The translations under genes and the position numbers were made by a program. From positions 3,330,490 through 3,394,489 of the forward strand of contig OZ316893.1 in the NCBI GenBank assembly GCA_973895155.1: 64,000 bases of DNA, in the 5' to 3' direction. The notes below the pieces were generated by a model. It was not told the DNA's origin. It saw only the letters and a list, made by a program, of their open reading frames with translations, and searched no databases. Source of the DNA: Marsupella aquatica. Taxonomy: Eukaryota; Plantae; Marchantiophyta. Shown piece by piece: positions 1-64,000 of this stretch (positions are counted from its first letter, which is position 1; every line of letters starts with the position of its first letter).

Positions 1-1813
1 CGTGGCCGCCCCGGGCCCGTTACCAACGGCAGTGGCACTCCCCAGGCCCGATCGGGAGGATGGGGAAGTATCACCTTCCCCGAGTCAGTCACGGGGAAAG
101 AAGAGGAAGGAATCCGCCACTGCATCCGGGTTACCGTTGGCCACGGTAGCCGTAGCCAAGGTGATGATGCACCGCATGGGGGAAAACGTTCACAACAACA
201 TCCTCCATCCCAAGCATGCGGTGTACCTGAAGACTCAGGGATTTGAGCACCTCACCTCTCTCCCCTGGAACACTTGCAGGTACTGCGGGGAGTTCATGGC
301 CCGGAAGGTAGCCTGTTTCTTCAATCAGGAGTTGGTTGCCGCAGTAAAGGCAGGTCGGGCCCAGTCAGAGGCCCTTCAGAGGATAGAGCGGTACCGGGTG
401 GAGTCCGTGTACCTAAAGAACGAAGTGGCAGCTCAAGAGGCTGAGCTTCTGCAACTACGACCCAAGGTTGCAGCCACCAATGAGTTGTTAGCAAAGGCAC
501 ACGCTCTTACCGCCCTAGCCGAACAGGCCAAAGCTGGGAACGAGGCCGAGATTACACGACTCCGGAACCAGATTGACAGTTTGAAGAAACAAGCTGTCAC
601 CTGGCAGAAAGACCTGGAGGAGGCCGAGGAGCGAGCCCATCGGGACACGGCGGAGATAGCCACGTTGCAGGCCGAGATGGTGCGGCTCCAAACCGAGGCC
701 GAGAAGCAGGACCAGCTGGCGGGTAAACTGACGAGCGACGCCCAGCAGCTGGAGGAGGCATGTTAGGAGGCAGCAGAGGAGACGGACGCGGCGAGGCGAG
801 AGAACGAATCTCTGCTGGACCAGGTCCAGCTCCTCAAAGCGGACAATGACAGGCTTCGAAGGCAGCGGGATGGCCGTTCCCATTCGGGCGGCTCTAGCAA
901 GCGTGCCAGGCATTAGCGGCGGAGTAGGAATAGATTAGGATTAGGATTGGCTTAGTCAGGCTCTTGGGACAGGCACCTGCCTTAGGTACAACAGCGCTGC
1001 CCTACTGTCCAGCCTACGTAGATTAGGATCTTCTAATAAGACACAGCCGTTTTCCGGCCTGACTGTCAGCTTAGTTAGGACCTTAGTCAGCGAATCTTCG
1101 GTGAGAGGACACCCCGTCCCTCGGCTCTTAGTATTTAGTGCACCCCTCGGTAGAGGCGGGGGGGGTTTTTAGTTTTAGAGTCGGACATCCGCGGGATATG
1201 CGGGGAGTCCCGACCTCTAGGAATGAAAGAGTACCAAGGGGAGGGGGTAGGACTAAGCTCGCCGGGCGAGTGCGGAGCCAGGCTCCGTTGTAGTGTGCAC
1301 CCTCGGCCTTGAAACTGTTCATTCCAGGGCTGTCGGGTCAACTAAGTGTACGCATATGTTCCCTTTGTAGTAAAATCCTTTCCCATCATTTTCCTTCGTG
1401 TAAATCGAGATTGTATGCATGTGTGCGCATATGTGTGTGGGTTTCTCGTATATGGGTGGCAGCGCCAGGCCGAACGCACTACCCGAGACGTGCACAGGGT
1501 GCAGCCTGCGGGTAAGTGGTTGCGAGCACGGGTTGGGGACCTGTATCATCGAATCCGGATCAAAGGCGGACAGCACGAAGGCTTAGAAGCCCTTAAGCCG
1601 GGGTCGATCCTGCTATTGACTAAGGTACGTTCCGGCGGCGGAACACAAACCATATCTAGGAGGTGTCCGTATTTAGTAGTATACGCACTTAGCGCTAGTT
1701 TACGAGAATAAGGTGCATTACGTGCTTCCCTTCCTGCCCAAACCCTCAGATTTATGAGGGATGTGCCCGTCTAAGCTGAAGTCTGAGTTAAGGTCGAAGC
1801 CTACGACGCGACA
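1..1813 (+). mobile_element. LTR family X, copy 1 (solo or 3' LTR; 5' part outside window; 978-bp internal deletion)
   Basis: Close reverse-complement match to 22065-23586 and ~39392-39683. Ends ...CGACGCGACA at 1813, matching the terminus of copy 2 (GACGTGACA). No PBS follows. Confidence 0.85.
2..916 (+). pseudogene. LTR-X accessory ORF, deleted copy (coiled-coil part retained)
   Basis: Matches the 372-aa ORF up to TCRYxGE, then jumps in frame to FMARKVA of the 474-aa ORF. Premature TAG at 764-766 (CAG in copy 2); natural stop at 914-916. Confidence 0.8.
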
Positions 1814-4800
1814 CCTGCTTTGTTTGTACAGTCGTGACGGAGACGATTTGGAAGTCATGCTCGGGGAGGGTAATACGGCATTATCTAGGGATGGCCCCTG
1901 CAGACCATAATTTAGCTAGAAAAGCTGGTTTGGTTCCATGTTTTGAACTCGACTGGCCCAGAGTTGCAATTCCTGCTGTAAAGGAGTTTGCAGTAGGGTA
2001 TGATCAAGGTCAAAACTGTGTGTCATTCCGGGGTGCAACTCACACATTCAACATAGAGGTATTGCGAGCTGCATTTGCTTTTCCGTCTGGAGAATGGGCC
2101 CAATTTAAACCTGGGTTGGTCCAAGGTCAACTAAATTCCATGTTTTCTGCCAAGACGAAAGGCAACCCATACAGTTTAGACAAAATCACTGCACCATATA
2201 TGCAGTGGTGTGGGATAATCAGGGCGATTTCTGAATTGCTTTCAGGCAAGAGCAAACCCACTCAAATCACCTCAAAAGACATGTGGGTATACTGGGCGTA
2301 TTGGTGGGATACGATTAGGGTACGTGATCGTTTTAGAGGAGCTAAAACTCCCGTGGTGAAGCCCGATTGGGCACATTTGGTGTACGATAATCTGACGAGT
2401 GAGATCCTCAGGTTAAAGTCACACCTATCGAAGAATGGTGTCATAGACAAACGACTTCCTTGCTACTGTGGCACTGCTATAACGCAGATTCTTGTACACT
2501 ATGGGTATTCGCTGGAGGAGCTTATGGTCAAACAACACGAAGATGATCATGAGGAGGACGACAAGGAGGAAGGGGACAATGGCTCACAAGAGGACGAGGA
2601 AGGGGAGGCTGGCTCAGAAGAGGACGAGGAAGGGGAGGCTGGCTCAGAAGAGGACAAGGACGGGGACAGTGGTTCACAGGAGGACGAGGAAGGGGATGAC
2701 GGATCACGAGAGGACGAGGAAGGAGAAGATGGCTCATGAGAGGATGAGGAAGGGGATGGTGCGTCTGACGGTGAGGGGCAGCCATCAGAGGTTGCGCCCC
2801 AATTCTCCAGGGATGAACAGAAATGTCCTCAGGGTGAGCACAAATCGCCGCCCTCTATGCCAGAGTGCATGCGTGTTCTATCATAGCACATACGTGCGCT
2901 AGAGGTTGATCTTGCAGAAAAATCGGACATGCTACAAGAAGCAGTGGAGAATCATAAAAAAATGGTCCTCGATTTGATGAAAGAAAACGACAGACAGAGA
3001 GTCCGCATATTAGAATTGGAAAGGCAGGTTGGGTTGCATTCAGAACAAGTTGGCAGTGAGACATCGAGTGGAGAAGGTGAGAGCGGAGGTGACGAGAGAT
3101 GTTGTGAGGTTCTGGTAGGTCTTGGTGCCAGGGTACATGTAGGTTATGATGCAGAGGCATCACAGCGTAGCCCAATTTCAGAGTTACCGCCAGTTTCTGG
3201 TGTTCTAGCTATAGTAGAGGTACCAGCAGCAGCACCAGCAGAAGCAGGTACTTTCCCAATTTATTATCCTGGTGTTCCAGCTATAGTAGAGGTACCAGTA
3301 GCAGCACCAGCAGAAGCAGGTACTTTCCCAATTCATTATCCTACTTCAAAGATACAGCGAGAGGAGTCTATGTCGAGTGGAGGTGACTCACCAGTTTTGG
3401 TAGAGTTACAGGCAGCCGCACCACCATTACTGGCAGAGGTACCGGCATCAGAAGAAGAGATGTCACTTTTAGAAGGAGAGGCACCAAATGCTGCACCAAC
3501 ATCAAAAGTAGAGGTCTCAGCTACAGAGGAGGACAAATCGTCAGGTGCAATTGCATCAAAAGTACCAGGGTCACCTCCAAGTTCTGTTCTATTTCATGTT
3601 CCAACTAAGAGTCCGGGATGGGAGGCTAGGATGAGTCACACTTCACGACAACCAAATTTTCCTCGTGCTTCAAAGAGAGGGCGAGAGGACTCTATTCCGA
3701 GTGGCAGTCACTCACCAGCGAAGAGGAGGGCTATCAAAGTGGAGGAAGAGGAAGAGGTAGAGGAAGAAGAAGAAGATGAAGTGGAGGATGACGAGCATTC
3801 AGAACAAGACATTCACTGGGAAGAGTGTGCCACAGAGAGTGGAAAGGTTAGCGATTTTTTTTCCTTTGTTGTGTGATTACTGTTTTTTCAGAAACAATGT
3901 TCAAGCATATCTAACTTGGCTATGAGCGGGATCCGCAGATTGATATCCAAGGGTCTCACTTGACAGAGGAGGCATGCCCTCCACCTGGTATAATGACTAC
4001 AGCTCTATATCCACACCAACGGATTGGTCTTGCATGGATGTTGGAACGCAAATCCGGAAAAAGCTCTCCAATTGGTGGGATGTTGGCGGATGACCAGGTA
4101 CAAAAGCCCCCAAATTAAGCCGAAGTCGCACTCATTATTTTCATTCAGCGGGATACTTTGGGGGTATTTTTGGAGTATGTTAGGGGTACGCGTGCACCTT
4201 GTCTGCAAGTGAGTGGGTCCCTGACCGTTTTCTCAGCTTGGATTTTTTTAGGGAATGGGGAAAACCATGCATGTCATAGCGCTATTTCTTGCGAATCGCC
4301 CTCATAAGTGTGGGCCAACTCTAGTTGTTTGTCCAGCCAGTGTGGTGATTCAATGGGGCCAAGAAATAGCTGCAAGGACCTCCAAGATAGCAAAAGTGAA
4401 GGTCCTCCTCTACCACAACAAGAGGAATAAAGACATCAACTTTATTTCAAGCCATGACGTGGTTGTCACTACGTACTCAATCATGACAGGGGAGTCTCCC
4501 ATTGCTCCAAAGATCCAGCGTGCCAAAAGGGAGTATGAAGAGACCTGTAAAAAAACCTAGACTTGCAGGTCCACTGTTTAAGATTAATTGGCTTAGAGTA
4601 GTCCTGGATGAGTGTCATGTCATGAAAAATAAAACTAGTCAAAATTTCAAGGCCTCGTGTTGTCTCAAGGCAGAGAGGAGGTGGTGCCTAAGCGGTACAC
4701 CCATACAGAACGAGGCTTCTGATCTGTTTCCTTACTTCATTTTTCTGAGGTATTATCCTCTAGGAGAGTGGAAGGAATTCTCGCAGTTAAAGAAGCTGCT

Positions 4801-6620
4801 GAAGACAAGGCCAAAGATAGCGAATGACATCCTCTCAAAACACTTGGTTGCGATTGCGCTCAGGAGAGACAAAAGCAAGCGTGCATGCATATATCATGGT
4901 AGAGTTCACTTTGTTTAATCCCAAGCCTGATTTCTTTATCAATTGTGCATTTACCCTGCCACTGTGCTTACATGCAAGCATACTCCCACTGCCCCCTAAG
5001 ACGATCGAGGTGCAAATTGTTGAATGGAGAACACAGCAAGAACGAAACGCTTATTTTGATCACTGGGAGGAAAAGAGTAAGGAGTTATACAAGGTACGTA
5101 AGGCTCTTAATAATCCCCAATGTTGAAGACGTATGAGAGTTCAATTTGATCCCTTGAAGGTGTCTGTTTGGTGGCAATTAATGTGCCTGTAATGTTGTAG
5201 GAATTCCGTGACGCCGAAAGAGGTGCCTTATCGAATGTGTTGAGCGTTCTGCTCCGGTTGCGACAATTTGCAGTGCACCCAAAACTTCCTTCCTTATGTA
5301 AAATTCGCGAAGAGGAGATCAGGAACAAAGTGCAAAGAACGCCCCTTAGTGAGCCTCAACGAGCCCGACTCGTGTCAGAGTTTCAGCAATTGAAGATTGG
5401 AAGTGCTTGTGTGGACTGCAAGGTGAGTACAGTCACTCTGTGTATGGGGTATGATTGGGGTATGATTGGGGTATGATTGAGGTATTGCAGTTAACGTGCT
5501 TTGCCTAACAATTTCTGCACGCACTCACTTTAACGGTTGGATTGTGCAGGGGGGCTTGATTGGAAGTCCATTTCAGATTTCTGGCTGTGGCCATGTATAC
5601 TGTGGCATTTGTGCAATAGACCGGGAAGCTGGAACCTGCAAATCGGCAAAATGTTCAAAATACGTGACAGCCCAGGTCCTATACAGGCCAGCTGTTTGAG
5701 GCTAGTGAATGGTGGTGCGGAGTCAAAAGGGAAGGCGCGAAGAGAATATGATGTCCGACACCCACCTTCTCCAAAATTTGATGCAGTCTTGGAATACCTG
5801 AAGTCGATTCCGTTGGACACTACAGGACAGGGCAGCAGCAAAAGCTTTGTGCCCAGGCAGAAGGCTCTTGTTTTCTCACAATGGACTTCGTGTCTCGACA
5901 TGCTTGAGCCACACATTCTGAAGGCTGGTCTAAAGTTCACAAGGATTGATGGAGGAATGAATTCCAATGTCAGAGAACAAGCCTTGAATGATTTCAAGAC
6001 AACCCCAGAGGTACAACCGTCATTATCCGTGCAGATCGGTGTCTGTATTTGTTCAAAGGGTAAACTCTTTATATTCTAATTAAACTATTTCTACTCATTT
6101 CATGCAGATCAGCATTATCCTCTTGTCCTTGATGGCAACGAACACAGGACTCAACATCATTGAGGCTACACATGTTCTTATGGTAGACGGGTGGTGGAAT
6201 CCCACGGTCGAGGACCAGGCCATTGATCGGTCACATCGTATAGGGCAAACAAGGCCGGTGAAAGTCGTCAGGTTTATCGCCGAAGATTCGATTGAGTTGA
6301 AGATTTTGGAGCTGCAGGTAAGATTAGAAGTGCTTGCGTGGACTGCAAGGTGAATAAAGTCACTCTATGTATGGGGTATTATTGGGGTATTATTGGGGTA
6401 TTTCAGTTCGCGTGCTTTGCCTAACAATTCCTGCACGCACTCACTAGTAATGATGAATTACGAATTCCATATATGTGGTCTCTAATTGTACGCATGTTGC
6501 ATGTTTTGTGCAGAACAAAAAACGAGTGATGATCAGGGACATCATGTATGGCTGTGCAACCGGGGAAAAAGATAACATGGAACAAAATCTGGAGGTCATA
6601 CTGGGAGAGAATTGGTAGTA
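1814..6620 (+). pseudogene. Fusion of a TE accessory-type domain, acidic/coiled-coil linker and SNF2-RING helicase (FRG1/FRG2 = CHR27/28, Ris1-like)
   Basis: 1834-3846 is one frame with two stops (TGA 2737, TAG 2884). It is spliced (GT 3847/AG 3938; GT 4098/AG 4251) to LYPHQRIGLAWM..GGMLADDQ|GMGKT, then PTLVVCPASV, WLRVVLDECH, RRWCLSGTPIQN, LLRLRQ, RING (CVDC..CGHVYCGIC..C..C), KALVFSQW, WWNPTVEDQAIDRSHRIGQ. Frameshifts near 4550 and 5699. 5' end cut by LTR X. Confidence 0.85.
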
Positions 6621-7238
6621 GAGGTTCAATGCATCAAAGTAGCTAGATGAGTTTTAGCTAAGGTTCTCTTCGGTGCTTGAGTCAGTTAGGCAGTGACACT
6701 CTTACTGTTCGTTTACTTGTCAGTGCCACTCTCGTTTCCTCCCGTTATGATTTTAGTGTAGCGGGACAACGATGAGACTAGGAGGACAGAGCTTGAGTGG
6801 GTCTTTCCTTGCCACATATGTACCTGTTCGAGCCTCCTGCGGGAGCATTATGAATCGAACACTTCATATTTGAATCATGTCCACTGTTTCTCATGTCCAC
6901 TGTTTCTTTGGTATTATTTCTTGTGTTCTTTTGTGTGTGTTTAGGGTTTAGGTTATGCACTTGCAAGACACGCCGAATGATTACCCTAGGGACATAGGTA
7001 ATTTACAAGCATAGTAGCCCGTCCACTACAAGGAGATTTGGTTCCCTACTAAATATGGGACAAATACCTTACCATGAATCGCTTTGATAAGAGGGGAATG
7101 AATTCCCAACTCATCTTCTGGAAATTACCCCCAATAGTAAGGGGGCGGGGAGCATGAGGTACGTTGGGGTTAATTTCCCTACTTACCCCCTATATTCCCC
7201 TCTTTCAAACTCCTAACCTTGCAGATCTTCCTTGTGCA

Positions 7239-7724
7239 CAACCTTGTAACCCAACAAATAATGATGATACTTCTTACAAGCGTAAATGATACCAAGAGCC
7301 TCCCTATCGGTAGGTGAGTAGTTCTTCTCTGCCGGGGCCAACTGTCTACTGGCAAAGTAGATGGGATGGTCCCTCCCATCCTCATCCAACTGACTCAAGA
7401 CGGCACCGATGCAAAATCCTGATACGTCTACGTAAATGTGAAACTCCTTATTCCAATTAGGCGTAATGAGTATGGGAGCCTCTAGCAAACGTTTCTTTAG
7501 TTCATCAAAAGCAGCTTGACGGGGAGGAGTAGGTTCAAATTCACTTCCCTTCTTCAACATGGATGTGAGTGGCATGGCTACTTTGGCAAAGTCCTTGATG
7601 AAGCGGCGGTAGTAGCCGACGCACCCCAAGAACCCTCTCACTTCTTTCACATTTTTGGGAAACGAGACTGCCACCCACACTGCCACCTTTTCACGATCCA
7701 CCTTGATGCCGCGAGCAGACACCT
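7239..7724 (-). mobile_element. pol: Ty3/gypsy RT-RNase H fragment of family Y
   Basis: Nearly identical in protein to element Y 30185-30670 (VSARGI..FLGCVGYYRRFI..VDVSGFCIG..NYSPTDREAL..GYKVV). Truncated on both sides at TG/CA-like junctions. Confidence 0.9.
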
Positions 7725-9204
7725 TGTTGGAGAAGTTCTCTTTTTGAAGAACCTACAAAACCGGGATCAAAAGATTCAATTACTTTATTGAAGAAAAGAA
7801 AAAGAAAAACATCATGTCTAAATCTTTGTGAGCCAAGAATACTGAACAAGACTCCAAATATTTGTGAGCCAATAATCAAAAAGATTCAATGGGAAGAGTT
7901 AACCCAAGGATCTTCGTTCCAAATTCGACAACACAAGTATGCCAATCGATGATACTTGTTTTGATCATCACGACAATAATTACACAAAGAATCAACAGAA
8001 TGCAGACAACCACTCAAATAAATTCTTGACTGAATTGGAACTCCTTGCTCATTCTTTTTGCAAAACTCAATCGGAGCGGATTGAGACTATCTCGAGGATC
8101 TACGCCTCCCATCCAAAGCGCTCCTAATCCAACAGGAAGCACTTTGAGTTCAACTAATCTCTTATACAATCGACATGCACGTTTATCTCGGTTTTGAATC
8201 TGGACCGTCATTGAACTCACGGTTGAAAATGTAAGTCTCAAAGAAAGCTAAAGCTTTAATAGTTCATCAAGTGCTCCAAAATGGCAGGCTCGAAGGAAGC
8301 AAGAGCTTTTGTCAAGGTTGATCAGAACCTAGCATGCAAAACCATCGTCAATACTTGAGATATCTTTCGCCATCGCAAAAAAGCTATTGCTGAATACCCG
8401 AAGGGATACGCCGTATCCCACTTCGCATTCAAACTTTGCCTTTCGGACCTAACCTGATTGATATTCAGAGGTTGAATATCATATGGGATACCGGGTATCC
8501 CACTTCGCATTCAACATTGAAATTTCCTGCATTTTTCAACCAAGAGCTTCTTATGTAGAGGTTGGATGCGAAGTGGGATACCGGGTGTCCCACTTGGCAT
8601 CCAACCTCTTTTTCTCATGTTTCGTCATGCCATAACTGGATTTTTCAAGATTGAATCCCAAATCGGATACGCCGTATCCCATTTGGGATTCATCCTCGTG
8701 ATTTCCAAAAAGATATATTACTCACCTGTTTTTGTAGTCTAACTTGGGGGATACGAATATGCATACAGAGTGTGGATTCGTCGGTAGCAAGCGAATGCGG
8801 GAGCAAGAAGAAATGAGACAAAAAATTTAAGTCGGGGCTCTCCTATTTATAGTTTCCCCCCGACCATGATCAGTTTCTAACCATAGTTTCGTCGAAGTCA
8901 ATTAAAAGTGACCGTTAAAAGGAATCCTCTAGGAATATTTTTGATGGGTAAACCGTACTCACCCCTTTTTATTGTGTTTGTTGGTTTTTTTTTGTTTGAA
9001 AACTGCGGTTGGATCCAAAATGGGATACGCCGTATCCCTGCTTCGGATTCAAGTCATTTTTTCCCGTTTTAAAAATCTAAAATCTGGGTTATTAGAGGGA
9101 ATACTAATTCAGTATCCAATACTTTTTTGCCTTAGAATTTTTTTCCGCCGCGGGCAAAACGAGAAGTGTGGTCGTTATGTTTACCAAAGTTTTACCTACC
9201 AATA
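7725..9204 (-). mobile_element. Putative LTR-like repeat with palindromic GGGATAC-N3-GTATCCC motifs
   Basis: Starts TGTTGG where pol homology ends. Minus-strand TATAAATA at 8844-8851. Five copies of the hairpin motif at 8400-9040. No TSD found; right boundary tentative. Confidence 0.35.
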
Positions 9205-9327
9205 GCTTTAGTCATTGTGTGGATATTATTAATGTTAAAGCCAAACCGGAGACTATGTAGATATGTTACTTAGTTACATATTGTTTATCACCTAACTCAT
9301 TGTGTGAACTGGAGTCAAGGTGGAGAT

Positions 9328-9738
9328 TGTTAAGAATTGACTCGAGTTCCCGACTATAGTTAGTTTGGCCTCACTAGGGTTAATTGACCCTTGGTTAGTT
9401 TAGGATAAGATACACTTATTTAGGCCCACACATCTTAGTGCCCCTTGGGGGGTATAGGTTGGAGGGAGAGCATTCTCTCCCTCATTCTTCACATGTTCAA
9501 TCTCATGAGCTATGGATCCTTCAGGATTTTCTCCATGATCGTGGTGTCTTGTTGGTGTAGTGTGAGATTGAGTGCTCTCATGTTTCGCATTGCTGTCTAG
9601 TCTGGAGCTGACAGTTTCCTACACGTGATATTGTCAGTGATTATGTGCATGCAATGATTACGGAGAGAATCATGGGGACAAAGGAACTCGCTGCATGTCT
9701 TAGATAGGGATTGAATCTCATCTCACCTTGGCACAACA
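9328..9738 (+). mobile_element. Copia-type 3' LTR
   Basis: PPT-like AAGGTGGAGAT immediately before TGTTAAG; ends CACAACA. Confidence 0.55.
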
Positions 9739-10445
9739 AAAATCGTTTTTATCCTGTGTTCATGGATTCTGTTTGAAGGCAATTGACAAAATGAGAACTG
9801 CCCAGAAATTAAGCTAGTGTAGAGGAGGGACAGAAAAAAGAGGACAAGACATCTCGAGAACCATAATCGAGAAGGTAATCTGAGTCCAGGCACCAAGCTC
9901 TTCTCTAAATGACGAGATAATTAAAAACATTGTACAACAATGCTTTGTGAACGGGATTTGTTCCCTTTACTGTTCAGGGTGGAAGTGTTGTTCTATCAGT
10001 TTGCGTTTTAAGCACCATTTACGGGCTTTACACATAAAAATTATCATGGTCGATCTTTTGAAAGTTGCGGTCTGAAGTTTGTTCTTTTTCAATTCTTCCA
10101 CTTGATCCGAGAGAATCGAAACACTGTCAAGATGTACTTATTATAATCATAGGAGTACGCTCGGAGAGATCACAGAGCAATATTTAATTCAGGATTGTCA
10201 CATCTCATGACAACTCAATGTGTACACTGCTTTTTTGTCTCCATATGGCAATATGTGTTTTTGATGAGTGCTCACATTACAGTGCTGCAAATTTTTGATG
10301 GCGACTGATCATATGCTTCTTCTCCGGAGCTGTCTAATACAGTAACTTCTATTCCAAAAAGCATCACATCTGGAACCGTTTTAACAGGTGCGGCATGGAA
10401 TTCGGCCAGATGGACACGGATGTGGGTGACTGTCATACACTGAAT

Positions 10446-13226
10446 TCAGCCTTTTTGACTATCTGTTGCCTCAGCAGACTTACCCTTCTGAGGAAGGTAC
10501 AACTGGTAATTGTACTGGTAGAAGTATGCCGCGACTAGAAAGACTAGAAAGTCTACTCCACAAATGGCGGCGAGAACCCAGTAGTAATTTTCGAGACCAC
10601 CGTCGTTGAAGCGCTCGACCAACCAACGCCCGCCTTTCTGATGCTTGGTCACACTGTTGGTGACATTCACCAGCACCGAGCTGAGGTAGTAGCCCAACGA
10701 TAACGCTGCGAACGAAAACGTGATCCCGATGCTACGAGTGTTATCCGACACCTCATGGTAGAAGAACTTGTAACTCGCCAAGACGACCCCAAACTCCGCC
10801 ATGGAAGTGAAGAAATACTGCGGAATGAGCCAATACATCTTCATCGGGAGCTCGAAGAATAGGGAGTGCGTGTATCCCAGATCGCGAACGTATCCCAGCC
10901 GCTTTCTCTCAACAAGTGCGGCGACGACCATGGCCAAGCACGTTGAAATCAGCCCCAGTCCGATACGCGTCAAAGGGGTAATGCCGAACGGATTCTTCGT
11001 CATCTTCGTCAAAATTGGCCGAATGATAAAGTCGAACAGAGGTACAAAAACAACAGCGACGATAATTCCAGCCACACCTAGAGATTGCGCGGGTAGAACG
11101 AAGTGTTTGCTCAGAGCCCGGTTGAGAGTTTGGCCCTGCTGTGCCGTGAAGGTAATCACCTGGGAGAACAGAAGGGAAACAGAGCACGTGCACGTCCAGA
11201 CCGGCACGATCAGCAGAATTCTCTTCGTTTCTTCGACCTGCGTCACACCAGCTAGCCTCCACCGATTCCCCGTGCTTGCTTCATTCTCTATGATTGCCGC
11301 CCTGTCCAGACCTGCATTGGTTGGGGTTGAATCGAACAAACTCATCAGTGGCCGTTTAAATTGACTTTGAAATATATCGGTGCGTTAATGTGCTCACCTG
11401 TGTACCTTTAGATTCGTTCTACAACCCCATTGTGGCTTCTACATACCTTCAACTCTGCTTCATTTGATCATTTGCTGCAGATTTCTGCATTGAAACAGGT
11501 CACAGTACAATCCCAGACTGACTCCAGCTTAGATTAATCAAGTGATATATAATTACATTTCCCCAACCTCAATTCAATTGAACGACGATCCGAGAAGGAA
11601 ATCGCGTACTACCGTAGCTTTGTTGATCTTTCCAGCCAATCTCCAGAAATGGGAGCGTCGTAGAGACTGCTAGTGGCTTCGGGAATGACCAACTTCCGCT
11701 TTGGAAAGGTCGCAACTGCTACCTGTACCATGCGCGTTATGAAGAGCCTTCCCGAGGGCCTCTTGAGTCGATACTTGGGCGTACCGACGAGGAAGATTAA
11801 GAACGCCACTACGAACAATATCAGCAGCCAAGCAAATCCCCAATGTTTGCTCACGTAACTGAGAATGTAGACAGGGAGGGTGAACGAGGTCAGCAGACCA
11901 AGGTTCTGAGCAAAGTAGTACCAAGTGAAGTAATGCACACTTTGCTTCTTCTCTACTGGGTCCGATTCATTAAATTGCTGAGCCCCAAGCGCAGGTAAGG
12001 CTGCTTTGACGAAGCCAGATCCAAGAGCTATGGTATACAGAGCAACATAAATTGGCGCCATGTATTTTGTTCCTGCCTGCGGGCACGGTGCCGTCGGCGT
12101 TGGCGTACAGGCTGGAGGCTGCAGCCCCGAATAATCGGAGGTGACGACGAGAACCCCCAGTCCCTGGATTGCCAAAAGCATCTCAAGATTTGAATCAACA
12201 AGAAGTCTGAGTACACATATTTCTTCACGCCACGCATTTCGGGAGAGTGGATAGCAAATTCTCAATCTCTTAAATAGAAGGTTTGTTCAGCAAAGCACTA
12301 TGTGACAAGACTTGAAACTGAGCATGTCCATCTGAACATGAAACAAACCACTACAGTTATGGACTTTCGAAATCATAACATTTCTAGCTTTTTAAGATTG
12401 AATTATGGATGAATGTACTGCGATGGAACCTCCACGGTCACATATACTTAAACTAGGATCTTATACTTCTGCACGAACTTGACGGTAATGAAACGTAAAG
12501 TGTGCACTACGAAGTTGAGCTGGTATTACTCGTGCATGACGCCGACAGACTGCGCTTGTAGAATGCATTCATTAGAGTTGAACTTACAAGTATTTGGATT
12601 ACTGCGCCAACGACAGTTGTAAAGTAGTACCCTAGATAGCTGTCTGCCAGGAAGCCCCGTAGCACAGAGACAACAAAGTAGGTGCCTGTGAAATCGTTGG
12701 CGATCGTTCCCGCATTGGAAAAGCTCTGGTGGAGATACTTGTTAAGGTAAAACAACAAACCGACTGTGAGGGAGATCGAACAGACCGAGTCCGCAGTGGT
12801 TAAAGCTGCAACAAGATCAAAAATGCCCCAAATCAGCCACTGTGCGTCATACCACCAGACCTTACATTAACTAGAATCCTACATACTGTAGGTATTGTAC
12901 ATAAAGCTACAATCGCGGAAGGAAGAATAACATATGGGTCGAATAGAGGCACTAGTGATTCTGCATTATTTTTCGGAGCGGCAATCGGACGTGTTTTCGA
13001 GCTTTCTGAAGTTAGGTCGAAGGTCTGATCAACCCGTGCAAATACCATAAACATATATTGCGGCACTCATTCGCCCAGTTCTTGATTTGTCGCTTAGACG
13101 GCCCCTCAAAGTCACTGCATCCGAATGTGTGCCGTCCACATATTTTTTGCTGGTATTTCCAGGATCCTCCACGTCGTGCTGGCCTGAAGGAACAGGAGAA
13201 GGTGCGGAATGGATTTGTTGAGACAT
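10446..13226 (-). CDS. NPF: NPF/PTR (POT) family transporter, copy 1 (possibly frameshifted); exons 13226-13046, 12805-12588, 12163-11613, ~11311-10446
   Basis: GFLADSYLG, LYTIALGSGFVKAALPALGAQQF, QVEETK, ITPLTRIGLG, MVVAALVERKR, WLIPQY, FFYHE motifs; GT-AG introns; paralog of 48460-51258. Confidence 0.88.
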
Positions 13227-14105
13227 CTGCAAGGAAGCATGTTGAAGATTTCCAACAAAAGAGACAGCATTAGAAACATTCTCCTGAAACGAGAAACAAA
13301 TCCGTGATACGAGTATGCTTAATTGAAAATCGATTCCTTGCGAAAATCCAGGACTATCATGCATGGTTTAAAAATACGAGGTGAATCACGGTTGCAAATG
13401 TTGGCCATGGCACGTAATTAAGGAAGTGCTCAGAACAGTTGTGCCGAAGATTACGCAGGAACCCAAGCTCCAATTCCTTTCAGTCTCATGACCAGACATG
13501 CTCGCTCTCGCTTTCACAGTTTACGCTTGAAGTGGCTCACATTTACACGCAAAAAGAAATTGCAGGTCATTCGGGGTCTCGAATCAGTTTTGAACGTCAG
13601 GGATGACAAGAAGTCAGTGCTGTTCTTCCAATTACAATTTTTCCGGACTTGCAGAGAGAAACTTGAAGAATGGATGAGAAAGTTAAACAGACCATGAATT
13701 TACTTATATAATCACAGACTCTCGTCTTAAGATGAGCTCCTCTTTTCTGATAACCGAAGTTTACTCAAAATCGGACTCCTAGACAGCTGAAGGGCGTAGA
13801 CACCTACCACTGGAGATTCCAAATATCAGTACTCCAGATGAAAGATATCGATCAGGTTGCCTACTCTGAACGATGTCAGTGCGTTTTCTCCTGCATATCG
13901 CAACTTCGTTGCTACTTGTCCAAGCTAAAGTAGAACTTACTGAGGCCAAGAATGATAGGTTTCTGGTCTATAAATCCTCTTACGTGTGGACTTGGCTTGG
14001 TTTTGAGACAGCAAGTCTTTCCTTCGACGAGGCTATGGCAGATCTTGAAAATATATATTATTCAGGACTTAGCTACTTTGCAGTGTTGCCCGGATCCTCT
14101 CTCTG

Positions 14106-14850
14106 TTGGCCATTATATCATTTCGCGCTGCGATCTTCTTGTGACACGGAAGCCCCACTTTATGTAACTTGGATTGCCATGACTGTACATGTGATTCCCA
14201 AGGGACCGTTCTTTACTTGGTACGTCTTTCTTCCCGTCTCTCCTGAAACAGTAAGATGGAGGGACCGTGTCGATCTTCGTTGTTAATCCCAGTGCCTAAA
14301 TGCTACGGTGATACTGCCTATCTACTTCAATGAATTGATTTATTCCCTCGTGCATGACCAATTTTCTCTCAAACCAGTGCCAACGAGTAAAGCTTGCGTA
14401 GGGCTCTGTCTGACTGACTGGTGCGTTGAAGCAAGTCTTCCTGCGAACGTGGAGGATAAAAGCTAAATACTGGTTGGTCACGAGTAGATTTGAAGACCCG
14501 AAACCCTAAACCTGCGTACTTACTGTGGGCCATTATATCGTTTCGTGCCTCTTCTTGTTTGACACGGATGGCCAATTTTATATCACTTGGATTACCATGA
14601 CTGTCCATGGTGAATCCCAACTTACAACGAAGAGTACTTTCTTTTCTTTTTCTCTCTCCCTGTCTTGCTCTCTGAGACAGTTCGATGGAGGGGACCGTGT
14701 CTTTATTGTTCATCCTAGGGCCAAAATGAATGGAAATGGTGACACTTTTCCTATATACCTCATATGGATTGATTTATTGGATCGGACATGACCAGGGATG
14801 CCTCGATCTCAAGTGCCAATGATCGAGTAGAGCTCGCGCGCGTGTGGCTC
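14106..14850. repeat. Diverged direct duplication (~14106-14400 vs ~14526-14850)
   Basis: Shared GGCCATTATATC..ACTTGGATT(G/A)CCATGACTGT..GATGGAGGG(G)ACCGTGTC blocks. Confidence 0.55.
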
Positions 14851-15754
14851 TGGCTAACAAACTGTCCATGCCCCAATCTTGACGCAAACTTTGTGCACAC
14901 ATTCCAATTCTTCATCTACTACAACATCATATTTTGTGAGCACTTTCGTCAGTGATTGTGTGCACGCTTGATGGCCCCAGCGCAGCAAAATCGTAGACGG
15001 ACAGAACAGCGTCTCGAGTCTGATCGATATGAAAGGCGACCTGAAGATATGGCGGTATGTCTTACATGAGTTCAATTCACAACATATGATGTAGAATGTA
15101 GTCGAAATATATTCCCGGCCATCTAGTCGATCAGACTCATAGCTGAAGGAAAACAAAGCTCTATAACTGGACAATCAGAAGTAGAATGTTGGAGAGGAGT
15201 ATTCACATCTACAGATAGTCGATCAGACACACAGCTGAGGGGTAATTCACAATGATAATCAATCACTCCGAATGTATGGCCCCTGTTCTAGCTCCATACG
15301 CTTTGGTAGAGTTGTTCAAACAAAGCTTCAAACCTTATTTATTTATTTTTTTGAGGCAGAAGCTACATGAATTTTCAGCTATCAGAAGGCGCTCAAAACC
15401 AGAAAGCAGAGTCTTCATAGGTTAGATGTATGTACTATTGCATAGGCAATATTTGTAGTACATTCTTGATGTTCAGCACATTGCGCTTTAAAGTACTAGC
15501 CCTGGCTAACCATTCCGGAGAGAGTGCAATAAATATATCATCAAAATACATTCATTATTCAAATTTTAATGAAATGAGAAAAATAATCATGTTTATAATC
15601 ATTTTAATAATCATAAATAACATTTCATACTTTTTTCTATAAATATCCTTTTTCCTATTAATGCACATATGTTATGGAGGCTATAAAGTCCATTTTTTAA
15701 TGTAAATAAATATCATGACAAAAACATACATGTTTATCTTTTTGGTATTTACTC

Positions 15755-16081
15755 AAGTTCTAGGGTTACGACATGTAATCGTAATTAGACTAACCATAGT
15801 TGGAGACATGGTTAGGTTAATTAGGATACACATTATATGTCAAGCGGTGTTTGTTTGGATAAATGAAACTTAGGTTCATTGTTATGGAGTCACTTGAGAG
15901 ATGATGAGAGCTTACATTGTGGAGACTTAGTATGGCCGACGGGTTTAGAGTTCAGTAAAGCTCTCTTGTGTGTTCTCGTGGATGTGGCCACGAGGAGGTG
16001 AACCATGTATCTCTTGTGTCGACTACTTGCACGTTGAATGTGTCATGTGCTTATCGTTGATATTGTAGTCTATGTTCAACA
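15755..16081 (+). mobile_element. Degenerate copia-type LTR
   Basis: GGATGT..GGTGAACCATGTA..TGTGTCGACTAC block shared with LTRs at 46144 and 53973; ends TTCAACA; start approximate. Confidence 0.45.
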
Positions 16082-19000
16082 CCTTTGACATAGATTATAG
16101 CCATGAGTTTCATATCCACATGATGAGCAATGGAGTTAGGGTCTAGAGGCTTTACTCTAGAAGCCTAGGCCCCAACTCTAGTTTGTAGTTGGCTCTTTAT
16201 AAATAAGATATACTATTCCTCTTGCTAACCAAACAATAAGGAATTTAAGTGACTTTTTAAAGATTCATTGCTATTAATAATAATTCTACAACCACTGATC
16301 GAGTGGCTAAAGATGGCTTTGCTAGAGGCTGGGCTCAATAGTTTTTTCTTCCCTCACATATTAAATCTGAAGTGTAATGAGTGTAAAAGGTTGCACTTGG
16401 CTTTACTTGAATTTGGGGGCCATTCAAGTAAGGTGTCTATGCATCGCAAGCAGTGGGACCAAGGAAATGGTGATATGTAATGGTTTCTTTATTTGTCTAG
16501 AATTATTATAGATCACCTCCAAAGGTGATTCAAAGATTTCCAACCTTTGACTCCTTCATTCAAGGGATTGCCAATTATGGAACTTGAGTCTATGAACACT
16601 ATTGCTTTGATGACAAAAGTCACAAGTGCTCCGTCTTGATTTTTGGTGCCGAGTCTATCTTTCTAAAAGGAAGTGCTTTGGTATCAAGTGCCCAAAGTGT
16701 TGTAAAGGTAGATGATCTGCATTGGGAGACTCTCACTCTAGTATGCAACTCTTGTATAATAGGCAAGGGTCTAGATTTTTATATGGACTAAAAAGTTGTA
16801 AATTTTACTTTTCAAATTTTATGACTAATATATAAAGTTTGCTTTTCTTGTTTTTCCACATAAGATTACAAAACAAATCTATATTTTCTGTAATTTTTAT
16901 TAAAAATGTTGAATTTTTTTTTAAATAAAAGTAGTAAAATAGGGACTAAAGTTTGGCTGTCTACCCTTCTATATATTAAAAAAAAGGACATATAATTTGG
17001 CTTTTAAAAAGTTTTGACGCATCAACACAAGTTTTTTTTCTTCTAAACTTAAGTATTTGGATTCTTTGAATTTAAGGTACAAGAGTTCAGTAGACTAAAT
17101 GAAATTTCACATGTCAATTTGGCATAAAGTTATTATAAGGAATTAAAAACTTGCCTTGTAAAAAAGTGAGTTGCTAGCCAAGAGAGGCATGGCTGTGTGA
17201 TAGCTCAGTGACTCATATGTGAATTGTGACTGACTGGTCACTTTGTGTGGGGTTTCACAGATTTCTCCTTCAATTTATTAAAATAAAAAAAGTGAGTTGC
17301 ATAAGGGGTTTTGACTAGACTCCTCGCATGCTTGCTAGGTGTGAGGGGAAGCAATAAACCAGACTTGTCAGCGTCGGCCATCTTTCCAATTTTGGAGGTC
17401 CACAAGCTAGACAGCGTATGTGATGCAGCTACATGCTACATTATTTGAGAACGATTATTTTAGACTTTGGGGATTTGGATCGACGAGCCCTTCTTAGTAC
17501 GAGACTATGCATACAGGTTTGGATCATCTTCTTGTCTGGATCAACAAGCCCGGACCATTTGAATCTCTTCAAGAAGTTGTGGAAAAATATGAGGATCTCC
17601 ATATATCTTGGCGAACTCCATTCCTGGGCAGATGCTTAAGCCCGCTCTAAACTGAAGGAACAAATATAGGCTTGGCCGACAGCAGCAGAACCTGGATGGC
17701 TCATAGATGTCTGTGTTTTTGCGAGTGTTTTCAAAGAAAGCAGGTTGTTTGTAAGTTTGACCTGTCTTGACTCCAGAATGTCTGCATGTGCACAACAGCA
17801 GCCAAGGAATCAGCAGAGCTTAAAATTCAATGTGAGTAGCAATCAGGCCACGGAAACTCAAAACACAAATCTTCTCAATTCGGAACATGTGCCAACCTTT
17901 CTGCCCCTTTCCTTAACACTTAAGACAAAGTCGGATGATTAATCTTTCATATACAGGAACCTGCATCATCTAGTTTAAAGGTATATCGTACATAAAATAT
18001 TTTGAAACGGAGTTTTGACGTTGATAGTTGGGGGTGAATTTGACCTTGAATTAATTTTCAACAGGAAATTTGGACTACGAGAAGAACAATCATGGTAAAG
18101 ATAAAGGTAATCTCCCGGATAATCTGTTCTAAGTGGGATGACGATAGAAATAACCAAGGAACAAGACAATTTTTTATAGGAAAGGGCCAAACAAAGTATA
18201 ATAGAATAAACAAAAGAGTTTCAAAGCCAAACAAAGTACAATACACCAAACATGGGACCAATTAAACAAAAGAGGTCCAAGGCTTACAGAATCATGTGCT
18301 CATTGTGTTGACTACTTTGTATGGTGTTTAGTTTTGAGTTTGTTTAGACGTTCCCCAAAAAAGCATTTTTTTGTGATTTTCTCACATGAGTGACTCGGAG
18401 GAGACTCGGAAAATCGACGTCGGTGAAGCTTTAGATTTGCGTCGGTCAGATGTAGTGTTTGAAGAAGAGCTTGATTGTATCATTCGAGGAGGAAAGAGAG
18501 TCACCGGTACAATCACTGGTGCAGCGGGTGGAGGAAGCAGTCATACTACCGGAGCTAACGGTAGTTGTGAAGAAAAAAAAGATGGCTTCCAAGTTGGGAG
18601 GTGTCAAGTTTGAGATGGAAAAGTATGATGGGCGTACGTACTACTTGCTCTGGGAGAAGCAAGTGAAAGGAGTTTTTTGTGCTATGGGCCTAGATCATAT
18701 TCCCTCTATGCGAGAGATGTACGATGGTGAAGAGGAGACTCCATTGAAGAGGTGGAGACACGAACAAGTGATTGCATTGAATACAATGATGCTTTATCTG
18801 AAGCCGCATATCATCAAGAAGTTGGAAACTATGAAGATTGTGCATCTTTGTTCAAAGCCGTAAGAAAAAAGTACTATTGGAAGGATGCCTCAGACCGATT
18901 ATACAATAAGTCTTTCTTGATGAGCCTGAGGCTCAAAGATGGGAACAAGCTTCAAGATCACTTGGATGAATTTGACAGCCTAGCTGTTGATTTGCCTAAT

Positions 19001-20041
19001 CTTGGTAAACGCGTTGAACAAGAGGACAAGGCCTTGCTTCTTTTCAACTCCTTACCCCCATCTTATCAGGGTTTGAAGAAGGATCTCTTGTATAGAGACC
19101 TGAAGTCTATTTCTTATGATGAGGTGATAAGCTCTTTGTTGTCAGATGATGCACACAAAAATTGGGTCAAGCCCAAACACCATCTTCATCCGATACTGCA
19201 TTAAATGTGAACCGTGGGAGGTCTACGCAACGGAAAAATGGAGAAAACAAGTTTAAATCTAAGTCAAGGGGGAGATCTAAATCTAGAGGAAAATAGCAAG
19301 AGCGAAAGCCTCTTGCATGTTGGAGATGTGGCAAGCCTGGCCACATGAAGAGGGATTGTCGGATAAAGGAGTCTATCGCATCAACTAACGCGGCATCAAG
19401 TGCACATGAGGTAGATTTACTCGATGATGACATTTTATGATGCCGAGGTTTTTCTCTCAACGTAGTGTCACATCCAGGTAATGATGACTAGATACTAGAT
19501 AGTGCATATCCTTTTTACATTTGCGCTAGGAAAGATCTTTTTTGAACATTCTTACACGGTTTCCAACGGTTCAATGTTGATGGGAAATGAAATCCCATGT
19601 CAAGTGGTTGGACTTAGATCTGTGAGATTTCAGATGTTTGATGGTGTTGTGAGAACGTTGAGAAATATGAGATATATTCTCAGCATGATGAAAAATCTCA
19701 TTTCACTTGGAGTGTTAGAAGCAAATGACCATCAATGGAGTTCTGCTAATAGCGTCCTTCAAGTTTCAACTGGTACTAAAGTTGTGTTGAAGGAAAAGAG
19801 GCATAAAAATCTATACATTTTGGAGAGCAATGTAGTCTGTGATGAAGCCAATATAACTTTATCTCATGAGGAGACGGCCCAGCTGTGGCACTTCAAATTG
19901 GGTCACATGAGTGAAAAAGGTTTGGTTGTTCTTCAGAAAAAAAGATTACTTTCTAATTTACAATCTTGAAAGCTAAAATTTTGTGAGCATTGTGTGCTTG
20001 GAAAGCAACACAAGAAACCCTTTGGAGTTGGAACTCACACT

Positions 20042-20339
20042 CTCGGGGGTTTCACTTCCACAAAAATGGCATATCACGTGCTACGAAGGATAGGGTCATT
20101 TTATTGGTTGTAAGGGAAGACTTAAGAATTTTTGTAGAAGAACAATAGGGTCTTTTAAATTCAATTTTGAGACTTATAAGAACATTAGGGCCTTTTTAAT
20201 CCAATTTTTGGAATATTCCAAGAATATTCCAACTTTATAGGGGTTTAAAAATAATATTTTTTTTCTTACATTTTAGGGGGTCCAAGGCCTAAAAACGTTG
20301 CAGGTGATGGGGAGGTCCCCATGTAGTGAGACCCCCAAG
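20042..20339. mobile_element. MITE family A, copy 1
   Basis: TIR CTCGGGGGTTTCACT / AGTGAGACCCCCAAG; 8-bp TSD CTCACACT; removing it rejoins the copia integrase region. Confidence 0.9.
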
Positions 20340-22959
20340 CTCACACTAGCAAGGAGGTACTTGAGTATGTACATAGTGATGTGTGGGTACCAGCCCCTAC
20401 TCCTTCACATTCTGGAAAAGTTTACTATGTCACTTTCATTGATGATTACTCAAGGTGTGTGTGGATTTACTTTCTACACAATAAGCCTGATATTTTTGCC
20501 ACTTTTGAGGAATGAAAACCCAAGTTGAAATCAGATTGGTAACAAGACGAGATATCTTCGATCGGATAACGGTGGTGAATACGATTCTGGTGAATTTGAA
20601 ACCTATTGTAAAGAGCAGAGGATTACACGTCATCTCACAACAAGTTATACTCCTCAGCAGAATGGTGTTCTGAGAGGCTCAACCAAACACTATTGGAGCG
20701 CTCGAGGAATATGTTGAGCCAATCATGCTTACCACATGAATTTTGGGTAGAAGTTTTCAACACTATAGCTTATTTGGTAAATTTCTCTCCATCCAGTGCA
20801 TTGGATCCCTAGGCCCTTAGCTTACGTAATCCCGGAAACACGTGCGCTCGCTTGAAGGGTATTTTTAATCCAAATTCGGGTAATAATTATAATTCAATTC
20901 TAATAACCCAACCCGCAACTTTATGCAAATTTGGGTTTATAAGAAATAAGGGTATTTCCAAAAGGGTGGCATATTAATTCGGCCAAAGGGATCCTATAAT
21001 ATATGTGATATGCGCAGGGACACACATCATTATATAAATGGTCCATGTGTCAAGGTCTCATTCGAACACTTGGGCAATGTCTTATATTTCCATTTCTATG
21101 GGTGTGCCTATCCCAAGGTACAATAATTTTGGGGGTTGGAGGGGGGTAAGTTTGGTATGTTGGTTCGTATGTTCACCCAAGAATGGATCCGGGAAAACCT
21201 CATTTGAAACCTCAAACTTGAGCCCCGACTCGAGCAAACATCATTTGAAAGGGGGGGGGGGGGGTTTAGGCCCATTTAGGGTTTTGTCCTTCGTCTCTTG
21301 GCTGCGTTCATTCTTGTCCTTGATGCCGCCTTCAATGACACCTTTGGTGTTGACAGTTTTTCCACGTTTGGGCGTGAACGGTGTGCGCTCCCTATGCCCG
21401 GCCTCCATTGAACCTCTTTGCCATAGCTGCTACCCCCGTTGCTGCCGTGTTGAAGGTCGTTGAAGCTCCTCGTTCGCCATCGCCAAAGCTCAAGGCGAGC
21501 CCGGATTCCAATTTGATGACTAGTGTTGTACCAACACACTTCTTGCAACAAATATTTTGGCGAGCTGGATTGCCTCTTGGGTGGCCTGCAATCTGTTGTC
21601 CTACAAACTCGCCTACAAATGATGATGGGGATGAGGATGAGGATGATTTTGATGTCAAGATTCTGTTCAATTTGTGTGATGATAGTTCTATAGCCCATTC
21701 TGTAGTTGGGGGACACCCACTGGATACTTTAGTGTCCCAAGTAAGTCCTTCTATTAGTACACTTGCACCTAGATAAGTTGTACCTTAGCTCTCTGGTTTG
21801 TAATCCCGTTAAGTTTGTAATAGTCTCTCTAGGCCAATGTACCGTGCAGGCCCTATGCAGGTAGTACCCATGCTTGTGGGGATGTTTCTACTGCCCACCT
21901 ATCTTGCCTAGTCTTGCCTATACCGGTTTAGCCAGACTGGTAAAACATATATAAATTGTATGCATTATTGTATGCTCCACTGGGATCCCGCTAAGTATGA
22001 TCATTTTGAAAAAAAAAACTTATATTGTATCTTGTATCTTATAAGTTAGCCCTATCTTGGGGTTTGTCACGTCGTCGGCTTCGGCCTTAACTCAGACTTC
22101 AGCTTAGACGGGCACATCCCTCGTAAATCTGAGGGTTCGGGCAGGAAGGGAAGCACGTAATGCACCTTATTCTCGTAAACTAGCGCTAAGTGCGCATACT
22201 GCTAAATACGAACACCTCCTAGGTATGGTTTGTGTTTCGCCGCCGGAACGTACCTTAGTCGATAGCAGGATCGACCCCGGCTTAAGGGCTTCTAAGCCTT
22301 CGTGCTGTCCGCCTTCGATCCGGATTCGATGATACAGGTCCTCAACCCGTGCTCGCAACCACTTACCCGTAGGCTACACCCTGTGCACGTCTCGGGTAGT
22401 GCGTTCAGCCTGGCGCTGCCACCCATATACGAGAAACCCACACACATACACGCGCACATGCATACAATCTCGATTTACACGAAGGAAAATGATGGGAAAG
22501 GATTTTACTACAAAGGAAACATATGCGTACACTTAGTTGACCCGACAGTCTCGGAATGAACAGGTTCAAGGCCGAGGGTGCACACTACAACGGAGCCCGG
22601 CTCCGCACTCGCCCGACGAGCTTAGTCCTACCCCCCCCGTTTGGTACTCTTTCATTCCCAGAGGTCGGGACTCCCCGCACATACCGCAGACATCCAACTC
22701 TGAAACTAAAAACCCCCCCTGCCTCTACCGAGGGGTGCACTAAATACTAAGGGCCGAGGGACGGGGTGTTCTCTCGCCGAAGATTCGCTGACTAAGGTCC
22801 TAACTAAGCTGACAGTCAGGCCGGAAAACGACTGTCTTATTAGAAGATCCTAATCTACGCAGGCTGGACAACATGGCAGCGCTGCTGTACCTAAGGCAGG
22901 TGCCTATCCCAAGAGCCTGACTAAGCTAGTCCTAATCCTAATCTATTCCTACTCCGCTG

Positions 22960-24513
22960 CTAATGCCTGGCACGCTTGCCAGAGCCGCCTGAATGGGAGC
23001 GGTCATCCCGCTGCCTTCAAAGCCTGTCATTGTCCGCCTTGAGGAGCTGGACCTGGTCCAACAGAGATTCGTTCTCTCGCCTCGCCGCGTCCGTCTCCTC
23101 TGCTGCCTCCTGACATGCCTCCTCCAGCTACTGGGCGTCGCTCGTCAGTTTACCCGCCAGCTGGTCCTGCTTCTCGGCCTCGGTTTGGAGCCGCGCCACC
23201 TCGGTCTGCAGCGTGGCTATCTCCGCCGTGTCCCGCTGGGCCCATTCCTCGGCCTCCTCCAGGTCTTTCTGCCAGGTGACGGTTTGATTCTTCAAACTGT
23301 CAATCTGGTTCCGGAGTCGTGTAATCTCGGCCTCGTTCCCAGCTTTGGCCTGTTCGGCTAGGGCGGTAAGAGCGTGCGCCTTTGCTAACAACTCATCGGC
23401 GGCTGCAACCTTGGGTCGTAGTTGCCGAAGCTCAGCCTTTTGAGCCGCAACTTCGTTCTTTAGGTACATGGACTCCACCCGGTACTGCTCTATCCGCTGA
23501 AGGGCCTCTGACTGGGCCCGACCTGCCTTTACTGCGGCAACCAACTCCTGATTGAAGAAATAGGCTACCTTCCGGGCCATGAACTCCCTGGTATCCCGGG
23601 CAATTTGATGAGAGAAGTCTCCCAGAAGCCCATTCAGAAATGTACCCGGTACGAAGAGTTCCGGGTGGTCCAGGTTGTGTCTATCCGGAGTTGGGCACGG
23701 GCAGACGTCAACACGTGCGGGGGCCGGGGCAGTGACGTCCAGCCCTGGGGACGTAACGTTGGAAGGGGCTGGAGTGTCCTCCTGCAGCAATGTCCGGTTC
23801 TCCAGAATAGCCACCGATGGGTCTTTGGAAGAACCGGGCTCGGGTAAGACCTCCGCCGTACCGACTTCTGTACTTAGCCCGGCTTGTTGGGTCGTATCAA
23901 CGGTTGCGACAACCGACCCATCCGGTACCTCCTTGGTTACGACTACAGCTACTTGTGGAGGTGGGGTGGGTGAAGCTGGCATGTCCGCTGGACTTCGGGC
24001 CTCGGGTTGGGGCCGTCTCTCCAAGGCCGGGAAAACCCACCTAGCTGGGACCAGCTTTGTAACGTTGACACGGGGAAGGGTTCGTCGATCAAACCGAGCG
24101 TACCACTCAAGAATGATCTCGATGTGGCTAGCGAAATACGCCTTCCCGCCAATGTACAGCGTCTTCCTTCGCCGCTCCATCTCTTCATGGAATTTCTTAG
24201 CAAAGTACGACGCCCACCTCCTAGGTTGATAGTTCTCGACCTGGATAACCTGGGCGGCGGAGATCTCTCCCCGGGGTTCCATCATGTGGAGGGCGTACCT
24301 CTGGAACTCCAGTCGCTCAGCTATCTCGGGGATGAGACAGGTCCTCATCACGAACCCGTTGTCCACTGCTCCCTCTGAGGGAAAACTTGAAGATTGGTAC
24401 TTGGCTCCCTTGCCCCCAGGAGCTCGTGATTCGACTCGATGGTCACCTTCGGGTAACCCGAAGATCATCCTGAGCCGTTCTTCCGTGAGGGACATACTCC
24501 TTCCCCGCAACCG
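22960..24513 (-). pseudogene. LTR-X accessory ORF, 3' part (conserved domain, P-rich linker, coiled coil, basic tail)
   Basis: In-frame continuation of the 40426 ORF across the Y insertion (YDDARQHT|RLRGRSMSL). Premature TAG 23128-23130 (CAG in copy 1); true stop 22960-22962. Confidence 0.85.
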
Positions 24514-25630
24514 AGTATTGTCACTTGCCTCTCCAACGGTTAATACGTGCAAACCGCACTTTTCTTCGCTTAAACCGTTGGTATCGTATTACGGGGTCGT
24601 GGAGGGACGCTATTTGGATTCTTTTCACACCAGGATGAGTATTTTGGTTTCCGCTCCCGGAAATGTAGGTTTTGATCAAGTCTACCGACTACCCTCACCC
24701 CACAGCTTTTGATCAAGTCCTGCCGACTACCCCACTACACCTTCACTCGGAGTCACCCAAAGAGTGCTGTCACCACCCCTACTCACAAGGCCGACTCAAA
24801 CCAAGCAAGTTTCTTCAAATCATAGAACGGGAGAACACAATTCGGAAAGCGAAAAAGGGAGAAGGAACACACAACAAAAGCCCATCAAGTCAAATGTACA
24901 GATCCATATCTCTTGGGAAAAAACGATACACATTGCATGAGTAACCCGGCCTCCTGCCGTCTACTCAACTCCTGCCTCTCCGGACAATGAGTATGGCTCC
25001 CCCTCACTACTCTGAACACGCTTTCAAACTCCTCAGGCTCCACTCTATCCCTCCTTGCTAACTTCACACTGAGTCCCCCTAACTACTTCGGGGCTATCCC
25101 CCTAAATACTGAAAAATCACACCAAAGCACCCCTCACAGGGTCACAACGGTGGCGGCTACCCTAGCGGCGCCGCTAAAACCTTGCACTAAGAGAAATCCT
25201 TAAACTGAAGAGGAGCATGCGGCACACACATGCTGCTAAAACCCTAAACCCAAAACAAGGGGGCCGACGGTGCCTTCGACGGCGCCCCAACAGTACACGT
25301 GAACCCTGAAAGTGAGAGGCACCCCAAAATGGCCGAAACTAGGTGCCCTTCCAAGTGCACACCTGAGCTCACCCCTGGATAGCTCTTCTTTTCCTGCTTC
25401 CGAATCACTAAGTCGCTCCCTCAACGGACTTCAGACGCCTGAGTTATGGCCGTTTCCGTACCGCAAAAACATAAGTTCTCCAGGCCATAACTTGCTCATC
25501 CTGGCTCCGTTTGAGGAGCGCCGCCTCTTGTTGGAATCAGCTCCGCGAGCTCATCCCAACAAGCCCATGAGTGACCCCCCACTAAAATGTTGGAAATCTG
25601 GAGGCCGTACACCCACGTCCGTACGCCTAT

Positions 25631-27487
25631 CTAATCCTCCTCTTCTTCTTCGCTCTCGGTGCCCGGACTTGTGCCCCGTGAGTGGTCCTCCTCCTCATCA
25701 CTCACGGGAGTGAGTGCCACCGTACTTTTCTTCTTCTTCGACGGAGTACTCTTAGTGCTGCTGCTCCCGCGCTTCCTCAAAGCAGCCAAGGCCTGCCACG
25801 CCTTGATGTACCCCTCACCAATTGTGTCCTTCCAGAGGGTAGCCTCTTCTCCGGACCGCAACTCCAACGGTAGAACTTGCCCCGTGGCCATGGGAGTCCC
25901 GGGGGTGACAGACCTGGGTGGCATCCCCGTACTGACCTGAGCCTCCCGTAACGATTTCCGTACCTCCCGGAGCTTCTTCTCCAAGCTCTTACTCTTCTCC
26001 TGACTCTTCTTGGCTCCATCCAACAAGGGTCCATACTTCCCACTAACCTCCTTCACCACCATCTCGATAGCTTGGGAGATCACATCCGGGGAAAGTGTGG
26101 AGCCAGGTGTGCCGGGACTCTTCCGTTTCCCTAGACTCAGGGCCTCACTTCTCTTCGCTCGTGTCTCAAAGGCTGCCACCTGACTCCGTAGTGCTCCCAC
26201 CTGGTTCCTCCACTCCATCACTTCTCCAGAATTTTGCTTCTCTTTGGCCAATGCTTGCCTCAACGCTCCTACTTCTTCTGCTTCCTTGGCCTTGGTGGAC
26301 AAAGCTCCCTTCAAGTTGGTGATCTCTACGTGAGCTGCATTGATGTGCCTGACCTTCTCATGAATGGTCTGCTCCTTGGTCTTGATCACCTCCTTCAGTG
26401 ACAGGATGCTCTGCTCTAACGTCTCTACTTTGACTGTGGCGTGCTTGAGAGACTCCCTCAATGCGTGGACTAGCTTGAGTCCCTCGTGGACTCCCTCTCT
26501 GAAATCCCGTAGCTCTGCCAAGTAAACATCCGGAATGTTGTATTCCAGAGGCTGTTTCGGATCTCCCACGAGTGATTCAAGCCACTCCAATGTGCAATCA
26601 TCCTCCTGGTTCTCTTCTTCTCTATTATCCTCCCCACCAGCAGACAATGATTCCTCCGTGAGCTTCCCTAAAACGGTAGTGGCAATACTCCGGATCTCCG
26701 TGGTGAGAGATGATCCCGTGTCTTCATGCCCCGGAGAACCAATCAACCCTTCTGCCCTGGCCAATACAAATGACCCCATCAAATGTACAGCCCCACCTGG
26801 TTTCACACTCCCGGGCTCAGCGGCCAATAGCTTCTTCAATCCGTAGCACCACCATCCGTACACATGGGCTGGGTAGTTCTTGATGTCCATAGCTACCACG
26901 AAATGCTCCTCATTCAGCACTCCGGATTGCACGTTGCCAAGAACCCGTTGATGCACCTTGGCCAGGAAGCCCTTATACTCAACATCCTTGACAGCAGAAA
27001 GAGGGATGGCGGTGGTGGAGGTAGGATTGGTCACCCAAGTGGCCACCATTTTCAACGTGAGTTCTCCCCTGATATTCCGAGGTGTGAATGAGAATTTCTG
27101 ATTCTCAAGAAACAATAGCTTAGCCAACTCCACATGGGGCACTACACGTTTGAGACATTCAAAGTAGATTCCCTCCGTTCGGAACTCCATCCCGGCCTCA
27201 ATGTCCCAGCTCTTCCCTGAAGGGATGGTAATCTCCACCTTCATGAATTCTGTAAGCCCGGTGGCTTGGAAAATGTTCCGACAATCCTCCATCACCTTGG
27301 TGGAGGTCTTGGGATAAATTCGACGAAAAATCTTCCTACCCACCGGTGAGGAACCCGCTGCCAATCCCGTGCTCATCATAACTTCTCTCTCTTCCCTTTC
27401 CCGTGTAATCCGAGTCTCCACGTAGTCACGGTAAGCAGCCTTGTATCTCCGAATGCGTGACGCACTAAACTCTGGTTGATCTAGCAT
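25631..27487 (-). CDS. LTR-encoded 618-aa accessory protein (globular N-terminal domain, long coiled coil, KKKK and acidic tail)
   Basis: Intact ATG-to-stop ORF wholly inside the 3' LTR, sense to gag-pol; identical copy in the 5' LTR. Confidence 0.85.
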   Translation of the reverse strand: MLDQPEFSASRIRRYKAAYRDYVETRITREREEREVMMSTGLAAGSSPVGRKIFRRIYPKTSTKVMEDCRNIFQATGLTEFMKVEITIPSGKSWDIEAGMEFRTEGIYFECLKRVVPHVELAKLLFLENQKFSFTPRNIRGELTLKMVATWVTNPTSTTAIPLSAVKDVEYKGFLAKVHQRVLGNVQSGVLNEEHFVVAMDIKNYPAHVYGWWCYGLKKLLAAEPGSVKPGGAVHLMGSFVLARAEGLIGSPGHEDTGSSLTTEIRSIATTVLGKLTEESLSAGGEDNREEENQEDDCTLEWLESLVGDPKQPLEYNIPDVYLAELRDFREGVHEGLKLVHALRESLKHATVKVETLEQSILSLKEVIKTKEQTIHEKVRHINAAHVEITNLKGALSTKAKEAEEVGALRQALAKEKQNSGEVMEWRNQVGALRSQVAAFETRAKRSEALSLGKRKSPGTPGSTLSPDVISQAIEMVVKEVSGKYGPLLDGAKKSQEKSKSLEKKLREVRKSLREAQVSTGMPPRSVTPGTPMATGQVLPLELRSGEEATLWKDTIGEGYIKAWQALAALRKRGSSSTKSTPSKKKKSTVALTPVSDEEEDHSRGTSPGTESEEEEED

Positions 27488-27904
27488 CCATGCATCCCGA
27501 AATCAATTTCTCAATCACCAATCCCGTCACCCGTGGCAATGTCAATTCCCTGGCCCGAAACAGCCCCCGTAGCCCGATCACTTAAATTCTCTCAATTTCC
27601 CGTCACTACTCCGTGCGGCCGCCACTAATGCCTGGAAGAATGACGCCAGCAAGCCCCACTAATCCACCATGAAAGAGAGAGCTTCAAAAATAATTAGAAT
27701 CTGGAGAGAGCTTCCGGCAAGAGAGAGAAGAACCCCGTTTTTGCTTTCGGCAATGAGAGGGTCGTGCAAAAGGAAGAGGGAAAGAAAAAGGAAGGAAAAA
27801 AAAATAGAACCGAAAAAACTCCTGGCGCCTTCGCCATGCGCCCCGGCCCATTTCTCGGGCCTTACCCTTGCGTCCTCCTGCGCGCGGCCCTATGCAGGGC
27901 GCGC

Positions 27905-28282
27905 GGCCATTCCTCCCGGCTCGCGGGAGGCCCTTCAACTCCCCCCCGCTCGCGTGATCCTCCCAGCTCGCGGGAGGCCCTTTAACTCCCCCCCGCTCGC
28001 GTGATCCTCCCAGCTCGCGGGAGGCCCTTTAACTCCCCCCCGCTCGCGTGATCCTCCCAGCTCGCGGGAGGCCCTTTAACTCCCCCCCGCTCGCGTGATC
28101 CTCCCAGCTCGCGGGAGGCCCTTTAACTCCCCCCCCCCCCGCTCGCTTGCGCTCCTTCAGCTCGCGGAGCCTCATTAATTGCCCGGGCACGCAGCCCTAT
28201 GGGCTCGCGAGGCAGCCCCTTCAGCTCGCGGAGCCCCATTAATCGCCCGGGCACGCAGCCCTATGGGCTCGCGAGGCAGCCC
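27905..28282. repeat. CpG-rich tandem arrays in LTR Y (47-bp unit x ~5; ~64-bp unit x2)
   Basis: Unit GTGATCCTCCCAGCTCGCGGGAGGCCCTTTAACTCCCCCCCGCTCGC; one unit fewer in the 5' LTR (38650-38980). Confidence 0.9.
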
Positions 28283-28610
28283 CTCTTTCTCTCGGACGGC
28301 CACTAATGGGACTCGCCCTCCTGAGGAGGGATTTATTTAAAAAAAAACCCCCCCCTCTCCTGACTTTGCAATGGGGGTCTCAACAATAGCTCTTGAAGCA
28401 AAACGGTAAGTCCTATGGGGCTGGTCCTGGCTAGTTTCAAGGTCCCAAAATATTTGCCCACTTAGGTCGCCGCAAATCTTAGAACTATTATGAGAGAAAG
28501 AATATAAAGTCACCTGGGGCATCATCAACCTATAATGACGGAATTAACTAAAAATTAAAAAATGGCTTATTTACATTGACTATTAACAAGGTATCGGCCT
28601 TTGCAACCAG

Positions 28611-31600
28611 TTATGTGTGACTTCCCGTGACGGGGTACCCGTCACATAGCTCCTCTCTTAATTGCGAAGCGCCCCCGCGAGCACCATACTCTTCCTCCGT
28701 GTAGTACTTCTTTAGGCGCTCTTGATTGATCCGTGTGTTGAGTAGTTGCCCCTCCAATGTCTTGAGTTGAACCGAGCCGTTGGAGTAGACGGCATCCACT
28801 ACGTAGGGTCCCATCCACCGTGTATGCAACTTCCCGGGGAAATGCATGAAGCGGCTATCGTAGAGGAGCACCAAATCTCCCTCCTCAATGGACACACGAC
28901 GGAGACGGGAATCGTAATGTGACTTGCGTTTGCCTTGCTCCTGCTCCGTATGTGTCAAAGCCTCTTCTCGTGTCTCCGTGAGTTGCTCCAACTGTTGGAT
29001 CCGTGAAGCGACACTTTCTTCTGCCCCTTCCCTTTCCCGTGTTAGGATTCGAATGGTTGGAACCTCAAATTCCACCGGCACAAGAGAGTGTTGTCCAAAC
29101 ACAAGGAAATAGGGGCTGTGGCCCGTGGTAGTCTTGTGAGCCAGGTTGTAAGCGTAAGTGGCAGCCAACAACTTCAAATCCCAATCGGTCTTGTGAGCGG
29201 ATACCGTTTTGTTGAGGATCTTGCCCATGATCCCGTTGGCTCTCTCAGTGAGCCCGTTGGCTCGAGGGTGGTACGGAGTGGTCTTCCTATGTGAGATCAA
29301 GTAGTTCTCCGTCAAACGTTCAATCGTATGATTGAGGAAGTGAGTACCCCTGTCACTTACCAACTCCAATGGTGGACCAAATCGTGTAAAAATCTGCTCA
29401 TACAAAAAACGTGCCGTGGTGTTGGCATCATCCTTGGCAGTAGCTCGGGCCTCCACCCACTTGGTGGCATAGTCCGTTGCAAGAATGATGTAGCGCTTCC
29501 TCCCTCTTCGTGTGATGGGAGTGAAAGGGCCAATGAAGTCCACCCCCCACTTCTCAAAGGGTGCAAGAGGAAGTATGGGCACCAATGGGTGTCGTGAGGA
29601 GGGCCCTGGTTTGCCTTGACGCTGGCACGGATCACATCGCTGGATGTACCGGTGTACATCCCGAAAGAGAGTTGGCCACCAATATCCAGCATCTAGTATT
29701 TTCCTTGCGGTGGTCTCCCGTGCAAAGTGGCCACCAGCTTCCTCCTCATGTAATGCTGCCATGACTGTACGTATCTCCGCTTCCTCCAAACAACGACGAA
29801 GTCGGCCATCCATGCCGTACTTGTGAAGTACTCCCTTCACAAGCAAGTAGGGACCTGTCTTACGCAAAAACACTGCTGCTCTCTCCGGGCCCAAACGTGA
29901 GGGAACTCTAGCCGTGCGGAGAAATTCCAAAATTTCTCCATACCAAGTAGTGGCCTCTGTATTCACGCTGAACACTTCCTCATCCGGGAACCGATCATCA
30001 ATCTCCTGGGAGTCAGATGCTCCCTCAATACGGGAGAAGAAGTCTGCATTGCTATGACTCTTCCCCGATCTTACTCTCACCTCATAGTTGAACTCTTGTA
30101 GCAACAAAACCCAACGTGCAATTCTCCCGGACAGATCTGGCTTGTTGACCATGTATTTCAAGCTGTTGTGATCCGTGTGGAACACAACCTTGTACCCCAA
30201 CAAATAATGACGATACTTCTTACAAGCGTAGATGATACCAAGTGCCTCCCTATCGGTGGGTGAGTAGTTTTTCTCTGCCGGGGCCAACTGCCTACTGGCA
30301 AAGTAGATGGGATGGTCTCTTCCATCATCATCTAACTGACTCAAAACGGCACCGATGCAAAATCCTGATACGTCTACGTAAACATGGAATTCCTTATTCC
30401 AATTGGGCGTAATGAGCACGGGGGCCTCTAGCAATCGTTTCTTCAATTCATCAAAAGCAGCCTGACGGGAAGGAGTAGGTTCAAACTCACTTCCTTTTTT
30501 CAACATGGAAGTGAGTGGCATGGCTACCTTGGCAAAGTCTTTGATGAAGCGTCGGTAGTAGCCAACACACCCCAAGAACCCTCTCACTTCCTTCACATTC
30601 TTGGGAAATGAGACTGCTACCCACACGGCGACCTTCTCACGATCAACTTCAATCCCTCGTGCAGACACTTTGTGGCCCAATAGGATTCCCTCCTCAATTC
30701 CAAAGAAACATTTCTCCGGATGCAGCTTCAGGCAAGTCTCCCGGCACCGCTGAAAAGTCAACCGTAAGTGTTCCGGATGCTTGACTCGTTTGCCGTAGAC
30801 AGCAAAGTCATCAATAAAGATCTCCAAGAACCTGCGTAAAAAGTCATGAAATATATTCATCATGAGCCGTTGGAACATGCCAGGGGCATTGCACAACCCA
30901 AAAGGCATTCTCCGGAATGCAAAAATCCCCCACTCTGTTGTGAAAGCCGTCTTGAGTTGGTCCTCCTCCCGTATCCAGATTTGGTTGTACCCAGAGTAGC
31001 CATCCAAGAAGCTGTATATCTCCCAACCTGCTACCATGTCCAACACGATATCCGTGAACGGTAGCGGGTAGTGATCCTTCTTGGTCGCATCATTCAACTT
31101 TCGAAAATCTTGGCACACCCGTATTTTCACCTTCCCGTCTGGCCCCTTTTTCTTGGGCACGATTACGATGGGTGACACCCACTCACTATGCATGACCGGA
31201 TAAATGAATCCTGCATCCAACAAACGGTCAATCTCCTCCTTCACCATGAGTGAGTATTTGGGGTTGAGGCGGTATTGGCGTTGCCTCACAGGTCGTGCTC
31301 CTGACATCAGGTCAATGCTGTGCTCACCAAACTCAGGTGGCACTCCTTTCAAATCTTGGTGGCTCCACGCAAATACGTCTTGGTACTCTTTCAACAATTC
31401 CTGAATCGTGCGTTGCTCCGTAGCATCCAACTTACTACCAATGTTGAGTGTCTTGCCCTCACCCACTTCCACCTTTGTGTACTGCTCCGGCCTGATCACG
31501 TCCAACTTGTTGCGTGTCTCCTCATCAAAGGTTTCTTCCAACCGTGCGAGCCTCATCCCTCCATACACCGGTGCATCACTCTCCTCCTGGTCTGGTCGGG

Positions 31601-34600
31601 ATGGAGGTGGATCCTTTGTCACATGGGCCATTATTTCTTCAACGTCAGATTCTTTGTAATGTGACAATAGCTCCTCTCTAAAGTCATCATCCAGGATGTC
31701 ATTCAAAAACTGCTCTCTTTGCTCATCATCAAACATGATCGTGTGGGCTTGCATTTCCACCTCCTCGGGGTGATCCTCTCCCTCCCTATCATGAATCTCT
31801 AGAGGTTCAGCCTCCACAATTTTGCTTCGCTCGTCTTCCATCTCTTCTAGAACAGCGTGCACTTGGCTAACTGATTCCTCTACTGCATGCTCTTGAGTAG
31901 CAACTCCGGGGCCAAAAACATCTTCCTCCGTGAGGTGAGAAATCAGTTTCACCATGTATACTTCATCCTCGTCTTCATCTGAGGTGACCTCTGAATCATA
32001 TTCCTCCTCCATAGTCGTAGTCTCCCCGTGAGGTGACTCCGCTGACCATGGAATAGTGATAGTGGGGATACCAAACCGAAACTGCCGTTTGCCCCAATCA
32101 CTTGTGACCTTGGCCACATACAACCATGGCCTGCCAATTAAAATGGGAAAACCGTACGGCCGAACGGGTCGCATCACCAAATAGTTGAGGGGGAAAGATT
32201 TTCCCCCAATCATTGTTGGAATCTTGGTGAGACACCCCAACGGCACCACCCGTGCACCATCAGCCAACCTCATGGCACGTGCCGGTGGTTCTAACTCTGT
32301 ATACCCCAACCGGTTTGCCGTCTCCTCAGTCATGATGTTGACTCCCGAGCCCCCGTCCACCGGTACAAACCGTATTGCACATCCATTGATGTCCACCGTG
32401 AGTTCTGGGGCACCCAAATCCTCCGTGACCCAGTTGACTTGTATGGGGTCAGCCCCAACTTTGGGTAACCTTCTTCTACGTCTCCTCCTCATGAGAATCT
32501 CCTTGACTTGGCGACGGTATAGGGAGCTATCCCGTAATAGTTGACCAATTGTGGCACTGACTGGGCAATCCAGAATGTCTTGAGCAATGTTGTACGCGGT
32601 TGCAGGAGGTATGGGTGGGATGACCTCTTCTCCCGGTTTCCAACGAACAACCCTCTCCTCCGCTTTCTTTCTGGCCTTTGCCTCCTCCATGTCTTTGTCA
32701 ATGGCCGCTTGCATGGCTTGTGCTTCTAGCTCCTCCAACTGCTTACGTACCTCTTCTCCCACCTTCGGATAGAACAACTTGGGGTTGTCCCGATCAAAGT
32801 CACTATCCTCCATGGGTGGCACCTCCGGTTCGTGTGAGGTACCCGATGTGGAAGCTTGATGCACCTCCTTGTACTTCTGCTTGAGCTCGGACTTGCCCTT
32901 CTTTTTGCCGGATCGAGTGGAGACTCGGTAACAAGAGTAATGCCTTCTCTCCTCGTCGCTGTCTTCCTCCGGTAGATTCTCAGCATGAGTCCACTCATGA
33001 CTTGGGGGTGAGGGGTTAGCAACTTCAACTTCCGTAGATGTTGCAACAACAACCACCGGTATCTCAACAACTGGAGATACTACAACGACTAGCGGTACCA
33101 CCTCCTCCGTTATGGTGGTCATCCTTTGCTTGGGAATGTTCACTACGGTTTCTTCTCTTCTAGTGATTAGAGGGGTGTCGACTGCTTCCGTGGTGAGAAA
33201 GTTGACGCTAGCTTCTTTCAGAGGAGGTGGCGGCCCCTTCTTCTCTTGTGCCCCAATCGGTTGAGCCTTGAACGCCTCCAAGGTTGGGCAGTGTGGTGCA
33301 AGATGACCCTCCCCCTTGCATAGTTGACACAGCCGGGCAAAATCTCCATTGCCTTGACGGGTGGGCTCTGGGCACACATTAGCGTAGTGGCCCGCCACTC
33401 TACAATTGTAACAAATAGGGATCTTCCTCACTCCAGGGTACGGTGGTCGATTCCCTGGGTTAGCGTTGGGATAGTTGGAGTATGCGGGTGCTCCGGCGTT
33501 TGTTGAAACTCCATGAATGCTCCGTGGTCCCGGGTTGAGAGGTTGTACACTATACACGTTGGCCTCTGGTGGCTCCTCCATGAAGTACTCTATTGGCCCT
33601 TCCGCTGCATATGAAGGATTTGAGTAGCTTGCCCCCTCAACATCCTCCTCCCGTACTTGGAAAACCTTGGCTGGTTCTCCCGCTGGGCACTCCTTCGGGG
33701 CATGACCAAACTTCATGCACTTGGTGCACCACACATTGGCTCTCTCCACCGGAACTTTTCTCCTCTCAGGTTTGAGTCCGGCAAAATGTACTTTCAACGC
33801 TTTCATTTGCTCCGTCAGCTCATCATATCTGGCCTCTTGCTCCTTCAGGCGTCTTGCCGTAGACAATGGTGTAACGGCCACCGTGGGTAGTATCACTTCA
33901 CGGTGAGAGGACTTCTTGACTTTCTTTGACAACTTCTTCTTCTTCCTCCTTCGTCTTTCAGCTTCTGACTCCGTAGTGTCTGACTCTGTAGTACTCTCAG
34001 AATCCTCAGATTCATCACTACTATCTGAATCAGATCCACTCGACTCCTCACTGGAGGAACTGTCAACCGGCTTCAGCTTCTTTCTTCGGCAACGCTTGCT
34101 TGTGGCATCAGCTGCGGTGTATGACTCCGCTGCTGCAATAGCTTCAGCCAATGTGGTTGGCTTGGCTTGACGTACAAAGAACCCCATCTTGCTTGGTAGG
34201 GCAGCCACAAACCAGGCTTGACGCATAGCATCATCGGTACGGGCTTGGATCCGACGTACCAGCTTTTGGAACCTTTGCAAAAACCTCCGTAATGACTCCT
34301 TCTTCTTCATCCTGAGTTGGCCCACCTTTAATAGTGAGGTGGCCTCCACTCCTATGGATCTGAACTCCTTCAAGAAGGCTTGCTTGAACAGAGCCCAATC
34401 AGCTTTCACGTTGGCCAACAACGAAATGAACCATGGACCTGCCTCCCCTCTCATCATTCCAGGAATGATAGTGAGCTTATGTGCAGACTCCCCATTAGCT
34501 TCGGCAATCCCTTCAAACTCCTCAATCCATTCGTCTGGATCATCCTTTGGTCTCCCCTTGAAGGGTACGTACTGAACACGGGTACGTTGTGCAGCTGCCA

Positions 34601-35009
34601 TCGGTGCAGCCGGTGCCTGTATCAACACAGGTGGTAATGGCGCTTGTTGGGCCACCGGTAACAGCACCGATGATAGGTGTGAGATGATTTGTGGCAATGC
34701 AGTGAGCTCTGGGATCAGATTTTGTAACTCAGACTGCACCAACACAAAGGGCTCTCCTTCTTCTCGCTCGTGATCTATGTCTGGCTCTTCGTCTGGGCAT
34801 ATGGCCTCATTACGTTGAGCCTCTTCCTGTTGCACACCAACTTGTTCTTCCAGCACCAGTGGCAACCTCCTCTCTTCTGCAAGCCGTAAGCGTTCTTCGG
34901 CAGCAACTCGTCGTCTGGTCCCAATCCAAGAGGGCCCCCCTTCTAGCTCTGATCTTGGGGTACGTGTGTGTTGGGGACTTCCTCTACCTCCCCTTCTCCC
35001 TCTCGGCAT
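28611..35009 (-). CDS. gag-pol: Gag-Pol polyprotein, 2132 aa (Gag, 3x CCHC, PR, RT, RH, IN)
   Basis: Knuckles CTKC..H..C, CYNC..H..C, CQLC..H..C; PR VDGGSG; RT FLDGYSGY, MPFGLCNAP, FIDD; RH VDVS..DREAL..TDH; IN HH-CC, WGVDF, SDRG, TERAN, GPY. Confidence 0.97.
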   Translation of the reverse strand: MPRGRRGGRGSPQHTRTPRSELEGGPSWIGTRRRVAAEERLRLAEERRLPLVLEEQVGVQQEEAQRNEAICPDEEPDIDHEREEGEPFVLVQSELQNLIPELTALPQIISHLSSVLLPVAQQAPLPPVLIQAPAAPMAAAQRTRVQYVPFKGRPKDDPDEWIEEFEGIAEANGESAHKLTIIPGMMRGEAGPWFISLLANVKADWALFKQAFLKEFRSIGVEATSLLKVGQLRMKKKESLRRFLQRFQKLVRRIQARTDDAMRQAWFVAALPSKMGFFVRQAKPTTLAEAIAAAESYTAADATSKRCRRKKLKPVDSSSSEESSGSDSDSSDESEDSESTTESDTTESEAERRRRKKKKLSKKVKKSSHREVILPTVAVTPLSTARRLKEQEARYDELTEQMKALKVHFAGLKPERRKVPVERANVWCTKCMKFGHAPKECPAGEPAKVFQVREEDVEGASYSNPSYAAEGPIEYFMEEPPEANVYSVQPLNPGPRSIHGVSTNAGAPAYSNYPNANPGNRPPYPGVRKIPICYNCRVAGHYANVCPEPTRQGNGDFARLCQLCKGEGHLAPHCPTLEAFKAQPIGAQEKKGPPPPLKEASVNFLTTEAVDTPLITRREETVVNIPKQRMTTITEEVVPLVVVVSPVVEIPVVVVATSTEVEVANPSPPSHEWTHAENLPEEDSDEERRHYSCYRVSTRSGKKKGKSELKQKYKEVHQASTSGTSHEPEVPPMEDSDFDRDNPKLFYPKVGEEVRKQLEELEAQAMQAAIDKDMEEAKARKKAEERVVRWKPGEEVIPPIPPATAYNIAQDILDCPVSATIGQLLRDSSLYRRQVKEILMRRRRRRRLPKVGADPIQVNWVTEDLGAPELTVDINGCAIRFVPVDGGSGVNIMTEETANRLGYTELEPPARAMRLADGARVVPLGCLTKIPTMIGGKSFPLNYLVMRPVRPYGFPILIGRPWLYVAKVTSDWGKRQFRFGIPTITIPWSAESPHGETTTMEEEYDSEVTSDEDEDEVYMVKLISHLTEEDVFGPGVATQEHAVEESVSQVHAVLEEMEDERSKIVEAEPLEIHDREGEDHPEEVEMQAHTIMFDDEQREQFLNDILDDDFREELLSHYKESDVEEIMAHVTKDPPPSRPDQEESDAPVYGGMRLARLEETFDEETRNKLDVIRPEQYTKVEVGEGKTLNIGSKLDATEQRTIQELLKEYQDVFAWSHQDLKGVPPEFGEHSIDLMSGARPVRQRQYRLNPKYSLMVKEEIDRLLDAGFIYPVMHSEWVSPIVIVPKKKGPDGKVKIRVCQDFRKLNDATKKDHYPLPFTDIVLDMVAGWEIYSFLDGYSGYNQIWIREEDQLKTAFTTEWGIFAFRRMPFGLCNAPGMFQRLMMNIFHDFLRRFLEIFIDDFAVYGKRVKHPEHLRLTFQRCRETCLKLHPEKCFFGIEEGILLGHKVSARGIEVDREKVAVWVAVSFPKNVKEVRGFLGCVGYYRRFIKDFAKVAMPLTSMLKKGSEFEPTPSRQAAFDELKKRLLEAPVLITPNWNKEFHVYVDVSGFCIGAVLSQLDDDGRDHPIYFASRQLAPAEKNYSPTDREALGIIYACKKYRHYLLGYKVVFHTDHNSLKYMVNKPDLSGRIARWVLLLQEFNYEVRVRSGKSHSNADFFSRIEGASDSQEIDDRFPDEEVFSVNTEATTWYGEILEFLRTARVPSRLGPERAAVFLRKTGPYLLVKGVLHKYGMDGRLRRCLEEAEIRTVMAALHEEEAGGHFARETTARKILDAGYWWPTLFRDVHRYIQRCDPCQRQGKPGPSSRHPLVPILPLAPFEKWGVDFIGPFTPITRRGRKRYIILATDYATKWVEARATAKDDANTTARFLYEQIFTRFGPPLELVSDRGTHFLNHTIERLTENYLISHRKTTPYHPRANGLTERANGIMGKILNKTVSAHKTDWDLKLLAATYAYNLAHKTTTGHSPYFLVFGQHSLVPVEFEVPTIRILTREREGAEESVASRIQQLEQLTETREEALTHTEQEQGKRKSHYDSRLRRVSIEEGDLVLLYDSRFMHFPGKLHTRWMGPYVVDAVYSNGSVQLKTLEGQLLNTRINQERLKKYYTEEEYGARGGASQLREELCDGYPVTGSHT
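28647..28660 (-). promoter_or_regulatory. Polypurine tract of Y
   Basis: TAAGAGAGGAGCTA immediately 5' of the 3' LTR TG, inside the pol reading frame. Confidence 0.75.
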
Positions 35010-35226
35010 CCCATTGAGACCTGCATTCCAAACTTACACCAATGTCTCAGAAAGCAATATTTGTAAACATCAACCGTCGCACGATGCGTTGTGGTTGACG
35101 TACAATAACAAAGTAACCAACAAACTTCTCACGTATCAACCGTCGCAAGTTGCGTTGTGGTTGATAGGTTTGAACTCCCAATAGACGTAGCTCCCCTCCT
35201 TCGTGTCGTCAAACAAGAAGAAGGAT

Positions 35227-35244
35227 TCCCCGGCAGCGGCGCCA
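35227..35244 (-). promoter_or_regulatory. Primer-binding site, tRNA-Asp
   Basis: TGGCGCCGCTGCCGGGGA, complementary to the plant tRNA-Asp 3' end (..UCCCCGGCAACGGCGCCA, one mismatch); Athila-type PBS. Confidence 0.85.
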
Positions 35245-35264
35245 AAAACAAAAGACCACACTTA

Positions 35265-38200
35265 TGTCACTTGCCTCTCCAACGGTTAATACGTGCAAAC
35301 CGCACTTTTCTTCGCTTAAACCGTTGGTATCGTATTACGGGGTCGTGGAGGGACGCTATTTGGATTCTTTTCACACCAGGATGAGTATTTTGGTTTCCGC
35401 TCCCGGAAATGTAGGTTTTGATCAAGTCTACCGACTACCCTCACCCCACAGCTTTTGATCAAGTCCTGCCGACTACCCCACTACACCTTCACTCGGAGTC
35501 ACCCAAAGAGTGCTGTCACCACCCCTACTCACAAGGCCGACTCAAACCAAGCAAGTTTCTTCAAATCATAGAACGGGAGAACACAATTCGGAAAGCGAAA
35601 AAGGGAGAAGGAACACACAACAAAAGCCCATCAAGTCAAATGTACAGATCCATATCTCTTGGGAAAAAACGATACACATTGCATGAGTAACCCGGCCTCC
35701 TGCCGTCTACTCAACTCCTGCCTCTCCGGACAATGAGTATGGCTCCCCCTCACTACTCTGAACACGCTTTCAAACTCCTCAGGCTCCACTCTATCCCTCC
35801 TTGCTAACTTCACACTGAGTCCCCCTAACTACTTCGGGGCTATCCCCCTAAATACTGAAAAATCACACCAAAGCACCCCTCACAGGGTCACAACGGTGGC
35901 GGCTACCCTAGCGGCGCCGCTAAAACCTTGCACTAAGAGAAATCCTTAAACTGAAGAGGAGCATGCGGCACACACATGCTGCTAAAACCCTAAACCCAAA
36001 ACAAGGGGGCCGACGGTGCCTTCGACGGCGCCCCAACAGTACACGTGAACCCTGAAAGTGAGAGGCACCCCAAAATGGCCGAAACTAGGTGCCCTTCCAA
36101 GTGCACACCTGAGCTCACCCCTGGATAGCTCTTCTTTTCCTGCTTCCGAATCACTAAGTCGCTCCCTCAACGGACTTCAGACGCCTGAGTTATGGCCGTT
36201 TCCGTACCGCAAAAACATAAGTTCTCCAGGCCATAACTTGCTCATCCTGGCTCCGTTTGAGGAGCGCCGCCTCTTGTTGGAATCAGCTCCGCGAGCTCAT
36301 CCCAACAAGCCCATGAGTGACCCCCCACTAAAATGTTGGAAATCTGGAGGCCGTACACCCACGTCCGTACGCCTATCTAATCCTCCTCTTCTTCTTCGCT
36401 CTCGGTGCCCGGACTTGTGCCCCGTGAGTGGTCCTCCTCCTCATCACTCACGGGAGTGAGTGCCACCGTACTTTTCTTCTTCTTCGACGGAGTACTCTTA
36501 GTGCTGCTGCTCCCGCGCTTCCTCAAAGCAGCCAAGGCCTGCCACGCCTTGATGTACCCCTCACCAATTGTGTCCTTCCAGAGGGTAGCCTCTTCTCCGG
36601 ACCGCAACTCCAACGGTAGAACTTGCCCCGTGGCCATGGGAGTCCCGGGGGTGACAGACCTGGGTGGCATCCCCGTACTGACCTGAGCCTCCCGTAACGA
36701 TTTCCGTACCTCCCGGAGCTTCTTCTCCAAGCTCTTACTCTTCTCCTGACTCTTCTTGGCTCCATCCAACAAGGGTCCATACTTCCCACTAACCTCCTTC
36801 ACCACCATCTCGATAGCTTGGGAGATCACATCCGGGGAAAGTGTGGAGCCAGGTGTGCCGGGACTCTTCCGTTTCCCTAGACTCAGGGCCTCACTTCTCT
36901 TCGCTCGTGTCTCAAAGGCTGCCACCTGACTCCGTAGTGCTCCCACCTGGTTCCTCCACTCCATCACTTCTCCAGAATTTTGCTTCTCTTTGGCCAATGC
37001 TTGCCTCAACGCTCCTACTTCTTCTGCTTCCTTGGCCTTGGTGGACAAAGCTCCCTTCAAGTTGGTGATCTCTACGTGAGCTGCATTGATGTGCCTGACC
37101 TTCTCATGAATGGTCTGCTCCTTGGTCTTGATCACCTCCTTCAGTGACAGGATGCTCTGCTCTAACGTCTCTACTTTGACTGTGGCGTGCTTGAGAGACT
37201 CCCTCAATGCGTGGACTAGCTTGAGTCCCTCGTGGACTCCCTCTCTGAAATCCCGTAGCTCTGCCAAGTAAACATCCGGAATGTTGTATTCCAGAGGCTG
37301 TTTCGGATCTCCCACGAGTGATTCAAGCCACTCCAATGTGCAATCATCCTCCTGGTTCTCTTCTTCTCTATTATCCTCCCCACCAGCAGACAATGATTCC
37401 TCCGTGAGCTTCCCTAAAACGGTAGTGGCAATACTCCGGATCTCCGTGGTGAGAGATGATCCCGTGTCTTCATGCCCCGGAGAACCAATCAACCCTTCTG
37501 CCCTGGCCAATACAAATGACCCCATCAAATGTACAGCCCCACCTGGTTTCACACTCCCGGGCTCAGCGGCCAATAGCTTCTTCAATCCGTAGCACCACCA
37601 TCCGTACACATGGGCTGGGTAGTTCTTGATGTCCATAGCTACCACGAAATGCTCCTCATTCAGCACTCCGGATTGCACGTTGCCAAGAACCCGTTGATGC
37701 ACCTTGGCCAGGAAGCCCTTATACTCAACATCCTTGACAGCAGAAAGAGGGATGGCGGTGGTGGAGGTAGGATTGGTCACCCAAGTGGCCACCATTTTCA
37801 ACGTGAGTTCTCCCCTGATATTCCGAGGTGTGAATGAGAATTTCTGATTCTCAAGAAACAATAGCTTAGCCAACTCCACATGGGGCACTACACGTTTGAG
37901 ACATTCAAAGTAGATTCCCTCCGTTCGGAACTCCATCCCGGCCTCAATGTCCCAGCTCTTCCCTGAAGGGATGGTAATCTCCACCTTCATGAATTCTGTA
38001 AGCCCGGTGGCTTGGAAAATGTTCCGACAATCCTCCATCACCTTGGTGGAGGTCTTGGGATAAATTCGACGAAAAATCTTCCTACCCACCGGTGAGGAAC
38101 CCGCTGCCAATCCCGTGCTCATCATAACTTCTCTCTCTTCCCTTTCCCGTGTAATCCGAGTCTCCACGTAGTCACGGTAAGCAGCCTTGTATCTCCGAAT

Positions 38201-39343
38201 GCGTGACGCACTAAACTCTGGTTGATCTAGCATCCATGCATCCCGAAATCAATTTCTCAATCACCAATCCCGTCACCCGTGGCAATGTCAATTCCCTGGC
38301 CCGAAACAGCCCCCGTAGCCCGATCACTTAAATTCTCTCAATTTCCCGTCACTACTCCGTGCGGCCGCCACTAATGCCTGGAAGAATGACGCCAGCAAGC
38401 CCCACTAATCCACCATGAAAGAGAGAGCTTCAAAAATAATTAGAATCTGGAGAGAGCTTTCGGCAAGAGAGAGAAGAACCCCGTTTTTGCTTTCGGCAAT
38501 GAGAGGGTCGTGCAAAAGGAAGAGGGAAAGAAAAAGGAAGGAAAAAAAAATAGAACCGAAAAAACTCCTGGCGCCTTCGCCATGCGCCCCGGCCCATTTC
38601 TCGGGCCTTACCCTTGCGTCCTCCTGCGCGCGGCCCTATGCAGGGCGCGCGGCCATTCCTCCCGGCTCGCGGGAGGCCCTTCAACTCCCCCCCGCTCGCG
38701 TGATCCTCCCAGCTCGCGGGAGGCCCTTTAACTCCCCCCCGCTCGCGTGATCCTCCCAGCTCGCGGGAGGCCCTTTAACTCCCCCCCGCTCGCGTGATCC
38801 TCCCAGCTCGCGGGAGGCCCTTTAACTCCCCCCCCCCGCTCGCTTGCGCTCCTTCAGCTCGCGGAGCCTCATTAATTGCCCGGGCACGCAGCCCTATGGG
38901 CTCGCGAGGCAGCCCCTTCAGCTCGCGGAGCCCCATTAATCGCCCGGGCACGCAGCCCTATGGGCTCGCGAGGCAGCCCCTCTTTCTCTCGGACGGCCAC
39001 TAATGGGACTCGCCCTCCTGAGGAGGGATTTATTTAAAAAAAAACCCCCCCCTCTCCTGACTTTGCAATGGGGGTCTCAACAATAGCTCTTGAAGCAAAA
39101 CGGTAAGTCCTATGGGGCTGGTCCTGGCTAGTTTCAAGGTCCCAAAATATTTGCCCACTTAGGTCGCCGCAAATCTTAGAACTATTATGAGAGAAAGAAT
39201 ATAAAGTCACCTGGGGCATCATCAACCTATAATGACGGAATTAACTAAAAATTAAAAAATGGCTTATTTACATTGACTATTAACAAGGTATCGGCCTTTG
39301 CAACCAGTTATGTGTGACTTCCCGTGACGGGGTACCCGTCACA
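35265..39343 (-). repeat. 5' LTR of Y (4079 bp)
   Basis: TG..CA direct repeat followed by PBS. Confidence 0.96.
36377..38233 (-). CDS. LTR-encoded 618-aa accessory protein, 5' LTR copy
   Basis: Translation identical to 25631-27487. Confidence 0.85.
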   Translation of the reverse strand: MLDQPEFSASRIRRYKAAYRDYVETRITREREEREVMMSTGLAAGSSPVGRKIFRRIYPKTSTKVMEDCRNIFQATGLTEFMKVEITIPSGKSWDIEAGMEFRTEGIYFECLKRVVPHVELAKLLFLENQKFSFTPRNIRGELTLKMVATWVTNPTSTTAIPLSAVKDVEYKGFLAKVHQRVLGNVQSGVLNEEHFVVAMDIKNYPAHVYGWWCYGLKKLLAAEPGSVKPGGAVHLMGSFVLARAEGLIGSPGHEDTGSSLTTEIRSIATTVLGKLTEESLSAGGEDNREEENQEDDCTLEWLESLVGDPKQPLEYNIPDVYLAELRDFREGVHEGLKLVHALRESLKHATVKVETLEQSILSLKEVIKTKEQTIHEKVRHINAAHVEITNLKGALSTKAKEAEEVGALRQALAKEKQNSGEVMEWRNQVGALRSQVAAFETRAKRSEALSLGKRKSPGTPGSTLSPDVISQAIEMVVKEVSGKYGPLLDGAKKSQEKSKSLEKKLREVRKSLREAQVSTGMPPRSVTPGTPMATGQVLPLELRSGEEATLWKDTIGEGYIKAWQALAALRKRGSSSTKSTPSKKKKSTVALTPVSDEEEDHSRGTSPGTESEEEEED

Positions 39344-40426
39344 AGTATGTTGACGCGCGTCGTCATAATTCCTGACGAACTTCGTCATGTCCTCCCCGTA
39401 GTACCTGCAAGTGTTCCAGGGGAGGGAGGCGAGGTGCTTGAATCCCTGAGTCTTCAGGTACATCGCATGCTTGGGATGGAGGATGTTTTTGTGAACGTTT
39501 TCCCCCATGCGGTGCATCGTCACCTTGGCTATGGCTACCGTGGCCAACGGTAACCCGGATGCAGTGGCGGATTCCTTCCTCTTCTTCCCCCGTGACTGGC
39601 TCGGGGAAGGTGACACCTCCCCATCCTCCCGATCGGGCCTAGGTAGTGCCACTGCCGTTAGTAACGGGCCCGGGTCGGCCACGGTCACCATGTTGTCTGT
39701 CGGGGCCGCTCCTGGGGTCAGAGCAGGGGGTGGGGACGATATAGTGTCGGCCCCCTGAGCGCTTGTTCCTCTGGGCCACCTGGTCAAGGGTGGGGTAGCC
39801 TCGTCGTCATCGCTAAGATCCATAGCGTTGATGATGGAGCGTACTTGTGCTGGCTGGGCGATCGGTGGTGGGGTTTGGCTAGGCTGCGGCTGAGGCTGAA
39901 GCTGAAGCTGAACCTGAGGTTGTATAGGTACGGGTACGGGTACGGCTGAGTTGGTCATATTGGTTGATGGCCGAGTTCCCCTGAAGCTCTGTAGGTGCTG
40001 GTAGAAGTTCTCTGAAGCGAGTGCAGACGACCTTGTCAAACGGGTAGTGCTGGACTCGCTATTGATGATAGCCCAAACCTGAGCAGGGATGTGGTCGAAG
40101 TGATGTCGTTGCAAGTCGATCGTACCCGGGATATTGAAGACCTCATCCGGAAGCCGAAGCAATGCTTCCCAGAACCCGATATATTTGTCTCCGTTGAAGA
40201 AGTACCCAGATACCTCTGCTGGTTGGTAAAGCTCGCTCTGAGACGGGTAGTCAAAGTTAAGGATGTAGTGGTGTCGTCCTGCTAGGCGGATGGCTCTCTC
40301 GTACTCGCGTTCGATTTCGTATCGGCCCGGGTTGGCGTGTTTCAATGAGTCGGCCAAGTGCCTTTCGGTAGATAGGAACTGCATCCAGAATCGAATGGCC
40401 GAGCTAGAGAGGATCGTGTGCGACAT
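39344..40426 (-). pseudogene. LTR-X accessory ORF, 5' part (361 codons), interrupted by Y
   Basis: ATG 40426; globular N-terminus, Q/P-rich linker, RGKKRK NLS-like motif, start of the conserved domain. Confidence 0.85.
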
Positions 40427-40527
40427 TCAGAGGAGATAGTAGTGGCGACTTAGAGCGAACGAGAGAGCTGGGGTCGAAGCTGGTGCGTGGACTGATGGAC
40501 TGGTGCACTACAAAGGGTTGGCTCCCC

Positions 40528-40534
40528 TTTTATA
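40528..40534 (-). promoter_or_regulatory. TATA box upstream of LTR-X ORF
   Basis: GGTATAAAAGGGG about 100 bp upstream of ATG, followed by a pyrimidine-rich leader. Confidence 0.6.
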
Positions 40535-41419
40535 CCTTGAGGGCTTGTCGATCCTCCGACGTCTCCTCGACGCCCATAGGCTGAACCGCTCATGCTTGTG
40601 GTGTGTCGGCCACTCCGCCGGTCTGAGTCAGCGCGTGTCAGTGGCCGCTTCCTTAAGTTCGTTATACGGACCCGAGGGAGGGGCCCCTCCACGCTCGTAA
40701 CTCGGGTGTGCGAATAGCGACCCGCCGCCAGTCCAAACCTGAATTCCCCCTTATTGCCTAATGATGTCCTACCCATAATGATTACCTAAATACTATTGTT
40801 ATGCTAATAATAGCAGCCTAAGACACTCCTAACGCGCGTGCTGAGCGCAATTAGACCGAATCACTCATTAACCGACGTACCGGCGGCGTCACAGGGTTTT
40901 CTACTTATAATTCTTGAATGTATTTTTAAATATAGATTTTATCAGTTTTATAGTGCACTTAAGGGTGCCAAAAATTATCAGAAATTAATTTTTTAGATAT
41001 AGTAAGGGTAATGTAAATGAAGGAAAAAATACTAAGAAGGGGTAGGCAAGGGGGCTTCGGTCACAGGGGGTACACTTAGTATACATAGAGTGAGGGCCTA
41101 GGGAATTGGATTCAAGACACCATTTGAAATGAGGTACGTGCGTCAAGCAAATTACTCGGTAAATTATTCACATTTGAGGTTTTTGGATGTGATGCTTATG
41201 TGCTTACACCTTCCCAGCTTTGGTCTAAGTTGGAGCGAGAGTTGGAGTCCAAGTTGAAGAAGTGCATTTTCCTTGGATATCAGAAAGGTGTAAAAGGTTA
41301 TAGGTTATGAGATCTAGTAACCTCTAAATGAGTTGTCAATAGAGATGTTTACTTTAATGAATCTAGATCTTCAAAGGAGAGGGAGAGTTCTCATGACTTC
41401 CATACTGACAAGGGAAAAT

Positions 41420-42057
41420 GACCTCATTCACAATTGGGTGTACCTCGCAGGAACCACTTTCAGGACTCAAAAACATGTTTTTTTAGTGAAAAATGACTTT
41501 TGTAACATGGGAAAAGCACCATCATGATTTTATCTCAAGACATTTAAGTCTAATTTTTTCACAAGACTATTTTACATGGTGTTACCTACCTCACCATGTA
41601 GATAAATCAAGTTTTCAATTGTTTTAAGGGATCCTATTATTGATGGCCCTAAATAAGCCAAAATTACTGATTATTTTTGTCCTATACATAAAGGTTTAGT
41701 GTGTGTCAATATTTGAGTTTTGAAATATAAGATTATTCTATTAGTATGCATGCTTTGGTAAAATTTCATTGTCTAAAATGCATTTTTTAGAGTCCTTTTG
41801 AGTCCTGAAAGGATGTGACCCGTTGCGTGACAAGTCCTTTTATCAATCTTTGAAGGACATATAAGGAAAGCTTCAAAATCTCAAATGCTAGATAGTTTAA
41901 TGAATGTTACCAACCTACAGGATGTTTATTAAGTATAGTACATCAAATTTTCTATATCATCTCATTACACCCTACAAATGATATCCTAAAGCATAATAAA
42001 CTATGGTCACTTTTGAGTGTGACGTTCCTTTTGGGTCCTCCAATTGTGAATGAGGCC
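41420..42057. mobile_element. Non-autonomous TIR element, Sola1-like
   Basis: TIR G(A/G)CCTCATTCACAATTGG; 4-bp TSD AAAT (AWWT); removal restores copia TDKGK|SLIPDPV. Confidence 0.75.
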
Positions 42058-42757
42058 AAATCTCTTATCCCGGACCCGGTTGGGGGGGAGATAAGTCATG
42101 ATAATGTTCATGATAGGAGAGAAATAGATGCTTCGGGTATGGAGCTAGTTCCAATGATGCAACAAGAGGAGTAGATTGATATTGGTGTACCTCAAATTTA
42201 GCCAGCAGCAACAGAAGATCAGTCTAAATCATCTACTAGAAGAACTCCCAATCATTCTACTAGAGCTCCTACTAGGTATGGTCAATGGGTTGATTCATCT
42301 AAACTAGATGATGTTAACATTGCGCTTGAAGATGATCATATGACATTGATCTTGGAAGAAGGAGAACCTTCTTCGTATCATGAGGCAAGTGCTTCAAAAC
42401 AGAAGCAAAAGTGGATTGTAGCAATGCAAATGAAGATGCAGTCACTAAAGGACAACAAGACTTGGGAGTTGGTCAAGCTTCCTAAAGGCCAGCAAGTGGT
42501 GGACATCAAGTGGGTTTACAAGCTGAAGGATCAGTCCATAGAAGGTGGATCAAAGGTCTACAAGACTAGGTTGGTAGCCAAGGGATTCACATAGGAGAAA
42601 GGTGTGGATTACAATGAGGTCTTCTCACCAGTTGCTAAGTACTCTACAATACAGCTATTATGTGTACTTGTTGTTTTATTTGGTCTATTACTAGAGCAAA
42701 TGGATATTGTCACAACTTTCCTCTATGGCAGCTTGGAAGAGGTCATCTTCATGAGAC

Positions 42758-43053
42758 CTCGGGGGTTTCACTTCCACAAAAATGGCATATCACGTGCGAC
42801 AAAGGAGAGGGTCATTTTATTGGTTCTAAGGGAAGACTTAAGAATTTTTGTAGAAGAACAATAGGGTCTTTTAAATTCAATTTAGAGACTTATAAGAATA
42901 TTAGGGTATTTTTAATCCAATTTTTAGAATATTCCAAGAATATTCCAACTTTATAGGGGTTAAAAATTTAAAAAAATTCTTACATTTTAGGGGGTCCGAG
43001 GCCTAAAAACGTCGCAGGCGATGGGGAGGTCCCCATATAGTGAGACCCCCGAG
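42758..43053. mobile_element. MITE family A, copy 2
   Basis: TIR CTCGGGGGTTTCACT / AGTGAGACCCCCGAG; 8-bp TSD CATGAGAC; highly similar to 20042-20339. Confidence 0.9.
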
Positions 43054-43380
43054 CATGAGACAACCGCTAAGTTTTCTAAAGAAAGGGCAAGAGGATTTGG
43101 TTTGCAGATTGATGAGATCATCCTTGTACGGGTTGAAGCAGTCACTAAGACAGTGGAATAAGAGGTTTGATGATTGGATCCGTGCATATAGGGTTTTCAC
43201 ATGAGTGTGTTTGATCCTTGTGTGTATCTTAAACCGGTGAAGAATGTTGTCTTTGGTTTCATTATTTTAGTACTTTATGTGGATGACATGCTTATTGCGG
43301 CCAATGATAGATCTGAGATTGTTTACTAAGCTCAAGGAAATGCTCAATGCAGAGTTTAAGATGAAGGACTTAGGGTTAGC

Positions 43381-45063
43381 CACTAGTACATTTTACCTCC
43401 TTTTTCCGATTCTCTCCACATCGGACGCCTTTGTAAAATAAAATTTGAAAAACCATATATCCGATACTACTAGCATCGCAACATGCCATTTTAATAGTAT
43501 CGGATATCGACAATCGGACTTCTATCGGAAAGTCCGATGGTGGGAGAATGGGAAAGTCCGATGGTGGGAGAATGGGAAAGTCCGATGTTAGGAGAATGGG
43601 AAAGTCCGATAGTGAAAGAATGGGAAAGTCCGATGCTAGGAGAATGGGAAAGTCCGATGGTGAGAGAATGGGAAAGTCCGATGCTAGGAGAATGGGAAAG
43701 TCCGAAGCAATCAAAATGGGATATGCATTTCAGCGGACGCGACATGCTCAGGTCACCCATCTCTTCCTTTAATTGGGTTTCTACTTTCATTTGGAACTAT
43801 GAGCTAGGTGCCCATCTCCCTTGACATGTGAACTCTTCAAATTTTCTCAACTAATTGGTCACCCATCCCAATTGCTATTCCTCCAACATGAGCTTAACTT
43901 TGTGGTTCTTATTCCTTACATTGTACATGCAAGCTTAGCACTTTTGTTGTTTGACTTAGAGTGTTTGGGGATTTTATACACTTGTGAGTTTACTAAGACC
44001 CATAATTTGGACCCATTCTTGATCCATTTTTCTCTATCATGAGATTAGATCTTTGCATCAAGTGACCTATTCTAGTTACCCTATTACATTCCCCTAGGAG
44101 AAACCAATAGAAATCTGGCAGGGGTCATTCATCGATAGTAAAGCCCTCCTTCATTAGATTTGATATGGGATAATTATGGCTTATTAGTTATGGATGATAT
44201 TTTGGTCCTTCCAAAGCCTCAGCGTCAATGGCTCCTGATTGTCTCATCTTTTATCAACTATGTTGTTGTTGGACTTGCAACAAAGACTACATGGGACAAG
44301 CAACCTCCTTCTAGATGATGTATTTTGGACTTGGCATGTTGAGCACATATTTCCGTAAGGGAACAATATGTTGGGTCTTGGAATGAGGCAAAAACAACAC
44401 TCAAGTCCATTTGCCTCAAGTATGAAGTTATTCATGCATGCAAGAATGATTGCATCTTTTGGGAAGAGCATGTCGGTGCAACCACATACCCCATCTAACA
44501 CATCAAAACTTTTCATTCTAACACAATAAAAAAAAATCTTTTTGTCATAACCAGACTTTCCCATACTCCCAGCATCGGACTTTCCCATTCTTCTAGCATC
44601 GGACTTTCCCATTCTTCCAGCATCGGACTTTCCTATTCTTCTAGCATCGGACTTTCCTATTCTTCTAGCATCGGACTTTCCCATACTCCCAACATCGGAC
44701 TTTCCCATTCTCCCAACATCGGACTTTGCCATGTTAGCACAATCGGATAAAATATCCGTTATTATTAACTACGGAAAGTTTCCGATCAATATTGTAACGC
44801 ACATCATTTTCGTTACAAAAAACATCGGACATATCAATCAAAGTTTCTGTTGAGGGATCCGATGTGTTTTCTAACGGATATGATCCGTTTTTTAACGCAT
44901 CAGAAAGGTTCCGTTGTCAATTATATCGGAAATGAAGATATCCGAAGCTGAGAGTATGGCATATTGCCATTTTTTGATAATCGGAATTTCCGATGCTAAA
45001 AGAATCGGACGCCGATTGTTCGCAAAAATTGAGCATCGGAAATCAGCTTAATATGTACTAGTG
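43381..45063 (+). mobile_element. Non-autonomous CACTA (En/Spm) derivative
   Basis: TIR CACTAGTACA / TGTACTAGTG; 3-bp TSD AGC; inverted 24-bp subterminal arrays (43528-43705, 44551-44730); transposase remnant YEVIHACKNDCI ~44421; removal restores copia MKDLGLA|KRILGME. Confidence 0.92.
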
Positions 45064-46143
45064 AGCTAAGAGGATTTTGGGTATGGAGATCACTAGGGAC
45101 TTAGAGGCTGGTAAGCTATGGTTGACGTAGAGCAATTATGCAAGGAAGGTAATTGCAAGGTTCAACATGGGGATAGCAAGCCAGTAAGTGCCCCGTTGGC
45201 TCCACACTTCAAGTTGTCATCAATTTTTTGTCCTACGGATGAGACAGAGAAGAGGCTGATGTCAAAGGTTCCTTATGACAAGGCAGTGGAGAGTCTCATG
45301 TATTTGATTACTTGCACTAGACTTGATCTTGCCATGGCTGTGGGCAAGGTATGCAGGTACATGTCAAATCCAGGGAAGGTACACTGGGAAGCAGTGAAGT
45401 GAATTTTTTGGTACTTGAAGGATACCATGTCCCAGATCATGGTGTTTTGTTTGATGCGCATACTGATAATCCGAGATCATTGATGGGATATGTAGATGCT
45501 GACTATACACGGGATCTGGATCGGAGGAGGTCAACAACTGGGTATGTATTCATATTTTGTGGATGCATAAGTTGGAGGTCTACTTTGCAAAAGTGTATTG
45601 CTCAGTCTACTACAGAAGTTGAGTATGTTGCAGTAGCAGAAGCAACGAAGGAAGCTATTTGGTTGGATAGACTTATCACATAGATGCCTTAGGATTGCCA
45701 CAAGGGAATGTGAGGCTCCATTGTGATAGTCAGAGTGCTCTTCACCTTGTTGTGAACCAAGTGATGGACAACAGAGTGAAGCACATTGACGTCAGGTACC
45801 ATTTTATCAAGCATGGTGTGCCTGATAATCAGTTTGAACTAGTCAAGATTGACGGCAAACTCAACCCGACTATCGCTTTTACCAAAGTGATTTATTTGGA
45901 GAGTTTCTCAAGACACTGTGCTACTTTGCAGGTTTTGCAGTTGAAGCACAAGTAGAGCTACTTAGCAATTTTTGTGACTTATTGTATATGGATTCCTCGA
46001 TCCTGTTAGGCTACAGCTTAATTCTAGTTAACCCTTAGTTAACCCATGGTGGTTTTTAGGGGGAGACCTATTTAGGTGATTTTCTAGAATTTCCCGTTAA
46101 GGATACTATATGGTAGCAATTAGTCTAGTCCCCAAGGGAGTTT

Positions 46144-46435
46144 TGTTAAGTATTGCTCTTAGTCTTGTGACTCTAGAGCTAATCACAGTTAGACTAACTC
46201 AGGTTAGGACTTAGCTGAGGTTAGTAGTGATGCATGTTGTATATAACCAGGGCTGATGCCAGCCCCTGGTGGATCTATAGTTCATTGTTGGAGTGGAGCA
46301 AGAGAGAAGTAAAGGTCTCTTGTTTTCCCATGGACGTAACCTCAGTCGTGAGATGAACCACGTACTTGCTGTGTCGATTACTTTGTATGGTGTTCACATG
46401 TGCATGATGTCTCGGGATAAGGATTATCCCCAACA
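46144..46435 (+). repeat. 3' LTR of the copia element
   Basis: PPT CAAGGGAG, then TGTTAAG...CCCAACA. Confidence 0.8.
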
Positions 46436-47959
46436 CAAGTGTCCTTGGGGGGTTAATTTAGGGTATATTTGGGATATCACGTGCAATCCTAGCATTTTAA
46501 AAAATATTCATGTTTTTAAAAATAAAATTTTCCAAAAAGATTATGTTATTTTTATTATGAATGATCTATTTACTTTAATTAAAAATGGAATAAAAAACAT
46601 TTTATAAATGTGAGTTTCTAATATATATATACCTTTTTTTTCAAAAATGAAGCCCGGATAGATCTCTAGGTTTGTCAAAATGCTCCCATGGATGTTTGCA
46701 ACTCAAATAGACCGCATTGTTCTCACAATATAATAGGGAATAATCCCAATTAGTCTATCCCAATTGTATGTTGTGTCTAGGGTCCATGAGAGCATCATTT
46801 TCTCCATTTCCTCCTACTAACACTTTCTAAAATCTAGTTAAATTTTTCAAAAATGTTTATTTTGGATTGCATGTGGTTCTAAGATTTGTATAGTCAACCC
46901 TCCAAGCATGTGTCCAATAGTATACATATCAAAAAATGTCCAAAATAAATCATTATATTTGATACTTCTTTGCATCAACTTCACATTTTCAGCTTCTTGC
47001 TCTCGGCCTCCACAATGTTGGGCTATGAGTCTTGAGTTGGCGTGAAGCTGTTGTCCAGCTTGGAGTGCTGGTCCGGGCTACAGTTCTTCTCCCACTTCTA
47101 CTTTTGGTCACAACAAAATCTCTTTGCAAGGGCAGGAACGTGGGGCAGTAATATGAGTTGCCAGGTAAGAAAAATGGCTGCCACAAATAATATTACAGGG
47201 TGATTCTCACTTGGCCATGTAATAAATTACTTTTCCTTGCCTGTTATTTTCTTTGAGTAGTTCACTTTTTGATGTTAGAGGTATTTCACACTAGTGGCCA
47301 AAAGTGGAGTGTCAGAGTGTTGTGCCACCCTGGAACCTTAAACTTTATTGTTCATCTTTGTCTCAATCCCCTGTTTTTCACCCTCACTTCTATTTTGTCT
47401 TTGTTGAGAATCATTATTAGTTTTGTCCTTATTTTGAATTTTCTCCCATCTTCTTTTGGGTTTTTTGGGGGTCAGTTTTGTCCTATTGAGAGTTACGATT
47501 TAGAAGCTTCTCTAGATAGTAGCCCTATTAGTAAGATTTATGGGCTTTACACGTAAAAAGGATGCGGGGCTTTTGAAAGCTGAGGACTCAGCACGTGATG
47601 AGCTATGCTTCTCCTGCTCGGTGCGCCATTTATTTTTCAATCTCAAACGACTTCCACTCCGTTCGAGTGAAGTACTTTCAAGATGCAAACATGTTCCCAG
47701 AGTACACTCGGGGAGATGATACAGCAATAATCAATTCAGGAATGCCACACACATCACACGAGAACTCAGTTTGTTTAGACCGTGTTTGAGTTTCCATATT
47801 GCAATATGTGTTTTTGATGAGTGTTCCACATTACAGTTCTGCACCATTTTGATAGCGACCGATCATATGCTTTCCTCGATGCTTCCTTCCTCTCCGGAAC
47901 TGTCCAAATTACAGTAACTTCTATAATTCCAAAAAGCATCACATCTGGACATGTTGCTC

Positions 47960-50900
47960 CACCAGTTTGCGTTCTAAGCACCTTTTATGGGCTTCACAAT
48001 TAAGAGCATCGGGTCTTGTTGAAAGTTGAGGACTCACCACGTGTTGAGCTAAGCTATGCTGCTCCTCCTCGGTGCCCACTTTCTTTTTAATTCTTCCATT
48101 TGAATTCAAACGGCTTCCACTTGGTTAACGAAAACACTTTCCACATGTACTTATGTACACAGAGTAAGCTCGGTGAGATCAGAGAGCAATAATCAATTCA
48201 GGAATGTCACATCTCACGTCGACAATTCACTATATGTACAGTGTTTTTGCGTTTCCATATTACAATATGTCTGCGATGAGTGTTCACGTTAAGATTCCGT
48301 AACATTTTGATAGCTATTGATGACATGCTTTCCCTCCAGAGCTGTCGAAAATTACAATTTCTATTCCAAAAAGCATCACATCTGGAACCTTTTTAAAAGG
48401 TGTGGCATGGAATCTGGGCAGATGAACCTGGATGTGGGCGACTATGTCAGACATTGAATTCAGCCTTCTTGACTATCAGTTGCCTGAGCAGAGTTAGCCT
48501 TCTGAGGAAGGTACAGCTTGTAATTGTACTGGTAGAAGTGCGCTGCGACTAGAAAGACTAGAAAGTCTACTCCACAAATGGCGGCCAGAACCCAGTAGTA
48601 ATTTTCGAGACCACCGTTGTTGAAGTGCTCGACCAACCAACGCCCGCCTTTCTGATGCTTGGTCACACTGTTGGTGACATTCACCAGTACAGAGCTGAGG
48701 TAGTAGCCCAACGATAAGGCTGCGAACGATAACGAGATCCCGATGCTGCGAGTGTTATCGGACACCTCATGGTAGAAGAACTCATAACTTGATAACAGGA
48801 CCCCAAACTCCGCCAAGGAAGTGAAGAAGAACTGCGGAATGAGCCAATACATCTTCATCGGGAGCTCGAAGACGACGGACTGCGTGTATCCAAGATCGCG
48901 AACGTATCCCAGCCGTTTTCTCTCAACCAGTGCGCCGACGACCATGGCCAAGGAGGCTGAAATCAGCCCCAGTCCGATACGCGTCAAAGGGGTAATGCCA
49001 AACGGATTCTTCGTCACCTTCCTCAAAATTGGCCGGATGATGAAGTCGAACAGAGGTACAGAAATAATGGAGACGACAATTGCAGACACAGCTAGAGATT
49101 GCGGCGGGAGAACGAAGTGTTTGCTCAGAGACCGGTTGAGAGTTTGGCCCTGCTGTGCCGTGAAGGTATTCGCCTGGGAGTATAGAAGGGAAACATACCA
49201 CGTGCACATCCAGACCGGCACGATAAGCAGAATTCTTTTCGTTTCTTCGATCTGCGTCACACCAACTAGCCTCCACCTATTTCCCGTGCTTGCTTCATTC
49301 TCTATGATGGCCGCCCTGTCCAGAAACCTGCATTGGTTGGGAATGAATCCAACAAACACATGAGTGGTCGTTTAAATTAACTTTAAGTTCGGTACGTTAA
49401 TGTGCTCACCTGTACGTGTACCTATAGCTTCGTTCTACAACCCCATTGTGGCTTATACATACCTTCAAATCTGCTGCATTTGATCTTTTGCTGCAGATTT
49501 CTGCATTAGTCGCTTTGAAACAGGTCACAGTACAACCTCAAAACAGACTTCGGCTTAGATTAATTAATCAAGTGATATGTAATTACATTTCCACCAACCT
49601 CAATTCAAACGTCAAATCGAGAAGAAAATCGCGTATTACCTTAGATTTCTTGATCTTTCCAGCCAATCTCCAGAAATGGGAGCGTCGTAGAGACTACTGG
49701 TGGCTTCGGGAATGACCAACTTCCTCTTTCGAAAGGTCGCAACTGCTACCTGGACCATGCGCGTTATGAAGCTTCCCGAGGGCCTCTTGTGCCGATACTT
49801 GGGCGTACCGACGAGGAAGATTAAGAACGCCACTACGAACAATATCAGCAGCCAAGCAAATCCCCAATCTTTACTCACGTAACTGAGAATGTAGACGGCG
49901 AGGGTAAATGAGAGCAGAAGACCGAGGTTCTGCGCAAAGTAGTACCAAGTGAAGTAATGCACGCTTTGCTTCTTCTCTACCGGGTCCGATTCATCGAATT
50001 GCTGAGCCCCAAGCGCAGGTAAAGCTGCTTTGACGAAGCCAGACCCCAGAGCTATGGTATACAGAGCAACATAAATTGGCGCCATATATTTCGTTCCTGC
50101 CTGTGGGCACGGTGCCGTCAGCGTTGGTGTACAGGCTGGAGGCTGCAGCCCCGAATAATCGGAGGTGAGGATGAGAACCCCCAGTCCCTGGATTGCCAAA
50201 AGAATTTTCAATCAACAAGAAGTCTGCATACACATATGTCTCCACGCCACACATTCCGGGAGAGTGGATAGCAAACTCTCACTAGCAAACTCTCACTAGA
50301 TCTTAGAAGGTTTGTTCAGAAGCACTATGTGCCAAAACTTGAAACTGAGCATGTCCATCTGAACATGAAACAAACCACTACAGTTATGGACTGTCTTTCG
50401 AAATCATAACATTAATTCTAGCTCTTTCAGAGTGAATTATGGATGAATGTACTACGATGGAAACTCCACGATCATCTATACTCAAATTAGGATCTTGTAT
50501 TTCTTCACAAAAATGACGGTAATGAAACGTATATCGTGCACTTAGAAGTTAGCTGGTTTCATTCGTGCATGACGCCGACAGACTGGGCTTGTAGAATGCA
50601 TTCAGTAGAGTTGAACTTACAAGTATTTGGATTACTGCGCCAACGACAGATGTAAAGTAGTACCCTAGATAGCTGTCTGCCAGGAAGCCCCCTAGCACAG
50701 AGACAACAAAGTAGGTGCCTGTGAAGTCGTTGGTGATCGTTCCAGCATTGGAAAAGCTCTGGTGGAGATACTTGTTAAGGTAAAACAACAAACCGATTGT
50801 GATGGAGACCGAACAGACCCAGTCCGCAGTCGTTAAAGCTGCAGCAAGGCCAAAAATATCCCAATCAGCCATTGTGCTTCATACCACAAGACGCTACATT

Positions 50901-51965
50901 AACTAGAGGCTTACTGTAGGTATTGTAAGTAAAAAGCTACCGTCGTGAAAGTCAGCTAGTTAGCATAGAGGTTGTATATAGGCACTAGTGATTCTACATT
51001 TCTTTTCGGAGCGGCAATCGGACGTAATTCGAGCTTTCTGACGTTGAGTCGAAGGTCTGATCAACTCGTGCACATACCATAAACATATTTTGCGGCACTC
51101 ATTCGCCCAGTTCTTGATTTGTCGCTTGGACGGCCCCTCAAAGTCACTGCATCTGAATGTGTGCCATCCACATATTTTTTGCTAGTATTTCCAGGATTCT
51201 CCACGTCCTGCTGGCCTCGAGGAAAAGGAGAAGGTGCGGAATGGATTTGTTGAGACATCTGCAAGGAAGCATGATTGAAGATTTCCACCAAAAGAGACAG
51301 CATTAGAAACATTCTGCTGAAACGGGAAACATATCCGTGAAACGAGTATACTTGGAAATTGATTCCTTGCAGAGAAAATCCAGTACTATATATCATGCAT
51401 GGTTAAAAAGTCCGGAGTGATCGAATCACGGCTGCAAATGTTTGCCATGGCACGTAAGGAAGTCTTCAGAACAGTTGCGTCGAGGATTACGCAGGAACCC
51501 AAGCTCCAACCCCATTCAATCTCATGACAAGACATTGTCTTTCCCCCTTTCAAATTTTACGCTTGAAGTGGCTCACATTTACACGCAAAAAGAAATTGCA
51601 GGTCATTCGAGGTCTCGAATCAGTTTTGAACGTCAGGGATGACAAGAAGTCAGTGCTGTTATTCTAATTACAATTTCTCCGGACTTGCAGAGAGAAACTT
51701 GAAGAATGCATGAGAAAGTTAAACAGACCATGACTTTACTTATATAATCACAGATCGACTCTCGTCTTATGATGAACTCCTCCTTTCTGATCATCGAAAT
51801 TACCCAAAATTGGACATCTAGAGACCTGAAGGGCGTAGACACCTACCATCGGAGATTCGAATTAATATCAGTACTCCAGATGAAAGATATCGATCACACT
51901 GCCTACTCTTAGCGATGTCAGTGCGTTTTTTCCTGCATATCGCAACTTCCTTGCCTCTTGTCAAT
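47960..51965. repeat. Segmental duplicate of ~9995-13922 (NPF gene with introns, promoter and 3' flank)
   Basis: Colinear similarity in introns and ~700 bp upstream. The 3' flank is further duplicated locally (~47570-47950 vs 48020-48390). Confidence 0.85.
48460..51258 (-). CDS. NPF: NPF/PTR family transporter, copy 2 (intact); exons 51258-51078, 50838-50621, 50187-49640, 49327-48460
   Basis: Same motifs as copy 1, with LGGFLADSY and in-frame splice LR|FLDRAA; GT-AG introns. Confidence 0.92.
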
Positions 51966-53829
51966 GCTCGATATCAATGTTACCAGGATGTGGCCTTCAG
52001 GCAGGTTTTACAACTCATAGGGCGAGGTATCGATGCAGCCCTTATAAAGCTTGCCAAACTACTGTACTTGCCTTCAAAAAGGTTTTCTACTGTATAGCCT
52101 GCTGCGTTTTTCCTTTCATTTGCTTGGCCAGAACTACACGTCTGTGGATCAAAGATATATCCCTAGTACCTGAAATACGAACTATGCTAAATACATGTCC
52201 GTGGATCAAAGATATCTTACTAATAATTCGGGAACGGAAGCCTACGGGGTCTAGAGTGAAGCCTCTAGACCTTGACTTTACTCTAATTCACAAAACACAG
52301 ATTAAAAGATGAACCGAAAGAGCTAGGAATAGTTTTTTGTGCAAGTTACCTTTTAGTCCTCGTCTCTTTCCGTTAAGGAACGAAGTAATCAAGGCTAGTA
52401 TCCTAGTAGCCGAACATACTATGCTGCGTTTTTTTGTGTTTGGCCTGCTGCATTATAGGCAAGAGGGGAATTAGGCTCAGTCCACTAGGGTCCCCTCCTC
52501 CTCTGAGTCACTGTACAGTACACCATTTAAGTATCCTTCATGCAAATTCCAGTTAGTCAACTCTCTACAATGGCAGGCTTGCAACACATGTTTTATTGAA
52601 AACAAATCTCTACTGTTTAAAACAAACTTTTACGGCGATGCCTTCACCGACTGAATTGACAGCAAACTCTGCTCCGCATTGGGATTCTTAAGCCTCACAA
52701 TTGCAACAGGACGGCCTCTTGAAGCCAGAACCTCCAAGCCAGGCCTGAAACTACGGAGGGAATCACGTACATCTCATGTAGATTCAGACTTAGTAACTAC
52801 AGTACATAGCTGGCTAGTGTAGTATAAGTTTTAAGAAGAGCAAGTGGCCGTGCAGTCAGTGAGGTCCAAAGCTTCGCAATAGAAGACAAGGTGTTTTTCA
52901 TTGACCGCTAGATTCCCCATGGCTACTCAAATATGACAATGTTTTTGGTTCAAAGGCGATTGTATTCAATTGTAAATGCCAACGCATGAGTCGAAGAAAG
53001 ATTCCCACTACTGCCGAAAGATCTTGGAATGTGGAAGGCATTATAATGTGCTCTTTAACGCATATACTAGTGTCCCATACTGTTTCGATAGCCCTCTAAC
53101 AATTGCTTTTTACTCAATTAAAAGGTGGGCCACACTAGTTTAGTGTGCACTTGTGGCCAAATTGAACCCATTGTACAACTTGAGTGGAAGGTATCAAAGA
53201 GTTCTCCAAGTCAAGCACAGCCCTAATTGATTAATATCTTTTCAGAGAAGAATTGAAGGACCTCATTGTATGCAATGAAATTGATTTACAGGCGTATTAC
53301 TGCCACAGGTGACATACTCATCTCTTCGTGCAATATATGTGTGACTTGGGTAAAACTTGTTGTTGATTCATTGCAGCAAGGTAAAGGGCAGCTTGGGCAG
53401 ACATTCATTTTAGATGGTATATATGGATAGATCTGATGGTTTCAAAAATGTTCATTGTTTTGATGAAGGGTCAAGATTGGTTCTTGCTTTTTTTAGTTTG
53501 TAAAGAGACAATCCAACATATATAGGTATTATAGTGGTAAAGAATGGTAGAGGGAGGTAAATGGAGGACGAGTTGATAGGTATGGATGGTGACTTGATTC
53601 TTGTGTATCATTTGGTAGCTCCCATTTCTTGCTTAGGTGTCACTATTTTCTTCACACTAAATGTACTTAGTTTTTGGTTTATTCCTTCTCTTTGTCAGTT
53701 TCTTTATCTTTGGGCCTGCAAATTCAAGATAGGACCACAATCAAAAAAGGTGCAACATGTCATTATAGCTTTTGATGTTGTCAAATGTGGTTGTCCATTT
53801 ATATATGTACTAGCCAATGCCACTAATGA

Positions 53830-54930
53830 AAGATGTTGAGGTAATAAAAGATGTTGAGACCTCGGTTGAGGCTGGAGAGAAATGATGTTGAAGTGAGCAA
53901 AAGATGTCGAGGTGATAAAAGATGTTGAGGTAACTAATAAAATATGTCAAGGAGAGCAAAAGATGTTGAAGATGTTAAGGATTGCTCTTAGTCTTGTGAC
54001 TCATAGGTTACGGTAATTAAAGGTTAACCTCAATTAGGGACTTAGCTGAGGTTAGGTTAGTCGTGTGTGAACTTGCATATACCAGGGCTAGTGTAAGCCG
54101 CTAGTATGTGGTGCTTGCTCATTGTAATGGAGCAACATGAGGAAGAGAGAGAGCTTCTGTGTTCAACGACTCTTGAAGTAAAGTTGGTGTGTTTGTGTGG
54201 ACATAACCTCGTAGAAGAGATGAATCGCGTATAATTGTGGCAACTACGTGTGCATGGTATGAGTCATGATTGTATCGTCATGAAGGAAAACATCATAGTT
54301 CAACAGTTCAAGAGAGAAAAAGATGCCGCGGTGACAAAAGATGTTGAGGTGAGCAAAAGATGTCGAGAAGAGAAGATGTCAAGGTGAGCAAAATATGTCA
54401 AGGTGATAAACATGTCAAGAAGAGAAAAGATGTCCAGGTTAGTTAAAGATGTCCAGGTGATAAAAAGGGTTGAGGAGAGAAAAGATCTCAAGGTGAGCAA
54501 AGATGTTGAGGAGAGAAAAGATGTGAGGAGAGAAAAGATGTGAGGAGAGAAAAACTATGTTGAGATGAGAAAAGGATTTCAAAGGAGAGAAATATGTCAA
54601 TGAGAGCAAAAGATGTCAAGGTGAGCAAAACATATTGAGGTGATAAAAGATGTTGGGAGAGAAAAGATGTAGACATGAGAATAGATGTCAGGGAGAAAAA
54701 ATGTGTTGAGATGAGAAAAAGATTTGAAGGAGAAAAAAAAGATTTTGAGGAGAGAAAGAATGTCGACATGAGCAAAAGATGTGGAGAAGGTAAAAACATT
54801 TGAGATAAGAAAAATATGTTTAGGCAAGGCAAAGATGTCAAGGCAAGAGAAGGCAAAAATGTTGAGGCAATTCAAGTTTAGATGTACACTGCATTGAGGC
54901 AAAGATGTTGGGGTGAGGTGAACATGTTGA
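53830..54930. repeat. Degenerate ~20-bp purine-rich array (AAAAGATGTYRAGGWGAG)
   Basis: Dozens of diverged units, interrupted by a solo LTR. Confidence 0.75.
53973..54305 (+). mobile_element. Copia solo LTR related to 46144-46435
   Basis: TGTTAAG(G/T)ATTGCTCTTAGTCTTGTGACTC..GGACTTAGCTGAGGTTAG..TTCAACA. Confidence 0.75.
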
Positions 54931-57174
54931 GGGCGGCCAAGAAATGCTTTTTCCTCTTCTTCACTCCATTCCCCCCACCCCCCAAATGCACAATTAAATA
55001 CACAAAAGAAAAAAGGAGTAAAAATCCAGAATTAACCCATTTTCTTCCTTCTAGAGTGTCACACTCACCTCTAGGCCTGCACTGGGCACAAATACAAAAA
55101 GTTTCTCATGCCCCAAAAAGTTTTCCTTCCAAGCGTGTGTACTTTCATACTTGAAGAAAAAGACACATTTGAGGTGATGTCATATAAGTATCATCTCATA
55201 CACACTATATTTTACTATTAAAATAAACAATCATTTGACATATCTGGTCAATCAACCCAAGAGCACAAAAAAATCTTTAAAATGATCTGACTGCTCATGT
55301 TAGTTCCTTCCATTCTTGAATTTGTAAGCAGACGAAACAACTTTTTGGCAGAATTGCATTATAGAAGCAGATCCCTAAACCATTTCACCCCAGCCAAGAG
55401 TAGTTTGACCCCAACCCCTTGTTATCTCCTACAAATATATATTTGTTATAATAGAATGAATCCTTAGGCACTTGAGAATCAACTGCTTAGGTTTATATAT
55501 GTGTCTTATTGTTACATGTATGGTTTATGTAGCTACATGGTTAAGTCTACAATTAACAGATGGTCATAACAATATTGACTTAACCATGCCAAGTATATTT
55601 ATTTTCATAAAATGATTTTATATGACTCCCAAGGGGAATGGGTGTGTGCACTCTCTTTGCATTGCATGCACATGAGGTTTGGTTTATGTTTTGGCAAACT
55701 CCGGCCGTAGCGGGCAGCATCATCGGGGACCAAGACGTGCAATATATGTACGGGGCCTGAGAAAAGTGGGGAACAGTAACTTGTTGTAGATTTAAAGCGT
55801 GGTCATTGTATGCACATGAGAAGTACATCGATTGGGGCAGGGTCAATACAAATAAGACAATGGCCAAGGAGGGAATCAATACAAATAAGACAATAGCCAA
55901 GGAGGGATTGGATAAAGACTCCACTTGTCTTGCAAGTACAATGAACAGATCAAAAGGAAGTACTCCACTTGCTAAAGTGATGAGGAATATCAAGAGGTAT
56001 TATTCTCCCTTCCTTTTTTGCAGTGGTTTTATATTTATTTTGTCCTCTTAGCTTTTCATTGCATATATATTTGAGTTATTTCACTTGGCACGCAGTAAAT
56101 ATGAATGACATGACTTCAAAAAAGCAAAATCCTTTATTATAGGAGTTAATATCAGTGGTTGCAGTTTCAAGATTGTTACTAGTAGAGTTTAATAGTCTAA
56201 ATGATGAGAAAACTTATCATAGATGATTATCATTTTGACATATGTGACATCCGAATCATGTTTCTTTCTATTCACATAAATTTTGGTGGGGTGTGGGGCT
56301 TTATAGTAACGTGGCCTAGACCCCAACTCTAGCTTCTCATTGCAATTTATTAGTAAGATTCACCTCTACAAAAAGAAAGAGACAGTGTACAGACCATACT
56401 GTGTTAAAATAACAATATTTAAAACACCAGTAATCTTGATCTTATATGCAATGGGACATGTTTCTTAGGACTACAGCCTCTCGAGTCTTTATCCTTCTCT
56501 TTCGAGCATGTGAGGGACAGGAGAGACATTGAAAATTTGCATGGGATGCACCACCCCATTTCCCTTTTCTTCTCTCCCCTCCGTTTCATTCCCTTTTCTT
56601 CTCTCCCCTCCGTTTCATTCCCTCTTCTTTGGCATTGGACATTTGCATGGGATGCTCGTTTCACCAACCCCATTCCCCATTTCTGTTTTCCCTCAGATTC
56701 ATTCCCCCTTTCCTTGGGTTTGAAATTTGATTCCCTCTTCCTTGACACTGAATGCATTTTGATTTTCTTTCTCTTAGTTTGACACAGAACACTATAGTTT
56801 GTAAGACTATCACTGTAAAAAGAGGAGGGACCTCTTGTTATAGTTTTTGTTGTACTGGGATGATGTCCCATTGGACATTGTTTCTAAAGTATAATTGATG
56901 TCTTACATGGATTGGATCAATTTGTCATATAATCTATTTTAGGAGTGGTGTAATGTGTATACTTCATGTATAACTAATCAAACTTGTCATGGAATTTCTT
57001 CTGCCGAAGGGTTACAGGGATAGGTGGGACTTAGTAGGACTTCTTGTTTCGTCCTGCAAAACCAGATGGTCAACATTTGTTGGTAGAGTTTTCAATTCTT
57101 TCAGCTCATAATTTCCAGTCACATCCACCTCAGTTACCAAAGAAAACAACAAAGTAACGACCTCAAATGTTAAC

Positions 57175-57600
57175 AGTTGTTGAGCAATCCCTCATATGAC
57201 TTAGGTATAGTTCTTAGAACAATCCTTCATATATTTGACTTAGGTACAGTTGTTAGAACAATCCCTCATTTGACTTAGGTATAGTTGTTGAGCAATACCT
57301 CATTTGATTTGGGGATGAAAGGTAAGACATATTCTTGGGTTCATTTGCCAGGCTCAGTTAAACTGAAAGGGCATACACTTAGCAGCATTTGGACATGACA
57401 AGGATGGTACGTAGAGTGGTGTTGTAGGGAGATGTTGTATAATGCAATAGCAAACAGGAATTTTGTTAGCGAGCAGAGTGTTGTTAGCAAGACACTAGTA
57501 ATTTGAAATTTCTTATCAACCAGGTTGTTATTAGCCAGGCAGTTGGATATAGAAATGTTATCAACCAGGTTGTTATTAGCCAGGCAGTTGGATATAGAAA
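57175..57600. repeat. Short tandem repeats (~33-bp x3-4 at 57175-57310; 45-bp x2 at 57513-57600)
   Basis: AACAATCCCTCAT..GACTTAGGTAYAG units; TTATCAACCAGGTTGTTATTAGCCAGGCAGTTGGATATAGAAA x2. Confidence 0.7.
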
Positions 57601-58050
57601 AATTAAGGGTCATGTGAGTAAAAAATTTAAGTGTTTCCTCGCCGGCTACAATGACCCCACCTACAACAGGAAGAGCATAAGACGAGGTAGTACTGTAGTA
57701 GGATCAAGATCAAAGCTTAGTATCATCGATGCTTCCAAATGAGTGACTGACTGTAGCTGGTTGACAGATATGTAGATGAAATCCGCATCTGATTTGGCAC
57801 ACAGGACGAGCTTAGGGTCGAGCACTATAGACCTTGCTTTCAGGCTGGATTAGTGGTTCAATGTCGGGCGATGCACAAGCTGCCATCTCTCTCGGTAGGA
57901 GATAATTTACACCGGGACTTGTTGACTTCTGTCAAAGAGCTTCAGACTGGCTGTAGACCGAGCTTGGGCCGATATGGTGGTGTTCCATCAAACAGAGATG
58001 CTGTTCGCCGTGATCGATGAGGATCACGCAAGTACAGCGCAAGTCCCAGA

Positions 58051-58358
58051 TGCCCAATGACTCCCTGCCACTTACTCGGCCGTAGTGATCGGGAGCAGAG
58101 GGGAAGGACCACCGAAGAAAATCAAGCGGAGCTTACAATTGAAAGGATAGACAAGGAGACACGACCCCAGCCCACACGTCATTCTAGAAAGCAGAGCGGA
58201 CTTGTGCCCAATGACTCCCTGCCACTTACTCGGCCGTAGTGATCGGGAGCAGAGGGGAAGGACCACCGAAGAAAATCAAGCGGAGCTTACAATTGAAAGG
58301 ATAGACAAGGAGACACGACCCCAGCCCACACGTCATTCTAGAAAGCAGAGCGGACTTG
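58051..58358. repeat. Perfect 154-bp tandem duplication
   Basis: 58051-58204 equals 58205-58358. Confidence 0.9.
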
Positions 58359-59251
58359 GAGTGCAAATCGGAGTACATCTAAAGCTACAGTGTCGACTGT
58401 CGAAACAATAATTCGTGCACCATGTATGACATTCCTGCTGGTGTCAATCGGGCCGTCAACTTTAGACATGACTTGATCATCAAAGGAACGGCTGGGAGTG
58501 TGAGAACCAGGTGCCGCGCAGCCCCACATGCTCATTGTCGTTTGAGATATGATCCCTTGGCGGACTCGATTTTCTATCTGTTGGGGAGATATCAAAAGCC
58601 GCCTCGATCACTTGGCATGGTCTGCATGTACAGGCGAATTAAATAAAATTCTTCGCAAAAGTCTCTGGCCGAGTTCATCTGTTCTGGCCGTACAAACAAA
58701 TTGTTTTGGGTCTTAGGAAACACCAGTCAAATAAAAGTCATTCGTACTTGTGCGTTGACCACACTCTCTTTGCTAGGGATTGGCTGATAACGACGGAATG
58801 ATATTGTTGAATTGAAATAGCTAGGACTATCAATAGCAATGCAGAACGACAGTAACTTGAGATTTTCTCGTTACAAAGAAAATAGAAGAACACTGTCTTC
58901 CACCCCTACTTTGTATCCTCTGTCCGCTACAAAAAGGATTGCATTCCCTGGTGTATAAAGTACAGTGCCTACTTTCTGTTGCCTGCAAAAAGAGGTCACT
59001 CGTCCGCAAAGGGAATTGCTGTCCCTGGGCATTTTTGTCTTCTATATACAAACTTAACCTACTTTAGACTAGTCTCTAGAAAAGGACTCAGACACGGGAA
59101 TTCTATTCCCTGGACTAATATTATGTATAGTACCTCCATTTGGTTTTTTACAAAGAAACCCTCAATTGTTCGTGTATAGTCCTGAAAATCTACTCTGCCT
59201 GGAACACATTGGAGGCATAGGATGTACGTACTTGCTTATTCTACAAATGAC

Positions 59252-62200
59252 TTAATTTGGAACTGAGTGAGGCTGCAAGGTGTCATTATATAAAGTTCGC
59301 TGCCTCTCGAGGAACTGGAGAATAGGTATAAACACATCCTGGGTTCGCTTGACAGAGTACAACAGATCAAAATGTGCGTAGTCAGGAAGTAACAGTGCAG
59401 CCGAATTGTTACTGCTGGGGCTTGAACTCAGATGGGACATGAATTGGCGCACTCCACTTGGTGGAGCAATGTTGTCTCGCCCTCCATAAATCACCAGCAC
59501 CGGAAGAGTCACAGGAATGTCAGCCGGATCATAGATTGGTGGCAGCGGTGATCCATTGTACGCCAAGGAGTTATTCATAACGCTTCCGTAATCAAAGTGG
59601 CTCCATATGTTGGTCCGGATGCCTGCACACAGTAATGTCGCCAAATTCTACCTACTCAAGAAAAGAACTCCATGTAAACGAGAGGAGTCATCATTCTCAC
59701 GAAATCCAAGGCTTAGTCTACCAGTTATGACAAGTTCATAGAAATCCTTTAGGTCATCTGATACACATGCCTAAATTCTGTCTACAAAGTTCCACACGTC
59801 AAATCAGAAACTAAATCTGTGGAGGGTGGAGTTAGATTGAAGCACCTTGTTGGTAGTGCATCAAGTTTTTTAAGGAAGTCGTGCCGTCCCACCCGTTGCC
59901 AAACTTCACTTTAAAATTCGATCCCAGGCAGCAGTTTGGTCCTTTAAGAATATTTGAAAAGCATTGTTGAGCACAACGAATTAGAATGGGCTACTAGGCC
60001 AGCAGTCACTAATGACTTTCATGACTTAAAGAGTACTTAAGCAGCCACGCCACTGAAAAAGACAGGGGCTTGAAGCGCAACCATGCACGAACTTAACTTA
60101 AAAATCAAATTCTCTGATCTACAAATTGAGTTCGAACATTATGCACTGCTGGATTAATCACAGAAGGGGCTATGGAACTTGATCAGTCTAGACTAAAGTT
60201 TTCATGAGAGCTACAGTCACTGGAGCCGTGTTCATACTGGGATAACATCCTGGAACATCGGACTTGCTATTGTTTACAGTAAGCTAGCGATCCTTTAAAA
60301 CAGGGAGCTTGTAGGTTTACTAAGTAAGAATCAATTAATGGTGTCTACCTGAAATATCTGTCAATAAAGCAGACACGGAAGGCAGGATCGAGAGAATTGA
60401 ATTGGACTCCCTGCAGTCAAAATGAAAAGGTCCACAGGTCGTGAAGTTAGAAATCTGAGACGAAATGTATCGAAACATATGTACAAAGATTGCATGCAAC
60501 TTAGTTTGTCTTAACTATCTTTAAAGCACAAGATACGTAGTTACGTACATTGTGAGATTGAAGACTCCGTTTTGAATTTCCGTGTGGTAAAAGTTCTGCT
60601 GGGAGGTACGTACAACAAACGTGCAAGGCAGTATGGTACACAGTTAGCGACTATATATCAGTGTTGGATCCGGTTCCAGGACAAGTCATAGCTCCAACCC
60701 AACTTAGTAAATAATGTAGATAATTGTTCCATCTCAACATGCCGATGGAAATGTAGGATCAAGCAAGAAGTTGTTACACTGCCAATATTGACTCCGAGTA
60801 GTGCTCCGAACGCAGTTAATGCGCGTGAAGTCGTGTTGCCACGGTAAATGGTCGGCCCTATCAACGTCAGGCTTCTCAAAAGAGGAGACAAGGAAACTAT
60901 CGTTGCTGCTGCAGCTCCTGCTGTCGCACTCTGAGTACAAAGAAGAATCAAATATTGTCTGAGTGTGTTTGTTTGTTATGCTCGACTGGCGGGGTAAATG
61001 TGTCATTGTACTGCTATTTGGACTCAAATCAGAGCTCGCCAGAGGTCTGAGCCTCTAAGAAGCACCATTAATACTAATTCACTTTCACTGTAGACTAGAT
61101 TGTGAACTGCATCTCACCTGCGATATGCCTACAAAGTGGACGGTTGATCCCGTTTCCATCCTCACGAGCTCGAGGAGCGCAGGCAGGTCGTACTGGGCAT
61201 GCTCGTCCCATGTCCAATTCCAATAGCTCTGCAATATTACAAGCGAATGTACTTAAAGACACGCCAGGTTGAGGACCAATTACAAAACTCAGAATAATGA
61301 CTGGTTAGGATGCCAGATCTTTCATACAAGTGACCCTTAATCAGCATGATCAGCCGGTTTACAAACAACCTGAGAAATCCCGACACAATTTTGGAGGGTA
61401 GAACTGAACTCACCTGATCCCCCGGTGTGAGCGTGAGATGCTCATGGGCGTAGTAAGTGGCTCGCAGATGACCAATCCATACATCAAAGCCTGCGTTGAG
61501 TAGAAGAAACGGCAATAGCTGATCCGAATCTTCATCTACATGATTAAACCAACTTTTGCCATTCTGAAACTCGTGGTGCATGAGAAGCACAGGTTCTGCG
61601 CTCTCCGTCAGTGACACTCCCCGAGAACTCGATGGCGATGGTGGTAATTCTGAGTCCGGCTGTGATTCTGGTGTGAGATCCTCATTTTCATCGGGCTCTG
61701 CTTGAGGAACTGGTTGGGGTTCCGGAAGTGGAGCCACATCGTCTAACGATTCATCCGTAGTCGACCGCTGTGTGGTTGTAGCATCCGGCGATGACAATGC
61801 TGTGATCGAAGGGTCGCTGCGAACTGCATTGCGAAGCCCATGATCTCCCTTCGTACCTTTTCTGGAGGGTGAAGAACTCTCAATACCTGTTGTTATTGTT
61901 TTGGACTCCACGTAGCCGAAACTGTACGTTGTCGAAGCCGCTGGAGGATGAAAAGACGGGCCTTCGGTGTCACCTTCGTACTTTTCTTCCAGGTCTTCTA
62001 ATCCTTCCCCACGGCCTGCAGATAACGGTTGGATCGGGGTCGGGGCGGCTTCCTGAAAAGCGCTTCCAGTGAGAGGAGTGGGAGCTACAGGAATGCAACC
62101 AATGCCAGTAGTCCTTGACGACTCAGGTGGATCAGACTTACGAACAAAATCGGGAATCGACTCAAAAGGTTGCTCTGCTGTAGTGATGCAGAGCGGTGGC

Positions 62201-62676
62201 ATAGGTGCAGGAGCCTCTGTCATCGTGGTCGTGCTTTCACTTTTTGATGTCGTCCTGGGTTTATTGCTGATGCGGTGTAATGCTAAGAGAAATCCGTCGG
62301 CTGTTATCGTCTGTATATGGAACATCAAATACAGTAGTACCCAATAAGTTCAGAGCAAACAATCACAAGATCTATAGGTTTAACACCTGAGGTTCAACCA
62401 TAAGATATGAATGAATACCAGAGAGTCAGATCTATCTACCACTGAACATTCTTTTCCACGATGAAGGAGAGCACAATTGAGGATAGAATTTGTGTAACAT
62501 ACCGTGTACTGTTGACAGTTGTAACCGTAGGGGACTGCAAACCTTTCGCAAAACAGCGAGTCTGCAATCGGAGTTTGCACATCCACATTCTGTGCAAAGC
62601 CCAAGAGCTCAGCCATGGCTAGGACTATTGCTACTCTCAGAGCACAGGAACAGAACCACAGCTTCCCGCGCTCCAT
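59252..62676 (-). CDS. Secreted AB-hydrolase lipase (acid/gastric lipase, LIP1/LIP2-like), multi-exon
   Basis: Signal-like N-terminus; PYGYNCQQY, TADGFLLALHRI, GFDVWIG, YWNWTWDEHAQYDLPA, HFVGISQ, NCCL, TSLKNLMHYQQ, FDYG..N..AYNG..PP.YD, GGRD, YAHFD. Confidence 0.88.
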
Positions 62677-64000
62677 CTTTCGAACTGATCGATTACCAAG
62701 AGCCCTAAGCTTGAAACGTACCAAAGCGTAGTCAAGCTCTTCTGAGGAACTCGATCAGAGCTCAGACCCTCTCGTTTCCCTCTGGACCCTGGTGCTCCTG
62801 TTCTTGGCGAACAGTTTCCTCCCTCCCTTTGATCGACAATCCACGTTAGGAAACAGAGGAACTGATCTTGTGCGCACTAGGGGAAAGTTTTCAGCTCGTT
62901 CTATTACGAGGAAGAACAGATCAGACTGAGACTTCGCGAATGGAAGTGGAAAGCTCACGGAGCTTCTCTGAGTATGGAAGACTCTAGACTCCAGAAAACA
63001 CCCCGCTCCGAATTCGTCCGTTCAACGTATACCATTACTTGAATTCGAGACGTATAGCGTTCGACTTGAATCCCAGATTATGCTCCCGCTGATGAGTCAA
63101 TATCAACGTGCATATGATCGCTGCGGAGCTGATCGGTCGCGGGAAACGTACGGTACAGTAAAAGAAAAGCGAAGGAGCAGGAGGGCTCATGATACGGTAA
63201 TATAGAAGCCAAGTACAGTAGCCTATTAGCTACGTACAATTAGTTGTCGCTCGTGTGTACGAGCTCAGCCTTGGCCAATTTTCAAGTTTGAAATTGTTTG
63301 CGCTTATGATGGTAACCTGGGATGGTAACTACACGACTTGCCTGCAGATTAACGTCTCCCAGAAACGGGACGTCGCCTTATTCAAAGTCCTAACGTCAAT
63401 ATTGGATGTCTAATCCATTTCTACCGTGTAGGGTCGAAGAGGTTGTAAGTCCGGCGTGCTAATTCCTAATCGCCTCCGTTCAGTGACCCACATAACAAGC
63501 AGAGAAACTTGTGGGGAGATTATGAGCGCGATCTCCAAGAGTCAGCTAGCGAGCAGCAGGTAGGAGATCGAGAGGCTCTTGAGGACGAGCTCTAGTCGCT
63601 ACTCTTTTCAAACGGAGCGTAGAGCTCCAGCTTGAGTAGTTCATCCCCGGCCAGTTAGAGATATATGGTACTCTTGGAATAGCAATGGTGCTATAGCTTA
63701 GCTATTGAGCTTTGCAAGTACACGTCCAGATGTGCAATCTCAAACTGCCGGCTCCATGTTTTGCTAGAGATTCGGAGTGCCCTTGGATGACAACAACTGT
63801 GCATTAATTAGGCAAAGTGTGGCATTTCCCAGGAAACCACAGTATAAACGCCTCGATTGTGCTTCTCATCTTCATGGAATGCTGGTAGAAACATCTGACT
63901 GCCTAGTATTCAGGAAGTAAAGTTGGAACGCTTCAAACGATGATGTAAGTTACCTTACTTTCAAGACTCCAACTTACCAGAGTGATTACGGTAGCGACAA

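Follow-up and report, generated by a model that had tools for sequence, protein, structure and literature searches.

A decayed accessory gene, likely transposon-borne, predicted to join an N-terminal domain to an SNF2-RING motor in Marsupella aquatica

A gene-sized unit lies at positions 1814 to 7238 of the window (the whole stretch of Marsupella aquatica DNA analyzed here, 64,000 nucleotides of contig OZ316893.1). Our tentative reading makes it one decayed copy of a transposon accessory gene that likely exists in many copies, with a probable plant-mobile-type domain at the N-terminus that would be spliced onto a complete SNF2-RING motor, the carrier being likely a DNA transposon and the role likely anti-silencing. 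The parts of this reading differ in strength. The gene is probably transposon-borne, and with comparable confidence the N-terminal domain and ATPase are predicted, on splicing signals, to form one fused protein; a DNA transposon is slightly favored over an LTR element as the carrier, while the putative anti-silencing role falls just short of an even chance. The exon anatomy, the intact ATPase and RING motifs, the FRG-family affinity, the host-type intron positions, and the variant copies in sequencing runs are directly supported.

The first-pass annotation had described an N-terminal frame with acidic repeats, able to splice in phase into an SNF2 ATPase with RING, and this anatomy is confirmed in the sequence (Table 1). 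A single frame opens at ATG 1891 and ends at a GT donor after 3846; it encodes a domain without family assignment, followed by acidic repeats and a low-complexity linker, with a coiled coil recognized by visual inspection alone. A predicted 92-bp intron joins this frame to 3939 in phase 0. The gene model of the SNF2-RING part has seven introns, all on the sense strand, and places the SNF2, RING, and Helicase_C domains on consecutive exons; the donor following 4878 is a non-canonical GC in the window copy. The description of this copy as decayed likewise holds, with in-frame stops at 2737 and 2884 and frameshifts near 4513 and 5694.

Table 1. Features of the unit and its immediate context (window coordinates)
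Feature	Positions	Strand	Basis
LTR X, 3' part (context); adjoins unit at 1813/1814	1..1813	+	
Upstream remnant, possible splice acceptor at about 1831; true 5' end of gene and element cut off	1814..1890	+	sequence, inference
N-terminal domain, likely transposon accessory, of Transposase_32/ATHILA-ORF1/plant-mobile-domain type	1891..2517	+	ESM Atlas lead, marginal pairwise scores
Acidic 30-bp repeats (2537-2776), coiled-coil-like stretch, low-complexity linker with basic cluster	2518..3846	+	
Predicted intron 1, GT-AG, phase 0, N-terminal exon to ATPase	3847..3938	+	sequence
SNF2 exon, Q motif to GGMLADDQ	3939..4097	+	Pfam, CHR28 alignment
SNF2 exon, motifs I, Ia, II (DECH), III (SGTP); frameshift near 4513	4252..4878	+	Pfam, CHR28 alignment, reads
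SNF2 exon, LPPK region	4979..5093	+	CHR28 alignment
SNF2 exon, LLRLRQ motif and first RING CxxC	5201..5422	+	CHR28 alignment
Remaining RING and start of second ATPase lobe (motif IV); frameshift near 5694	5550..6010	+	Pfam, CHR28 alignment, reads
SNF2 exon, motifs V and VI (WWNPTVEDQAIDRSHRIGQ)	6108..6317	+	Pfam, CHR28 alignment
Last coding exon, two stops at end in window copy	6514..6621	+	
3' tail: telo-like box 6940-6951, 15-bp inverted repeat 7120-7134/7164-7178, ambiguous junction 7236/7238	6622..7238	+	
Stop-free gypsy RT-RNaseH fragment from a sister subfamily of element Y (context)	7237..7727	-	Pfam RT_RNaseH

Pieces downstream of the first exon match the Pfam families SNF2-rel_dom (E 1.2e-14 and 2.5e-20) and Helicase_C (E 9.9e-7 and 4.5e-9), together with a zf-RING_5 match (E 0.004) under the curated Pfam cut-off. 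Both ATPase lobes align with Arabidopsis CHR28 across motifs I-VI, and the RING sits between the lobes with all eight of its eight ligands aligned to those of CHR28. The nearest named relatives are the plant FRG/Ris1 remodelers CHR27/28 (33-37% identity), and proteins of CHR27/28 type are also the best named matches in a profile search with exon 3. Three unnamed relatives, P0001-P0003, are closer (55-64%); a protein cluster look-up found them without names, while all four window ORFs queried were absent from that collection. No annotated plant protein nearer than about 46% to the window lineage was retrieved in the profile search. A metagenome scan with the window exon gave no matches; the same scan with P0001 returned 50 loci, 49 of them at 21-30% and one Rad16-like, and none of the 50 carries the N-terminal domain.

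In an SNF2 phylogeny including CHR27/28, the window lineage does not nest with these proteins. The window motor and P0001-P0003 unite in one clade (support 91/100) whose stem measures 1.31 changes per column; the motifs are intact despite this long stem. Thirteen plant host rows form a clade excluding the window lineage (support 99/98), although long-branch exclusion is possible, and the window lineage is sister to these 13 FRG rows with support of 66/89 at a point where long branches meet, in a tree without plant RAD5 or RAD16 rows. A first, quick tree without a true outgroup was superseded. Because the lineage falls outside the sampled host genes, we regard the motor as FRG-family-like on its sequence; identity as an FRG1/2 copy goes beyond the evidence. 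The earlier label of an FRG1/FRG2-like helicase thus stands for the Ris1/FRG-family SNF2-RING assignment, by profile matches and the CHR28 alignment, and fails for specific derivation from FRG1 or FRG2. In Arabidopsis, FRG1/CHR27, FRG2/CHR28, and EDA16/FRG4 belong to the Ris1 subfamily, and FRG1 and FRG2 act with SUVR2 in RNA-directed DNA methylation (PMC8171942). Like them, the window motor is an SNF2 ATPase harboring a RING, has DDQ and WWNPT.EDQAIDR, and uses common intron positions; it differs in its low identity, streamlined loops, DECH motif II, other N-terminus, signs of many copies, and placement on a long branch apart from the sampled host clade.

Host intron positions were taken from database fragments reading through into the intron. 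Three of the seven introns coincide exactly with host positions: intron 2 splits DDQ|G, intron 5 follows the first RING CxxC, and intron 6 precedes motif V. Intron 3 is offset from the host position by about one codon at most, and the remaining three are beyond the reach of the available fragments. The three exact positions make capture at the DNA level likely.

Sequence comparison gives the N-terminal domain only a weak resemblance to transposon accessory domains. A likeness of its first ~210 residues to the LTR-X protein had been proposed by eye, and proves marginal. Local alignments give z 2.5-3.3 and phmmer E 0.016 (two targets); an end-gap-free BLOSUM45 alignment gives z 3.9, a score reached in 6 of 2000 shuffles and by none of 3000 real-protein decoys, whereas BLOSUM62 gives no signal (1353 of 2000 shuffles as high) and hhalign a probability of 14.9%. 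The LTR-Y protein equals LTR-X in score (z up to 4.0), and the three domains score weakly against one another pairwise (z 3.3-4.0, BLOSUM45). In the ESM Atlas, where scores below 0.9 count as a lead only, the domain reaches 0.89 to a PF20167 cluster (140 of 256 features in common) and 0.88 to a cluster in which 17% of the members carry PF03078; nine of the ten best family-bearing matches fall in one family or clan. Neither the domain nor its halves matched Pfam at E 10. The domain was missing from all 123 SNF2 proteins retrieved, and no homologs were found at E 0.001 among 773 longer-protein candidates, which is weak evidence. A single-sequence fold model was uninformative (pLDDT 36), and the alignment of the N-terminal, X, and Y domains was too poor for folding. 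Its designation as a transposon accessory domain therefore survives as a leaning toward accessory families, through the Atlas lead and the marginal pairwise scores, without a Pfam match behind it.

All four sequencing runs examined cover the unit, and in two of them variant contigs are numerous, pointing to an element present in multiple copies. In run X3, all 25 bins from 1922 to 7196 are covered, as many as 13 contigs overlap at a single place, and depth is similar over the N-terminal domain (3798) and SNF2 bins (4507). The N-terminal bins are instead deeper than the SNF2 bins in X4 (3723 against 1314, from 57% of the run) and in X6 (9.2 against 1.4), which counts against the reading. These are summed contig depths without a single-copy control and do not equal copy number, and pooled or polyploid samples could also yield several contigs. 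Both exon-1 stops are missing from all X3 depth at those places. The frameshift difference at 4513 was not seen in X5 (0 of 17.8 depth), and X5 and X6 lack the X3/X4 letter at the 2737 stop; intact copies are therefore putative. The longest listed contig is at most 459 bp, so none joins the N-terminal domain to the ATPase in another copy. Among 21 classed read differences (from 40 listed of 524; stop-codon places excluded), 19 are coding, 8 synonymous and 11 not, which says nothing firm on selection.

LTR X (94.5% to 22065-23588 inverted, 93.6% to 39386-39683) probably interrupts the unit at 1813/1814. The left edge at 1814 is simply the end of LTR X; an X6 contig also ceases to match at 1814. 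At the right edge, the annotation had placed an element end at TGTGCA (7238). This sequence does abut a cut gypsy pol, an RT-RNaseH piece 90% identical to 30183-30673 (differing at 49 of 491 bp, with 40 codons changed synonymously and 6 non-synonymously); the pol match already starts at 7237, so the terminal CA is common to both sides and 7238 is no demonstrated end. The trinucleotide GTG at 7234-7236 directly precedes the pol match, and EnSpm termini read 5'-CAC..GTG-3' (PMC12730594); a CACTA-type end or a deletion joint fits this junction at least as well as an LTR end. The telo-like box exists as described, yet the motif occurs five times in the window against 0.33 expected, two of these occurrences (14499 and 21275) lying beyond LTR X and Y, and is therefore no LTR marker. 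No element end or target-site duplication of the unit was found within the window, where LTR X and the edge of the window truncate it on the left, and none of 51 window ORFs or pieces scanned matched a transposase above cut-off, the upstream part lying beyond the window. A Helitron was rejected because the junction lacks both an A|T site and a CTAG end.

These observations bear on an unlikely alternative, in which the same fused gene rides on an LTR retrotransposon of gypsy type. It would then sit within a very long LTR, as the ORFs of LTR X and Y do, or be an extra antisense gene that keeps its introns because they lie on the other strand. The ORFs of LTR X and LTR Y each comprise an N-terminal domain and a coiled-coil-like region, the mutual scores given above fit such kinship, and the tail can be read as CA-ended. 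Descriptions of PF20167 and ATHILA ORF1 come from gypsy elements (PMC11728184), which favors an LTR carrier on that point, and the adjacent pol piece, little decayed, lies on the opposite strand, as with antisense extra ORFs (PMC7264820). Plant gypsy extra ORFs, among them ATHILA ORF1/PF20167, antisense aORFs, and an orchid AlkB (PMC11728184, PMC7264820, PMC9289625), offer a possible family for the N-terminal domain and a host enzyme fixed by a retroelement that may counter silencing. The window gene differs from them in its seven introns, and SNF2 is not mentioned in the main text of a 121-genome survey of extra domains. The ORFs of X and Y are continuous, and the tail matches LTR X/Y DNA over only 13-15 bp (E 1.4 or worse). 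The final CA is also the pol's own, a 1-in-16 coincidence if it were an LTR end. Sense-strand introns are expected to be lost through repeated reverse transcription, so the seven found here, of which three match host positions exactly, speak against an ORF borne by an LTR. The proposal of a mobile element thus keeps its signs of many copies and its setting among nested transposons, while a carrier like LTR X or Y is not upheld.

Rather less probable is a fast-evolving, expanded host FRG-like family lying in a transposon nest, with a domesticated first exon or as two neighboring genes. Host-type exon-intron structure, the lack of a transposase or element ends in the window, host NPF transporter genes 3 kb from the unit, and the fact that no single contig spans the unit agree with it. 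Against it stand the many variant contigs per place, the transposon junctions at both edges, and the failure to retrieve a closer annotated plant protein. At 14 of 31 listed places between 1814 and 7236, X3 lacks the letter that the window copy has, as expected for a non-shared insertion, and CpG observed/expected is low in the unit (0.48-0.63 vs 0.73-0.81 in the two flanks measured). A transposon-borne motor serving transposition rather than silencing relief (as a translocase or in repair at excision or integration sites, or in ubiquitin tagging) is improbable. In its favor, RAD5 is the best eukaryotic solved-structure match (E 4e-19), Inton and Enton SNF2 proteins are proposed to act in transposition (PMC3627910), and the placement outside the sampled FRG clade means that an RdDM-linked role cannot be read off, but the DDQ and WWNPT.EDQAIDR motifs and intron positions are of FRG type, unlike the Rad16-like locus L049, and the architecture parallels VANC/KIU.

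VANC and KIU are known plant transposon anti-silencing factors that remove methylation. The best reading of the unit is, by analogy, an accessory gene built like VANC-Ulp1 (KIU). KIU joins VANC to a captured Ulp1 in non-TIR MULEs (PMC13317346); in both cases a transposon accessory domain would be fused to a captured host enzyme domain, with escape from silencing proposed. They differ in that the captured part here would be a whole SNF2-RING motor and in that the N-terminal domain leans to PF20167/ATHILA, its likeness to VANC/MAIN not being established. Inton and Enton DNA transposons also carry SNF2 helicases (PMC3627910), which the passages on them do not describe as plant FRG-family genes or plant-mobile-domain fusions. 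No plant transposon with an FRG-type SNF2 appeared in the literature searched, which covered titles, abstracts, and passages, with most subscription papers and Repbase outside its scope.

Under the accessory-gene reading, a host FRG-family gene would be the source of the motor, captured at the DNA level long ago, as suggested by the retained introns and the long branch, and selection would have kept it functional. The N-terminal domain would select the element's own DNA or chromatin in a VANC-like manner, the linker would multimerize the protein, the ATPase would shift nucleosomes or silencing complexes or evict them, with the RING perhaps attaching ubiquitin to these targets; LTR X would later have interrupted this copy, which then decayed. 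A wider version, in which a plant transposon lineage common to several species captured an FRG-family remodeler from its host, joined an accessory domain with sequence specificity to it, and uses the product to open chromatin at the element itself, is doubtful. If true, the fusion of an accessory domain to an ATP-driven remodeler would say directly that ATHILA/PF20167-type domains act on chromatin, would make their targeting testable, and would provide a natural sequence-targeted remodeler. A host silencing gene family would then have been recruited by the other side of the conflict, the counter-silencing motor being drawn from the very pathway that silences the element.

The gene copy at 1814–7238 on the forward strand opens with an exon (start codon ATG at 1891, GT donor following 3846) that codes for approximately 210 residues without a known domain, followed by acidic 30-bp repeats, then a stretch that by eye resembles a coiled coil, then a linker of low complexity. 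A predicted 92-bp GT-AG intron in phase 0 links this exon to seven more, on which Pfam places the SNF2-rel_dom, a weak RING, and Helicase_C. The first-pass annotation had read one frame through acidic repeats and a coiled coil, then spliced to a complete SNF2 ATPase with RING. The frame, the repeats, and the completeness of the ATPase hold; the coiled coil remains a visual assignment, and the splice creating the fusion of the N-terminal domain with the ATPase is predicted. Over its full length of 637 residues (exon joints each read as X), the ATPase part can be aligned with plant CHR27/28-type proteins; identity is about 32–37%, and motifs I–VI and 8/8 RING ligands are present. The copy is decayed, as first proposed: exon 1 contains stops at 2737 and 2884, and in the ATPase part the reading frame shifts near 4513 and again near 5694, intron 3 has a GC donor, and two stops occupy 6616–6621. 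At 6320–6445, intron 7 holds an 84% copy of 5393–5529, a segment spanning the junction of intron 5 with the exon that precedes it; in contigs from sequencing runs X3, X4, and X5 this part is skipped or replaced, indicating that it varies between copies.

Of 7991 candidates scored against a profile of exon 3, 1647 proteins matched at E 1e-30; named proteins among the 120 matches listed were mostly from plants, many labelled CHR27 or CHR28. Three unnamed database proteins (P0001–P0003) are far closer relatives, with 55–64% identity over the query exon, and stop at the identical exon boundary. The tree comprised 23 rows (the window, three loci, and 19 of the 124 retrieved proteins), with a Rad16-like SNF2 gene in pieces on a metagenome contig (L049, 9593–12245) as outgroup only. 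The window and P0001–P0003 group as one clade on a long stem (support 91/100); the 13 host plant rows make up a separate clade excluding them (99/98), and the union of both reaches only 66/89. Because long branches meet at this union, and the tree is without plant RAD5/RAD16 rows, it does not fix the donor of the motor. A separate line of evidence comes from intron positions: where host database entries continue into introns, they break between DDQ and G, past the first RING CxxC, and ahead of motif V, all exact intron positions of the gene, and intron 3 agrees within about one codon. These shared positions argue for an FRG-family-like motor, with capture most likely at the level of genomic DNA. 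The earlier assignment as FRG1/FRG2-like is therefore retained as an affinity to the FRG family, on alignment and introns, but not as FRG1/FRG2 proper, given the placement outside the sampled host clade.

The motifs originally matched between the N-terminal domain and the LTR-X protein, encoded within the LTR X repeat, are collinear, though statistics for this likeness are marginal: local alignment gave z of 2.5–3.3, end-gap-free alignment z of 3.9 under BLOSUM45 but no signal under BLOSUM62, and hhalign 14.9% probability. The LTR-Y protein matches the N-terminal domain at z up to 4.0, level with LTR-X, and LTR-X against LTR-Y reaches 3.3; three distant relatives in one family would fit these comparisons. 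Pfam returned nothing for the N-terminal domain at E 10 and no family above cut-off for the 623-aa LTR-Y ORF, and fold prediction from the single N-terminal sequence gave no usable model. In the ESM Atlas, a Transposase_32 (PF20167) cluster ranked third for the N-terminal domain at 0.89 and an ATHILA-containing cluster scored 0.88; with scores below 0.9, this likeness is a lead only. The LTR-X piece pointed to unnamed streptophyte clusters and DUF1985. ATHILA ORF1 is described as related to PF20167 (PMC11728184), and gypsy elements and MULEs are both reported to carry the plant mobile domain (PMC9289625).

The window is plant DNA with many nested transposons and two NPF transporter genes.

Features surrounding the gene copy
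Feature	Position	Strand	Details
LTR X, 3′ part	1–1813		94.5% identity to inverted copy 22065–23588, in solo LTR X; internal deletion, most of the N-terminal domain of the LTR-X ORF gone
Gypsy pol piece	7237–7727	−	RT-RNaseH fragment adjoining the gene copy
NPF/POT transporter genes	10119–13926 and 48132–51968		Duplicated, 88% alike; transposon nest between
Copia gag, pre-integrase, and RT pieces	18731–19966 and 42202–42591		On both sides of solo LTR X; may be a single interrupted element
Solo LTR X	22065–24518 + 39344–~40890	−	Duplication AACCC; carries a long ORF of its own; interrupted by element Y
Gypsy element Y	24519–39343	−	Young; LTRs 4128 bp, 98.8% alike; duplication AGTAT; gag-pol open, 2140 aa
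Repeat unit	43500–44770		1.3 kb; 24-bp repeats in two inverted arrays, resembling those found subterminally in a non-autonomous DNA transposon

Each 4.1-kb LTR of element Y carries the 623-aa ORF, its printed translation identical in both; protein genes within LTRs are uncommon. Since LTR X runs up to 1813, position 1814 is no natural start of the unit. The match of one contig from run X6 breaks off at 1814, which fits other copies without LTR X at that place.

At the right junction, TGTGCA (ending at 7238) does abut a cut gypsy pol, as annotated, but the pol match begins at 7237, so that the closing CA is also pol's own. Three readings fit the junction. The element may end in GTG at 7236, matching the 5′-CAC..GTG-3′ termini described for EnSpm elements (PMC12730594); the joint may stem from a deletion, with microhomology of two bases; or an LTR may end at 7238, which requires a 1-in-16 coincidence. 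The telo-box proposed as an LTR-like mark does not serve as one: similar boxes are found outside LTRs. The unit's 3′ tail shows no DNA likeness to LTR X or LTR Y. The pol piece is without a stop and differs from element Y mostly at synonymous sites (40 versus 6 codons), and so gives no clear sign of being older than the gene copy. Its other side (7726 onward) is cut by a sequence beginning TGTTGG, which we take to be an LTR-start-like pattern.

The ORFs of LTR X and LTR Y are continuous, and the LTR-Y ORF lies on the gag-pol strand. Sense introns are hard to keep through repeated reverse transcription; the seven kept here over a long branch favour, on gene structure, a DNA transposon as carrier, or a retroelement with the gene antisense. 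Antisense genes in retroelements have been described (PMC7264820). Among the window ORFs scanned, no transposase was found.

Seven sequencing runs contain part of the stretch, four of which share 53–55% of its words (about 2% divergence). Over 1922–7196, coverage was 25/25 bins in X3, 24/25 in X4, 25/25 in X5, and 21/25 in X6. In run X3 as many as 13 contigs overlie a single place, and the depths listed for its contigs range from about 76 to 2000. No X3 contig carries the window's letter at 14 of 31 listed places within the unit, including both exon-1 stops, which suggests that the window's own copy is absent from that sample and related copies are abundant. Several points temper this reading: depth is not equivalent to copy number, the longest listed contig piece is 459 bp, the X3/X4 letter at 2737 is not seen in X5 or X6, and X5 does not differ from the window at the 4513 frameshift. 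Many copies of the gene are likely, and intact copies plausible.

The closest published design is KIU, in which VANC, an anti-silencing protein, is described as joined to an Ulp1 domain acquired by capture (PMC13317346). VANC is reported as a structural relative of MAIN, and coiled-coil multimerisation is predicted for VANC and the Athila domain (PMC13547354). By analogy, the N-terminal domain would target the element's own sequence, where the captured motor would clear nucleosomes or silencing complexes; the main mechanistic rival is that the motor serves transposition or repair instead. SNF2 genes borne by transposons are already known, in Inton and Enton (PMC3627910). The titles, abstracts, and passages covered by the literature search showed no plant case in which an accessory domain is fused to an FRG-type SNF2-RING; a domain chart in the supplement to PMC9289625 may be relevant here. 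The gene is a real, unusual chimera: a candidate transposon accessory gene with a captured chromatin enzyme.

Follow-up and report, generated by a model that had tools for sequence, protein, structure and literature searches.

Accessory-type proteins encoded within long terminal repeats of Marsupella aquatica, and a pseudogene that joins the domain of one of them to an SNF2 helicase

The window analysed is a stretch of 64,000 nt of Marsupella aquatica (Marchantiophyta; GCA_973895155.1, contig OZ316893.1, positions 3,330,490-3,394,489, forward strand). It encodes two proteins borne by long terminal repeats (LTRs), here labelled X and Y, and an SNF2 fusion protein, F. On the minus strand, a solo LTR of the X family (22065-40893; 3999 bp without its nested insertion), with TGTGAC..GTGACA ends and the 5-bp target-site duplication AACCC, is split by a complete Ty3/gypsy element of a different family, the Y element (24519-39343, minus strand; target-site duplication ATACT). 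The solo LTR is the older host, and the Y element was inserted into its X domain. A second, incomplete LTR of the X family (1-1813, plus strand), 94-95% identical to the first, ends just upstream of F.

The Y element shows TG..CA LTRs, a target-site duplication, and the gag-PR-RT-RH-IN order of Ty3/gypsy elements. Its gag-pol (28611-35033, minus strand) is a single frame of 2140 codons comprising gag, zinc knuckles, protease, RT, RNase H, and integrase, and its stop codon falls 36 nt into the 3′ LTR. The 5′ LTR (35265-39343; 4079 bp) and the 3′ LTR (24519-28646; 4128 bp), both on the minus strand, are near-identical, differing by one substitution and 49 gapped bases, and the element is a very young insertion. 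The Y ORF lies wholly inside both LTRs of about 4.1 kb, in the sense of gag-pol (copies 27502-25631 and 38248-36377, minus strand), and is open in both over 623 codons from stop to stop, with its first ATG at LTR position 1160. The protein consists of a globular-looking region (core motifs 27274-26762), an acidic linker, a coiled coil (26521-26141) whose custom heptad score was reached by 0/100 shuffles, and a basic/acidic tail. Upstream of the ORF, GC-rich tandem arrays (27911-28284, minus strand; 47-nt x4.8 and 64-nt x2) are candidate binding sites. A Pfam scan of the gag-pol detected no chromodomain and no RNase_H besides the RT-linked one; this absence is also a trait of Phygy and Selgy and therefore does not single out Athila. 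An extra ORF of the Athila type, between pol and the 3′ LTR, was rejected for this element, the ORF being located in the LTR. A PBS-like stretch (35227-35244, minus strand) starts 20 nt past the 5′ LTR and may resemble the tRNA-Asp primer binding site of Athila-type elements. In Diaspora/Calypso, the tRNA-Asp primer binding site begins 5 bp after the LTR (PMC1142308).

The X ORF occupies two segments of the minus strand. Its 5′ part (39344-40426) encodes an extra N-terminal region, a Q/P-rich linker, a basic KKRK motif, and the start of the domain shared with F (from 39478), while the 3′ part (22960-24518) encodes the remainder of this domain (to 24100), a P/T-rich linker, and a coiled coil (about 23523-23008; custom heptad score reached by 0/100 shuffles). 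The ATG is at LTR position 468, and a TATA box (TATAAAA, LTR position 360) lies 108 nt ahead of it. No Pfam match was obtained for the first 159 residues. The frame is interrupted in this copy by in-frame stops at 23128 and 23017, and in the second LTR most of the shared domain and the linker were deleted at a 5-base microhomology. The unseen parent of the X LTR would also be a Ty3/gypsy element, as we infer from the same termini and 5-bp duplication.

F, on the plus strand, is an eight-exon gene with the order domain, coil, SNF2, RING, and helicase, readable from near 1834. Its globular domain (1834-2532), with a probable splice acceptor just ahead of it at about 1830, is followed by a middle part (2533-3846) with acidic 10-residue repeats, a coiled coil (about 2926-3037; custom heptad score reached by 1/100 shuffles), and a low-complexity region, and then by exons 2-8 (3939-6620). 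An SNF2-RING module had been predicted for the fusion. Pfam bears out the ATPase and the helicase in the later exons (SNF2, E 1e-14 and 4e-20; Helicase_C, E 2e-6 and 5e-9), and the putative RING is a C3HC4 pattern that can be traced across exons 5-6; Pfam gave no match to it in either scanned piece, of which the second was out of the RING frame. This combination of SNF2 ATPase and Helicase_C would place F with the SNF2-RING-helicases of the RAD5/RAD16 type, which include Arabidopsis FRG1/FRG2. With premature stops at 2737 and 2884 and frameshifts near 4513 and 5694, the copy in the window is a pseudogene. Its 5′ end falls outside the window. Further downstream lie palindromic repeats (8378-9038) that may mark the end of an element.

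According to the original prediction, X, the SNF2 fusion, and, more weakly, Y share one architecture, to which X adds an N-terminal module. The layout of globular-looking region, low-complexity linker, and coiled coil was found in all three; about 315 residues precede the shared domain of X, and the motifs quoted for Y (IFQATG, GLTEF, ELAKLL, YGWWC, GGAVHL) occur twice in the window, in one 623-codon frame. The kinship of the domains themselves held for X and F and not for Y. A search of 1.84 billion representatives at E<=0.001 yielded 23 database matches to the F domain, of which 21 were alignable relatives, each in a separate 50%-identity cluster, and the full-length relatives keep the domain-linker-coil layout (7/7 tested, each with a heptad score reached by 0-2 of 60 shuffles). 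The F-family profile, built from the F domain and 25 database relatives and shallow (Neff 3.9), scored X at 21.7 bits (0/1000 local shuffles; hhalign 74.6%) in a match that spans the insertion site, and the whole-domain comparison agreed (z 6.9; 0/150 shuffles). These profile scores show that X and F share one family of putative globular domain beyond chance. The same profile scored Y at chance level (0.2 bits, 37/1000 shuffles; hhalign 0.1%), as did the whole-domain comparison (z 1.1, 21/150 shuffles), which the Y coiled coil used as a control equalled (z 1.2), and membership of Y in the X/F family was not supported. Two-sequence profiles recovered the third domain in 0/6 trials.

The reading that Y is unrelated to X and F comes close to an even chance. 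Its likeness would then be separately acquired, a helical domain, a disordered linker, and a coiled coil being the look common to extra ORFs of plant retrotransposons. Besides the profile result, pairwise X-Y alignments were equalled by 155 and 48 of 1000 shuffles under two matrices, and the extra ORFs of Ty3/gypsy elements form, in the available text of a survey, 314 groups without mutual similarity (PMC6317226). However, global F-Y alignments were reached by only 4 and 13 of 1000 shuffles under the two matrices, a weak signal since hand-picked borders bias these scores and those for X-Y, and the order of motifs is similar by eye. The profile is shallow, and Y may therefore be remote kin; no relatives of Y were found from which to build a second profile.

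A likeness to Transposase_32/PMD had also been predicted, and here the F family leans toward Transposase_32/ATHILA, with no Pfam cut-off reached and no PMD match. None of the three window domains (0/3) matched any Pfam family, including PF20167, PF03078, and PF10536. Among the 23 database matches of F, one relative (P0017) weakly matches Transposase_32 (E 0.0046; 17.3 bits vs. a gathering cut-off of 45), and none (0/23) matches PMD or ATHILA. Among the Atlas matches listed, two of four neighbours of the F family carry ATHILA (17% of members) or Transposase_32 (94%), at a score of 0.85, and scores below 0.9 serve as leads only. Single-sequence models had pLDDT values of 32.0 and 34.7, and fold searches with models this poor gave no usable match. 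The F/X domain is probably a distant relative of the Athila/Transposase_32 accessory domain, and from these leads we infer its kinship to Transposase_32/PMD/VANC. VANC and the Athila domain have been modelled as coiled-coil pentamers, and, because a structural homology of VANC to the PMD protein MAIN has been reported, the comparison with VANC may be closer than analogy (PMC13547354).

In F, the same domain would have been joined to a chromatin-remodelling motor, whether this gene is DNA-transposon cargo or belongs to the host. That it is a host gene, in which a retrotransposon-derived domain was domesticated onto an SNF2-RING helicase, possibly one that silences elements, with the window copy dead, is a real possibility, somewhat short of even. 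Seven GT-AG introns can be placed, six of them phase-consistent once indels seen in public runs are counted, and in-phase splice sites connect the domain exon with the SNF2 exons. At both stops the public runs disagree with the window copy (4/4 runs), as they do at the frameshifts (4/4 and 3/4 runs). No transposase was found adjoining F, no element terminus was recognised in the downstream interval 6600-10400, and domestication of PMD is already known (PMC5418596). However, public runs X2 and X4 each contain several different contigs at individual F sites, a paralogue with 37 differences over 250 bases occurs in X1 and X4, and the separate clusters of the 21 relatives are what an expanded, fast-evolving family should show; the position of the 5′ end beyond the window and the palindromic repeats, as a possible element end, also count against a host gene.

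Our preferred reading, held tentatively and at not quite even confidence, is that Y, a frame in both LTRs of a Ty3/gypsy element, and X, a frame in the solo LTR of a second family whose domain is common with F, encode likely nuclear, DNA-binding regulators that oligomerise through coiled coils, are probably distant kin of Athila/Transposase_32, and keep their own element expressed against silencing. Basic NLS-like stretches were found by pattern search in X, Y, and F. The X and Y ORFs would be transcribed from the LTR promoter, as the TATA box suggests for X, in which case even a solo LTR might amount to a complete gene; the products would enter the nucleus, oligomerise through the coiled coil, bind DNA, and sustain expression of their own element against host silencing, with Y probably playing the same role for its own family. 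This anti-silencing role is a plausible prediction. The natural fusion of an X-type domain to an SNF2-RING ATPase suggests that the shared domain is a chromatin-targeting module, and F offers a direct handle on this idea.

Roles in retrotransposition itself, namely in RNA export, particle assembly, nuclear import, or the tethering of integration, are a less likely alternative to anti-silencing for the LTR-borne proteins; retroviral accessory proteins have served as the model for proposing such roles for extra ORFs (PMC7264820). Either role would fit the coiled coils and basic stretches, but the joining of the same domain to an SNF2-RING ATPase in an intron-bearing gene points to chromatin, where the best-studied putative relatives, MAIN/MAIL and VANC, are described to act. 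A bolder version of the anti-silencing reading is distinctly doubtful: an anti-silencing gene of VANC/PMD fold would have moved into the LTR, making every LTR, solo ones included, a gene complete in itself, with a product that would bind the family it belongs to and hold it open in trans, and with X, Y, and F forming one module-swapping family and F carrying the same reader on an SNF2-RING motor as a transposon-derived, sequence-targeted remodeller.

The two X copies show an excess of synonymous changes, 20 against 25 non-synonymous ones in 300 codons (pN/pS 0.40; binomial p 0.0025), a ratio from two copies only that third-position mutation bias could inflate and a far weaker signal than the RT control (0.047). 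That X is a decaying, functionless passenger caught in the LTR and copied along is improbable: both window copies are broken, with an insertion, a deletion, and three stops between them, and pN (0.037) is only modestly lower than the divergence of non-coding sequence (0.057), but the synonymous excess, the loose ends at 286 and 292 in public runs X1-X4, by which other copies continue into the stretch deleted from the second X LTR, and the open Y frame in a just-inserted element speak against it.

Extra ORFs are common in plant Ty3/gypsy elements, and their function is described as open (PMC7264820, PMC6317226). A gene within the LTR outlasts solo-LTR formation, the usual host route for deleting such elements, and LTR annotation pipelines take LTRs as non-coding. 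If the PMD/VANC link is true, anti-silencing by sequence-specific proteins would extend from dicot DNA transposons to retrotransposons.

By domain content, F resembles the RAD5/RAD16 type in its SNF2 ATPase, putative inserted RING, and Helicase_C, and differs in the transposon-type domain, acidic repeats, and coiled coil in front. MMTV sag, an ORF in the U3 part of the LTR of a mammalian retrovirus that encodes a membrane superantigen, is likewise a protein gene within the LTR and doubled per element; X differs in lying downstream of the TATA box, and has no known link to sag. VANC of VANDAL (MuDR) elements is, like X and Y, an accessory protein that evolves fast and combines a domain with a coiled coil, and it is reported to be structurally homologous to MAIN, but it is the product of a dicot DNA transposon with established anti-silencing activity, whereas for X and Y such activity is a prediction (PMC13547354). 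Encoding of X and Y as VANC proteins by MuDR/VANDAL elements is ruled out, since both sit in LTRs. MAIN/MAIL proteins and PMD fusions (MAIL3 phosphatase, MULE transposase) offer a parallel in a mobile domain fused to other enzymes and moving between hosts and transposons (PMC5418596, PMC12973397), and MAIL1 and MAIL2 are found at particular DNA motifs and counteract silencing by Polycomb (10.1101/2024.09.27.615353). However, no SNF2 fusion was found in the available portions of the PMD literature, and no sequence link to PMD was detected.

In Ogre, Retand, and Athila, extra ORFs mainly carry the domains PMD, Transposase_28, and Athila ORF-1 (PMC6317226). The Ogre PMD ORF and the antisense TRP28 (+Smc) ORFs of Retand are alike in having an accessory domain, sometimes a coiled-coil (Smc-like) part, nearby tandem repeats, and proposed DNA binding, but they are internal, antisense in Retand, and the Retand LTRs measure 315-1194 bp (PMC6317226, PMC11963269); the window domains match neither PF10536 nor PF04195. 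The Athila extra ORF, of which one example carries Transposase_32 and a predicted NLS (PMC11728184), is alike as a sense ORF of plant non-chromovirus Ty3/gypsy elements that combines a globular domain with a coiled coil and is predicted to be nuclear (PMC11728184, PMC6317226, PMC13547354), and also through the F-family leads in Pfam, below the cut-off, and in Atlas, both of them weak. Surveyed extra ORFs are described up- or downstream of the polyprotein, whereas in the present element the gag-pol frame runs into the 3′ LTR and the Y ORF lies wholly in the LTR; therefore, each element has two copies, one of which is kept by solo LTRs. Since the domain-plus-coil layout is already known in plant retrotransposon extra ORFs (PMC11963269, PMC7264820), the LTR location of X and Y is the more unusual point.

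LTR elements lie nested in one another here; intron-bearing genes of plant type point to a land-plant host, perhaps a non-seed plant. Among the elements is a complete Ty3/gypsy element on the minus strand (39343-24519), with LTRs of 4079 and 4128 bp starting with TGTGAC and ending with GTGACA, and a target-site duplication, ATACT, outside them. The two LTRs are only one substitution and 49 gapped bases apart, so the insertion is very recent. All of gag, protease, RT, RNase H and integrase lie in one 2140-codon frame, whose stop falls 36 nt into the 3' LTR (28646-28611) and leaves no internal 3' region; the PBS-like site begins 20 nt past the end of the 5' LTR (35265-35227), instead of 5 nt or less from it. 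Each LTR entirely contains a 623-codon frame encoding protein Y, in sense to gag-pol (LTR positions 1160-3016), with GC-rich tandem arrays of 47- and 64-nt units upstream. A word-based homologue search with Y gave no match, none of five Y and gag-pol variants was present in the collection by exact look-up, and no locus was found by scanning metagenome DNA with Y or viral contigs with the pol of this element. Two other retroelement remnants were observed in the window: an RT/RNase H fragment of a related gypsy family (7237-7727; 90% identity to the Y-element pol, pN/pS about 0.05), and degraded frames at 18456-19969 that resemble Ty1/copia gag and pre-integrase regions.

The Y element is nested inside a sequence of the X family (40893-22065, minus strand), which lacks both gag and pol and which we interpret as a solo LTR, 3999 bp long once the Y insertion is removed, with TGTGAC..GTGACA ends and its own 5-bp duplication, AACCC. 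Since nothing is alignable between this LTR and that of the Y element, they belong to different families. The ORF of protein X (TATAAAA at LTR position 360, ATG at 468, about 880 codons) is interrupted inside the globular domain, where the Y element inserted, and has two late stops in this copy. In a second X-family LTR (1-1813), the first along the window, most of the domain is missing through a microhomology deletion; splicing was ruled out as its source by the lack of GT-AG ends and by the 5-base microhomology, and other copies of this LTR run on into the deleted stretch, as seen from loose ends in public sequencing runs. A word-based homologue search with X gave no match.

Directly after this LTR starts F, the SNF2 fusion gene, whose N-terminal domain had been claimed in the original prediction to form one module-swapping family with those of X and Y. 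Single-sequence local alignments, which are weak tests, gave p values of 0.0075 (F-X), 0.20 (F-Y) and 0.047 (X-Y). An exhaustive search with the F domain yielded 23 matches at E<=0.001 out of 1.84 billion representatives searched; 21 of these could be aligned as relatives, at 31-66% identity, and a coiled-coil pattern past the linker was detected with our own heptad score in all seven tested relatives that extend beyond the domain (0-2 of 60 shuffles). The family profile comprised F and 25 relatives, including the added cluster members P0025, P0026 and P0028-P0030 and excluding P0018; P0022 and P0023 (spurious repeats) were excluded both from it and from the alignment of relatives, A2, from which P0021 was also excluded. 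This profile scored 21.7 bits against whole X (0/1000 local shuffles; hhalign 74.6%) and z 6.9 against the whole X domain (0/150 shuffles), and among 365 window frames it ranked the 3' half of X top after F (E 0.003). The common core of F and X reads GL..F...W....V.EF..GFD.....FRG......LR.AF.LP.G, with a weaker match, DWA..V...L..EI, farther along. Lack of similarity among the three domains had been named beforehand as what would refute the prediction; on the profile, F and X come through this test but Y does not, behaving like controls (0.2 bits, 37/1000; hhalign 0.1%; z 1.1, 21/150). Comparisons of F and Y with borders chosen by eye (4 and 13 of 1000 shuffles) were not counted as proof. That Y is unrelated to X and F has slightly less than an even chance. 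A three-sequence profile found no further family member in the 365 window frames, and the AlphaFold single-sequence models of Y and F (pLDDT 32.0 and 34.7) were unusable for fold search. The treatment of X, Y and F as three free-standing genes was rejected.

In its first visible exon, F encodes the domain together with acidic 10-residue repeats, a short coiled coil and low-complexity sequence. Across a GT-AG intron of 92 nt (3847-3938), this exon connects in phase with seven further exons carrying SNF2, a RING pattern and Helicase_C; the fusion itself is predicted from splice sites. None of the seven public runs listed was an RNA run, which says nothing about expression. Counting indels seen in the public runs, six of the seven junctions are in phase, with junction 3 left in doubt. 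In the window F is dead, its two stops and two frameshifts ruling out an intact gene. Contigs from the public runs differ from the window at both stops in 4/4 runs and carry inserted bases at the two frameshift positions in 4/4 and 3/4 runs, while in one run (X1) a single contig matches 1814-3226 and continues for 919 extra bases beyond 1814; from these contigs we infer that open versions of F probably exist and that F probably has an upstream exon. No match was obtained in a word-based homologue search with F for longer proteins, nor was any locus found in scans for F relatives in genome contigs and viral contigs. The relatives among database proteins showed no SNF2 match, and their lengths (40-479 aa) are little informative on this point because the gene calls look unspliced. 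Depth in the public runs is higher for X LTR bins than for F bins by a factor of tens to hundreds, depth not being equivalent to copy number. F could be a domesticated host gene, and we put the chance of this somewhat short of even.

Five palindromic GGGATAC..GTATCCC units with longer hairpin arms lie 1.8 kb downstream of F (8378-9038) and may represent either the terminus of a transposon or a dispersed repeat with hairpins. Two arrays of 24-nt units, with 7.5 copies each, form inverted arms about 840 nt apart at 43524-44747 and are a foldback or MITE-like element. Other repeats include a dispersed 299-bp pair with 92% identity (20042-20340 and 42758-43054), a degenerate purine-rich satellite of 18-nt units whose main array has about 26 copies (53809-54950), and a 154-nt perfect tandem duplication (58051-58358). 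In addition, the window carries a duplicated multi-exon membrane transporter gene with 88% identity, presumably of the NRT1/PTR type (10119-13926 and 48132-51968), and a lipase-like gene with a long low-complexity insert (61237-62754; Abhydro_lipase E 8e-5).

Beside the LTR location, the nesting, the F-X homology and the coil, which are observed, we propose tentatively, at slightly less than an even chance, that these proteins are LTR-borne regulators keeping their own family transcribable, with transcription, fold, DNA binding and anti-silencing all presumed. Transcription of X would start from the LTR promoter, as would that of Y by analogy; after import into the nucleus, the protein would form oligomers through its coiled coil and attach to repeated sites within its LTR family, which would thereby stay transcribable. 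A solo LTR would keep the gene because the gene sits in the LTR, and F would place such a reader before a SNF2-RING motor. An action of the LTR-borne proteins on RNA or particles, for which a coil could serve equally, is unlikely. That X is a mere passenger is improbable: its two window copies differ by 20 synonymous and 25 non-synonymous changes over 300 codons (pN/pS 0.40, p 0.0025; 5.7% difference in the non-coding tail, and pN/pS 0.047 in the RT control), moderate evidence that X has been retained as a protein. These alternatives, including an unrelated Y and a host-gene F, are mutually compatible.

The likeness to Transposase_32/PMD suggested originally was echoed by weak leads to Transposase_32 and ATHILA. 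A Pfam scan matched none of the X, F and Y domains of the window, and PDB sequence searches gave no relevant match; P0017, one of the 23 F-domain matches, resembles Transposase_32 below the cut-off (E 0.0046, 17.3 bits; cut-off 45), in the stretch common to F and X. Atlas neighbours include clusters of ATHILA and of Transposase_32 at a score of 0.85, which is a lead only. We suggest that the Athila domain may have the PMD fold. In listings of open-access papers, which makes absence weak, we found no long ORF lying entirely within the LTR of a plant element, no such domain fused to SNF2, and no SNF2 borne by plant transposons. Large plant LTRs are known, such as those of Ogre (1.9-6.5 kb; PMC6431247) and Retrosat2 (over 3.2 kb, with an extra ORF upstream of gag-pol; PMC3485330). 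The domain-linker-coil layout is also already known. PMD, Transposase_28 and Athila ORF-1 are given as the extra-ORF domains that predominate in Ogre, Retand and Athila (PMC6317226), Retand ORFs contain TRP28 and sometimes also Smc-like coils (PMC11963269), and Transposase_32, said to be related to Athila ORF1, is present in an Athila extra ORF with a predicted nuclear location (PMC11728184). PMD fusions with a phosphatase and with MULE transposases are described (PMC5418596, PMC12973397), and MAIL1 and MAIL2 are described as associating with DNA motifs and opposing Polycomb (10.1101/2024.09.27.615353). VANC, whose logic the original prediction had invoked, is reported to be structurally homologous to MAIN, and both VANC and the Athila domain have been modelled as coiled-coil pentamers (PMC13547354).

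Follow-up and report, generated by a model that had tools for sequence, protein, structure and literature searches.

The locus raises the question of whether the long terminal repeat (LTR) of a plant retrotransposon can carry a complete protein gene of its own and, if so, how the gene came to lie there and what it does. The window, a 64,000-nt stretch of Marsupella aquatica contig OZ316893.1, contains a Ty3/gypsy element on the minus strand at 24519-39343. Self-BLAST of the window gives a single direct repeat, 24519-28646 against 35265-39343, with 98.8% identity. These are the 3' LTR (24519-28646, minus strand, 4128 bp) and the 5' LTR (35265-39343, minus strand, 4079 bp), both of the form TGTGAC...GTGACA. 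Apart from one substitution, they differ only in 49 gap bases, which are accounted for by an additional 47-bp tandem unit and two additional G in the 3' LTR. The pair is enclosed by a 5-bp target site duplication (TSD), AGTAT, at 24514-24518 and 39344-39348. The primer binding site (PBS), TGGCGCCGCTGCC (35227-35244, minus strand), is of the tRNA-Asp/Asn (Athila) type and has one mismatch to the published TGGCGCCGTTGCC. It begins 20 nt from the end of the 5' LTR, which is an unusually long spacer. Self-priming was considered and rejected; the best LTR complement of the spacer is only 8 nt long. The polypurine tract (PPT), ten purines at 28650-28659 (minus strand), falls in the last part of the region that encodes integrase, with 3 nt between it and the 3' LTR. 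All four marks from which a preliminary description had fixed the LTR limits, the TG..CA ends, the TSD, the PBS and the PPT, are therefore in place. Between the LTRs there is a 255-nt leader and gag-pol, and nothing more. Gag-pol is one intact ORF of 2132 codons (28611-35009, minus strand), in which gag, zf-CCHC knuckles, protease, reverse transcriptase (RT), RNase H (RH) and integrase are recognized from the ORF and its Pfam matches. Its stop codon is situated 36 nt into the 3' LTR, without a 3' spacer between pol and the LTR. The window has no tRNA or Rfam match. The element is recently inserted, very young and apparently intact.

Each LTR contains an ORF of 1857 bp, at 36377-38233 in the 5' LTR (LTR positions 1111-2967) and at 25631-27487 in the 3' LTR, both on the minus strand and in the same orientation as gag-pol. 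The two encode identical proteins of 618 residues. The earlier claims that an intact ORF lies wholly within each LTR, in sense to gag-pol, and that every insertion delivers two gene copies can thus be read directly from the sequence. The longest open frame of the LTR is 623 codons, against a maximum of 294 and a mean of 155 in 1000 shuffles of the LTR. That the arrangement is an assembly artefact, or a segmental duplication mistaken for LTRs, is scarcely credible in view of the TG..CA ends, the exact 5-bp TSD and the correctly placed PBS and PPT. Four public contigs of run X1, from other insertion sites, depart from the window sequence precisely at 24519 and so support this position as the end of the LTR. 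Contigs of runs X1-X3 that match the window exactly, and that predominate among the public contigs, join the ORF stop to the non-coding LTR; those of X2 and X3 also bridge the ORF start.

The 618-aa protein consists of an N-domain (residues ~55-245), an acidic linker, a coiled coil (~325-520), a small conserved C-terminal motif, basic patches and an acidic tail. Its top 19-residue hydropathy is 1.09, which bears out the earlier statement that there is no transmembrane segment, the feature by which env-like ORFs are defined. Genes that lie wholly in an LTR, and are delivered as two copies per insertion, have a counterpart in mouse mammary tumour virus (MMTV) sag and other retroviral genes that overlap U3. 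MMTV sag is an LTR ORF in U3 and encodes the membrane superantigen of a retrovirus, whereas the 618-aa protein has no transmembrane segment, belongs by prediction to a fold group of plant transposons and is encoded by a retrotransposon without env. No plant precedent for a gene inside an LTR was found in the literature searched.

The intactness of the ORF says little by itself, since the LTRs differ by only one substitution and exact-match contigs predominate. These two facts also favor the view that the ORF is a passenger, acquired either by capture of a gene from the host or from a DNA transposon or by a nested insertion into one LTR that was copied to both, and intact only through the youth of the family; the failure to find a named protein family points the same way. 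The older variants of the subfamily argue against it. Twelve of the best-supported 40 of 533 contig variants fall in the ORF, and nine of the twelve are synonymous, compared with an expected fraction of 0.23-0.31 (p 0.0002-0.002); ten of them lie within one 60-bp cluster, so that they are not independent. Of the 54 indels, 12 were listed; the only one of these within the ORF is 3 nt long, and the 11 outside it all have lengths not divisible by 3. The codon usage of the ORF correlates with that of gag-pol at r 0.73; in the other five frames r is 0.05-0.47. There are 13 homologues at E <= 0.001, which jointly span the entire protein, with identities from 43-62% (fragments), covering all of its parts, down to 27-32% in Calypogeia fissa; this liverwort is the source of 4 of the 13 and also of P0014. 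The homologues from Calypogeia and Logan/ENA may lie outside LTRs. Word-indexed search with the single 618-aa protein confirmed none of 7994 candidates as relatives, and a metagenome scan with it confirmed none of 36 pattern matches. Five low-depth contig joints remove parts of the ORF, and decayed copies therefore exist. Conservation of the ORF, on which the preliminary description had made its reading depend, is supported by the synonymous excess, the frame-keeping indels and the homologues as far as Calypogeia. The ORF is very probably a selected protein gene, and a passenger origin, against which the second family described below also speaks, is improbable.

This second family provided the target of the insertion. 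The element sits in a solo LTR (22065-40893, minus strand) that measures 3999 bp without the insert, has the termini TGTGAC...GTGACA and is flanked by the TSD AACCC. It too contains a long ORF, whose pre-insertion part (39344-40426, minus strand) starts with an ATG at LTR position 468 and whose post-insertion part (23128-24513, minus strand) has a coiled-coil end and in-frame stops at 23130, 23019 and 22962. A second copy of this LTR, internally shorter and cut by the window edge, lies at 1-1813 on the plus strand; no TGGCGCC-type PBS is present past its end. The two families have no detectable sequence similarity, yet they share the same 6-bp ends and LTRs of ~4.0 kb, and in both the LTR ORF ends ~0.9-1.1 kb before the LTR end. 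All eight variants listed for the second-family ORF are in third positions, and seven are synonymous; the two copies in the window differ by 14 synonymous and 23 non-synonymous changes over 247 codons, which is near neutral. No tandem array was listed in this LTR by TRF, word-indexed search with a piece of its ORF confirmed none of 499 candidates, and hhalign of the 618-aa protein against this ORF was not significant (probability 1.6%). Two families accordingly have genes in their LTRs, and a gene of this kind is seen to persist in a solo LTR. The proposal that such a gene survives solo-LTR recombination holds for the second family; it was not seen for the own family of the gag-pol element.

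The element is assigned to Ty3/gypsy by its TG..CA LTRs, TSD, PBS, PPT and the domain order PR-RT-RH-IN. It has the 5-bp TSD and tRNA-Asp/Asn PBS of Athila, and like Athila it lacks an additional archaeal RNase H (aRH) and a chromodomain: no Pfam match to either was obtained in the whole polyprotein at E <= 0.1, or in the PR-RT linker, the RH-IN linker and the C-terminus scanned separately at E <= 0.05. The absence of aRH separates it from the Tat lineages that have it (TatI-III, Ogre and Retand). Phygy and Selgy, with a 4-bp TSD and a tRNA-Trp or tRNA-Ala PBS, have only the lack of an internal spacer in common with it. Its RT-RH region is 44-47% identical to four unlabelled elements with an Athila-type PBS and mostly 28-37% identical to other gypsy pols. 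The LTR-PBS spacer is short (3-6 nt) and AT-rich in Brassicaceae Athila, and is 4-6 nt in 88 of the 114 PBS matches of the fetched loci; on account of its 20-nt spacer the element is filed as Athila-like and not as Athila. It may alternatively be an aRH-less liverwort Tat (Tat Z2).

Comparison with Athila elements that carry a 3'-forward extra ORF (ATHILA ORF-1, PF03078, or Transposase_32, PF20167, as in sunflower Athila 14) extends the likeness to one gag-pol ORF and a total length of 12-15 kb. Both also have an accessory ORF in sense orientation whose product contains coiled coils, NLS-like patches and, by prediction, the same N-domain fold. The 3' ORF of a sunflower Athila element encodes Transposase_32 accompanied by an NLS and terminal helices. 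The differences are that the accessory ORF of Athila lies between pol and the 3' LTR and not in both LTRs, that Athila LTRs are 1-2 kb by default compared with 4.1 kb here, and that the 618-aa ORF has no Pfam match at the sequence level. The earlier statement that Athila-type extra ORFs are normally internal agrees with REXdb, where 166 of 168 ATHILA-ORF1 matches are 3'-forward. Grande gene23, which has its own promoter, Retand TRP28 and Ogre PMD are likewise accessory genes present throughout their families, and encode nuclear proteins that contain SMC-like coils; they differ in being mostly antisense and internal (from pol to the 3' LTR), in aRH-bearing Tat elements. An LTR-PBS pattern scan yielded 114 loci; 113 were examined, and neither the 618-aa protein and its 14 homologues nor the ORF of the second family had a match among them at E <= 0.001. 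Thirty junctions had at least 2.5 kb upstream, of which L025 and L028 (ORF-dense, probably bacterial) were left out. A sense upstream ORF of at least 200 aa was present at 2 of the 28 (330 and 201 aa), and one of at least 400 aa at none. Pfam, applied to 59 of 79 non-pol ORFs of these loci, recognized one PMD ORF and no ATHILA or Transposase_32.

The kind of protein was approached through its homologues. Pfam gives only weak coiled-coil matches to the 618-aa protein (residues 309-487) and does not assign the N-domain to any family even at E <= 5, and the ATHILA ORF-1, Transposase_32, PMD and DUF1985 profiles match none of P0001, P0009, P0012 and P0014. The Calypogeia homologue P0009 is 28% identical to residues 57-241 (E 1e-19). 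In the Atlas, 8 of 10 structure rows for its N-domain have TM values of 0.59-0.70 (the final two 0.33 and 0.29), all of the rows being below the Atlas bar for naming a family and the P0009 model having a mean pLDDT of 0.51. The rows at 0.59-0.70 include clusters annotated as Transposase_32 (99% of members), ATHILA (73%), DUF1985 (75%) and PMD (14%). The 618-aa protein of the window itself has a score of only 0.80-0.82, no more than a lead, and AlphaFold2 modelled it poorly: the pLDDT was 34.0 when no alignment was used and 46.9 with an alignment of 10 sequences. Nothing informative came from Foldseek, which matched no entry of PDB or BFVD at E <= 0.001, from VIA-align (best Z 5.1, a single helix) or from the PDB sequence search (best E 0.086), and hhalign against one PMD sequence was not significant (probability 0.25%). 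A PMD/Transposase_32/DUF1985-like fold of the N-domain is probable. The P0009 matches suggest that the ORF is likely an Athila-type accessory gene now located in the LTR, and the protein is probably a remote member of the Athila-ORF/Transposase_32/PMD/DUF1985 group and not a new kind. The novelty is the position of the gene, and probably not the protein.

How the gene entered the LTR depends on the part of the LTR in which it lies. In the proposed pathway, the ancestral element would have had its accessory ORF downstream of pol, in sense orientation and ahead of the 3' LTR, as Athila does. A shift of the PPT upstream, to the very end of pol, would have turned the whole accessory region into U3, and reverse transcription would then have copied the enlarged U3 into both LTRs. 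After such a shift, the stop of the accessory ORF should be followed by ~1.1 kb of 'old' LTR and pol should run into the LTR without a spacer; both are seen. Location of the ORF in U3 is given an even chance. Each LTR would then be transcribed as a unit of its own, from a promoter in the first 0.3-0.9 kb to a poly(A) site in the U-rich stretch ~0.3-0.4 kb from the LTR end, and the genomic RNA would start at a second site downstream of the ORF. The alternative is that the ORF lies in an unusually long R or U5 as the first cistron of the genomic RNA, with a sole promoter near the 5' end of the LTR and gag-pol expressed by splicing or read-through, the gene having entered by a downstream shift of the PBS. 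The long PBS spacer would agree with this, and so would the TATA elements: a canonical TATAAAA stands at position 360 of the second-family LTR (40528-40536), before the ATG of its ORF, which fits a single promoter equally, and the only TATA-like word before the 618-aa ORF is TAAATA at about +308, with no TATAWA anywhere in the LTR. It is also compatible with the presence of donor-like sites at LTR +733, +3226 and +3900 and of one acceptor-like site, which precedes the gag ATG by 12 nt. Upstream of the ORF, a consensus-like donor at 38611 and acceptors at 38447 and 38378 surround a pyrimidine-rich stretch and, as motif matches only, delimit a putative 5'-UTR intron (38378-38611, minus strand). 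Against the R/U5 placement, Athila accessory ORFs are 3'-forward and not 5', and pol terminates inside the LTR without a 3' spacer. On the 3' side of the ORF (+3300-3420) there is a pyrimidine patch with a telobox-like TTTAGGGTTTT, which presumably could mark a second transcription start. The R/U5 placement is considered possible, though less favored.

The 5' LTR contains CG-rich tandem repeats of 47 bp (x3.8) and 64 bp (x2) upstream of the ORF at 38657-38981, and the 3' LTR contains the same repeats (x4.8 and x2) at 27911-28284, both on the minus strand and listed by TRF. Eleven of the 12 CGCGAGC heptamers of the LTR are within LTR positions 374-673, and the repeats with their heptamers form a candidate binding array. 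PMD resembles the DUF1985 domain of VANC, a sequence-specific anti-silencer whose targets accumulate as tandem repeats, and oligomerization through coiled coils has been predicted for VANC and for the Athila domain. VANC of the VANDAL (MuDR) transposons and the host PMD proteins MAIN and MAIL1 share with the 618-aa protein the DUF1985/PMD-like domain, as predicted here, and a coiled coil, and VANDAL elements share the short-motif tandem array in their non-coding DNA; this likeness was seen in predicted models of a homologue with 28% identity, and the genes compared are those of DNA transposons or hosts of flowering plants. By analogy, the N-domain would bind the CG-rich array of its own LTR, while the coiled coil would serve its oligomerization; acting in trans, the protein would reach every copy of the family, also when made from solo LTRs. 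An anti-silencing role is judged slightly short of an even prospect. A genuine accessory factor of another kind, serving to import the integration complex into the nucleus or tether it to chromatin, to export RNA or to assemble particles, is a weaker candidate. Such roles have been proposed in a review for the Athila and Retand accessory ORFs, which have no shown function; the basic patches and the coiled coil are equally compatible with them, and host PMD proteins have been tied to silencing as well as anti-silencing. Nevertheless, VANC is the only TE-encoded member of the fold group with a shown function, and its tandem targets resemble the array upstream of the 618-aa ORF. The best explanation of the locus as a whole, with a probability of roughly 0.5, is a young Athila-like element that has absorbed its accessory gene into the LTR, the predicted product being a nuclear PMD/VANC-like chromatin protein that would counter silencing of the family.

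Plant LTRs are treated as non-coding, and accessory ORFs have been placed in the internal region by a review and surveys. A selected 618-aa LTR gene, with the same layout in two families, means that a solo LTR can code for a protein. If such LTRs were masked as inert repeats, their genes would be lost from view; otherwise they would be annotated as genes of the host. The element offers a compact, very young and apparently intact system for the long-open question of the role of Athila/PMD-type accessory proteins, in which the gene, its putative promoter and a candidate target motif are combined in one 4-kb unit. Long LTRs and short internal regions favor solo-LTR formation, and the LTR-gene layout may therefore convert the cost of this process into a benefit. 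More speculatively, a VANC-like anti-silencing gene may long ago have entered the LTR in a whole liverwort lineage of Athila-like elements. Each solo LTR would then be a self-contained cassette of promoter, gene and target array that goes on making the anti-silencer in trans, and solo-LTR recombination, the principal way in which the host deletes such elements, would multiply their counter-defence instead of removing it.

The element, a Ty3/gypsy retrotransposon, occupies 24519-39343 on the minus strand and has two LTRs, the 5' LTR at 35265-39343 (minus strand, 4079 bp) and the 3' LTR at 24519-28646 (minus strand, 4128 bp). Both LTRs have TGTGAC...GTGACA ends, and the 5-bp duplication AGTAT is found on either side of the element. 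The PBS, TGGCGCCGCTGCC, starts 20 nt from the 5' LTR. Gag-pol is a single ORF of 2132 aa, the stop codon of which is 36 nt into the 3' LTR, and the PPT is a run of 10 purines within the coding end of the integrase. Ends, duplication, PBS and PPT were all located where the preliminary description had set the LTR boundaries. The two LTRs are 1 substitution and 49 gap bases apart; the insertion is very recent, since only one substitution separates them in 4079 bp. A short inverted repeat at the start of the LTR, GTGACGGG...CCCGTCAC (39322-39343, minus strand), could fold into a hairpin. At 24918, in the non-coding LTR, one base is absent from nearly all the contig depth of three public sequencing runs (X1, X2 and X3), which points to either a private variant or an error in the consensus. 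At 7237-7727 (minus strand) there is a lone RNase H fragment of 491 bp, which shares 90% identity with the element pol.

Each LTR contains an intact ORF of 1857 bp, and both encode the same 618-aa protein, so that every insertion carries two gene copies, as first proposed. The longest open frame in 1000 shuffled LTRs was at most 294 codons. The codon usage of the ORF tracks that of gag-pol (r 0.73, compared with 0.05-0.47 for the other frames). Six public runs with four coded organism labels contain the LTR, five of them with at least half of its words, and contigs from four runs were aligned to 24300-27740. In X1, X2 and X3, exact-match contigs run across the stop codon into the non-coding LTR, and in X2 and X3 they span the start as well. 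Contig depth, which does not equal copy number, is alike inside and outside the ORF (about 1570-1660 in X1 and 6010-6330 in X2). Among the best-supported 40 of 533 variants, 12 fall within the ORF. Nine of the 12 are synonymous, where a fraction of 0.23-0.31 would be expected (p 0.0002-0.002); 10 of them lie within 60 bp and are thus not independent. Twelve of 54 indels were listed: eleven are in the non-coding LTR, none a multiple of 3, and the single ORF indel is 3 nt long. Five of the 14 listed contig joints are low-depth deletions within the ORF, which means that decayed copies exist.

A full HMMER search with the LTR protein found 13 relatives at E <= 0.001, namely nine unnamed fragments (43-62% identity) and four Calypogeia proteins (27-32%); every homologue with a name comes from Calypogeia fissa, a leafy liverwort, which makes a liverwort the likely host of the element. 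Taken together, the relatives retain the N-domain, the linker motif W-x-x-x-L-x-G-D, the coiled coil and, at the C-terminus, the motif LWK..I..GY.KAW. The synonymous excess, the 3-nt indel and the homologues down to 27-32% identity speak for conservation of the ORF; its lack, named at the outset as a point on which the proposal might fail, was not borne out.

The element is itself inserted in an LTR of a second, distinct family. This unit spans 22065-40893 (minus strand), measures 3999 bp without the insert, is bounded by TGTGAC...GTGACA like the first LTR, has a 5-bp TSD of its own, AACCC, and is read as a solo LTR. The element interrupts an open frame that amounts to 822 codons when read through the insertion point; TATAAAA is at position 360 of the unit and ATG at 468. 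No significant DNA or protein similarity was found between the two LTRs. Another copy, lacking about 1 kb of the ORF, lies at the window edge (1-1813, plus strand), and no TGGCGCC-type PBS follows its 1813 end. Contig depth over the second-family LTR is very high. All eight listed contig variants of its ORF are at third positions and seven are synonymous (p 0.0003-0.0014). The two window copies differ by 14 synonymous and 23 non-synonymous changes in 247 codons, which is near-neutral, and the frame has in-frame stops close to its end, both as expected for ageing copies. Pfam and homologue searches with this ORF gave no match; its central part appears to resemble an Athila-ORF/Transposase_32 motif. 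The layout is common to both families: in LTRs of roughly 4 kb, a long ORF with a coiled coil runs in sense and stops about 1 kb short of the LTR end. The suggestion that such a gene survives in solo LTRs held for the second family, with its long ORF in a 3999-bp unit, and was not seen for the element's own family. The architecture first read from the element is confirmed, and its interpretation is supported and is extended by the second family that the window contains. The position of the ORF, its duplication, the signs of selection, its conservation and the second family are the observed part of the case.

Directly behind the copy ending at 1813, the plus strand at 1891-6079 carries a 282-aa ORF with an acidic repeat and, after it, pieces of SNF2 (E 3.5e-20) and Helicase_C; the whole may be a single spliced gene or a remodeller-carrying transposon. 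The N-part of the 282-aa ORF, without a match in Pfam, appears to resemble an Athila-ORF/PMD motif. Besides these SNF2 pieces, the window carries duplicated NPF/PTR2 transporter genes (10119-13926 and 48132-51968, 87.7% identity) and copia relics (18456-20340 and 42100-43060, with gag and pre-integrase matches at 18731-19966). A 299-bp repeat is common to 20042-20340 and 42758-43054. At 43523-44747, two 24-bp tandem arrays, inverted relative to each other and separated by about 0.85 kb, look like DNA-transposon subterminal repeats.

Neither an aRH domain nor a chromodomain was found in the polyprotein. Together with the 5-bp TSD, the PBS type and the single ORF, this fits the Athila row of REXdb (PMC6317226), and does not fit Phygy, Selgy or the aRH-bearing Tat clades. 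The RT-RH is 44-47% identical to that of four elements with Athila-type PBSs. aRH-less Tat elements occur in liverworts, according to PMC13468544. The element is here called Athila-like. Its 20-nt PBS spacer (35245-35264, minus strand) does not fit Brassicaceae Athila, for which 10.64898/2026.03.20.713144 gives 3-6 nt. In one locus found by an LTR-PBS pattern scan (L064), an Athila-type element carries, downstream of its pol, an ORF (1809-2321, minus strand) that matches Viral_NABP/Carla_C4, a carlavirus-like nucleic-acid-binding protein (E about 2e-5).

The Pfam scan of the LTR protein named no family and gave weak coiled-coil matches alone, and no TM segment was found, in agreement with the coiled coil and absent TM segment described earlier. 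Structure models of the protein itself were too poor for structure searches. A Calypogeia fissa homologue, P0009, aligns to residues 57-241 (28% identity, E 1e-19), and the model of its N-domain in the Atlas, a resource of predicted-structure clusters, gave TM scores of 0.59-0.70 in eight of ten rows, followed by a drop to 0.33. The clusters matched include Transposase_32, ATHILA, DUF1985 and PMD members, every row being below the tool's family-naming bar and the model having a pLDDT of 0.51. In a feature search with the LTR protein itself, clusters of ATHILA and Transposase_32 came up with scores of 0.80-0.82, which count as leads; hhalign against one PMD sequence was not significant. A predicted relationship of the N-domain to the Transposase_32/ATHILA/DUF1985/PMD group is thus a good lead that falls short of an assignment. 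The protein probably belongs to an already known type of accessory factor.

The novelty probably lies in position, an accessory gene inside the LTR not having been found described for plants. MMTV sag is an LTR-borne gene and serves as a comparison case. An exact-phrase search of open-access literature, a weak negative, found no protein gene inside a plant retrotransposon LTR. Extra ORFs are placed in the internal region (PMC7264820). The REXdb paper, the main text of which does not name Marchantia, sorts eORFs solely by the side of pol on which they lie, upstream or downstream, and LTR-internal precedents could hide there (PMC6317226). Other comparison literature was PMC12885004, PMC11963269, PMC7497039, PMC13547354 and PMC11728184; the accessible passages of PMC1560396 and PMC3286476, considered as precedents, are irrelevant to genes within LTRs.

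The ORF may have entered the LTR through an upstream shift of the PPT. This is suggested by the 3'-forward position of Athila extra ORFs (166 of 168 ATHILA-ORF1 matches, PMC6317226), by pol running directly into the LTR and by the approximately 1.1 kb left after the ORF stop. Almost as good is a reading that places the ORF in R/U5 behind a single promoter. As to function, VANC, an anti-silencing protein of VANDAL transposons that acts in a sequence-specific manner, has a DUF1985 domain to which PMD domains are similar (10.1101/2024.09.27.615353), and the VANC motifs pile up as tandem repeats (PMC5735166). CGCGAGC occurs 11 times in 300 bp of LTR tandem repeats upstream of the ORF, once in the internal region and twice in the other 49 kb. 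By analogy, the LTR protein might be a VANC-like anti-silencer acting through this candidate array. TRF detected no comparable array in the second-family LTR, which weakens the motif argument. PRC2 represses TEs in bryophytes (10.1101/2022.10.24.513474), which makes H3K27me3 a possible target, as is DNA methylation. It is conceivable, if rather unlikely, that solo LTRs would express the anti-silencer in trans.
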